From the NCBI RefSeq assembly GCF_000020225.1, contig NC_010655.1, positions 1,290,001-1,322,000 of the forward strand: a stretch of 32,000 nucleotides of DNA, in the 5' to 3' direction. The position numbers and the translations under genes were made by a program. Source of the DNA: Akkermansia muciniphila ATCC BAA-835 (GTDB lineage Bacteria; Verrucomicrobiota; Verrucomicrobiia; Verrucomicrobiales; Akkermansiaceae). Shown piece after piece: positions 1-32,000 of the stretch (the first letter of the stretch is position 1; each line of letters starts with the position of its first letter). The notes under the pieces were generated by a model. That model did no database searches and was not told the origin of the DNA. It worked only from the letters and a program-made list of their open reading frames with translations.

Positions 1-1126
1 TGCAGCCGGTTTCCCCTGCGGCGTAAAGGCCGTCCAGGCTGGTCTGGCCGTTGACGTCCGTCAGCACGCCGCCGCACTGGAAATGCGCTGCGGGAACAAC
101 GGGAATGGGTTCCCTGGCGGGATTGACGCCGTAGCGGTTGCATGTCTCGTAAATCAGGGGAAAACGTTCCTGGACGAACCCTTCCGGCTTGTGGGAGATA
201 TCCAGATAAACGCACATGCTGCCCGTCCTCTTCATTTCCGAATCTACGGCGCGGGCGGTGATGTCGCGCGGGGCCAGGGATTTGCGGGGGTCGTACTTGT
301 GCATGAATTCCTTCCCGTCCGCGCCTATCAGCACGCCGCCTTCCCCGCGCACGGCTTCGGAGATGAGGAAGGAGCGCGCTTCCGCGCCTTCCGCGCGGGT
401 GTTGAAGAAACAGGTGGGATGGAACTGCACGAATTCCATGTTGGCGATGGTGGCCCCCGCCCGCCAGGCCATGGCTACGCCGTCCCCCGTGGCGGAATCA
501 TTATTGGTAGTGTACAGATACACGCGCCCGCAGCCGCCGGTGGCGAGCAGCACGCGGTCTGACCGGAAGATTTCCACTTCCCCGGAGACGCGGTCCAGCA
601 CGTAGGCTCCCAGAACGCGGTCTTCCGTGACGAGGCCCAGCTTGGTGGTCGTAATCAGGTCAATGGCGAAATGGTCTTCCAGCAGTTCAATGTTGGGGTG
701 AAGCTTGGCCGCCTCCAGAAGTTTGGAGGTAATTTCCAGTCCGGTTGCGTCTTTGGCGTGGAGGATGCGCCGTTTGGTGTGGCCGCCCTCCCTGGCCAGT
801 TCATAATCCTCTCCCTGGTTGCCGGGGTCAAAGTTCACTCCCCATTCCAGCAGTTCCCGGATAGCGTCCGGGCCTTCCTCCACGATAGTGCGCACGGCCT
901 GTTCGTTGCAGAGGCCCGCTCCGGCGTCCAGCGTATCCGCAACATGGTCTTCAAAGGAATCGTTGCGGTCCCATACGGCGGCGATGCCGCCCTGTGCCTT
1001 GGCGGAACTGCAATCCAGAAATTTGCCTTTTGTAATGACTGCAACCTTGCCGTGTTCCGCCGCTCTCAAGGCGAAACTCAATCCGGCAACACCTGCCCCA
1101 ATGACTAAAAAGTCGCTCGTCTTCAT
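1..1126 (-). CDS. nadB: L-aspartate oxidase NadB, N-terminal ~375 aa; the 3' end lies beyond the window start
   Basis: Absent from the ORF track because it runs off the edge. My minus-strand translation from the ATG at 1126 gives MKTSDFLVIGAGVAGLSFALRAAEHGKVAVITKG...REGGHTKRRILHAKDATG...ATGDGVAMAWRAGA..NMEFVQFHPT..SEAVRGEGG..LAPRDI..VPAAHFQCGG. This is collinear with E. coli NadB, including the FAD GxGxxG motif. Confidence 0.93.
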   Translation of the reverse strand, partial: MKTSDFLVIGAGVAGLSFALRAAEHGKVAVITKGKFLDCSSAKAQGGIAAVWDRNDSFEDHVADTLDAGAGLCNEQAVRTIVEEGPDAIRELLEWGVNFDPGNQGEDYELAREGGHTKRRILHAKDATGLEITSKLLEAAKLHPNIELLEDHFAIDLITTTKLGLVTEDRVLGAYVLDRVSGEVEIFRSDRVLLATGGCGRVYLYTTNNDSATGDGVAMAWRAGATIANMEFVQFHPTCFFNTRAEGAEARSFLISEAVRGEGGVLIGADGKEFMHKYDPRKSLAPRDITARAVDSEMKRTGSMCVYLDISHKPEGFVQERFPLIYETCNRYGVNPAREPIPVVPAAHFQCGGVLTDVNGQTSLDGLYAAGETGC

Positions 1127-1232
1127 CTTGAATGGTACGGAATTGTACCATGACGCGGGCTGCCAAGTCACGCCCAATGATGGGGCGGCAGGGCATATTT
1201 GTCTGGAAAAGAAGTGTGAAACACGCTAATTC

Positions 1233-1814
1233 ATGGGCATGAGACCCCAAGGGAACGAACAGGAAGCGCGCCGGAACAAGCATGTGCGCAGCGCGCCGTC
1301 CAAAATTGCCGTGAAGGCGCTGGGAGAGGAGGTGCTGGACGGGATTCTGGACAAATCCTCCAACCCTCTGCTGCTTATTCTGGACTGCGTGCAGGACCCC
1401 CACAACCTGGGAGCCATCCTGCGGACGGCGGACGGCGCGGGAGTGGATGCCGTCATCGCCCCCCGGGACAAATCCGTGGGCATTACGGAGACGGTGCTGC
1501 GCGTTTCCGTCGGCGCTGCGGAAAAGGTGCCTTTTATTCAGGTGACCAATCTGGCGCGCACCATGAAGCAGCTCCAGAGCCGCGGCATCTGGATATTCGG
1601 CACGTCGGACAAAGGAGACCGCGGCCTGTATGAAACGGACTTCACGGGGCCGGCCGCACTGGTGATGGGGGCGGAAGGGGAAGGGATGAGAAGATTGACG
1701 GAAGAGAACTGCGATTTCCTGCTGAGGATTCCCATGAAGGGAAGCATTCCGTGCCTGAACGTATCTGTGGCTACGGGCGTATGCCTGTATGAAATGGTGC
1801 GGCAGCGTTCCTGA
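1233..1814 (+). CDS. rlmB: 23S rRNA (guanosine-2'-O)-methyltransferase, SpoU/TrmH family (RlmB-like)
   Basis: 193-aa [24 protein letters not shown] and [51 protein letters not shown] are almost collinear with the E. coli RlmB C-terminal domain. The true start may be the ATG at 1239, because a TAATTC -10-like hexamer (1227-1232) ends 6 nt before it. Confidence 0.88.
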
Positions 1815-1847
1815 TTCCATGACTGTTTTTCTCCCTCCCTCGTCTTT

Positions 1848-2669
1848 ATGATTCAGGAACTTGATCTTGCTCCGGGGGAACGCGCCAGGTTTATTTCAGA
1901 CATCCATTTCGGCCATGCCAAGGCGCTGGCCCGGGAGCCGGAAGAGCTGGGGTTTCTTCTGGAGGGGTGCTCCCATCTGGTAGTGTGCGGGGACCTCAGT
2001 GAAACCCGTGAAAGCCCCTGCCGGGAGGAAGGATTGGAAAAACGGGCCCGTTTCCTGCGGATGTGCCGGGATGCCGGGGTGCAGCCCGTTCTGCTGGCCG
2101 GCAACCATGATCCGGACGAGAAAGCCGGCCTGCTGAAATTGCAGGGCGGCCGCATCTGCGCTTTGCACGGCCATGCGCTGTTCAGGGAGGTGGCTCCGTG
2201 GGGATGGGAATATTTGAAAAACAAGCAGGTTTCCCGCGAACTGATCGCAGCGTTCCCGGAGGCGGAGGCAGATTTGCTGCGGCGGCTGGAGCTGGCCCGT
2301 GCCATGAGTGTGCTGGTGCCTCCTGTTTATACGCGTTCCGGAACACATCAAAATAAACTGGTGCGTTTTTTAGCTCATTCTGCCTGGCCGCCGGAACGGC
2401 CCGTGCGGATTCTTCTGGCATGGCTGACGATGATGCGGCGCATGGGGAAATTTGCAGACCGTTTTTTTCCGGAAGCGGAAGTCGTCATTTTTGGCCATCT
2501 TCACCGACGGGCGGTGAGCGGGAAAAAGGGGCGGCGGCTGTACATCAACCTGGGCGCCTGTTTCCGCCATGCCAGATGCTGGGCGGCGGACGTAACGCCG
2601 GAAAGAGGAGTCTCCATCCGCAGTTATACGCCCGGAGGATATGATGGCCCGGAGGCAATTCTCCGCTGA
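1848..2669 (+). CDS. Metallophosphoesterase (calcineurin-like) family protein
   Basis: 273-aa ORF with the ordered motifs SDIHFGH, CGDLSE, GNHD, HGH and GHLH, typical of the DxH/GD/GNHD/H/GH phosphoesterase signature. Confidence 0.75.
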   Translation: MIQELDLAPGERARFISDIHFGHAKALAREPEELGFLLEGCSHLVVCGDLSETRESPCREEGLEKRARFLRMCRDAGVQPVLLAGNHDPDEKAGLLKLQGGRICALHGHALFREVAPWGWEYLKNKQVSRELIAAFPEAEADLLRRLELARAMSVLVPPVYTRSGTHQNKLVRFLAHSAWPPERPVRILLAWLTMMRRMGKFADRFFPEAEVVIFGHLHRRAVSGKKGRRLYINLGACFRHARCWAADVTPERGVSIRSYTPGGYDGPEAILR

Positions 2670-2692
2670 TTGATGCCCACGGAAAAAAGTGA

Positions 2693-2771
2693 GGGGAACG
2701 CGTCCGTGTTTAGGCGATAATGTGTTAGAGCACCGGATGACTAGTCCATACAGTTTGTGGACGCGTTCCCC
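2693..2771. other. Long stem-loop: perfect 13-bp inverted repeat GGGGAACGCGTCC / GGACGCGTTCCCC with a 53-nt loop
   Basis: Arms at 2693-2705 and 2759-2771. On the minus strand the stem is followed by TCACTTTTTTCC. It could end a leftward transcript starting near 2962 and/or the rightward phosphoesterase gene. Confidence 0.4.
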
Positions 2772-2962
2772 ATAGAATTTGGCCGCGCCTGTTTTCCCTG
2801 GTAGCCGGCGGGACAGTTTTTCCCGGAGCTTTTCAGGGCGCAGCCCCGGCAGCAGCAGGGGCGCGAGGAGGAAAAAAACCTGGAGAAGAAGGACTCCATT
2901 CTGGCGGGTGCGCCGCCGGAGCACTTTCTTTCACCGTTTCTTTCCGAATTGGGGCTGACCAT
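2741..2962 (-). CDS. Candidate small Cys-rich protein (73 aa), or alternatively part of a metal-regulated sRNA
   Basis: ATG at 2962 lies 6 nt after a TAACTT -10-like hexamer that overlaps an operator. The ORF MVSPNSERNGERKCSGGAPARMESFFSRFFSSSRPCCCRGCALKSSGKNCPAGYQGK... has 7 Cys. Codon choice (TCC, TGC, GGC, CCC) resembles the real genes here. No homolog recognised. Confidence 0.3.
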   Translation of the reverse strand: MVSPNSERNGERKCSGGAPARMESFFSRFFSSSRPCCCRGCALKSSGKNCPAGYQGKQARPNSMGNASTNCMD

Positions 2963-2968
2963 GAAGCA

Positions 2969-2997
2969 AAGTTAGTGCAACCTAACTCATATTGCAA
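2969..2997 (-). promoter_or_regulatory. Promoter-operator module TTGCAA-N17-TAACTT containing operator site S1 (TTAGTGCAACCTAA, 2972-2985)
   Basis: Minus strand reads TTGCAATATGAGTTAGGTTGCACTAACTT. Same layout and 17/29 identical positions as the modules at 6277-6305 and 11923-11951. Confidence 0.6.
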
Positions 2998-3070
2998 GAA
3001 AAAAGTTTGTCTCACCTAATATTTTTCAAGAAGAGGTTGACTTGGTCAGAGCCTTGGTTATTGTTTTTTG

Positions 3071-3084
3071 TTAGTTAAACCTAA
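3071..3084. promoter_or_regulatory. Operator site S2 (TTAGTTAAACCTAA) 13 nt upstream of the regulator ATG; overlaps a TAATAA -10-like hexamer (3082-3087)
   Basis: Exact TTAG-N6-CTAA palindrome. A TTGACT hexamer lies at 3037-3042. The position suggests autoregulation. Confidence 0.6.
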
Positions 3085-3096
3085 TAAGCATCAATC

Positions 3097-3504
3097 ATGA
3101 TACATGAAAAATTTTCCACTCCGGAGTTGAGCAACAGCCTGGAGGATTATATTGAGGCCGTCCGCAACATTGAGTTGGAAAAGGGATGCGCCACCGTAGG
3201 GGAAATTGCGGAATCTCTGAACGTGAAAAAACCTTCCGCCTCACTGGCCATGAAGCAGTTGAAGGAACGCGGCCTGGTGGAATACACGCAGTATTCTCCC
3301 ATTGTCCTGACCAGGGAAGGCCGTTATTACGCGGACCGGGTCATTTCCTGCCATACCATGGTGAAGGAGTTCCTCATTACGGTGCTGAAGATGGAGGAAA
3401 AACGCGCCGATGAAGTGGCCTGTTGCATTGAACATATCATGACTCTGGAGGAAATCTCCCGTTTCCAGCTTCTGACGGATCGTTGCAGGGAAAGAGGAGA
3501 ATAA
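3097..3504 (+). CDS. DtxR/MntR-family metal-dependent transcriptional regulator (135 aa, no SH3-like domain)
   Basis: N-terminal LEDYIEAV... and the wHTH segment VGEIAESLNVKKPSASLAMKQLKERGLVEY, followed by a dimerisation/metal domain with H86 and C109-x-x-E112-H113. Collinear with B. subtilis MntR and the first two domains of DtxR. Confidence 0.9.
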   Translation: MIHEKFSTPELSNSLEDYIEAVRNIELEKGCATVGEIAESLNVKKPSASLAMKQLKERGLVEYTQYSPIVLTREGRYYADRVISCHTMVKEFLITVLKMEEKRADEVACCIEHIMTLEEISRFQLLTDRCRERGE

Positions 3505-3540
3505 AATACTCCCGCATGATTTTCCGGGGGGACAGTTCAT

Positions 3541-3568
3541 GAGGGAATGGCTCATCCCTCTCTTTTTT
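3541..3568 (+). terminator. Weak intrinsic terminator candidate after the regulator gene
   Basis: GAGGGA-atggctca-TCCCTC followed by TCTTTTTT. The stem is only 6 bp. It overlaps the stop codon of the convergent ATPase gene. Confidence 0.35.
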
Positions 3569-5663
3569 ACTTCGGAACCCGGACAGGGGGAAGGCATCGG
3601 CGTGTGCTGCGCGCGCTGACGTACACTGTGGAAGCGTTATGGAGGAACGCGGAAAGGTCCGGGGTAATCAGCCCGAACATGCCTAGCAGGATCAGAGAGG
3701 AGTTGAACCCGACGATAAAGCGGTAGTTGCGTTCTATTTTTTCAAGGACGGCACAGCTCAATTCCCTTAAAACAACCAGTTCAGCCAGAGAGCTGGACAA
3801 CAGGGAAATATCCGCCACTTCACGGGCGATATCGGAAGAATCCTTCATGGAGACGGAAACATCTGCACAGGAAAGAGCGGGGGAATCGTTGATGCCGTCT
3901 CCCACCATGCACACTGTTTTGCCGGATTTCTTCAATTGCTGGATAAAGCGGGCCTTATCTTCAGGCAGAACCTGGGAACGGTATTCCGTGATGCCCAACT
4001 GGCGGCTGATGGCGCGGGCTGCGGATTCGCTGTCCCCCGTGAGCATGATGATGGAGGAAATGCCCTGCCGTTTCAGCCGGGCGATCGTCTCTGCGGCTTC
4101 CGGCCTGGGCGGGTCGCTGACGCCGATCATGCCGATTGCTCTGCGGCCTATGGCGAGAAAGATGTTGGATTTTCCTCTGGCGTGATTGCGTATGGTCAGC
4201 CTTTGCTCTTCCGTGAGGGGGATGCGTTCATCTTCAAAGAGAAAATGGTAGCTGCCCACAAGAACCTTTTTTCCATGAAGGCGGGAGGAAATGCCGTGGG
4301 CCACGATGTATTCCACCTCCGCATGTTCTTCTTCATGGTGTAGGCCCTCCTCCAGCGCTTTGCGCACAACGGCCCGCGCCACGCTGTGGGGGAAGTGTTC
4401 TTCCAGGCATGCTGCCGTTTTCAGGATATATTCCCTGCTGCAGTCGCTCAAAGGGATGATCTGCGTTACCTGAGGGCAGGCGGAGGTCAGCGTGCCCGTC
4501 TTGTCAAAAACGATGGTGTCCGTTTTGGCGAACAGCTCCATGAATTTCCCGCCCTTGATCATGATCTTGCGCGCTGCGGCCTCTTTCATGGCGGAGATGA
4601 CGGAGATGGGGGTGGCGAGCTTGATGGCGCAGGAATAATCCACCATCAGCACGGAGAGAGCCTTGGAGATATTCCTGGTGAACAGAAACAGCGCCCCTGC
4701 CGTGAGCAGGGTATAGGGAACGATAGAATCCGCCAGCTTTTCCGCCCGGCTTTGGATGCGCGCTTTCAGTTCCTCCGAATGGTCGATCAGGGCGATGATA
4801 TTGTTAATGCGGGACTGGTCTCCTGCGGCGTCCACCCGGATGACGAGGGAACCCGTTTCCAGCGTGGTTCCGGCAAAGACGACGGACCCTTCCCGTTTGG
4901 AAGCCGCTTCCGATTCCCCCGTCATGGCGGCCTGGTTGACTTCCGCTTCTCCGGACAGCACGGTACCGTCCACAGGGATGACGTTCCCCGCGTCCACGCG
5001 GATTTTCTCCCCCGGGCGGATTTGCTCCATGGGAACCTGGCGCATGCCTCCTTCTTCCACCCGCCAGACGCGGTCTATATTTATGCTCAGGCTGGCCGCA
5101 AGCGCCGCCCGGGTCTTTTTCCGAGTGTAATTTTCCAGCAGGTCTGAAATGGAAAGAAGGAACATGATGGAATTGGCCGTTCCGTAAGCCTTCGTGCCTA
5201 TGGAAACCCCGATGGAGACGGCGTCCAGAACGGCTACGTTGAGCCGTCCGCTTCCCAGGCCGGCCATTCCGCGCCGTAAATAGGAACTGTAATTCCAGAA
5301 TGCTTTGGCCATTCTGAGCGGGGGCGGCAGAAACACCTTGCAAAACAGGAAAGAGGAAGCTTTCCCCGCTATGCGGAGAAAAAAGGACCGGGCCAGTTTC
5401 CTGGCCTCCGCGCGCTCTTCCGGTTCGTGGCTGCGGAGTGTTTCCGGCCTGAGCCTGTCCAGCGTGCGGAAAATGGCCTGGGGGCTGGTTCCTTCATACA
5501 GGATGAACACACCTCCGTTGCAGGGGGTGGCCTTGACGGAGTATACGCCTTTCTGTTTCAGGAGCCTGCATTCGATGCCGTAAGCCTGGTCATGATTGAA
5601 TGCGCAGCGGCCGCTGCGTACACGGAGCCTGCCGGGCGTATGATGGATAACCTGGTAATGCAT
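3567..5663 (-). CDS. P1B-type heavy-metal ATPase with atypical Y-S-C-A transport motif
   Basis: Contains DKTGTLT, TGES, MLTGD and GDGINDSPAL. The helix preceding DKTGT reads MVDYSCAIKLATP where CopA/ZntA have CPC (codons at 4626-4637). The C-terminal FLHNASTVYVSA resembles the HEGxT helix of Co/Fe-type pumps. The N-terminus has an HMA-like fold with no CxxC. I chose the start at MHYQVIHHTPGRLRVR (5663). The track ORF extends to 5729 but would then include a terminator-like hairpin. Confidence 0.88.
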   Translation of the reverse strand: MHYQVIHHTPGRLRVRSGRCAFNHDQAYGIECRLLKQKGVYSVKATPCNGGVFILYEGTSPQAIFRTLDRLRPETLRSHEPEERAEARKLARSFFLRIAGKASSFLFCKVFLPPPLRMAKAFWNYSSYLRRGMAGLGSGRLNVAVLDAVSIGVSIGTKAYGTANSIMFLLSISDLLENYTRKKTRAALAASLSINIDRVWRVEEGGMRQVPMEQIRPGEKIRVDAGNVIPVDGTVLSGEAEVNQAAMTGESEAASKREGSVVFAGTTLETGSLVIRVDAAGDQSRINNIIALIDHSEELKARIQSRAEKLADSIVPYTLLTAGALFLFTRNISKALSVLMVDYSCAIKLATPISVISAMKEAAARKIMIKGGKFMELFAKTDTIVFDKTGTLTSACPQVTQIIPLSDCSREYILKTAACLEEHFPHSVARAVVRKALEEGLHHEEEHAEVEYIVAHGISSRLHGKKVLVGSYHFLFEDERIPLTEEQRLTIRNHARGKSNIFLAIGRRAIGMIGVSDPPRPEAAETIARLKRQGISSIIMLTGDSESAARAISRQLGITEYRSQVLPEDKARFIQQLKKSGKTVCMVGDGINDSPALSCADVSVSMKDSSDIAREVADISLLSSSLAELVVLRELSCAVLEKIERNYRFIVGFNSSLILLGMFGLITPDLSAFLHNASTVYVSARSTRRCLPPVRVPK

Positions 5664-5666
5664 GGA

Positions 5667-5713
5667 TAAGGAAAAAGAAAAGGGGGAAACGCCCTTCTCC
5701 GTGCGTTTCCCCC
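5667..5713 (-). terminator. Strong intrinsic terminator or attenuator between the small upstream ORF and the ATPase start
   Basis: Perfect 11-bp stem GGGGGAAACGC / GCGTTTCCCCC (5682-5692 and 5703-5713) with a 10-nt loop. On the minus strand it is followed by TTTTCTTTTTCC, ending 3 nt before the ATG at 5663. Confidence 0.6.
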
Positions 5714-5786
5714 GTTGGGGGCGGTCCATTCCGCTGGCGGAGAAGGAAACGGGCGCCCCGCTGTTTGGTGATGGACAATGAGATTG

Positions 5787-6017
5787 CTACTGTTCCGGCC
5801 TGCTGTTTTTCGCGGCGGCCTCATGGCACAGGTCTTGGGCTTCTTCCCGGATGTTTGCCAGTTGTTCCATGGCCTTCTGCTGGATGAGCATGGCCTTGGA
5901 AAGGCCCTGGACGGCCAATTTCCTGGCAACGGGACTTTTTACTACTTTCGCTCCGATGGCGGCGGCGATCATTCCTCCGACGAAGCCCCAGAGGCCTTTG
6001 TTGTTCATGTAACTCAT
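5787..6017 (-). CDS. Small membrane-anchored helical protein (76 aa) upstream of the P1B ATPase; PacL/DUF1490-like by architecture
   Basis: From the internal ATG at 6017: MSYMNNKGLWGFVGGMIAAAIGAKVVKSPVARKLAVQGLSKAMLIQQKAMEQLANIREEAQDLCHEAAAKNSRPEQ. It has one N-terminal TM helix, then an amphipathic E/A/Q-rich helix, then a DLCHE motif near the C-terminus. The track ORF starts at a TTG at 6137. Confidence 0.55.
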   Translation of the reverse strand: MSYMNNKGLWGFVGGMIAAAIGAKVVKSPVARKLAVQGLSKAMLIQQKAMEQLANIREEAQDLCHEAAAKNSRPEQ

Positions 6018-6143
6018 GGTAATGTTTTGATTGGGTTCATCCGGCCTTGGCGGCATGCAGCCGCTTCTTTTCCGGAAGGATTGGATTATATCCAATCCAG
6101 CCTGCATTTTTTTAGCGTGCCCCCGTATTCTGGTCAAGATGAA

Positions 6144-6157
6144 TTAGTTGAAACTAA
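6144..6157. promoter_or_regulatory. Operator site S3 (TTAGTTGAAACTAA) 6 nt upstream of a minus-strand TTGACC -35-like hexamer (6137-6132)
   Basis: Exact TTAG-N6-CTAA with extended arms AATTAG/CTAATT. On the minus strand, TTGACC-N17-TAAAAA follows it, heading into the small ORF / ATPase unit. Confidence 0.55.
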
Positions 6158-6276
6158 TTTTTTAGCAGACATGAAAATATTTTTGCGATATTTTTAATAC
6201 GTTGAAAACAAATAAAATATAATGAACCAACATAATGTTGTACTGAGCAGGGCAAGGGCATTGGGAAGAAAAAGTG

Positions 6277-6305
6277 TTGACTGAATAGTTAGTTTAATCT
6301 AACTT
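6277..6305 (+). promoter_or_regulatory. Promoter-operator module TTGACT-N17-TAACTT containing operator site S4 (TTAGTTTAATCTAA, 6289-6302)
   Basis: TTGACTGAATAGTTAGTTTAATCTAACTT. The 14-mer is identical to the site at 12016-12029, with arms AGTTAG/CTAACT. It points toward the porin gene. Confidence 0.65.
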
Positions 6306-6591
6306 TGCCGCGTTGCATGAACTTGACCCATACAGGACTTCACCGTTTCTTCCGCCGGGTCTGCCGGTACAGGAAACTGGCCGGGCTGCTCATCCGGCGT
6401 CCCAGATACCGTCTGCTCTGCGGAGACTGTGGGTTCTGTATGGGGGCATGCGGCAGAGCTGTGAAAGAGCAAGCCCGGGAGAACGGAAGCGGAGCTCTTT
6501 CCCTGTAAAAGGAAAGCGCCCCTCTCCACCTCTGGATCAATCATATAAGTATTATACCACAAACATCCAACGATAAGACTAACCGTTTTCT

Positions 6592-7809
6592 ATGAAGAAG
6601 CATAACATAATAGCAATGGCGTTGACGAGCCTCATGGCGCTTCCTGTAATCGCTCAAGACAGCACCCCTGCTGTTGGTGATATTTTGCAGGGCATCAACA
6701 TGTTCACTCCGGAAGAAGGTGATCCTGCCTGCAAGGTGAAGGCCAATGAGAAATACGGCACCCAATGGGGTGTGGATATGGCCTACGGGCTTTGGAATAC
6801 GGAAAAGGTTTCCGATGTTAAGCGCCATAACAACCTGGCTCTTCTTCATGCCCAGCTTAATCAGCGCCTTATTGAAGACAAGGCCAACGGGGGAACCTGG
6901 TTGCGTGTGGAATTTTCCGGTTCATGGGGGCTGGATCGTGAATCCGCACAGAGCGATACGTTTTTCACTGAAGCCTATGCCACGGCTTCCGGCTTGCATG
7001 CTGACGCGATGGGGCCTCATGAAGGAATATTCCCTGAAGTGGCGCTGATGCAATACTTTGCAGGGAAGCGCGCTTGCCTCATCGCAGGTATGGTGAATCT
7101 CACCAACTACTTTGATGCTGTCAGCATTGCCAATGACTCCTTCTCCTCTTTCACCAATGACGGGTTTGTGAACTCCACTATCCTACCTTTGGTGGACAGC
7201 AATATTGGCGGTATTCTGCAAGTTGAACTCAACCGCAATAATTACATGATGGTTGCCGTTTCCCGCACGGGATGCGATTCCGGATACAATCCTTTTAATT
7301 CCGATTATTGCGATGGTTATGCCGTGGTTGGCGAATACGGCCATATCTTTGCCGACGGCGCTGCGACTCTCCGCATCAATCCGTTCTATACCAGCACGGA
7401 TGTGGACATGGACGACGGGACCGGGGAACGCCGCCGCCAAAATGCCGGGCTTGTCGCGAGCATCGAATATACTCCCTGCGATCCTCTGACCATTTACTCC
7501 CGCGCCGGATTTGCCGCCAAACAATACTTGAGCAACTCCGCTGAATTCTCCGTGGGCGCCAACATTAAGCTCTTCCCTTCCCGTGAAGATGACTTCCTGG
7601 GCATTTCCTACGGTGTGTTCAAGGGGCAGACCCCCTGTGACGGAGAGCGCGCTGAGCATAACCGCGAACAGGTGCTGGAAGTCATGTACAGCTTCCAGGT
7701 GAATGATTATTTCAAAGTTGTTCCTCACTTCCAGTACATCGCGAATCCGGCTTACAGCACTTCCAGCGAAAACATTCTCTGGGGCGTTCAGGCAGTCTTT
7801 TCTTTCTGA
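6592..7809 (+). CDS. Outer-membrane beta-barrel porin, OprB (carbohydrate-selective porin) family-like
   Basis: Signal peptide MKKHNIIAMALTSLMALPVIAQD. Alternating beta-strand pattern, a C-terminal ...VVPHFQYIANPAYS... motif like the OprB xPDxQYIxNPG motif, and a terminal aromatic (VFSF). Confidence 0.75.
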   Translation: MKKHNIIAMALTSLMALPVIAQDSTPAVGDILQGINMFTPEEGDPACKVKANEKYGTQWGVDMAYGLWNTEKVSDVKRHNNLALLHAQLNQRLIEDKANGGTWLRVEFSGSWGLDRESAQSDTFFTEAYATASGLHADAMGPHEGIFPEVALMQYFAGKRACLIAGMVNLTNYFDAVSIANDSFSSFTNDGFVNSTILPLVDSNIGGILQVELNRNNYMMVAVSRTGCDSGYNPFNSDYCDGYAVVGEYGHIFADGAATLRINPFYTSTDVDMDDGTGERRRQNAGLVASIEYTPCDPLTIYSRAGFAAKQYLSNSAEFSVGANIKLFPSREDDFLGISYGVFKGQTPCDGERAEHNREQVLEVMYSFQVNDYFKVVPHFQYIANPAYSTSSENILWGVQAVFSF

Positions 7810-7964
7810 TCAGCTGATCCTGGACATGGCCGCCTTTTCTCTTAAATCAGGCATGGCCGGAGTTCCATGAAAACATAATGACATTAAATCTTCCTTGTCT
7901 GTCTCCATGCAGTGAGCGGAATCCTGCGTGAGAAAGATATAGAAGGGGTCTGCATGACCTGGCG

Positions 7965-8015
7965 GCAACGCCGCATTCTCGATCAGGTAGAGGATGCGGC
8001 GTTGCTTATTTGATT
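7965..8015 (+). terminator. Intrinsic terminator candidate downstream of the porin gene
   Basis: Perfect 12-bp stem GCAACGCCGCAT / ATGCGGCGTTGC (7965-7976 and 7994-8005) with a 17-nt loop, followed by TTATTTGATT. Confidence 0.6.
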
Positions 8016-8355
8016 ACGGAGCCATTTACCCTCCTTTATTGATGCCTGCTGGCGGAGCTTGGACCGGCAATGTATGCCGGGTCATGGAATGGCCTTCAGC
8101 CTTTCCTTATCTACCGTCAAATACTGACTGTTGAAGGTAGGAGGCTTCCCCAAGGCTATTCCGTAGAATTTTTATCCCAGGGAAAAATAAAAGCCGCCTG
8201 AAAATGGGCTTTCCCACCCCTGTCTCCGTTCCCGGAAAAAACGGAAAAGAAGGCTTTTTGCCACGCCGGAAGATGGATGGGAGCCGCAACGTTTCCGGGG
8301 GCCGAAGCGTTTAAAACCATATTGACTTAAACGGGAATTATCTTAAACTGACAGA

Positions 8356-8763
8356 ATGAGTAAGGTTCAATGGGAAATTTCAAATGATGAAGTGACCGAC
8401 CGTGATACTGCTCTGCGCCGCTTGCAGGAAGGAACGACCGGCCACGTGGTGTGCGCCCGCGACGGCGCGTGCCTCCAGTCTTATAAGGAAGCGGATGGCG
8501 TGTACCATTGCGAAATTGTATTCAAGACGGATTCCTGCTGCCCGCCGGTATTCGCCGCCCCGGAAGGGGTGACGGGAAAGGAGCTGGAAATGCTTTACGA
8601 TCGTTTTGCCAATGGGGACGATTTTTCCTTTGTGGAAAAGGAATGGGAACCTCTGATGGCCGTGGAATACCGCCATCGCCACAATGTGATGTGGTTCATC
8701 TTCCTGTTCATTGCGCTGGTAATTGCGGCCATGGCGGCATATCAGCACGGTTGGATTGAGTGA
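8356..8763 (+). CDS. Hypothetical tail-anchored membrane protein (135 aa)
   Basis: ORF with normal codon usage, a soluble Cys-containing N-terminal domain (5 Cys) and a C-terminal TM helix VMWFIFLFIALVIAAMAAY. TTGACT (8322-8327) -N16- TAAACT (8344-8349) ends 6 nt before the ATG. No family recognised. Confidence 0.5.
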   Translation: MSKVQWEISNDEVTDRDTALRRLQEGTTGHVVCARDGACLQSYKEADGVYHCEIVFKTDSCCPPVFAAPEGVTGKELEMLYDRFANGDDFSFVEKEWEPLMAVEYRHRHNVMWFIFLFIALVIAAMAAYQHGWIE

Positions 8764-8802
8764 CAGGGTAGAGGCTGGCTGCGGCAGGCGCCGTAGCAGA
8801 AA

Positions 8803-8835
8803 AACCTGCAAACCGTAGAAAATGGTTTGCAGGTT
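8803..8835. terminator. Perfect 12-bp hairpin between convergent genes (end of the feo operon)
   Basis: AACCTGCAAACC-gtagaaaat-GGTTTGCAGGTT. The minus-strand tail is TTTCTGC, a short T-tract. No T-tract follows on the plus strand. Confidence 0.5.
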
Positions 8836-8861
8836 CTGGATGGGATAACCGGGGCCGGGAT

Positions 8862-9047
8862 TTAATCCTGTTTTTCGTGGTCGTGATGGTGGCCGCCGCA
8901 GCAATTTCCGCCGCCACCGCAACAGCCGTCGCTGTCGTTGCCGCAACATCCGCAGTTGCCGCAGCACTTGCCGCGCTTACTGAAAATTTTGTATAACGCG
9001 TAGGCTAGGGCCAGGAAAAGAAGGGTGGCGATGATATATGTTCCCAT
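8862..9047 (-). CDS. FeoB-associated Cys-rich membrane peptide (61 aa)
   Basis: N-terminal TM helix MGTYIIATLLFLALAYALYKIF followed by KCCGNCGCCGNDSDGCCGGGGNCCGGHHHDHEKQD (9 Cys, 4 His). It sits directly downstream of feoB, as expected for the FeoB-associated Cys-rich family. Confidence 0.8.
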   Translation of the reverse strand: MGTYIIATLLFLALAYALYKIFSKRGKCCGNCGCCGNDSDGCCGGGGNCCGGHHHDHEKQD

Positions 9048-9081
9048 ATTGGTCAGTAGAGTTAAGGAATTGGTTTAGGAG

Positions 9082-11343
9082 TTATTTGGAGGCTGTATAA
9101 GGTTTCTTTGCCACTAGGTAAACGAACCCCAGCAGGAGCAATAGGGCAATGCCCTGCCCGATGCCGAAGGAAGCTTCCGCATAAAGCCATGCTCCCAGCT
9201 GGTAAATCAGGAAGGCCAGGCAGTACGCCAGGGCGCACATGTAGCCGATGGCGAAGAAGGTCCATTTGGCGCTGTTCATTTCCCTTCTGATAGCGCCCAT
9301 GGCCGCGAAGCAGGGGGCGCAGAGAAGATTGAAAATCATGAAGGAGAAAGCGCTCAGGAAGGTGAAGGCTCCCGCTTGGACCAGGCGGTCCCCGGTTTCC
9401 CTGATTTCCGCATCTTCATCTTCCTCTTCTTCCGCTTCAGCAGCGGATTCTCCGGAACCTTCCTCCAGGGATGCCTGGAGCTCCCGGCCGGCGGGGGACA
9501 TTTCCTGCGTTTCGGGGGAGTCCTCCGTTTTTTCCGCTTCATCTTCCCCGGAACTGCCGTCCGCATACAGGACGCCGAAGGTGCCTACCACGTTTTCCTT
9601 GGCAATCAATCCGGTAATGGTAGCCATGGTGGGTTTCCATTCACCCCAGCCCAGAGGCTGGAAGACAGGCGCGGCCACATTGCCGATGGAGGCCAGCATG
9701 CTGTCATTCTGCTCTACGGAATCCACCTTCCAGTTATAGCTGGAGAGGAACCAGATCAGGGCGCTGGACACAAAGATGACGGTCCCGGCTTTTTGCACGA
9801 AAGCCTTGCAGCGGTCCCATGCATGAATGATGACGTTCTTCCAGGCCGGGATGTGGTAAATGGGAAGTTCCATGACGAAGGGAGTGGGGTCCCCGGCGAA
9901 CATGGCAGTCTTTTTCAGAATAAGGCCGGAAAGGATGATGGCGCCCACCCCGATGAAATAGGCTCCCGGAGCCACCCAGGAATTTTCCGGGAAGAAGGCT
10001 CCGGCAATCAGGGCAATGATGGGAGTTTTGGCCCCGCAGGGGATGAACGTGGTGGTCATGATAGTCATGCGCCTGTCCTTTTCGTTCTCAATGGTGCGGG
10101 TCGCCATGACTCCAGGAACGCCGCACCCCATGGAAACGAGCATGGGAATAAAGGATTTCCCGGAAAGGCCGAATTTGCGGAAAATGCGGTCCATGATGAA
10201 CGCTACGCGGGCCATGTAGCCGCAATCCTCCAATATGCCCAGGCACAGGAACAGAACCGCCATTTGCGGGAGGAAGCCCAGAACGGCTCCCACGCCGGCA
10301 ATCACGCCGTCCTGGATCAGGCTTTCCAGCCATGGGGCGCAGCCGGCGTTTTCCAGCAGGCTTCCTACCCATTCCGGAACCCATTCCCCGAAGAAAGTAT
10401 CATTGGCCCAGTCTGTGCCCCATGCGCCTATCGTCTGAATGGAGATGTAATATACAGCCCACATGACGACGGCAAAAATGGGGAGGCCCAGCCAGCGGTT
10501 GGTGATGATGCGATCAATCCTGTCGCTGCCCGTCAGGCTGCCGGGGCTGGCTTTAACGACGGCGTCTTTGATGATGCGGGAAATGGAATTATAGCGTTCA
10601 TTGGTGATAATGGATTCACTGTCGTCATCCATTTCCCGTTCCATGGTTTCAATAATCCCGTTGATGCGGGATTGTTCCTCGGGATTGAGCGCGAGCTGGT
10701 CCGCGACTTTCTGGTCTCTTTCGAAAACTTTAACGGCAAACCATTTTTTCTGCTGATCCAGGCATTTTCCGGTGATGATTTCCCCAATTTCTCCGATGGC
10801 TTTTTCCAGATGGTCCGGAAAGTGGACGGCCTGCGGGGTCCGGGCGTCGTCCGACGCAGTCGTCGTTACTACGGCGTCTATCAGTTCACGGATGCCGGTC
10901 CCCTTGAGAGCGCTGATTTCCAGCACCTGGCAACCGAGGTTGCGTGCAAGTTTTTCCGTGTCGATCCTGTCGCCGCGCTTCCGGACAATGTCCATCATGT
11001 TCAGCGCTATAATGACGGGAACGCCCAGTTCGCAAAGCTGGGTGGTGAGGTAAAGATTGCGTTCCAGGTTGCTGCCGTCAACCAGGTTCAGGATGAGGGA
11101 GGGATGGTCCGTGACTAGGTAATTCCGGCTGACGACTTCCTCCAGGGTATAGGGGGAAAGGGAATAAATGCCCGGAAGGTCTTCAATGATGATATTTTTA
11201 TGGCCTTTCAGGCGGCCTTCCTTTTTTTCCACGGTGACGCCGGGCCAGTTCCCGACGTATTGGTTGGCGCCTGTCAGGGCGTTAAAGAGCGTGGTTTTCC
11301 CGCAGTTGGGGTTGCCCGCCAGGGCGATGGTAATGTTGCTCAT
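9082..11343 (-). CDS. feoB: Ferrous iron (divalent metal) transporter FeoB
   Basis: From the internal ATG at 11343: MSNITIALAGNPNCGKTTLFNALTG (G1), DLPGIYSL (G3) and a NMMD-type G4, then the polytopic membrane domain. The track ORF start at 11625 is an upstream extension. The protein carries a ~60-aa acidic insertion (9376-9561). Confidence 0.95.
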   Translation of the reverse strand: MSNITIALAGNPNCGKTTLFNALTGANQYVGNWPGVTVEKKEGRLKGHKNIIIEDLPGIYSLSPYTLEEVVSRNYLVTDHPSLILNLVDGSNLERNLYLTTQLCELGVPVIIALNMMDIVRKRGDRIDTEKLARNLGCQVLEISALKGTGIRELIDAVVTTTASDDARTPQAVHFPDHLEKAIGEIGEIITGKCLDQQKKWFAVKVFERDQKVADQLALNPEEQSRINGIIETMEREMDDDSESIITNERYNSISRIIKDAVVKASPGSLTGSDRIDRIITNRWLGLPIFAVVMWAVYYISIQTIGAWGTDWANDTFFGEWVPEWVGSLLENAGCAPWLESLIQDGVIAGVGAVLGFLPQMAVLFLCLGILEDCGYMARVAFIMDRIFRKFGLSGKSFIPMLVSMGCGVPGVMATRTIENEKDRRMTIMTTTFIPCGAKTPIIALIAGAFFPENSWVAPGAYFIGVGAIILSGLILKKTAMFAGDPTPFVMELPIYHIPAWKNVIIHAWDRCKAFVQKAGTVIFVSSALIWFLSSYNWKVDSVEQNDSMLASIGNVAAPVFQPLGWGEWKPTMATITGLIAKENVVGTFGVLYADGSSGEDEAEKTEDSPETQEMSPAGRELQASLEEGSGESAAEAEEEEDEDAEIRETGDRLVQAGAFTFLSAFSFMIFNLLCAPCFAAMGAIRREMNSAKWTFFAIGYMCALAYCLAFLIYQLGAWLYAEASFGIGQGIALLLLLGFVYLVAKKPYTASK

Positions 11344-11419
11344 GAATGGTTTCCTTGTCTTGATATATGGGTGCCCGTCTTGCTGTAAAGTCAGGAAACG
11401 TGCGGTAATAGAGGCGGAA

Positions 11420-11650
11420 TCAATGGATATGGATGTTCTCCGCTTCCGATTTGCGAATGGAGAGTTCGTACCCGCGGACAGTAACTTCAATGGGATCTCC
11501 CAGAGGGGCGACTTTGCGGATGAATATCTGCGTTCCCTTGGTAACCCCCATGTCCATGATGCGTCTTCTGACCGGGCCTTCCCCCGCCAGTTTGCCGACG
11601 GTGACGGTTTCCCCGATGAGGGCATCTCTCAATGTACGATGTTTGGTCAT
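11420..11650 (-). CDS. feoA: FeoA family protein (second copy, 76 aa)
   Basis: From the ATG at 11650: MTKHRTLRDALIGETVTVGKLAGEGPVRRRIMDMGVTKGTQIFIRKVAPLGDPIEVTVRGYELSIRKSEAENI. This is a FeoA SH3-like pattern. Confidence 0.85.
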   Translation of the reverse strand: MTKHRTLRDALIGETVTVGKLAGEGPVRRRIMDMGVTKGTQIFIRKVAPLGDPIEVTVRGYELSIRKSEAENIHIH

Positions 11651-11681
11651 AGAATAATGGTTGGTTGTTGGATGGAATAAC

Positions 11682-11894
11682 TCAGGCAACGAATATTTTG
11701 CTGGCAAGCGCCTTGCTGAGCGCAATCCTGGAGCCTTTGACGTTGATAATGAAATTACCGCCGTTTTCGGAAACGATGGAGACCGTGCTCCCGGCAACGA
11801 AGCCCAGGCTTTCTAGAAAACGCCGGGTTTCATCCTTGCCATGGATTTTGTTGACTTGGCGAATATCGCCGATGTTGAGCATGGAGAGTGGCAT
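11682..11894 (-). CDS. feoA: FeoA family protein (first copy, 70 aa)
   Basis: From the ATG at 11894: MPLSMLNIGDIRQVNKIHGKDETRRFLESLGFVAGSTVSIVSENGGNFIINVKGSRIALSKALASKIFV. Confidence 0.85.
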   Translation of the reverse strand: MPLSMLNIGDIRQVNKIHGKDETRRFLESLGFVAGSTVSIVSENGGNFIINVKGSRIALSKALASKIFVA

Positions 11895-11922
11895 GGTGCG
11901 TGTATGAATCAAATCCGGAAAG

Positions 11923-11951
11923 AAGTTAGTTTTATCAAACTGATAAGTCAA
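11923..11951 (-). promoter_or_regulatory. feo promoter-operator module TTGACT-N17-TAACTT with degenerate operator S7 (plus-strand TTAGTTTTATCAAA, 11926-11939)
   Basis: Minus strand reads TTGACTTATCAGTTTGATAAAACTAACTT. One half-site is exact (CTAAC) and the other has one mismatch (GTTTG). The module lies about 29 nt upstream of the feoA ATG. Confidence 0.55.
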
Positions 11952-12015
11952 TGATATTATTAGGATATATTTTTTCAATCAATGTCAAATGCGTTTAATA
12001 TAAATTGTTTGCGTA

Positions 12016-12029
12016 TTAGTTTAATCTAA
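12016..12029. promoter_or_regulatory. Operator site S5 (TTAGTTTAATCTAA), distal site upstream of the feo operon
   Basis: Exact TTAG-N6-CTAA, identical 14-mer to 6289-6302, located 122 nt upstream of the feoA ATG. Confidence 0.6.
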
Positions 12030-12103
12030 GTGTGGCCAGCGGGGAAGAGGCGGGGAATGGAAGTTTCCCGGCAGTGTCTGCCGTAGGAACTGGAAGGGAA
12101 ATG

Positions 12104-12141
12104 CAAAAAAGCCGCGCCAATGAATGTTCATTGGCGCGGCT
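12104..12141 (-). terminator. Intrinsic terminator after the cytochrome c peroxidase gene
   Basis: Perfect 15-bp stem AGCCGCGCCAATGAA / TTCATTGGCGCGGCT with a 2-nt loop. The minus-strand tail is TTTTTGCAT. Confidence 0.8.
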
Positions 12142-12164
12142 GGAAAAAGAGCTTTTCTTCAGAT

Positions 12165-13544
12165 TCAGGAGGCAGGGCAAACTTCGCCCTGGACGGGTTT
12201 GCCGTTGTATTCTCCGGTAAGCGTCTTCAGGAAAGCCACCAGAAGTCTCACTTCCTTCTTGTCCAGTTTATCGTAACCGAGCTGGTAATGGTACATTTTC
12301 GTAATGGCTTCCTCCAGAGTCTGTGCGGAGGCGTCATGCATGTACGGCCAGGTGAGTTCCACATTGCGGAGGGTCGGAACACGGAAGCGGTGCCTGTCCG
12401 ATTCCTTTTTGGAGAAATTCATCAGGCCGTTATCGTCGTTGGTCTTGGCGCGTCCGGCAAAGAAATCGCCTTTGAGGTCGGCGTATTCAAAGGACTGGCC
12501 TCCCATGGCGGGACCGGTGTGGCAGGTCTGGCAACCAAGCTTCAGGAAAAGCTTGTAACCTTTTTTGGCGTTCTCGCTGATGGCGTTTTCATCCCCTTTC
12601 AGGTAGCGGTCAAACGGGCTGTTCGGCGTGATAAGAGTTTTTTCATATTCCGCGATGGCATTCGTGATGGTCTCTCCGGTGAATCCCTGGGGGTAAACCT
12701 TTTTGAATTCTGCGGCAAAAGCGGTGTCCTGGTCCAGTTTGGCAGCGATCTTCTTCCAGTCATCCGGATGTTCGTACCCCATTTCCACCGGATTCAGGGG
12801 CGGTCCGCCGGCCTGTTCCTGGAGGTTGGCTGCGCGTCCGTCCCAAAATTGCTTGGCATGGAAAGCGGCATTGAAAACGGTGGGGGCATTGATGCCGCCT
12901 TTCTGGCCGCGGACTCCGGTGGAAGTGGGCAGGTTGTCCGTCCCGGCTTTTTCCAGGGAATGGCAGGAAGCGCAGGAAACGGTATTGTCCGTGGAAAGGC
13001 GCACGTCATGAAAAAGCTTGTAGCCCAGGGCCACTTTGGCCGGATCCGTGGGGAGGGCGTCCGGAATGGGGGCAAGAGGGGAAAGGGCGTATTCCTCTCC
13101 TACCATATCGCCGAAAATTTTCAGGCGCTCATCCTTGATCCACTGGAGCATGGCGTTTTTCTCCCGGAGAGTGAGCGTGCTGCCCCAGTGCACCATGGTG
13201 TAGGAAGTGGGGGGCATGGAATTGATTTGAAGCACATGTTCCAGCTTGGAAAGGGTGACGGCAGTGGGAGGTTCTTCCATATTGTAGCTGCGCTGCCCGT
13301 CCCTGATATGGCGCGCCAGCAGGCCTCCGGAAAGAGTATTGACCAGTTCGGAAATGTGAGTGCCGGGCTTGTGGCAGTCCGCACATTTGGAATTCATGGT
13401 CTGTGCGGTAATTTCCGCCGCCTGGGCGGACGTCAGTGGCTTGACATTCTGGTTCGGCAGGAACAGGGGGGCGACAGCCGCCGTCACGATGACCGTGCCG
13501 CCCAGAATGGCTCCTGCCTTGATGAAGGAACATGTTTTGCTCAT
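12165..13544 (-). CDS. Tri-haem cytochrome c peroxidase (bacterial CCP/MauG family with an extra N-terminal haem domain; YhjA-like)
   Basis: Three CxxCH motifs (CADCH, CASCH, CQTCH), an N-terminal TM/signal anchor, and CCP-family blocks such as FHDVRLSTDNTVSCASCH, FWDGRA and VPTLRNVELTWPYMHD. Confidence 0.88.
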   Translation of the reverse strand: MSKTCSFIKAGAILGGTVIVTAAVAPLFLPNQNVKPLTSAQAAEITAQTMNSKCADCHKPGTHISELVNTLSGGLLARHIRDGQRSYNMEEPPTAVTLSKLEHVLQINSMPPTSYTMVHWGSTLTLREKNAMLQWIKDERLKIFGDMVGEEYALSPLAPIPDALPTDPAKVALGYKLFHDVRLSTDNTVSCASCHSLEKAGTDNLPTSTGVRGQKGGINAPTVFNAAFHAKQFWDGRAANLQEQAGGPPLNPVEMGYEHPDDWKKIAAKLDQDTAFAAEFKKVYPQGFTGETITNAIAEYEKTLITPNSPFDRYLKGDENAISENAKKGYKLFLKLGCQTCHTGPAMGGQSFEYADLKGDFFAGRAKTNDDNGLMNFSKKESDRHRFRVPTLRNVELTWPYMHDASAQTLEEAITKMYHYQLGYDKLDKKEVRLLVAFLKTLTGEYNGKPVQGEVCPAS

Positions 13545-13610
13545 GAGATTCTCAATGACGTGGAATTGCCCGGATGGTAAAAGGGGAAGGATAAAAAATC
13601 AAGATTTATT

Positions 13611-14615
13611 CTAAAGTTCGCCGGCCTTTCTCAGGTCTTCGTTAATGGCTTCCAGAACATCCGCTTCCGGGGTGAAATTGGCGGCATGGTAGGAGCTGCG
13701 GACCAACGGCCCGGATGCCACGTGCCTGAAGCCTTTGGAGCGCGCAACTTCCTCATACCGGGCGAAATCATCCGGATGGACGTATTTGACCACCGGAAGA
13801 TGGTTGCGGGAGGGGCGCAGGTATTGCCCCAACGTCAGGACCGTGACGCCGTGCTCCAGCAAATCGTCCATGGAGCGGAAAAGCTCTTCTTCCGTTTCCC
13901 CCAGGCCCAGCATGATGCCGCTCTTTGTAGACACTTTGCCGTCCACGCACTCCAGAGCCATCCGGAGAACGCGCAGGGACCGCCGGTACTGGGCGCGGAA
14001 GCGGACAATGGGCGTGAGGCGTTCCACCGTCTCCAGATTGTGTCCGAAAATATGCGGACGGGCCGCCATGAGCGTCTGGATGGAGGAGGGCTTCTCATTC
14101 AAGTCCGAGGCAAGCACTTCAATGATCGTGGAAGGGCTGGCTTTTCTGACGGCCCTAATTACCTGGGCGAAATGCGCGGCGGCGCCGTCCGGCAAATCAT
14201 CCCGGGTGACCATGGTAATCACGGCGTGGCGCAGCTTCATGTGCACGACGGCTTCCGCCACGTGCTGCGGTTCTTCAGGATCCAGCGGGCCGGGCTTGGC
14301 CGTGCGGGTGGCGCAGAATCCGCAGGCGCGCGTGCACCGTTCTCCGGCAATCATGAACGTGGCCGTACCCTGGTTCCAACATTCATAACGGTTGGGGCAG
14401 TGTGCTTCTTCACAGACGGTGAAGAGGTTTTTGCCTTCCACAAGCTGCTTGACGTCCCAGAATTCCCGGCCGTTGGGCAGACGAACCTTGATCCACGACG
14501 GTTTGCGTTCCGTTCCTTCCGCAGTCTCATTGTCGTTCCGGCGTTCCATAGTCCCGCTAGCTTGCCGTGACTCTGCTGCTTTGGCAAATGCAAAGTGTTT
14601 TATTCCGGACTTCAT
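13611..14615 (-). CDS. lipA: Lipoyl synthase
   Basis: CEEAHCPNRYECW plus the radical-SAM motif CTRACGFCA. The ATGA overlap with the tadA stop supports the start at 14615; an internal ATG at 14549 is also possible. Confidence 0.93.
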   Translation of the reverse strand: MKSGIKHFAFAKAAESRQASGTMERRNDNETAEGTERKPSWIKVRLPNGREFWDVKQLVEGKNLFTVCEEAHCPNRYECWNQGTATFMIAGERCTRACGFCATRTAKPGPLDPEEPQHVAEAVVHMKLRHAVITMVTRDDLPDGAAAHFAQVIRAVRKASPSTIIEVLASDLNEKPSSIQTLMAARPHIFGHNLETVERLTPIVRFRAQYRRSLRVLRMALECVDGKVSTKSGIMLGLGETEEELFRSMDDLLEHGVTVLTLGQYLRPSRNHLPVVKYVHPDDFARYEEVARSKGFRHVASGPLVRSSYHAANFTPEADVLEAINEDLRKAGEL

Positions 14616-15157
14616 TCCCCGTTTTCATCCGGAGGGGAAGAAAGACGCGCAGACAATTTTTTCCGTTCTTTTGCCGCCAGACGCGCCGCACGGAAAAACT
14701 CCTGGAGATGAAGCAGGCACTCGTCTCCCAGTACGCCGGGACGCACCTCGCACTTATGGTTCAGGGGCGGATTGGAATCCAGCAGATTGATCCAGCCCCC
14801 CGCAGCCCCGGTTTTTGCATCCGGGCAGCCGAAAACGACGCGGTCCGGACGGCAGTGGACGATAGCTCCTGCGCACATGGGGCACGGCTCCTTGGTGACA
14901 TACAGGGTGCAGCCTTCCAGCCTCCAGTCGCCCAAAGCCTCCTGTGCCGCCGTCAGGGCAATCATCTCCGCATGGGCCGTAGCATCCTTGAGCGTCTCCA
15001 CCTGGTTCCAGCCCCGGCCGATCACGCGGCCATCCTTCACCACAATGGCTCCAACAGGCACTTCCCCTTTCACGAGGGCCTTTCTGGATTCTTTCATGGC
15101 TTGGCGCATGAACCATTCGTCCGAACCGGGCATTTCCATCATTACGGAGGTTATCAT
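14612..15157 (-). CDS. tadA: tRNA adenosine(34) deaminase
   Basis: CDA-fold motifs HAEMIAL and PCPMCAGAI, with a short basic C-terminal extension. Confidence 0.9.
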   Translation of the reverse strand: MITSVMMEMPGSDEWFMRQAMKESRKALVKGEVPVGAIVVKDGRVIGRGWNQVETLKDATAHAEMIALTAAQEALGDWRLEGCTLYVTKEPCPMCAGAIVHCRPDRVVFGCPDAKTGAAGGWINLLDSNPPLNHKCEVRPGVLGDECLLHLQEFFRAARLAAKERKKLSARLSSPPDENGE

Positions 15158-15301
15158 GGACCGGGCGGCGCGGTTCTGGCAAGCTCTTTCTGGAAGATTC
15201 TTATTGTGTTTTATACGGTAAGTGCGCCATGCCGCGGAAAGGGGTGGGGATGAATGCGTTTTTACGTTGATTCCGGAGAATGGGTGGCATAAGTATGGAC
15301 T

Positions 15302-16300
15302 ATGAGCTTTTCAGAACCCTGTGCCTTGGCCGTTGATTTCGGCGGCACGAGCATCAAAATGGGCGTAACGGCGGGGGATCGTATTCTGGCGACGGCCGAC
15401 CGCATCCCTACTGCCATGTTCGAAAGCCCGCAGGCAATCATTGATGCCATGATTGCGTCCGCCCGCACCCTGCGCGGACAATTCCCCTCCGCCTGTGTGA
15501 TGGGCATGGGAATGCCGGGATGGTGTGATTACCAGCGGGGAGTGCTTTACCAGCTTACCAATGTGAGGGTCTGGGATAGGGAAATTCCGGTGAAAGAGAT
15601 GATGGAGCAGGCCCTGGGCCTCCCCGTCGTGCTGGATAATGACGCCAACTGCATGGCTTATGCGGAATGGAAGCTTGGCGCCGGGCGCGGCATGTCCAGC
15701 CTGGTGTGCCTGACGATGGGAACGGGGATAGGCGGGGGAATCGTGGTGCATGACCGCATGCTGCGGGGAAGGCGGCTTTCCGCTGCGGAACTGGGCCAGA
15801 CCAGCATTCATTACCAGGGGAAAACGGGACCGTTCGGCAGCCGGGGAGCCATTGAGGAATACATCGGCAACAACGAACTGGCGGCGGAGGCGGTTAAACG
15901 GTATGCCGGGGCGGGAATCATCAAGACGGTGGATGAATGCACGCCCAGGCATCTGGACGAGGCTGCCCGGTCCGGATGTCCTATAGCCCTTCAATTATGG
16001 GAAGATACGGCGGAAATGCTGGGCTGCCTGATCATGAACCTGATGTATACGCTGGTGCCGGACGCCTTCATCATCGGGGGCGGTGTGGCCAAGGCAGGGG
16101 ATTTGTTGATGAAGCCGCTGCTGGAGAACCTCAGGAAACAGTTGTTTCCTCTCCTGATGGAGGATTTGAAAATTCTGCCTGCCAGATTTGGAGCGGAGGC
16201 GGGGTTGCTGGGAGCGGGAGCCATGGCGATGGATGAATTCATGGGGCTGGGGATTTTGGAACGGTTTAAGAACCAGAAATCAACGCAGACTTTTTGTTAG
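15302..16300 (+). CDS. ROK-family sugar kinase (glucokinase / N-acetylhexosamine kinase-like)
   Basis: AVDFGGTSIKMG (phosphate-1), LDNDANCMAYAE and GTGIGGGIV. The usual ROK Cys-rich zinc motif is absent (ELGQTSIHYQGKTGPFGSRGAIEEY). Confidence 0.82.
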   Translation: MSFSEPCALAVDFGGTSIKMGVTAGDRILATADRIPTAMFESPQAIIDAMIASARTLRGQFPSACVMGMGMPGWCDYQRGVLYQLTNVRVWDREIPVKEMMEQALGLPVVLDNDANCMAYAEWKLGAGRGMSSLVCLTMGTGIGGGIVVHDRMLRGRRLSAAELGQTSIHYQGKTGPFGSRGAIEEYIGNNELAAEAVKRYAGAGIIKTVDECTPRHLDEAARSGCPIALQLWEDTAEMLGCLIMNLMYTLVPDAFIIGGGVAKAGDLLMKPLLENLRKQLFPLLMEDLKILPARFGAEAGLLGAGAMAMDEFMGLGILERFKNQKSTQTFC

Positions 16301-16310
16301 TTTGGGCTAA
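16297..16310. promoter_or_regulatory. Operator site S6 (TTAGTTTGGGCTAA) overlapping a TAATAT -10 hexamer (16308-16313), 49 nt upstream of the CPC-type ATPase
   Basis: Exact TTAG-N6-CTAA. Its left half overlaps the TAG stop codon of the ROK kinase gene. Confidence 0.55.
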
Positions 16311-16358
16311 TATAGGGCTTGCCATGCCGGAGAGGCAGGCGTACAAGCGGAACAGGTC

Positions 16359-18284
16359 ATGAGCACGGAACATTCCCACGAACATTTTCCGGAAGGTGCT
16401 TCCTGTTGTTCCGGAAGCTGCGGTTCTGGAAGCTGTTGCTGCTCCGGAGACGCCATCGGGCCTGTTCCCGCCGTGCTGGGCATTGCCCTGTTCATCAGTG
16501 CGCTGGCGGCGGGCGGCGATTCCCTGGCCGGTATGGCCGCCTACGTGGGCTCCTACCTGCTGATAGGCTGGGATGTACTGAAGGCCGCCTTTCTGGGGAT
16601 GATGCGCGGCCGCGCCATCAATGAAAATTTTCTGATGAGTATTGCTTCCCTGGGGGCGATGTTCCTGGGGGATTATTCCGAGGCGGTGGGGGTGATGCTG
16701 TTCTACCGCGTGGGAGAGTACCTTCAGGAACGTGCGGTGGGCAGCTCCCGCCGGTCCGTAAGCGAACTGATGAGTCTGAGGCCTGAGGCCGTCCATGTGA
16801 AAAAAGCCGGAGCCGTAGATGACGTTCCTCCTTCCGAGGTTCTGCCCGGCTCCCTGATTGAAGTGCGCCCCGGCGAACGCGTTCCGTTGGACGGTGTGGT
16901 AACGGGAGGCTGCTCCGTGCTGGATACCTCCGCCATGACCGGGGAATCCCTGCCGGTGGAAGCCGGATCCGGAAGCTCCGTGCTGGCGGGGTACATCAAC
17001 GGGCAGGGTGTGCTGGAAGTGTGTACGGAGCGGGACTGGCGGCATTCCGCCCTGGCGCGGGTCCAGGAACTGGTGGAAGCCGCATCAGGCCGCAAATCCC
17101 CTCTGGAGGGGAGGCTGTCCTCATTTTCCCGCATTTATACGCCGCTGGTGATTTCCATAGCCGCTCTGGTATTTTTGCTTTATCCCCTTGTGACGGGCGG
17201 AAGCTGGGCGGACGGTCTGTTCCGCGCCCTGGTCCTGCTGGTGATTTCCTGCCCCTGCGCGCTGGTGCTGTCCATCCCGCTGGGCTTTTTTGCCGGAATA
17301 GGGAGAGCGGCGCGGCAGGGGATTTTGCTGAAAGGGAGCAACTATCTGGATGCCCTGCGGAAGGTGAAGACGGTGGTGTTTGACAAAACCGGAACCTTGA
17401 CGGAAGGCGTTTTTTCCGTGGATGAAGTGCTTCCCCGTGACGGCGTTTCCCCGGAGGAACTGCTGTACTGGGCGGCCCATGCGGAACTCTCCGCCTCCCA
17501 TCCGCTGGGGCGTTCCATTGTGAAGGCATATGAAGGGACTCTGTTTCCGGACCGCGTGGCGGAACTGGTGGAGGTGACGGGCGGCGGCGTTTCAGCCCGC
17601 GTGGAAGGGAGACCGGTTCTGGTGGGGAAAAAGTCTTTTCTTCAAGAGGCCGGCGTAAGGACGGAGGAGGGAGAAGACCGTGGCGTGACCGTTTATGCGG
17701 CGTTGGACGGCATACTTCTGGGATGCCTCCGCCTGTCTGACCGCGTCAAGCCGGGAGCGGAGCGTGCGGTGCGGAAATTGAGGGAACTGGGCGTTTCCAA
17801 CCTGGTCATGCTGACGGGGGATTCTTCTTCCGCCGGAACGGAAGTGGGGCTTAAGCTGGGGATGGACGGGGTATTCTGCGGGCTGATGCCTGCCGGCAAG
17901 CTGGAGCATGTGCGCCGGCTGAAACCTGAAACGGGGCTGCTTGCCTTTGTGGGGGACGGTATGAATGACGCCCCTTCCCTCGCTGCTGCCGACATCGGAA
18001 TTGCCATGGGCGGCGTAGGGTCCGATACGGCTCTTCAGGCGGCTGACGTAGTGGTGATGAAGGGAGATCCTTTGGCTGTTCCGCTGGGGATGATGCTTTC
18101 CCAAGCCACAGAGCGCATCATTGTGCAGAACATCGTTCTTATTTTGGGCGTCAAAATTCTGGTCATGGTGCTGGGTATTCTGGGGCTGGCTGGGATGTGG
18201 GCCGCCGTGATGGCGGATGTGGGCGTCTGCCTGCTTGCGGTGGGCAACTCCATGCGTATTTTCCGGGTGAAGCTGGACATGTGA
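16359..18284 (+). CDS. P1B-2-like (Zn/Cd/Pb-type) heavy-metal ATPase
   Basis: Cys/His-rich N-terminus MSTEHSHEHFPEGASCCSGSCGSGSCCCSGD. Also SCPCAL, DKTGTLT, GDGMNDAPSL, and the final helix ADVGVCLLAVGNSMR (Asp as in ZntA/CadA). Confidence 0.9.
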   Translation: MSTEHSHEHFPEGASCCSGSCGSGSCCCSGDAIGPVPAVLGIALFISALAAGGDSLAGMAAYVGSYLLIGWDVLKAAFLGMMRGRAINENFLMSIASLGAMFLGDYSEAVGVMLFYRVGEYLQERAVGSSRRSVSELMSLRPEAVHVKKAGAVDDVPPSEVLPGSLIEVRPGERVPLDGVVTGGCSVLDTSAMTGESLPVEAGSGSSVLAGYINGQGVLEVCTERDWRHSALARVQELVEAASGRKSPLEGRLSSFSRIYTPLVISIAALVFLLYPLVTGGSWADGLFRALVLLVISCPCALVLSIPLGFFAGIGRAARQGILLKGSNYLDALRKVKTVVFDKTGTLTEGVFSVDEVLPRDGVSPEELLYWAAHAELSASHPLGRSIVKAYEGTLFPDRVAELVEVTGGGVSARVEGRPVLVGKKSFLQEAGVRTEEGEDRGVTVYAALDGILLGCLRLSDRVKPGAERAVRKLRELGVSNLVMLTGDSSSAGTEVGLKLGMDGVFCGLMPAGKLEHVRRLKPETGLLAFVGDGMNDAPSLAAADIGIAMGGVGSDTALQAADVVVMKGDPLAVPLGMMLSQATERIIVQNIVLILGVKILVMVLGILGLAGMWAAVMADVGVCLLAVGNSMRIFRVKLDM

Positions 18285-18384
18285 CGAAAGGGAACTCTCT
18301 TCCTCCCCCTGTTTATGGGAGGATGCCCCCATCCCGATATCCGGATGCTGCCGCGGAATCTTGGAACAGCGGAAGATATCCTGA

Positions 18385-18419
18385 TAAAAAAGCCTCCGTT
18401 CCGGCGGGCGGAACGGAGG
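18385..18419 (-). terminator. Intrinsic terminator after rho; the hairpin may also serve the convergent ATPase gene
   Basis: Perfect 11-bp stem CCTCCGTTCCG / CGGAACGGAGG with a 5-nt loop. The minus-strand tail is CTTTTTTAT. Confidence 0.8.
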
Positions 18420-18449
18420 ACGGGGGAAAAACAGGCCGGGCAGAAAATC

Positions 18450-19874
18450 TTACCGCAGCCCCGTCAGCAGAAGTTCCGCGTTATTCTGTGTCTTGGAGAT
18501 ATTTTGCAGGAGAGTCTGAAGGCCTTCCCAGCCCGGTTTCATGGCGAGCTGGCGGCGCAATTGCATGATTTTGACGAATTCCTGTTCGTTATACAGCCTG
18601 TCGTCATTGCGGGTGCCGCTCTGGGAAAGGGAAATGGCCGGATAAATGCGCCGTTCGGAAAGTTCCCGGTCCAGGCGGATTTCCAGATTGCCCGTTCCCT
18701 TGAATTCTTCAAAAATCACTTCGTCCATTCTTGATTCCGTGTCTACCAGGCATGTGGCGATGATGGTCAGGCTGCCTCCTTCTTCCACATTGCGCGCCGC
18801 GGAAAAGAATTTGCGCGGTTTTTCCAATGCATTGGACCCCAGGCCGCCGGACATGATGCGTCCTCCCGTCTGGTTGGCATTGTAGCCGCGGGCCAGCCTG
18901 GTGAGGGAATCCAGCAGGATGACGACGTCTCTGCCCATTTCCACCAGGCGTTTGGCCCGTTCGATAACCAGATCGGAAACCTGGGCATGGCGCCGGGAAG
19001 GTTCGTCAAAAGTGGAGGCGAATACCGGAGCATCCACGGTTTCTTCAAAATCCGTTACTTCCTCCGGACGTTCGTCCAGCAACAGCACAATCAGTTCCAC
19101 TTCCGGATAATTGGCCCTGATGGAACGGGCGATTGTTTTCAGAAGAACGGTTTTTCCTCCGCGCGGGGGGGCCACAATCAGGCCGCGCTGCCCTTTGCCG
19201 AAGGGCGTCATGAGGTCCAGCACGCGCATGGCGGCGGAATTGACCCCCTTGTTTTCCAGAAGGAGGCGTTCCTTGGGGAAGAGGGGGGTGAGGCGTTCAA
19301 AATCGCTGCGCGCCCGGTAGTCTTCCGCAGGGATGTCCTCCACGCTGATGACGGAGGCTGCAGAAAGGTACTTGTCATGAGGCCGCAATTTGCGCAGCCT
19401 GACCTTGATCTGCTGGCCTACGCGGAGATGCAGGGGTTTGATGAGATTGCCGCCCAGATAAATATCATCCGGAGAGGTGCGGAAACTTTTCACCGGATCC
19501 CTCAGCATGGCGTAATTATCCTTGGCTTGTTCCATGACCCCGGAAACTACGACTTCATGGCCCTTTGCCAGAAGCTGTTTCCCCAATTCAAAAACCAGCT
19601 GGGACTTGGTGAGGGAGGCCGCGTTCCGGATGGGCAGCCCTTCCGCCATTTCCTGAAGATCGTTCAGGGGGCGTTTCCGCAGTTCATTGATGTCAATCTG
19701 CTCCAGAACAGGGGCTGCTTCCTCCTCCTCCCGGACTGCGTTTCCTCTATTTTCCTCCGGAGCGGCAGCCGGCTGTTCCCCGGCGGTTTCTTCCGGCGCG
19801 GGCAGGGGCTTGGGGAGGGTTTCCTGCGGAATATCTCCGGCGGGGGAAGGGGTGTTGTCGAGTTCTTCAGTCAT
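18450..19874 (-). CDS. rho: Transcription termination factor Rho with a ~55-aa acidic/Pro-rich N-terminal extension
   Basis: Walker [25 protein letters not shown], and a C-terminal block [11 protein letters not shown]. The start chosen is MTEELDN at 19874, which overlaps the coaE stop by 8 nt. Confidence 0.95.
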
Positions 19875-20472
19875 GAAAAAAATGTTGGTAAAGTCTTTGG
19901 GTTTGCTGGCGGAGCAGGTCCGGGGGGCCTTCATTCCAGATGACGAAGTCGGCCGCAGCCACTTTTTCCATGATAGGCCGCTGGGCCGCCAGAATGGCTT
20001 CAATCATATCCTCCCGGAATCCATTCCTGATAGCCAGGCGGGTTTTCTGCGTTCCCCTGGAAACAGCCACCACGCACACGGCATCTTGGCAATAGCGCGC
20101 CGAAGTTTCAAAAAACAGGGGCACGTCAATGACAAACCCGTCCACCTCCGTATTCTGACGCGCCGCCAGCATTTGCGCAAGACATTCTTGATGCAGCAGG
20201 GGGTGAATGATCCCTTCCAGCGTTCTGCGGCTTTCCGGATTCCGGAAAACAAGCTCCCGCAGAAAATGCCTGTCAGCCTTTCCGGAGGAGTCTACGCTGG
20301 CTGGGCCGAAGACGCTGGAGAGGGGGGCTTTCAGCGTACCGCCATCCAGCAATCTGCCCGCCTCCGCATCACAGTCAAACAGGCGCAGGCGCGCGCCTCC
20401 CGCCTCCATCAGCAGACGGATGAATGTAGATTTCCCGGTGGCTATTCCTCCGGTAACAATCAGGGTTTTCAT
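19867..20472 (-). CDS. coaE: Dephospho-CoA kinase
   Basis: MKTLIVTGGIATGKSTF P-loop; about 200 aa with CoaE-like layout. Confidence 0.88.
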   Translation of the reverse strand: MKTLIVTGGIATGKSTFIRLLMEAGGARLRLFDCDAEAGRLLDGGTLKAPLSSVFGPASVDSSGKADRHFLRELVFRNPESRRTLEGIIHPLLHQECLAQMLAARQNTEVDGFVIDVPLFFETSARYCQDAVCVVAVSRGTQKTRLAIRNGFREDMIEAILAAQRPIMEKVAAADFVIWNEGPPDLLRQQTQRLYQHFFHD

Positions 20473-20500
20473 GGGGGGAAGGGAAAGTAAGGCGCTTCTG

Positions 20501-20542
20501 GGATATAAAGAGCGGGTGAAAGGGTTACCCTTTCACCCGCTC
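20501..20542 (-). terminator. Hairpin terminator after the secretin gene
   Basis: Perfect 15-bp stem GAGCGGGTGAAAGGG / CCCTTTCACCCGCTC with a 3-nt loop. The minus-strand tail is TTTATATCC. It lies about 30 nt upstream of the coaE ATG. Confidence 0.7.
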
Positions 20543-20566
20543 CAATATGGACGTTATGCACGCAGC

Positions 20567-23290
20567 CTACATGGGAGGCAGCAGGCCTTCGGAGGCGGGA
20601 AGGGCGCTTTCCGGAGCGGCCGCAGTGGGAAGGGCATTGCCGCGTACGGGCTGGCCCGTGGCGTCAATGATCTGTCCCGTTACGAAGATCATCAGATTCT
20701 TCTTGATGTGGTTGTCGGAGTTGCTGCGGAAGAAGCGGCCGATGAGAGGCAGGTCACCGAAGATCGGCACTTTGTCTTCCACCGTCTGCACGTTTTCCGT
20801 GATCAAACCACCGATTGCCACGGTATGGCCGTCGTAGATGAACAGGGACGTTTCAACGGACCTCTTGGAGAAGATCGGCTGCTCGATGCGGTTTTCCGTC
20901 AGCGTCAGGGACATCGGCTTGCCGTCGGAACCAACGCCGGTGGACTGGATCGGGCTGCCGTAGTTCACGAAGCCTTCAAATTCCACGATGCTGGGCTTGA
21001 AGTTCAGGTCGATGATGTACTTGTTGTCGCCAATGGTAGGCACCACTTCCAGAGTTACGCCGACGGGCTTCATTTCAAACACGCCGGGGGTGGCGGGAGT
21101 GACGGGGAAGCTGGATATCTGGGGCTGGATCTGATTGCCCAGCAGGCCGTCCACGATGTTACCGTTGTTCCCATAACCGTAACCGTTGTTATAGCCGCTG
21201 TTGCCTACGGAGTTGGGGAGTTCCGGCGGTTCGTATTCGGTGGGATACCAGAATTCGCGGATGATTTCAATCTTGGCGGTTTCACCGGACTTGGCGGTCA
21301 CGCTGGGGGCGGTGAGGACGTCAGAGCCTTTTTTCTGGGACAGGCCGCGCATCAGCATCTGGAAGGAGCCTTCGTCATAAATGCCCGTCAGGGACATGAT
21401 GCCGGGAGCGGCGTTTTTCTGGGAGGCTTCAGAGCGGTTGGTGCTGTTCAGCAGATTGTCCACGGAGTTCTTGGTGATGGCGTAGTCACCCGTGCGGTTG
21501 CCGCCGGTAACGAGGCCGTTGATGGTGTCGCTGCCGCTGTTTACAGGCCAGCCGGTCACGCCGCCGGGAGACTGGGTAAAGCTGTCGGAAGTGGAACCGG
21601 TGCCGTAGTTCGTGCCGCCGCCCAGGAAGGTGCTGCGGTCATTGCTTACGGAGAACGGGGTGACAATCCAGTCAAAGCCGAGTTCTTCCGTGTTTTCCTG
21701 GGTTACTTCCACGAACTTGGTCATGATGCGCACCTGCTGGGATTCGCCGCGGGTGTTTTCAATGAGCTGTTCGATCAGGTCCAGGTTGCCGGAAGTGTTG
21801 CGGACGACCAGGGAGGAATTGCCGTTGACAAGGAATGCCGTGGCGCCTTCCGGGAAGCTGATGCCGCTCTTTTGCAGCAGGCTGCGGATGGAGGGCATGG
21901 GCTTAAGGCCGGAGGAGCTTTCGCCACCGCCGCCAAAGGGGTCGTCACTGACTTCGCCGCCGCCGTCGCCGACGGTGGTGCGGAGAGCGGACTGGAAGCC
22001 CGGGGGCACGGAGAAGGTGCGCTGGTACAGATCCACGTCATTGCCGCCGGCAGGAAGGATGGTCACTGCATAGTCTTCCACCTTCTGGCGCAGGCCGGCA
22101 TTGCTGCAGATGAAACGGAGCACTTCCAGCATGGGAACATTAGTCAGCTTCAACTGGCCGATTTTGCGGGTGCGGATGCTTTCCTGCGGGGCTGCTGCCG
22201 GAGCAGCTTCCGTGACTTCCGCAGTTTCTTCGCCAAAGCCGTCTTCATCAGTTGCGGGAACGGCGGGGGCGACGGCAGCGGGCTGGGAATCATTGATGAC
22301 AAAGTTGATGCCGCGTTCACCGTTCGGGCCTACCGTGCGGTCCAGTTCAATGGACTTTTTGCGCAGATAGTCAATGGCGTCTTCCACGGTGGTGTCTTCA
22401 AAAGAGACGGAGGGGATGATGATGCTCTTGAGCTTCATCAGATTGGCCGTGGCGCCGTTGATGTCCGTGATCGGTGCGTTGTCAGTGCCGTCGGCTCCGG
22501 TCGGGACTTCCATCGGGATGGGGCGTTCCCACATCTTGTCCACTTCCGCCAGCATGGTGCTGCGGGTTTCGTCGTAAGCGGCTGCATAGTAAGCCATTCT
22601 GCGGCGGTTGACCGTTTCCTGTCCGCGGCGGGCCGCCACGTTGTACGGGTCGATGGAGAGAACCTTGTTGAATTCGGCGATGGCTTTGTCGTAGTCGCCG
22701 AGGTCATAGTAACCATAGGCCATGTGAAGGAGGGTGTTCACCTTTTCCACGTTTTTCACGTGTTCGGGGGTGAGCGCCGGATTCGTGCGAATCGGGTCCT
22801 TCATGTATTCGAGCGTTTGCTTGGCAAGCTTGGCGCTCCGGGGATTGAGCTTGATGGCATCCTGCAGAAGCTTGTCGGCTTCGTCATAGCGCCCCACTTT
22901 GATGTATTCCTGAGCAACGGCGATGCTGGCGTCGCCAATATGGTTGGCGATAGCTTCCTTGCGCTGGTCGTTGATCGGCGCGGAAGGCAGCATGTTGTAA
23001 GCGGCGTTGTATTTGTCCAGGGCTTCCTTGTACTTGCCTTCGCGGTACAGGTTGCGGCCTTCCGCAAGGAGCTGCATGGCTTCCTGGGTTTGCGCTTCGC
23101 GGCGGGCCATGGCTGTGCGCGCTGCACTGGACTGGTATTGGTAACTGCCCGGTCCGGCGTAGGACGATCCCAAGGCACTGGAGGTTCCGACGGCGCCGCC
23201 ATCACCAGCCTGCGCAAACGGGCAGGAGGCAGCAATGGCCATCAGCGCGATCAGGGAACGCTTCGGTTGATAAAGTGGTGCGTGGTCCAT
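20567..23290 (-). CDS. Secretin (PilQ/GspD family) with N-terminal TPR domain; corresponds to Amuc_1098 by synteny
   Basis: 907 aa. C-terminal secretin block ...[16 protein letters not shown]...[11 protein letters not shown]-terminal TPR-like repeats ([55 protein letters not shown]). Signal sequence with a possible lipobox, IAASC. Confidence 0.9.
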
Positions 23291-23361
23291 AGTTAGGTTC
23301 TTCTTTTTACATGTTTTTCGGATTTGTGAAGCTTTTTTTTCAGAAAAGTTTAAATCCGGCT

Positions 23362-24375
23362 CTATTTTTTCTTGCTCAGTGTTGTTTGTTCTCCAGTGGT
23401 TTTGTTGGCAATGGTTACGGTCTGTGTAGCATTATCAACGGTTTTCAGCGTGTAGATTTGTTTGGCGTCTCCCGGAATCCGGAAGTCGGAACCTTCCTCT
23501 ACTTCAAAGCTGGTATCCCGTTCGGGGCCGGCCGTGATAGTAAGGTTTACTTTCTTATCAATGATTGGAATGACGTATTTTGTTCCGCGCCTGATGGTGT
23601 AGGTTTGTCCGTTTTTGGTCGGCTTCAAATCCTTGACGACGGCTTCCTCGTCCGTTTCCACCATGTCCAGGCTGGGATTCTTGAATTCCTTTTTGACAAC
23701 GCTGACAAGTTCGAATCTGGGCTCGTCTTTTGTATTCTTACGGGTACCGAACTTGCCGTTGGTCTGGACGATGTTTTTCCAGATTTCCTGTTTGGCGCGG
23801 TTCATGCCCTTAAAGGTAAAGTCATTGCCATCCGCCTGGGTGAAAGCCAGGTAGAAGCCGAACTGCTTGATTTCGTCGACAAAAAGTTTGCTGACCAGGG
23901 GAGGATGGCTGTTGGGGTCGTTGGGATGGGTTTTGGCCGCATATTCCTCCTGCACCGTAAATCCATCGTTGTCCGGGTCCCGGGTCAGGACGTCCGAGTA
24001 AACGAATTCATTTTCCAGTCCGTTGTCCAGGAACCATTTGTTCGGGATGTTGCCGTGGATAGGCGGACCGGAGATGATGTCAAAGGGTTCCATTCCCCCC
24101 TCCTTAATCCAGAGATTGGGGGCGACGAAGCCCACATACTTCTGTGTTTCCTGGGCAATCGGCTTGAGTTCGTGGGAGGCGGAAAGCTCCTGGCCTACTT
24201 CTGCGGCTTTCTTGATGCCGGGAGGCGGTTCGATGGCTTTTTCAGAAACCTGCGTGGTGAATTTGTATTTGTCATTCAGTCCCAGAAAGGTCAGCGTACC
24301 ATAGGCGGCCACTCCCAGGCCCAGGACGATTCCGGATGCCAACAGGATTTTGTCGTAATTTTGTTTTTCAGACAT
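23362..24375 (-). CDS. Membrane-anchored hypothetical protein in the PilP position (Amuc_1099-like)
   Basis: 337 aa. N-terminal TM helix [22 protein letters not shown], a DPDNDGFT calcium-binding-like motif and a beta-rich C-terminus. Tight operon spacing. Confidence 0.7.
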
Positions 24376-24410
24376 GTTGAAAGTATTTGCTGCGGTTGGT
24401 GTTGCCTTGG

Positions 24411-25364
24411 TTAATCTTCAGACGGTTCCTGAGCCTTGGGCTGGTTGAAGTGGACCAGATTCAGGGAGACCTGGACAAAGACCTGCTCCTTGCCCATGTA
24501 AGGCTTGATGACTTGCTGGATGGCCGGGGCTGCAGGTGCAGCCGCCTCATCCGCCGGAGTCAGGGAAGCCGCACCCGTGGCGGGTTGGGCCGCGGCAGGT
24601 TTGGCGGCTGCCGGATTGGCGATGGGAGGGGGCATCATCCGTTCGTTGCGGATACGGATGGAGTTGACCGTGAACAGATAGTCCTGCATGCCGGTTATGG
24701 CGTTCATGGCTTTCAATACACTTTCCCGGTCGCCCTGGAAGGCTATTTCCAGAGGCATGGGAGTCCATGGGGCCTGGTCGGCTTCGTCCGATTCTTCCGG
24801 ATTGTTCGCCGGGGTTTCAATGGGGAGCTGGGGGCGGTACACCTTGATGAATTTGGACAGGCCGCATTCCGCCAGTTTGTTGACCAGGCTGTTGATGGCT
24901 TTCAATTCAAAACCCAGCGTGGAGGCCGCCTGAACAGAGGGAGCCTGGGTGCTGTAAACCTGGAAACCGAGCCAGGAGGATGTGTCCGTTATGAGAATGT
25001 TCTTTTTCTTGCAGGAGGAGATCAGGGAATCCCTGAATGTTTTCAGTTCATTCTGGAATGCCGTGGGCGTGGTGGGGACCAGCGCGGAGGAGGCAAGGAA
25101 GGGCTTGTAGGCCGTTTCCAGGCTGCCCACGGCCTTGGCATAGCGGTTCAGTTCTTTTTCCAGCTCTTCGTTGGATGATCGGCTCGGAGTGATTTCCGCA
25201 GCATTGGCGGACTTGATTTCCTTGGCGGCGATGCTGATTTTTTTGTCCAGTTCACTGCGTTTGGAATTGACGATGTACCCTGTCGCGGATAACCCCAGGA
25301 ATAAGAGAAGTCCCACGCCCGCGACCATGGCGGCGGGCTTGTTGTCTGTAATCCAATTGCTCAT
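24411..25364 (-). CDS. Amuc_1100-type outer-membrane/pili-associated protein (317 aa), in the PilO position
   Basis: The sequence MSNWITDNKPAAMVAGVGLLLFLGLSATGYIVNSKRSELDKK...FNQPKAQEPSED matches my recollection of A. muciniphila Amuc_1100 in both length and sequence. It has an N-terminal TM helix, a coiled coil, an alpha/beta domain and a Pro/Ala-rich linker. Confidence 0.9.
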   Translation of the reverse strand: MSNWITDNKPAAMVAGVGLLLFLGLSATGYIVNSKRSELDKKISIAAKEIKSANAAEITPSRSSNEELEKELNRYAKAVGSLETAYKPFLASSALVPTTPTAFQNELKTFRDSLISSCKKKNILITDTSSWLGFQVYSTQAPSVQAASTLGFELKAINSLVNKLAECGLSKFIKVYRPQLPIETPANNPEESDEADQAPWTPMPLEIAFQGDRESVLKAMNAITGMQDYLFTVNSIRIRNERMMPPPIANPAAAKPAAAQPATGAASLTPADEAAAPAAPAIQQVIKPYMGKEQVFVQVSLNLVHFNQPKAQEPSED

Positions 25365-25393
25365 AAAATATGTCTTGTTCGGGTTGGGTAATC

Positions 25394-27232
25394 TTATTTG
25401 TTAAAGTTCACGGGAATGGGCGTTTTTAACGGAAGCACCAGCTTGAAGGGTACAAAGGCCCCTGCCGCCGCGTCCACCTTGGCGTCCTTGGCTCCCAGTT
25501 CCATGATCTGGCGGGCTTCCAGTTTGACGTCTCCGGGCTTGAAAGTGAACAGGGATTCCTTGTTCCCGTCTATTTTTGCCTGGAGGTCCTGGATGATTCT
25601 CTGGCCGCCCAGGCTGCGCCGGACGAATCCGGTCAGGCGGATGGCGTTGACGCTGTAAACGCCCGCTTCATCCTCGCTGGATGCGTTGGCGGAGGCCTCC
25701 GTCCTGATGTCATCCACCAGGGATGTATTTTTGTCCGATGTGAAGGAATCCTTGATGACGGAATATCCCGTAATTTGGGTGGTATCCTCCGGATTGAAGT
25801 GGGCCAGCGGTTCAAAATCCGTAAACCAGTAGGGATAATCCTTGTGTTCCGACTGTTCCAGCAGGTGCCTGATGATGTCCGCGTAGCCGTAGCGCTGAAG
25901 CGTGAGCTGCTGGTAGGAAGCCAGGGTGGAGTCCAGTTTTTTCAGCTCCTGTTCTTTCTGGCGCAGGGCGGATTGTGCCGATTTGATGGAAGTAACGGTG
26001 GGCTGGACGCCGGCGAGGATTTCCTCCGCCTTTTTCTCGCCCATATATCCTGTGACGGCATAAGCTGCGGCACCAAGAACGGCAATGGCTGCCCCGGCGA
26101 TGATGGCGGGCATTTTTTTCTGGTTGGCCCGCTTTTTGGCAACTGCGGTGGGTTCCAGGTCAATATTGAGGGAGGCCCTGCCGATGGAGTGAATGGCGGT
26201 GCCGATCAATCCGCCCAGGATGAAGGCTTCGCGGGAGATGGTGTTCACGTCCACGCCGGAGCCCACGCCCACGTTGTGCATGGGGTTGAAGAAGGAGATC
26301 GGAATGCCCAGTTTATCTTCCAGGAATTCCTTGGTATAGGGCAGGGAAGCTCCGCCGCCGCACAGGTATGCCTTGACGGGAGCGCTTCCGCTCATCTGGG
26401 CGCGGTAATGGTTGGTGGTCCGCTGGATTTCTGAGGCAAGCCTGGTCATGGCCGTACGGATGACGGTAGCCAGATTGGCCGTGGCGGGATCCAGCCCTTC
26501 CGTTTGCCCGTTGCTCATGGAAACGAGCCCGCTGGTGGTTTTCAAGCGTTCCGCTTCCAGGAAGGGAATATTGAATTCACGGGCGATAGCGGAGGTTACG
26601 AAGATTCCCCCCGCGGAAATGCTGCGGGTGAAGAAACGTCCCTGTTCGCTGTAAATCAAATCCGTGGATTTGGCGCCGATGTCGATGAGCATGACCGGTT
26701 CTTTCTCATCCGGATAACTGTCCACATACGCATTGTACAGAGAGGTAAGCGCGCAGTCCACTTTGCCGGTGGAAAGGCCGTGGGAGACGATTTCATCATT
26801 CAGGGAGTCCAGGTCTTCCGCCTTGATGGCAACCAGGATGGCTTCCCGTTCCAGACCTTTGGCGGGAAGCAGATGGTAGTCCCACACGACTTCGTCCAGC
26901 GGGAAGGGGACGTGCTGCTGGGCTTCAAAGCGGATGAGCTGTTCCACATCGGTATCGTCCAGAGCCGGAAGCTTGACGAAGCGGATGAAAACGGATTGTC
27001 CGGAAACGGAATAGTTGACGACGCTTCCTTTGACGTTGAGTTCCTGGACGAGGTCGGCGATGGCTTCCCCTATTTTCGTCAGGCGCAAACCTTCTGCTGA
27101 CGGGTCCAGCACTACGAGGCGCGTAGCATAGCGGTCCAGGATAAGGGCGTCTTTGGAAGTCTTGGAAAAGACGCCCATTGAAACTCTCTGGGAACCTACG
27201 TTTAATGCGACGATTGGTCGTGAATTAGCCAT
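25394..27232 (-). CDS. PilM-like actin-fold ATPase fused to a PilN-like TM/coiled-coil module (Amuc_1101-like)
   Basis: 612 aa. The N-terminal ~350 aa have FtsA/PilM motifs (VALNVGSQRVS, LIDIGAKSTDL, YLCGGGASLP). These are followed by the TM helix MPAIIAGAAIAVLGAAAYAV, a coiled coil and a ~180-aa periplasmic domain. Confidence 0.85.
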   Translation of the reverse strand: MANSRPIVALNVGSQRVSMGVFSKTSKDALILDRYATRLVVLDPSAEGLRLTKIGEAIADLVQELNVKGSVVNYSVSGQSVFIRFVKLPALDDTDVEQLIRFEAQQHVPFPLDEVVWDYHLLPAKGLEREAILVAIKAEDLDSLNDEIVSHGLSTGKVDCALTSLYNAYVDSYPDEKEPVMLIDIGAKSTDLIYSEQGRFFTRSISAGGIFVTSAIAREFNIPFLEAERLKTTSGLVSMSNGQTEGLDPATANLATVIRTAMTRLASEIQRTTNHYRAQMSGSAPVKAYLCGGGASLPYTKEFLEDKLGIPISFFNPMHNVGVGSGVDVNTISREAFILGGLIGTAIHSIGRASLNIDLEPTAVAKKRANQKKMPAIIAGAAIAVLGAAAYAVTGYMGEKKAEEILAGVQPTVTSIKSAQSALRQKEQELKKLDSTLASYQQLTLQRYGYADIIRHLLEQSEHKDYPYWFTDFEPLAHFNPEDTTQITGYSVIKDSFTSDKNTSLVDDIRTEASANASSEDEAGVYSVNAIRLTGFVRRSLGGQRIIQDLQAKIDGNKESLFTFKPGDVKLEARQIMELGAKDAKVDAAAGAFVPFKLVLPLKTPIPVNFNK

Positions 27233-27278
27233 GGGTGATTTCTGTTAAATAAGATGAAATGATAGAATTAATGGAACG

Positions 27279-27995
27279 TTATTCGCCGTCCGCCGGAGGT
27301 TCCACAGGAGTACCGAACGGGGCGGGGACGGAACTGGAAGCCGCCTGCTGGCTGTTGGGCCTCATAATTTCCGGATAACGGTCGTACCAGAACACGGAGA
27401 AAGGAGTTTCATCCTTGTTCAGCAGGGGGTAATAAGAGGTCTCCACGATGCTGGGGGACTGGATGGTCCACCATTTTTCCATTTTGCCGCGTTCGGAGGA
27501 ATAAGTGGCGACAATCTTGCCGTTGTATTCCACCACTACGCCCTGGTACTTCACCCATTTTCCTCTTCCTCCTTCCACACCGGTAATGCGCTTGACGGAG
27601 GACGGGGAGAGATACACGGAAGCGTACGTGTTTTCTCCTACCGGAACATTGACGTATTTGACTTCCTTATACAGTTTCAGATACTGGCGGGAGCGGTCCG
27701 GATTGACTACCGCGATGTAGAATTTGAACGTCAGGGCATCAATATAGCCGGATTTGGGGGTGGGAGCGGCTTCCACCTTGAAGGGAATTTCAAAATCCGC
27801 CCATTTCTTCGGTTTCGGCAGCGGCCGGGGATCGTCCTGCGTCAGGACGTTGGGGGACTGGCGCATATACAGGGACAGCTTTTCCAGGGAGACCCGCACC
27901 TGCATTCTGGGATTGCTGGTGGTCTGCGCCGATGCCGCAGGGACGAAAAGCACCGCAGCCAGCATGGCCGTGATAGTGTTAAGGATGGATTTCAT
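27279..27995 (-). CDS. Secreted hypothetical protein, first gene of the operon (Amuc_1102-like)
   Basis: From the ATG at 27995: MKSILNTITAMLAAVLFVPAASAQTT signal peptide, a beta-rich body and a Pro-rich tail. The track start at 28007 is a TTG. Confidence 0.7.
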   Translation of the reverse strand: MKSILNTITAMLAAVLFVPAASAQTTSNPRMQVRVSLEKLSLYMRQSPNVLTQDDPRPLPKPKKWADFEIPFKVEAAPTPKSGYIDALTFKFYIAVVNPDRSRQYLKLYKEVKYVNVPVGENTYASVYLSPSSVKRITGVEGGRGKWVKYQGVVVEYNGKIVATYSSERGKMEKWWTIQSPSIVETSYYPLLNKDETPFSVFWYDRYPEIMRPNSQQAASSSVPAPFGTPVEPPADGE

Positions 27996-28189
27996 AGCAC
28001 AATTCAATTCCCTGATTAGTTACACCAAAAACCGAACTGTGGCTAGCAAAAATCTCTTGTTTCTTTCCATGTAGCGTGTGTGGAGCATGACACGGCTCCG
28101 CCCGACGGTTCTGCCCGGGCGGTCAAGAAAAAAACATGCGGCATGGCTGCGGGCTTGACCTGGCAGAGGTGTTTCCACATGCTCGGCCC

Positions 28190-29269
28190 ATGGCGATTGA
28201 TTCTGATCTGCTGAAGAAGTTTTCAGAGGCCCACGGTATTTCGGGGCATGAGGATGAAGTGAGAAGCCTGGTGGCTCAGGAACTTGAAGGATATGGGGAA
28301 TTTTCTTCCGATGGTTCCGGCAGCCTGTTCTGCACCGGCGGCGAGGCCGGCCCCCGCGTGATGCTGGCCGCCCACATGGATGAAATAGGCTTTCTGGTGC
28401 AGAATATAGCGTCGAACGGTTTCCTTCAGTTGGTGGGGATAGGCGGCTGGTGGCCGCATACCCTGTTAAGCCAGCGTGTCTTGGTAAAAACCCGCTCGGG
28501 CCGCGGCATCCGGGGGGTGATTGGTTCCAAGCCTCCCCATTTTCTGCCGGAAAGCCAGCGCAACAGTGTCATGAGCATGGAAGCCCTGTTTGTGGACGTG
28601 GGCGCTGAAAGCGCGGAACAGGTGAAGAATGAATTCGGTATTCACCTGGGGGATCCCGTGGTGCCGGACGTGAGATTCTCCCCGTTGGAAAATCCGTTCC
28701 GGGTCATGGGGAAAGCCTTTGACAACCGCGCCGGTCTTTCTGTGATGATAGAGGCATTCAAGAAATTATGCCGGGAAGGGCATCCCAACACCCTGATTGC
28801 CGCCGCGACGGTTCAGGAGGAGGTGGGCACGCGGGGCGCCAGGACGGCCGGCGTCGCCATGCAACCGGATTGCGTGATTGTTCTGGAAGGGCCGCCGGCA
28901 GACGACACCCCCGGGTTTGCCGTGACGGATTCCCAAGGGGCCTTGGGCGGAGGCGTGCAGATCAGGCTGTTTGACCCCACGGCCATCACCAATCCCCGGC
29001 TGGCCGCCCTGGCCGAAAAAACGGCTTTGGATGCGGGCATCCCATTCCAGTTGACGGTGCGCCGTTCCGGCGGAACGGATGCGGCGGCCCTGCATCTTTC
29101 CGGAAAGGGTGTTCCCACTATTGTGCTGGGAATTCCCACCCGGTACATTCATGCCCATAACGGCGTGCTGGATCTGCGGGACTACCGCGCCGCGGTGGAA
29201 TTGACGGTGGCTCTGGCCCGTTCCCTGGACCAGGAGGCCGTGGAAGCCCTTACCCACTACCTGCCCTGA
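28190..29269 (+). CDS. M42 family (glutamyl aminopeptidase / CelM / FrvX-like) metallopeptidase
   Basis: From the ATG at 28190: MAIDSDLLKKFSEAHGISGHEDEVR..., AHMDEIGF, FDNRAG and VQEEVGTRGA. TTGACC (28155-28160) -N17- CATGCT ends 6 nt before this ATG. Confidence 0.85.
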   Translation: MAIDSDLLKKFSEAHGISGHEDEVRSLVAQELEGYGEFSSDGSGSLFCTGGEAGPRVMLAAHMDEIGFLVQNIASNGFLQLVGIGGWWPHTLLSQRVLVKTRSGRGIRGVIGSKPPHFLPESQRNSVMSMEALFVDVGAESAEQVKNEFGIHLGDPVVPDVRFSPLENPFRVMGKAFDNRAGLSVMIEAFKKLCREGHPNTLIAAATVQEEVGTRGARTAGVAMQPDCVIVLEGPPADDTPGFAVTDSQGALGGGVQIRLFDPTAITNPRLAALAEKTALDAGIPFQLTVRRSGGTDAAALHLSGKGVPTIVLGIPTRYIHAHNGVLDLRDYRAAVELTVALARSLDQEAVEALTHYLP

Positions 29270-29280
29270 AAGAAACGCTC

Positions 29281-30339
29281 ATGAATCCGACCGTTTACGT
29301 ACATGATCTGGACCCTGTCATCTGGCAGATAACGGACTCAATTGCCCTGCGCTGGTATGGCCTGGCCTATTTAATGGGCTTCATCGGCGGGTATTATCTG
29401 CTTTCCTGGCTTTCCCGCCGGAAGCTGTATCCTGTCCCCCAGGACAGGATGGCGGATTTTGTTACTTATGTGGCTATTTTTGGTGTTTTGATCGGCGGAA
29501 GGCTGGGATATGTGCTCTTTTACCAGATTCCCAATCACGGCTGGTCCCAGTTTCTGGCGGATCCGCTCATGGTCCTGAGGGTGTGGGAAGGGGGCATGGC
29601 CAGCCACGGGGGAATGATTGGAGTGGGGCTGTACACATTTTATTATGCGTGGAAGCACCGCGTCAAGTGGGTGGCGCTTCTGGACGGCCTGGCCATTGTA
29701 GCTCCCGTTGGGCTGTTTTTCGGGCGCATGGCCAATTTTATCAACGGGGAACTGTATGGGCGCGTTGTCCCGCTCGGCTCTTCCCAGGGAATGATTTTTC
29801 CGGCGGAGCTTTCCCAGAATCCGGACTTGTTCGTGCGGGTGGCTTCCCGTATTTATGAAACGCCCGGATTGTTGGACAAACTGTCCCTTTCCGGCATAGC
29901 CGTGCCGGAACGAATGACTGCCGCCTGGGTGACCGACCGGGTGAGGGATACGCCCGCCATCAGGGAAATCGTGGGGCGGATGATGCAGGATCATGCACGC
30001 TACCCCTCCCAGCTGTATGAAGCGTTTGCGGAAGGTGTGTTTCTTTTTGCCGTGCTGTGGTTTGTACGGGTAAGGTTCCCCCGTGCGTGGAACGGCTTGT
30101 TCTGCGGTATTTTTGCCGTTCTTTATGCTGCGGGCAGAATTATTTGCGAAGAGTACCGGGAGCCGGATTCCCCCTTCTCCATGGGATTAACCCGCGGGCA
30201 GTTCCTCTCCGTTTTCCTCGTGCTGGTGGGCGCCGCTTTCTTTGTATATGCCTTCAAGACCAGGCAGACGGTTCAGGAATGCGCTTTCTATGAACCTGAA
30301 AAGAAAGACGGGAATGAATCGTCCGGAAAGGCCGTTTAA
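29281..30339 (+). CDS. lgt: Prolipoprotein diacylglyceryl transferase
   Basis: RWYGLAYLMGF, GGRLGYVLFY, VWEGGMASHGGMIG, GRMANFINGELYGR and YPSQLYEAFAEG. Confidence 0.92.
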   Translation: MNPTVYVHDLDPVIWQITDSIALRWYGLAYLMGFIGGYYLLSWLSRRKLYPVPQDRMADFVTYVAIFGVLIGGRLGYVLFYQIPNHGWSQFLADPLMVLRVWEGGMASHGGMIGVGLYTFYYAWKHRVKWVALLDGLAIVAPVGLFFGRMANFINGELYGRVVPLGSSQGMIFPAELSQNPDLFVRVASRIYETPGLLDKLSLSGIAVPERMTAAWVTDRVRDTPAIREIVGRMMQDHARYPSQLYEAFAEGVFLFAVLWFVRVRFPRAWNGLFCGIFAVLYAAGRIICEEYREPDSPFSMGLTRGQFLSVFLVLVGAAFFVYAFKTRQTVQECAFYEPEKKDGNESSGKAV

Positions 30340-31070
30340 AACGGGTCCAGGTCAAATTCCCCTGTTTTGGGAATACTGCTGGCGGGACCAGCCTTGAAAA
30401 TATCTGCAATGCAGCTGGAAAAAAGCCGCAAATTCCGTTGGTCGAAGGCAAAACGTTCAAATTCCTTTACGGAAAACAGGGTGATGGGATCCGTGTTGTA
30501 AGCTTTGAATTCCATGATGCCGGCGTCCGTATTCGTATTTGACAGGCGTCCCTCAATGCCTACGTCCCCGCTCATGAAGCGCCCCAGGATCAGGGAAGTT
30601 CCCGGAAGGGGGGAGACCAGGGAAACAAGATCGGACATGATGTTGCCGCCCACGTCCGTAGGCTTCAGCTTGACTATGGCGAGGCTGAGAGTTACAGATC
30701 CCGGAACGGGGCGGTCAACCAACTGCCATTTCATCCTCCCGCCTGTCTGTCTGGATTTGTTTTCCAACACGTTGCGGATGTCTTTCTGCAGCCCGGCCCT
30801 GAATTGTGCCGCCAGGGACGGGGATTCCTTGGGGAATCTGGCTTTGATATAGTCAATATTGACGGGGGCTACATATACTTTCAGCCTTGGAGAATTCCAG
30901 ACGGCCTGTTCCGAGGGATTATACCAGACGCCTCCAAAACAGCTCTGCCTGGAGTCCGCGTGAAGGGGATGGGTAATTAAAGGGGAAACGGGCATTGTCC
31001 GGGAACTGGAACAGGAAAAAACCAAACCTGTTCCCAGCGCCAGGAATAGCCGTGGAATAGCGCCGTGCAT
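30336..31070 (-). CDS. Putative lipoprotein (DUF3313-like?), 244 aa
   Basis: From the ATG at 31070: MHGAIPRLFLALGTGLVFSCSSS (signal plus Cys). The upstream part of the track ORF (to 31223) is Pro/Arg-rich and unlikely to be coding. The family assignment is tentative. Confidence 0.55.
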   Translation of the reverse strand: MHGAIPRLFLALGTGLVFSCSSSRTMPVSPLITHPLHADSRQSCFGGVWYNPSEQAVWNSPRLKVYVAPVNIDYIKARFPKESPSLAAQFRAGLQKDIRNVLENKSRQTGGRMKWQLVDRPVPGSVTLSLAIVKLKPTDVGGNIMSDLVSLVSPLPGTSLILGRFMSGDVGIEGRLSNTNTDAGIMEFKAYNTDPITLFSVKEFERFAFDQRNLRLFSSCIADIFKAGPASSIPKTGEFDLDPF

Positions 31071-31346
31071 GCAGAATAAGACGGTATCCGCCCGGGTGGT
31101 GTTCGAGTCATGACCCGATTGGCGCCAGGGGGGGGCCGGAGGGGGTGGCTCCGGAAATTCCGGGGCGGTTTTGTGCCTCCTAACGGACGGGTGGCGGGCC
31201 GGCAGGGAATGGGCGAATGGCATAAGAATAGCCGGAGCGGGGAAACGGCACGGTCAGAAGAACTCCGGACGACAAGGAAACGCGCAAGGTTGCCCCGTGT
31301 CCGGATGCATGATTGACAAGCCGGAAAAGCGGGGCATGCTGTTGAT

Positions 31347-32000
31347 ATGAGATACGAGCCGCTTCCTTCTTCCTTTTTTGCCGGCAACCGTGAAGAACTT
31401 GCTTCCCGCCTGCCTGCCGGCAGTATGCTGATTCTGCACGCCAACGACGTATTTCCTACGAATGCGGACGGCACTTTTGCCCTGCATCAGAATGCCAACC
31501 TCTTTTATCTTACGGGAGTTGACCAGGAAGAAACCGTCCTGGTCATGACCATCCGGGAGGACGGCTGGGATGAGATCCTGCTGTTGCGTGAGACAAATGA
31601 ACAGATTGCCATCTGGGAAGGCGCCCGGCTCTCGCAGGAACAGGCGAGAGAGCTGAGCGGCATCCAGGACGTGCGCTGGACCGATGAATATGATGCGCTG
31701 CTGGAGGCCCTGGTGCCGTCCGCATCCATGGTCTTTGTGGAAGCCAACCAGCATCCGCGATGCACATGCCCGGTGGAAACGCGCAATGCCCGCATGACCA
31801 AGGAGCTGAAGGAAAAATTCCCGGACGCTGTTTTGAAGAATGTCTATGAAATCTTGGCGGACATGCGGCAAATCAAAAAGCCGGAAGAAATCAAGGCTCT
31901 CAAAAAAGCCTGCGACATCACCAATGAAGGCTTCCGGGAATTGCTCCGGTTCATCAGGCCGGGGGTGGGCGAATGGCAGATTGAGGGATTCCTGGCCAAC
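31347..32000 (+). CDS. Xaa-Pro aminopeptidase (M24B family), N-terminal 218 aa; continues beyond the window
   Basis: Not in the track because it has no stop in the window. My translation from the ATG at 31347: MRYEPLPSSFFAGNREELASRLPAGSMLILHANDVFPTNADGTFALHQNANLFYLTGVDQEETVLVM...IKKPEEIKALKKACDITNEGF. This is the typical PepP N-domain and the start of the pita-bread domain. Confidence 0.85.
   Translation, partial: MRYEPLPSSFFAGNREELASRLPAGSMLILHANDVFPTNADGTFALHQNANLFYLTGVDQEETVLVMTIREDGWDEILLLRETNEQIAIWEGARLSQEQARELSGIQDVRWTDEYDALLEALVPSASMVFVEANQHPRCTCPVETRNARMTKELKEKFPDAVLKNVYEILADMRQIKKPEEIKALKKACDITNEGFRELLRFIRPGVGEWQIEGFLAN

Follow-up and report, generated by a model that had tools for sequence, protein, structure and literature searches.

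Conserved single-dimer DtxR-type boxes in Akkermansia, putative operators of the adjacent metalloregulator Amuc_1082

The closest described counterparts of the palindromes analysed here are the IdeR/DtxR iron boxes of Actinobacteria. In the 19-bp IdeR box TTAGGTTAGSCTAACCTAA, two TTAG-N6-CTAA units overlap and each is read by its own dimer; a site for just one dimer is still bound by IdeR in vitro (PMC8464063). Because each IdeR/DtxR dimer thus reads a single TTAG-N6-CTAA, the Akkermansia boxes are single-dimer boxes; they contain two inverted TTAG(G) quarter-sites spaced by N6, and none has the full 19-bp four-repeat palindrome that accommodates two dimers. A first-pass annotation of this DNA had held that the spacing differs from that of DtxR/IdeR sites, which is incorrect, as repeats 1 and 3 of the IdeR box themselves form TTAG-N6-CTAA. 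The E. coli MntR box (..ATAG-N6-CTAT..) likewise has N6 geometry. The Akkermansia boxes thus share quarter-site and dimer geometry with the actinobacterial ones, but comprise one dimer unit rather than two overlapping units and carry T instead of G after TTAG.

A second comparison is with the fezAB ferrosome clusters of D. magneticus, S. putrefaciens, R. palustris and C. difficile. Their P1B-6 ATPases (FezB) are defined by the transmembrane motifs D[Y/F]SCA and HNxxT and by an Arg-rich N-terminal motif, an adjacent small membrane protein (FezA) has a hydrophobic region with GxxxG, and fez clusters often adjoin feoAB and Fur or DtxR genes (bioRxiv 10.1101/2020.01.10.902569). In C. difficile, Fur mediates the iron repression of fezAB (PMC12574912).

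The present locus has itself been linked to iron, in the same strain (A. muciniphila MucT) from which the window, the whole 32,000-nucleotide stretch analysed, is taken. Amuc_1082 was connected by co-expression to an iron-limitation-induced cluster, Amuc_1082-1096; Amuc_1082 and feo show a response to both dipyridyl and iron, Iron_cluster_1 (Amuc_1082-1084) is induced in iron-limiting medium, and the accompanying motif search gave matches to motifs of Fur, PvdS, Zur and RpoN (Nat Commun 2025; PMC12552655). Organism, regulator, gene cluster and iron-limitation induction are those considered here, whereas the basis of the published "DtxR" network is co-expression, and its main text contains no TTAG-N6-CTAA or DtxR-type operator. 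The first-pass view that the system had not been described therefore stands for the operator, as far as that main text goes, but not for the regulator, already proposed in 2025 to control the cluster.

Number, placement and conservation of the boxes

The window contains six exact TTAG-N6-CTAA boxes (Boxes 1, 3, 4, 5, 7 and 8 in Table 1), all at the coordinates first reported, against 0.09 expected from whole-window dinucleotide shuffles (mean 0.09, maximum 2). Intergenic DNA, which makes up 9.5% of the window and is AT-richer than the rest, served as a stricter shuffle background; here five exact boxes are observed versus 0.027 expected, and at least five occurred in 0 of 5000 shuffles. As the first-pass annotation had noted, no exact box lies wholly within coding sequence in a scan of the window, the sixth overlapping the TAG stop codon of a ROK gene. 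Two more conserved boxes each have one weak half-site: Box 6 (TTAG-N6-CAAA; TTAGTTTTATCAAA), present as that annotation stated, and Box 2 (TTTG-N6-CTAA), missing from its list. The base 3' of TTAG is indeed T in all seven copies that it considered, and the next is also T in six; the extended consensus is a-R-TTAG-t-T-w-w-A-a-CTAA-Y-t. A second TTAG/CTAA pair at a 5-bp offset is absent from every box.

Table 1. Boxes, promoters and genes of the locus (window coordinates)
Feature	Position	Strand	Remarks
Cys-rich small ORF, 73 aa	2741..2962	-	conserved C-terminus LGNASTNCMD
Box 1, TTAGTGCAACCTAA	2972..2985	.	exact; promoter box of 73-aa ORF
Box 2, TTTGTCTCACCTAA	3006..3019	.	weak left half-site; between two divergent promoters
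Regulator gene promoter	3037..3064	+	TTGACT, 16 nt, TATTGT; both hexamers conserved in alignment
Box 3, TTAGTTAAACCTAA	3071..3084	.	exact; regulator's own promoter
DtxR/MntR-family metalloregulator, 135 aa, ACD04908.1, Amuc_1082	3097..3504	+	PF01325, PF02742
P1B-6 (FezB-like) P-type ATPase	3567..5729	-	DYSCA at 364, HNAST at 697, RLRVR at 34
FezA-like small membrane protein, 76 aa	5787..6017	-	first gene of fezAB-like unit
Box 4, TTAGTTGAAACTAA	6144..6157	.	exact; 6 bp upstream of candidate leftward fezA-fezB -35
Box 5 promoter-operator module	6277..6305	+	TTGACT, 6 nt, Box 5, CTT; Box 5 exact, 6289-6302, TTAGTTTAATCTAA
Arg/Cys-rich small ORF, 63 aa	6317..6508	+	MNLTHTGLHRFF...CGDCGFCMGAC; first gene 3' of Box 5
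OprB-family porin	6592..7809	+	PF04966
FeoB-associated Cys-rich peptide	9047-8862	-	follows feoB
feoA, feoA, feoB	9082..11895	-	11895-11682, 11651-11420, ~11430-9082
feoA promoter-operator module (Box 6)	11923..11951	-	-35 TTGACT 11951 to 11946; -10 TAACTT 11928 to 11923
Box 7, TTAGTTTAATCTAA	12016..12029	.	exact, identical to Box 5; auxiliary, upstream of Box 6
Box 8, TTAGTTTGGGCTAA	16297..16310 (element to 16313)	+	exact; overlaps -10-like TAATAT (16308-16313) and ROK stop codon
P1B-2 (ZntA/CadA-like) ATPase, ACD04921.1	16359..18284	+	CPC at 298; Cys/His-rich N-terminus

Promoter hexamers were assigned as consensus matches, and start sites were inferred from sequence. Four boxes (1, 5, 6 and 8) lie within the -35/-10 spacer, the CTAA half-site sharing bases with the -10 (TAACTT or TAATAT). 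Box 1 is situated between the -35 TTGCAA (2992-2997) and the -10 TAACTT (2974 to 2969, minus strand) of the 73-aa ORF, and Box 5 has three bases in common with the -10 TAACTT at 6300-6305. The box that overlaps the feoA promoter is Box 6, with its one mismatch (11926-11939, TTTGATAAAACTAA on the minus strand), the exact Box 7 being an upstream auxiliary site. Box 3 begins 6 nt 3' of the -10 of the regulator promoter and covers the predicted start site, an arrangement that would make the regulator gene autoregulated. Judged on these predicted promoters, the placement of the boxes is a repressor layout, and the published iron-limitation data fit such a reading.

In 7-9 other Akkermansia genomes each box is found again at an unchanged position, its half-sites invariant and its 6-nt spacer drifting, so the sites pass the conservation test that the first-pass annotation had set for them. 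Across the aligned loci, spacers and flanks diverge and half-sites stay unchanged: Box 1 keeps its half-sites with a variable spacer in 7 genomes, Box 2 retains TTTG and CTAA alongside seven different spacers, and the CAAA half-site of Box 6 is invariant in 9 genomes with a variable spacer. The distance between Boxes 7 and 6 is 87-90 bp in every genome. L014 and L015 retain Box 8 with altered spacers; in both, it is embedded in a longer palindrome that could have another function. In the ∼236 kb scanned (12 Akkermansia loci, largely orthologous DNA), all exact boxes fall in these intergenic regions, barring three that L005 carries in its counterpart of the porin-regulator spacer and a single one that L016 carries ahead of the arsR-type operon of the ortholog of the second ATPase.

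The regulator's own promoter bears a box in every genome examined. In L005, a divergent regulator-porin pair is located at another genomic site, with three boxes and unchanged promoter geometry; the Box 3 layout recurs in this non-syntenic setting, and the porin is preceded by the same promoter-operator module as Box 5. In L003, the 73-aa ORF is absent, and Boxes 1 and 2 are absent too. The boxes travel with their genes, as this gain of context and this joint loss illustrate. Positional conservation thus supports the earlier suggestion of one regulon, with sites before the regulator, the Cys-rich ORF, the small-ORF/ATPase unit, the porin, feoAAB and the second ATPase. The boxes appear to belong to one regulatory system, a real and conserved regulon.

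The regulator and its candidate targets

Amuc_1082 combines an N-terminal winged-helix DNA-binding domain (PF01325; E 3.6e-13, 49.9 bits versus a cut-off of 26) with a metal-binding/dimerisation domain (PF02742; E 1.1e-10). Predicted ligand positions are D17, E20, H86, C109, E112 and H113. The last four are invariant among orthologs and align with DtxR H79, C102, E105 and H106, and both the C/E-x-x-E-H ligand motif and the His79 equivalent are present. In contrast to IdeR/DtxR, the protein ends at residue 135 and lacks the C-terminal SH3-like third domain, Met10 of the primary site is replaced by Asp17, and identity to DtxR is only 25%. The recognition helix retains Pro39 and has Leu in place of Gln43, the residue that recognizes the G following TTAG; this substitution fits the operator change from TTAGG to TTAGT. 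The boxes are probably operators of this adjacent protein, which, as the first-pass annotation proposed, is the obvious candidate binder.

The metal is ambiguous from sequence, the relatives and the Asp at the Met10 position being MntR-like and the Cys at the Cys102 position DtxR-like. The same regulator and boxes might answer to Mn2+, as an MntR-type regulon, or to mixed Fe/Mn rather than to Fe2+. Among solved structures, B. subtilis MntR scores best (E 2e-11, versus ∼1e-6 for IdeR/DtxR), the top NCBIfam models are MntR, the two-domain architecture without SH3 and the size (135 versus 142 aa) match MntR, the counterparts of Asp17 and Glu20 in MntR are Asp8 and Glu11, and one source labels the protein a Mn-dependent regulator. 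However, scores do not come near the cut-offs of the MntR equivalogs (69.8 versus 138 for NF003025; 68 versus 153 for NF008273), and Cys109 corresponds to DtxR Cys102, a position taken by Glu99 in MntR. The targets are Feo, the porin and the FezAB-like cluster rather than Mn importers, with no MntH or MntABC, and the published data show a response to the chelation of iron and to its re-addition, although dipyridyl and proanthocyanidins bind other metals too (PMC12552655). We consider a Mn2+ or mixed signal unlikely.

The genes behind the boxes are those first named: the DtxR regulator, a YSCA ATPase, an OprB porin, feoA-feoA-feoB with the Cys-rich peptide, and a CPC ATPase. The YSCA pump carries all of the P1B-6/FezB motifs, including RxRxR at its N terminus. 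Its 76-aa neighbour, FezA-like in its hydrophobic N terminus GLWGFVGGMIAAAIGAKVV and its GxxxG (GFVGG at residue 11), matches DUF6110 weakly, below the Pfam cut-off. Pump and partner, both with counterparts in known fezAB clusters, point to a ferrosome-type iron-storage cluster and away from efflux, so that the "two exporters" of the first-pass annotation are more plausibly one storage-type pump and one ZntA-like pump. The putative cluster differs from described ones in having only two fez-like genes, in its DtxR-family candidate controller and in being missing from several Akkermansia species. The ZntA-like pump, which we take from its numbering to be Amuc_1095, has the P1B-2 (Zn/Cd/Pb) signatures: the Lys of GVK (in IVLILGVKILV) and the Asp-x-Gly of ADVG (at 619), which characterize the last two helices, as well as CPC, the motif of the transmembrane helix preceding the phosphorylation domain; it exceeds the TIGR01512 cut-off (472.9 versus 313.5) and misses the ZntA equivalog cut-off (415 versus 1240). 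Of the two small ORFs, the 63-aa one is kept at the protein level in 8 genomes and has no family match in Pfam/NCBIfam profile searches; the 73-aa one likewise has no Pfam or NCBIfam match and belongs to no known family.

A proposed iron-starvation regulon

Box 4 departs from the repressor layout. IdeR activates bacterioferritin genes, and MntR activates efflux pumps. By a similar logic, the metal-loaded regulator might repress feo, the porin and its own gene and activate the fezAB-like unit from Box 4; activation of storage genes has been reported for IdeR (PMC8464063), and Box 4 is closely followed by a candidate -35 (TTGACC/TTGATC), a hexamer whose conservation is limited to the four fezAB-carrying genomes. 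The fezA-fezB promoter (-35 TTGACC, 6137 to 6132; -10 at 6114 to 6109) is, however, itself a prediction from sequence, and Box 4 is retained where fezAB is absent. Iron_cluster_1 is induced, not repressed, under iron limitation (PMC12552655), as is Fur-repressed fezAB of C. difficile at low iron (PMC12574912), and we regard such mixed control as distinctly improbable.

That the boxes bind another protein, such as Fur (Amuc_0486), or persist as -10 elements with the DtxR-like gene a bystander, is highly implausible despite the -10 bases common to four boxes, the Fur-like motifs reported in these promoters (PMC12552655) and a conserved AT-rich block, ATAATATCATTGACTT, flanking the feoA -35, since the left TTAG is as invariant as the right half-site though outside the -10, Boxes 2, 3, 4 and 7 lie outside the -35/-10 spacer, dyad symmetry with N6 geometry fits DtxR-family dimers and not a 19-bp Fur box, and in L005, where the regulator gene has another genomic context, the boxes are found with it. 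The AT-rich block and the Fur-like motifs would be compatible with Fur as a co-regulator.

In our preferred model of repression by Amuc_1082, one metal-loaded dimer, most likely carrying Fe2+, would occupy each 14-bp box. It would fill the -35/-10 spacer at the porin/small-ORF, feoA, 73-aa-ORF and ZntA-like promoters, where CTAA forms part of the -10, and would cover the transcription start at the regulator's own promoter. A repressor on these boxes would therefore exclude RNA polymerase when metal is plentiful, and iron shortage would switch on all units, the regulator gene included. Boxes 7 and 2, and perhaps Box 4, may be auxiliary sites. With IdeR/DtxR the system would share autoregulated neighbourhoods and a metal-dependent repression of iron uptake in which the promoter is occluded.

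The recently proposed iron regulator Amuc_1082 is thereby given its missing candidate DNA target. More tentatively, single-dimer DtxR-type boxes may organize a compact iron-starvation regulon that unites outer-membrane entry through the porin, Feo import, FezAB ferrosome-type storage and a ZntA-like pump. If this is so, a FezAB ferrosome-type organelle would be the first described for this commensal and its phylum, the ZntA-like pump would remove Zn, Cd or Co entering through the derepressed route, and the two conserved Cys-rich micro-proteins of 63 and 73 aa would be further members of the regulon.

Palindromic boxes in the window and across Akkermansia

The palindrome TTAG-N6-CTAA occurs in six exact copies in the 32-kb window, starting at 2972 (Box 1), 3071 (Box 3), 6144 (Box 4), 6289 (Box 5), 12016 (Box 7) and 16297 (Box 8); our pattern search thus bears out the copies and coordinates of the first-pass annotation. 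Dinucleotide-preserving shuffles of the whole window yield a mean of 0.09 exact boxes and a maximum of 2. Because the boxes sit in AT-richer intergenic DNA, the test was repeated on intergenic DNA alone (3,048 nt), where five boxes are observed against 0.027 expected and 0 of 5000 shuffles reach five. Together, the two tests rule out a chance origin. The sixth exact box shares bases with the ROK gene's stop codon and none lies within a coding region, the same distribution as had been seen by eye.

Allowing one mismatch adds four window sites, at 11926, 3006, 28016 and 31170. The copy at 11926 (Box 6, TTAG-N6-CAAA) had been noticed in the first pass, and that at 3006 (Box 2, TTTG-N6-CTAA) had been missed. 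The 31170 site, in GC-rich coding DNA, is taken as chance. The intergenic site at 28016-28029 (TTAGTTACACCAAA) has the weak-half-site form of boxes 2 and 6. A 238-aa secreted protein of unknown function (27279-27995, minus strand) starts 20 nt downstream of this site, which also precedes an M42 aminopeptidase gene by 107 nt.

We compared loci whose regulators are 89, 88, 87, 83, 83, 83, 75 and 72% identical to the window protein, and ATPase2 loci at 85, 79 and 75% identity. Every syntenic genome fetched carries exact boxes at the same positions. TTAG and CTAA are invariant in the alignments; the 6-nt spacer and the intergenic DNA around the boxes vary freely. Box 2 is retained in seven genomes with seven different spacers, and Box 6 in nine. 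The boxes also keep their distances from one another (34 and 63-65 bp; 145-148 bp; 87-90 bp), and all exact boxes in ∼236 kb of Akkermansia loci fall within these regulatory regions. Loss of the sites in relatives had been named beforehand as an argument against a regulon; positions and half-sites are instead kept across Akkermansia, so that the original observation is borne out and made stronger.

The consensus of the 44 distinct boxes is symmetric, a-R-TTAG-t-T-w-w-A-a-CTAA-Y-t. A mobile or repeat element is rejected, as the copies share only the eight core bases and short flanks and differ in their spacers. Structured RNA is likewise rejected: the porin and feoA promoter boxes fold no better than shuffles, and Rfam at gathering thresholds has no match anywhere in the window. 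The boxes track the genes. In one locus (L005), the regulator and porin are divergent neighbors in another genomic context and have three boxes between them, in the same promoter geometry, and a second (L003) is without both the 73-aa ORF and boxes 1 and 2.

The DtxR-family regulator as predicted binder

The gene map, from Pfam and NCBIfam scans, is collected below with promoter elements read from the sequence and alignments. The regulator is identical to ACD04908.1 and ATPase2 to ACD04921.1, of Akkermansia muciniphila (UniProt B2UR36_AKKM8), which makes the window type-strain sequence. Gene order agrees with the published tags, with the regulator as Amuc_1082 and feoB-feoA-feoA as Amuc_1088-1090; counting along the cluster, ATPase2 is Amuc_1095.

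Genes and promoter elements of the box-associated region, in window coordinates
Feature	Position	Strand	Remark
73-aa Cys-rich ORF	2741-2962	-	no family hit
73-aa ORF promoter	TTGCAA 2992-2997; Box 1; -10 2974 to 2969	-	module
Regulator promoter, TTGACT-16-TATTGT	3037-3064	+	Box 3 follows after 6 nt, over inferred start site
135-aa DtxR-family regulator	3097-3504	+	
720-aa P-type ATPase (ATPase1)	3567-5729	-	
76-aa membrane protein	5787-6017	-	precedes ATPase1
Porin/63-aa ORF promoter	TTGACT at 6277; -10 at 6300-6305	+	module
63-aa Arg/Cys-rich ORF	6317-6508	+	no family hit
OprB-type porin	6592-7809	+	
Conserved 135-aa protein of unknown function	8356-8763	+	
feoA-feoA-feoB and FeoB-associated Cys-rich peptide	11895 down to 8862	-	
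feoA promoter	TTGACT 11951 to 11946; Box 6; -10 11928 to 11923	-	module
-10-like TAATAT	16308-16313	+	overlapped by Box 8, ahead of ATPase2
641-aa CPC-type ATPase (ATPase2)	16359-18284	+	
Di-haem cytochrome c peroxidase, lipoyl synthase, deaminase, ROK kinase			also on window map

The regulator adjacent to the boxes has DtxR-family DNA-binding and dimerization domains. The first-pass annotation held that the box spacing differs from that of the IdeR/DtxR box, which is incorrect: positions 1-14 and 6-19 of TTAGGTTAGSCTAACCTAA each read TTAG-N6-CTAA. A half site with the repeats for one dimer only is bound with an apparent KD of 78 nM (PMC8464063). From this unit geometry and half-site binding, the Akkermansia boxes are therefore predicted to be single-dimer DtxR-family operators.

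In an alignment to DtxR, Pro39 is kept as Pro46 of the regulator, and Leu50 takes the place of Gln43, the residue reading the base pair that follows TTAG. This substitution would be in line with T instead of G after TTAG. The same alignment places H86, C109, E112 and H113 at DtxR ligand positions, with Asp17 for Met10 and Asp105 for His98. Of the solved relatives, B. subtilis MntR is the best match (E 2e-11); its Asp8 and Glu11 align with Asp17 and Glu20. On sequence alone, the metal could be Fe or Mn. The regulator scores below both the curated MntR and DtxR equivalog cut-offs. A genome-contig search for relatives returned only four more loci, all Akkermansia, and the subfamily seems restricted to Akkermansiaceae; the protein is apparently a two-domain DtxR-family member forming its own subgroup. 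Two more distant homologs were set aside as uninformative: a JGI protein (45% identical) whose gene, on short contigs, is part of an operon, and a 37% Erysipelotrichaceae protein with only one distant box. Considered together, a DtxR-family repressor with single-dimer operators is a well-supported prediction.

Box placement at promoters

Three promoters share an identical module, comprising a -35 hexamer, 6 nt, the 14-bp box and CTT, in which the -10 element TAACTT is formed by the last three box bases and CTT. The placements of the boxes at these promoters, at the regulator's own promoter (Box 3) and ahead of ATPase2 (Box 8) are those expected of a repressor. The feoA promoter has the weak-half-site box as its proximal operator, with the perfect copy at 12016 ∼90 bp upstream. 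The 11946-11961 block (AAGTCAATGATATTAT; reverse complement ATAATATCATTGACTT) is invariant in nine genomes and reaches upstream of the feoA -35; being AT-rich and loosely Fur-box-like, it may be the site of a second regulator or an UP element.

Box 4 lies 6 bp upstream of a candidate leftward -35, TTGACC. Conservation of this hexamer is confined to the four genomes with the ATPase1 unit, and the box itself persists in three genomes lacking the unit. Box 4 may serve the porin promoter as an auxiliary operator, or it may be an ATPase1 operator or an activator site. An imperfect palindrome at 6081-6101 (GGATTGGATTATATCCAATCC), in the upstream or leader region of the fezA-like gene, is partly conserved in L001 and L006.

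The least secure site is Box 8, which is conserved in three lineages. In two loci (L014 and L015, both 5927-5964) it forms the apex of a palindrome with 16-bp arms, GCAAGCCTTATGTTAG-N6-CTAACATAAGGCTTGC, that folds at -29 kcal/mol (z -7.5) and -23 kcal/mol (z -4.2), respectively. The window copy (16285-16322) is degenerate and folds weakly (z -0.4). The palindrome could be an RNA hairpin at the ROK gene end or a longer protein-binding site. Sequence models make ATPase2 a P1B-2 ZntA/CadA-like pump, and a reasonable inference is that it protects against Zn, Cd or Co entering or mismetallating upon derepression of Feo and the porin. In L016 (4198-4300), a more distant lineage, an ArsR/SmtB-type regulator gene and typical palindromes (TATATAAACATGTGTTTATATA) precede the ATPase2 ortholog, with a TTAG-N6-CTAA box and TAATAT -10 just upstream, which suggests dual control in that lineage.

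Several small ORFs accompany these promoters. The 63-aa ORF (MNLTHTGLHRFFRRVCRYRKLAGLLIRRPRYRLLCGDCGFCMGAC...), between operator and porin, starts ∼5 nt past the inferred transcription start; its N-terminal 46 residues are conserved in eight genomes, its C terminus is variable, and it carries RxRxR and a CxxCxxCxxxC-like run (one Cys short in L003). The 73-aa ORF, whose transcript would be nearly leaderless, has a conserved PCCCRGC core and an invariant C-terminal LGNAS(T/K)NCMD in seven genomes, and its product could be a metal-binding or precursor peptide. The mid-cluster 135-aa protein of unknown function (region 8322-8763) has a C-terminal membrane helix and its own strongly conserved promoter, TTGACTT-16-TAAACT. 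As this promoter is without a box, the protein may not belong to the regulon, although PMC12552655 counts Amuc_1086 in its Feo cluster. Between porin and this ORF, an identical TTTGGTTTGACTAA occurs in L001 (15232), L003 (12556), L006 (15232), L007 (12960) and L008 (13003), adjoining a 65-69-aa minus-strand ORF. The genomes that carry this sequence have the longer porin allele (436-439 aa); the window and L002, whose porin is 405 aa long, lack it.

Probable iron signal and a candidate storage module

ATPase1 carries DYSCA, HNAST and RLRVR, matching the D[Y/F]SCA, HNxxT and RxRxR signatures that define P1B-6/FezB pumps (bioRxiv 10.1101/2020.01.10.902569), and its 76-aa upstream partner has a hydrophobic N terminus with GxxxG, as in FezA. 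Known fez clusters often lie beside feoAB and Fur or DtxR genes (bioRxiv 10.1101/2020.01.10.902569), and C. difficile fezAB is iron-repressed through Fur (PMC12574912). Given these signatures and precedents, the 3567-6017 (minus strand) unit is best read as a candidate ferrosome-type iron-storage module, rather than as a detoxifying exporter; the first proposal had counted it as one of two exporters. The unit is absent from several Akkermansia species and is missing from L002, L003, L007 and L008. Our literature search found no paper describing ferrosomes in Akkermansia.

According to PMC12552655 (2025), Amuc_1082-1096 are induced in iron-limiting polyphenol medium, the feo genes and Amuc_1082 respond to dipyridyl and iron, and Amuc_1082 is a hub transcription factor by co-expression, for which direct tests are called for. 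That study's in-silico motifs gave matches to Fur, PvdS, Zur and RpoN; one of the five possibly overlaps the boxes. Among the literature searched, this is the only paper to mention these locus tags in this context. Amuc_1082 co-varies with the yclNOPQ cluster (Amuc_1928-1931), the lipocalin genes and Amuc_0877/0703/1900. The metal-loaded regulator would simply repress all units, both ATPases included; the induction pattern fits this scheme and makes Fe2+ the most likely signal. The initial interpretation, one regulon for import, outer-membrane entry and export under this regulator, stands in substance, but not in its box spacing, its two exporters or its complete novelty, since Amuc_1082 had already been proposed for the cluster by co-expression in PMC12552655.

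As the system is that of a textbook metal repressor, the gain is specific, not conceptual, and its practical value rests on the importance of A. muciniphila, a heavily studied gut commensal and probiotic candidate whose iron economy is only starting to be characterized. A defined operator makes the co-expression proposal that Amuc_1082 governs iron uptake directly testable, and the boxes would mark off a DtxR-type regulon from whatever Fur controls. The FezAB-like cluster and the two conserved Cys-rich micro-ORFs are a side lead. The ferrosome, an iron-storage organelle, helps C. difficile resist nutritional immunity, and its use by beneficial gut bacteria is listed as an open question in a recent review (PMC12574912); judging by its FezAB-like unit, A. 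muciniphila may be one such bacterium.

Follow-up and report, generated by a model that had tools for sequence, protein, structure and literature searches.

At the tox promoter of C. diphtheriae and at other promoters repressed by DtxR or IdeR, the operator overlaps the −10 element, and holo-repressor and RNA polymerase compete. DtxR-family proteins repress through RNA polymerase occlusion (PMC7762939). IdeR dimers bind CCTAA repeats 1 and 3 and repeats 2 and 4 of a 19-bp box, and a single dimer binds the 14-bp site TTAGGNNNNCCTAA (PMC8464063). Within the PVC superphylum, YtgR of Chlamydia is a DtxR-type repressor that depends on Fe2+; it autoregulates an iron-uptake operon and is thought to exclude RNA polymerase (PMC5599777). 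For A. muciniphila itself, a 2025 study pointed to Amuc_1082 (DtxR) as its probable iron regulator, assigned no DtxR box and called for verification (PMC12552655). In strain MucT, Amuc_1082–1090 (Amuc_1082 included) was induced by iron limitation and by dipyridyl and was lower in iron-replete medium (PMC12552655). The operator of a DtxR-type iron repressor in its promoters had previously not been spelled out for Akkermansia.

We analysed a 32-kb stretch of A. muciniphila DNA (the window, by which we mean the whole stretch), in which an earlier note had described a 29-nt module reused at three transcription units. All three 29-mers were found exactly as written, and a column-by-column recount returned the 17 identical positions of 29 that had been claimed. 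The modules and the genes around them are as follows.

2969 to 2997, minus strand: module 3, putative ORF-A promoter; TTGCAA (−35), 17-nt spacer, TAACTT (−10), operator O1 at 2972–2985; predicted transcription start A2962.
6277 to 6305, plus strand: module 1, putative promoter of ORF-B and the porin gene; TTGACT (−35), 17-nt spacer, TAACTT (−10), operator O5 at 6289–6302; predicted transcription start G6312.
11923 to 11951, minus strand: module 2, putative feoA–feoB promoter; TTGACT, 17-nt spacer, TAACTT, operator O6 at 11926–11939 (left half-site TTTG); predicted transcription start G11916.
2741 to 2962, minus strand: ORF-A, 73 aa, Cys-rich, a 'hypothetical protein' in A. muciniphila genomes.
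3097 to 3504, plus strand: DtxR/MntR-family repressor gene, 135 aa, two domains, orthologue of A. muciniphila Amuc_1082; Pfam Fe_dep_repress and Fe_dep_repr_C.
3567 to 6017, minus strand: 76-aa DUF6110-like gene (5787–6017) and heavy-metal P1B-type ATPase 1 (3567–5729).
6317 to 6508, plus strand: ORF-B, which opens the porin unit; 63 aa, rich in Arg and carrying CxxCxxCxxxC.
6592 to 7809, plus strand: OprB-family porin gene.
8862 to 11894, minus strand: feo operon, with feoA (11682–11894), feoB (9082–11625) and a gene for a FeoB-associated Cys-rich membrane protein (8862–9047).
16359 to 18284, plus strand: P-type ATPase 2, heavy-metal P1B-type and ZntA/CadA-like; CPC motif present, N-terminus rich in Cys and His.

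When generalised to TTG-N7-AGTTWG-N6-CTAACTT with at most one mismatch, the module pattern matched the window exactly three times, at the three modules, and gave 0 matches in 100 dinucleotide-preserving shuffles. Its core is a 14-bp palindrome, TTAG-N6-CTAA, which in the three modules extends to AGTTAG-N6-CTAACT. The window holds six exact copies of the 14-bp form (0.09 expected) and two one-mismatch TTTG variants, O2 and O6, both conserved across species, which makes eight operator-type sites in all, starting at 2972, 3006, 3071, 6144, 6289, 11926, 12016 and 16297. The three module sites listed in the earlier note are therefore part of a larger set, with five more in the window outside the module format. 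All eight adjoin metal-homeostasis genes, and three lie around the DtxR/MntR-family gene at 3097–3504. The five additional sites, none of which is assigned a strand, are these.

3006 to 3019: O2, operator-like TTTG-N6-CTAA upstream of the dtxR promoter; its right half makes TAATAT.
3071 to 3084: O3, at about +1 to +14 relative to the predicted dtxR promoter.
6144 to 6157: O4, abutting the −35 of a putative minus-strand promoter, TTGACC-17 nt-TAAAAA (6137–6109), and 145 bp upstream of O5.
12016 to 12029: O7, the distal feoA site, 87–90 bp farther upstream than O6 in every species.
16297 to 16310: O8, sharing bases with a ROK kinase stop codon; P-type ATPase 2 begins 49 nt further downstream.

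Two other one-mismatch sites, at 28016 and 31170, were left out of the operator count. One lies beside genes of unrelated function (an M42 peptidase gene and an unknown ORF) and the other within a gene, and ~4 such one-mismatch matches are expected by chance.

The modules were compared with the corresponding loci of five other Akkermansia genomes (repressor proteins 83–88% identical) and of several metagenome contigs. Sites O1–O7 lie at orthologous positions in the five genomes. The O1–O2 distance is exactly 34 bp in 6 of 6 species, the TTTG left half-site of the feoA copy (O6) is common to all species examined, and O4 is retained in two genomes (L002 and L004) although the ATPase is absent there. 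In a table of 22 distinct module sequences over the three units, the −35 hexamer and AGTTAG/CTAACT are invariant and the N6 spacer varies; module 1 is kept in eight distinct Akkermansia sequences. The distance between the two hexamers is 17 nt in all 22 and 16 nt in the feoA copy of L004, which stood outside the table. Downstream of TAACTT the next 5 nt (the discriminator) are variable, and in each unit conservation resumes at C(−1)/purine(+1). Two features are not mirrored in the palindrome: a conserved −35 hexamer flanks it on one side only, and the final T of TAACTT is kept in 21 of 22 sequences, whereas the complementary A is found at the mirror position in only 5 of 22.

That the three 29-mers are alike by chance, or through an old duplication with no regulatory role, is extremely improbable. 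Besides the shuffles, the comparative data contradict it, with column-specific conservation across species around free spacer positions and with recurrence at feo loci of unrelated bacteria. Invariant half-sites, a free N6, clustering at metal-transport genes and at a DtxR-family gene, and the frame of an IdeR site support a role of the palindrome as the operator of a metalloregulator, as judged from these patterns. As a separate observation, positions 4 and 5 of TAACTT (C and T) could be kept as part of the extended palindrome and not as a −10 element, in which case only the last T and the −35 hexamer would be promoter-specific.

The −35 hexamers match TTGACA at 5 of 6 positions in two units (TTGACT) and at 4 of 6 in the third (TTGCAA), and both forms are conserved across species. 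TAACTT shares only three of its six positions with TATAAT, namely T−12, A−11 and T−7, and a standard promoter scan did not pick it up. The earlier note had called this −10 unusual, which overstates the case, because the three key positions are the ones that are kept. The distance from TAACTT to the ORF-A ATG is exactly 7 nt in all six species, which puts this ATG at the predicted +1; in the window the ORF-B ATG follows TAACTT by 12 nt. Since the predicted start A2962 is the A of the ORF-A ATG, the ORF-A transcript would be leaderless. A. muciniphila has sigma-70-like −35/−10 logos, and ~10% of its transcription start sites are leaderless (PMC4782308). From conservation, fixed spacing and the ORF-A start geometry, all of which bear out the proposed order of −35-like hexamer, 17-nt spacer with palindrome and TAACTT, we infer that this arrangement behaves as a promoter. 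A further putative promoter, for dtxR, was found nearby.

3037 to 3064, plus strand: predicted dtxR promoter, TTGACT-16 nt-TATTGT, both hexamers conserved in orthologous loci.

We considered an alternative in which the operator is a genuine DtxR-type site and TTGACT/TAACTT is not a working promoter. In this reading the feoA transcript would be driven from a ATAATATCA block a little upstream and the porin transcript from a promoter closer to 6592, with bound repressor acting as a roadblock downstream of the start. TAACTT is indeed a weak match to the −10 consensus, and the (C)ATAATATCA block directly upstream of the feoA module −35 is conserved in all species and could be an alternative −10. 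In the window a consensus scan paired this block with TTGAAA at 16 nt (TTGAAA-16 nt-TATCAT, 10/12; 11978–11951, minus strand), just ahead of the feoA module, and returned TTAATA-18 nt-TATAAT (10/12) at 6194–6223 (plus strand). However, the feoA candidate keeps its −35 only within the window's own lineage, and the 6194–6223 candidate is not conserved either; because their hexamers are not kept in other species, both were rejected as promoters and retained only as a minor rival. No conserved promoter-like hexamers occur across species in the interval between ORF-B and the porin ATG, which speaks against a porin promoter closer to 6592. The module −35, in contrast, is invariant, every unit shows conservation resuming at the predicted +1, and the ORF-A start sits at its fixed distance from TAACTT. 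We therefore regard transcription from promoters other than the module as unlikely and the module itself as the putative promoter.

Module 1 is followed not by a 290-nt leader of the porin gene but by the conserved, Cys-rich ORF-B. This small gene shows third-codon-position bias and has no Pfam or NCBIfam match. For the same reason a structured leader or riboswitch between module 1 and the porin ATG was rejected, the region being a conserved ORF with third-position bias, and an Rfam search of the complete window at gathering thresholds gave no matches.

We propose that the palindrome is bound by the 135-aa protein from the gene at 3097–3504, whose upstream region contains O1–O3; the earlier note does not name the regulator. 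Its predicted likeness to IdeR and DtxR lies in a winged-helix dimer of the DtxR family acting at iron-uptake promoters by RNA polymerase occlusion. Unlike those proteins it has no SH3-like third domain, and it comes from the phylum Verrucomicrobiota rather than the Actinobacteria. Aligned to DtxR, it keeps the C102/E105/H106 triad as C109/E112/H113. Ligands of the MntR D8/E11/H77/E102/H103 type are kept as D17/E20/H86/E112/H113. The metal ligands are thus hybrid, with D17 and E20 MntR-like and C109 DtxR-like, and on this ground Mn2+ has some probability as co-repressor.

In that case, the regulator could be a true MntR and the module, with the same geometry, a manganese switch, or the metal specificity could be mixed. 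The closest solved structure is that of B. subtilis MntR (PDB 1on1 and others; low similarity, E = 2e-11), the best NCBIfam models are also MntR, and one source names the protein 'DtxR family Mn-dependent transcriptional regulator'. Like B. subtilis MntR, a two-domain protein of ~140 aa, the window protein lacks an SH3 domain and is predicted to repress metal uptake from promoter-overlapping palindromes, and D17 and E20 stand at the MntR D8 and E11 positions. However, the NCBIfam scores are far below the cut-offs (69.8 vs 138 and 68 vs 153), and the position of MntR E99 and DtxR C102 is Cys here (C109-x-x-E112-H113), as in iron sensors. The main predicted targets are feoAB, not mntH or mntABCD, and in A. 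muciniphila expression of the cluster changes on iron chelation and on iron repletion (PMC12552655). A manganese or mixed switch is possible but rather unlikely, and Fe2+ is the most likely co-repressor.

Collectively, these data suggest that the module is probably a sigma-70-type promoter with a built-in operator of the DtxR/MntR-family metalloregulator encoded at 3097–3504. With the predicted transcription start as +1, TTAG-N6-CTAA would lie at about −24 to −11, inside the 17-nt spacer region, and its right half-site plus one T would form the −10 hexamer TAACTT. When the co-repressor metal, most likely Fe2+, is plentiful, one repressor dimer would occupy the palindrome; RNA polymerase would then be excluded because the dimer would lie across the spacer and reach over the upstream side of the −10. 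The in-silico evidence favours the earlier description of this as the classical repression arrangement. When iron is scarce, the apo-protein would leave and feoA–feoB, ORF-B with the porin gene, and ORF-A would be transcribed, ORF-A as a leaderless message and ORF-B with a leader of only ~5 nt.

The other sites would belong to the same regulon with other geometries. O2 and O3 would bracket the repressor's own promoter, and the position of O3 fits autoregulation of dtxR. O4 would act at the −35 of the P-type ATPase operon (the promoter at 6137–6109 is predicted to serve the DUF6110-like gene and P-type ATPase 1), O7 from its distal position 90 bp upstream of feoA, and O8 before the second P-type ATPase. 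The right half of O8 makes TAATAT, and a good −35 is absent there. A ZntA-like ATPase in the regulon is a poor fit to a purely iron-uptake logic.

The window sites share the inverted TTAG/CTAA cores and the 10-bp centre-to-centre spacing of the actinobacterial IdeR/DtxR iron box, and their TTAG-N6-CTAA frame is identical to that of the Saccharopolyspora IdeR one-dimer site TTAGGNNNNCCTAA (PMC8464063). They are single palindromes: for the full 19-bp two-dimer box TTAGGTTAGSCTAACCTAA, the best match in the window was 14/19, equal to that in shuffles. The fifth base of the IdeR/DtxR half-site (the G/C of TTAGG/CCTAA, contacted by Gln43) is not conserved here, the inner positions being free across sites and species, and the residue at the Gln43 position is Leu50. 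As at tox-type promoters, the operator lies over the −10, and its TTAG-type half-site gives TAnnnT-like −10 bases. Unlike at those promoters, a single 14–18-bp palindrome lies wholly in the 17-nt spacer in a fixed register, and this register recurs at three units of the window and at feo loci of other phyla. YtgR resembles the predicted, autoregulated iron repressor of the window in type and, unlike it, is cleaved from a permease fusion (PMC5599777). Taken together, the module reads from these comparisons as a real, well-supported promoter-operator module of an already known kind. The gain lies in annotation and testability rather than in a new principle, because the mechanism is textbook steric repression. 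For the intensively studied gut symbiont A. muciniphila, the analysis supplies the operator TTAG-N6-CTAA, eight sites with their promoter geometry and predicted start sites. Locally, the predicted regulon covers feoAB, the small ORF-A, both P-type ATPases, the repressor gene and the porin unit with its leading Cys-rich mini-protein. A compact promoter predicted to be iron-switchable could also be useful for engineering Akkermansia.

The module was also searched for in metagenomes outside Akkermansia, with only TTG imposed at the −35 position. It recurs in unrelated bacteria, before feoA and beside DtxR homologues, and carries the full TTGACA in 17 of 116 matches, which favours the promoter reading. 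DtxR and/or Feo homologues were found in 23 of 114 module loci (0.74 Mb in total), and a FeoA or FeoB-associated gene lies directly downstream of the module in 7 loci. Many of the loci have a second operator 21–32 bp downstream. This embedded-operator design before feoA provides a simple metagenome search pattern for putative DtxR-controlled ferrous-iron uptake.

These loci bear on whether another regulator, for example Fur (Amuc_0486 type), could act on the palindrome, the nearby DtxR gene being coincidental. Proteobacterial Fur boxes over the feoAB promoter follow the same logic, with an Fe2+-loaded repressor on ferrous-iron uptake genes and porin-assisted Fe2+ entry. Moreover, an A. muciniphila study matched in-silico motifs of these promoters to Fur motifs, not to DtxR, and Fur was co-expressed with the cluster. 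Fur, however, is an unrelated protein family with an unrelated AT-rich 19-bp box; the best match to a GATAATGATAATCATTATC-like Fur box in the window is 13/19, equal to shuffled controls, and none lies at the regulated promoters. In contrast, TTAG/CTAA half-sites at 10-bp spacing are a DtxR/IdeR signature, three sites surround the dtxR gene, and module and DtxR homologue occur together 12 times in the 0.74 Mb of unrelated loci. We consider control by Fur very unlikely and keep the DtxR/MntR-family protein as the predicted binder.

Finally, we examined the unit downstream of module 3. The ORF-A frame is equally long in 5 of 6 species, the exception being L005 with an in-frame insertion of one codon, and its codon-position bias is weak. 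An antisense role of the ORF-A transcript on ORF-B was rejected: CGGAAAGAAACGGUGAAAG is complementary to 6337–6353, yet the duplex energies are no better than those of shuffles and the complementarity is not conserved in other species. The ORF-A 5' region gained no support as a structured sRNA, with a single-sequence fold z of −1.9 and a positive (unfavourable) covariation term in the alignment fold. Further along the predicted transcript path, at about 2693–2771, lies an ~80-nt element for which no tRNA, tmRNA or Rfam identity was found. It is strongly structured, with a 13-bp closing stem (z = −4.8 to −5.8), is followed by a U-run on the minus strand, and is ~100% identical among Akkermansia species, against protein differences of 12–17%. 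There is a small chance that the module 3 unit yields an iron-responsive regulatory RNA under DtxR repression, or an mRNA with a dual function; if so, the transcript of this element would be a Verrucomicrobial counterpart of the RyhB/PrrF-type iron-sparing sRNAs.

The three 29-nt promoter-operator modules lie exactly where an earlier note had quoted them, at 6277-6305 (+) before ORF-B and the porin gene (module 1), 11951-11923 (-) before feoA (module 2) and 2997-2969 (-) before ORF-A (module 3), and its claim that 17 of 29 columns are identical across them was confirmed. When the 32-kb window was searched with TTG-N7-AGTTWG-N6-CTAACTT, allowing up to one mismatch, the matches were exactly these three sites; the generalised pattern had no match in 100 dinucleotide-preserving shuffles, and the heptamer CTAACTT is confined to the three modules within the window. 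The three sites are thus real, yet they are an incomplete account of the palindrome, which has further copies in the window. Exact TTAG-N6-CTAA occurs six times in 32 kb against 0.09 expected (at 2972, 3071, 6144, 6289, 12016 and 16297), and two one-mismatch copies with a TTTG half-site, at 3006 and 11926, are kept in every species examined. These operators, numbered O1 to O8 by start, and the surrounding genes, identified with Pfam and NCBIfam, are as follows:

2972, 3006 and 3071: O1, O2 and O3, in the control region of ORF-A and the repressor gene; relative to the predicted, conserved promoter of the repressor gene (TTGACT-16 nt-TATTGT), O2 lies at about -52 to -65 (suggested role, auxiliary autoregulation) and O3 at +1 to +14 (suggested role, autoregulation)
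3097-3504 (+): DtxR/MntR-family repressor, 135 aa
3567-5729 (-): P1B-type ATPase 1, preceded by a DUF6110-like 76-aa gene
6144 and 6289: O4 and O5, in the control region of ATPase 1 and ORF-B/porin; O4 lies at -42 to -55 relative to the predicted promoter of the DUF6110/ATPase-1 operon, TTGACC-17 nt-TAAAAA
6592-7809 (+): OprB-family porin
11894 to 8862 (-): feoA, feoB and a putative FeoB-associated Cys-rich protein
11926 and 12016: O6 and O7, in the feoA control region; O7 is 87-90 bp upstream of O6
16297: O8, in the control region before the second ATPase; its right half is TAATAT, without a good -35
16359-18284: second ATPase, ZntA-like, with a CPC motif and a Cys/His-rich N-terminus

Roughly 290 nt separate module 1 from the porin ATG, and they do not form a leader. 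They contain the 63-aa ORF-B (6317-6508), which has a CxxCxxCxxxC motif, is preserved in six species with substitutions in excess at the third codon position, and is labelled 'hypothetical protein' in A. muciniphila genomes. No conserved promoter-like hexamers were found in the species alignments between ORF-B and the porin gene. ORF-A, the 'small ORF' behind module 3, encodes 73 aa, is Cys-rich and is preserved across species with weak codon bias.

Conservation of the operators was followed in five Akkermansia genomes (L001-L005) retrieved with the repressor protein (83-88% identity). The proteins of the window are also present as exact sequences in genomes labelled A. muciniphila. Each of the five genomes has five of the six exact palindromes at the orthologous place, and both TTTG variants too; the sixth exact site, at 16297, lies beyond the fetched flanks. 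In alignments and in column-by-column counts of 22 distinct module sequences, the -35 hexamer and AGTTAG/CTAACT never vary, unlike the N6 centre, the 4-5 nt from the -35 to the palindrome and the 5 nt past TAACTT. In all three units conservation resumes exactly at the predicted -1/+1, a C and then a purine, and the predicted transcription starts are A2962 (-), G6312 (+) and G11916 (-).

Since the palindrome extends to AGTTAG-N6-CTAACT, the operator alone could explain five of the six bases of TAACTT. The sixth base, at -7, is T in 21 of 22 sequences; across the palindrome, its mirror position has the complementary A in just 5 of the 22, an asymmetry that a -10 element can explain and a symmetric protein site cannot. 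The -35 hexamer is likewise one-sided, at a fixed distance of 17 nt, which shrinks to 16 nt at feoA in one species. The ATG of ORF-A lies exactly 7 nt past TAACTT in six of six species, a leaderless geometry, and that of ORF-B 12 nt past it. Cappable-seq of the mouse gut microbiome has given A. muciniphila sigma-70-like -35/-10 logos and about 10% leaderless starts (PMC4782308). These observations point to a promoter constraint acting on TAACTT besides the operator constraint. The hexamer had been called an unusual -10; because it retains T-12, A-11 and T-7, we judge it weak but orthodox.

A consensus scan offered two other candidate promoters. The first, TTGAAA-16 nt-TATCAT immediately before the feoA module, lacks conservation of its -35 in other species, and the second, TTAATA-18 nt-TATAAT (6194-6223), lacks it throughout. 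A block, (C)ATAATATCA at 11952-11960 (-), abuts the feoA -35 upstream. Every Akkermansia species examined has kept it, but the other two modules do not share it; it may act as an UP-like element, as an alternative -10 or as the site of a second regulator such as Fur. The -35 of module 3, TTGCAA (2992-2997), is self-reverse-complementary and lies between O1 and O2, whose distance is exactly 34 bp in six of six species. On the plus strand, the conserved TAATAT that O2 forms lies 19 nt downstream of it, which makes a back-to-back divergent promoter possible.

In IdeR structures each subunit takes one of the CCTAA repeats in the 19-bp box, with repeats 1 and 3 going to one dimer; the single-dimer site is the 14-bp TTAGGNNNNCCTAA (PMC8464063), and TTAG-N6-CTAA has the same frame. 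Neither the full 19-bp IdeR box nor the Fur box rose above shuffled controls in the window, which suggests that the palindromes are one-dimer sites. The repressor was aligned to DtxR (query checked against PDB 1bi0) and compared with B. subtilis MntR. H86, E112 and H113 are conserved (DtxR H79, E105 and H106), C109 is DtxR-like (C102; E99 in MntR), and D17 and E20, at DtxR M10 and R13, are MntR-like (D8 and E11); by this alignment the predicted metal ligands are a DtxR/MntR hybrid. At DtxR Q43, a position that contacts a base in IdeR, the repressor has L50, a change that would fit the absence of a conserved fifth half-site base. The module resembles DtxR-family systems in half-site sequence, spacing, cognate regulator and target genes, and differs in the 19-bp two-dimer box and the fifth base.

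DtxR-family repression occurs by occlusion of RNA polymerase (PMC7762939), and judged from its layout the module would work like classical DtxR/IdeR-repressed promoters. One repressor dimer, probably in the Fe2+-loaded holo form, would sit on the palindrome (about -24 to -11), cover the spacer along with the upstream edge of the -10 and thereby exclude RNA polymerase; at low iron the module promoters would fire. In A. muciniphila MucT the DtxR-family regulator is Amuc_1082, and Amuc_1082-1084 are expressed together with the Feo genes Amuc_1086-1090, both groups being up under iron limitation imposed by polyphenols or dipyridyl and lower in iron-replete medium, a pattern shared by the repressor gene itself (PMC12552655). 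The motif search of that study ascribed motifs to Fur, Zur, PvdS and RpoN without assigning a DtxR box, and its authors called for ChIP or mutant work (PMC12552655). Our literature search for Amuc_1082 or an Akkermansia DtxR operator returned no further paper. The module, mechanistically unsurprising, is useful and testable and closes a gap stated in recent Akkermansia literature.

A metagenome scan with TTG-N8-GTTWG-N6-CTAACTT gave at least 120 loci, six of those listed being Akkermansia. The others, from unrelated bacteria, support the module independently. With only TTG imposed, a full TTGACA -35 is present in 17 of the 116 non-Akkermansia matches listed, against about 2 expected at equal base frequencies. 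Among the matches listed, six loci have FeoA as the first downstream gene and one has a FeoB-associated Cys-rich protein. Of the 114 non-Akkermansia loci listed (0.74 Mb in total), 23 encode homologues of DtxR, Feo proteins or both (12 DtxR, 15 FeoB, 8 FeoA), where general gene frequencies would, as a rough estimate, give fewer than one of each. Many listed non-Akkermansia loci (L010, L045, L050, L052, L088, L092, L097, L102, L117) carry a second TTAG-N6-CTAA 21-32 bp downstream, a tandem arrangement not seen in Akkermansia, whose second site is distal (87-147 bp). In contigs L081 and L083, TetR-family genes start 6-7 nt past the TAACTT of a TTGACA-17 nt-TAACTT enclosing GTTAG-N6-CTAAC. This geometry again would treat TAACTT as the -10 of a leaderless gene, and the operator-like palindrome is probably bound by a different regulator family.

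Several neighbouring features were also recorded. The porin (6592-7809) shares 90% identity with that of L005 and about 28% with the same-position porins of the other genomes (L001:13584-14783, L002:11317-12516, L003:13588-14787, L004:11575-12552). All loci compared have kept the module and ORF-B, and the porin gene seems to have been exchanged behind a fixed promoter. The cassette of DUF6110-like gene and ATPase 1 (3567-6017) is missing from L002 and L004 (around 10405-10800), with a 52-aa C-terminal remnant in L004; O4 persists in both although the cassette is gone, whereas the ATPase promoter -35, TTGACC, is retained only in cassette-bearing genomes. The 5' UTR predicted for the DUF6110/ATPase-1 operon contains a perfect hairpin or palindrome, GGATTGGAT-ATA-ATCCAATCC at 6077-6097 (-), which may act as an RNA hairpin or be bound by another regulator.

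At the 3' end of ORF-A, an element of about 80 nt (2693-2771), closed by a 13-bp stem (GGGGAACGCGTCC...GGACGCGTTCCCC) and single-copy per locus, shows essentially 100% identity between the window and L001-L005, species whose proteins differ by 12-17%. It overlaps the ORF-A stop codon, with a U-run then following on the minus strand, and its fold z-scores are -5.8 (+) and -4.8 (-). Rfam, tRNA and tmRNA searches gave no match, and we regard it as a candidate structured RNA. That the ORF-A transcript with this element acts as a DtxR-repressed, iron-responsive regulatory RNA or dual-function mRNA appears quite improbable; duplex-energy and alignment-fold tests gave the regulatory-RNA reading no positive support.

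Directly downstream of feoB, a 61-aa ORF at 8862-9047 (-), MGTYIIATLLFLALAYALYKIF...CCGNCGCCG..., looks like a FeoB-associated Cys-rich membrane protein and resembles the PF12669 hit of metagenome contig L096. A 135-aa ORF at 8356-8763 (+), without a family match, follows a promoter-like TTGACT-16 nt-TAAACT (8322-8349) that lacks an operator, and its identity across Akkermansia loci, 84-96%, is above that of its neighbours.
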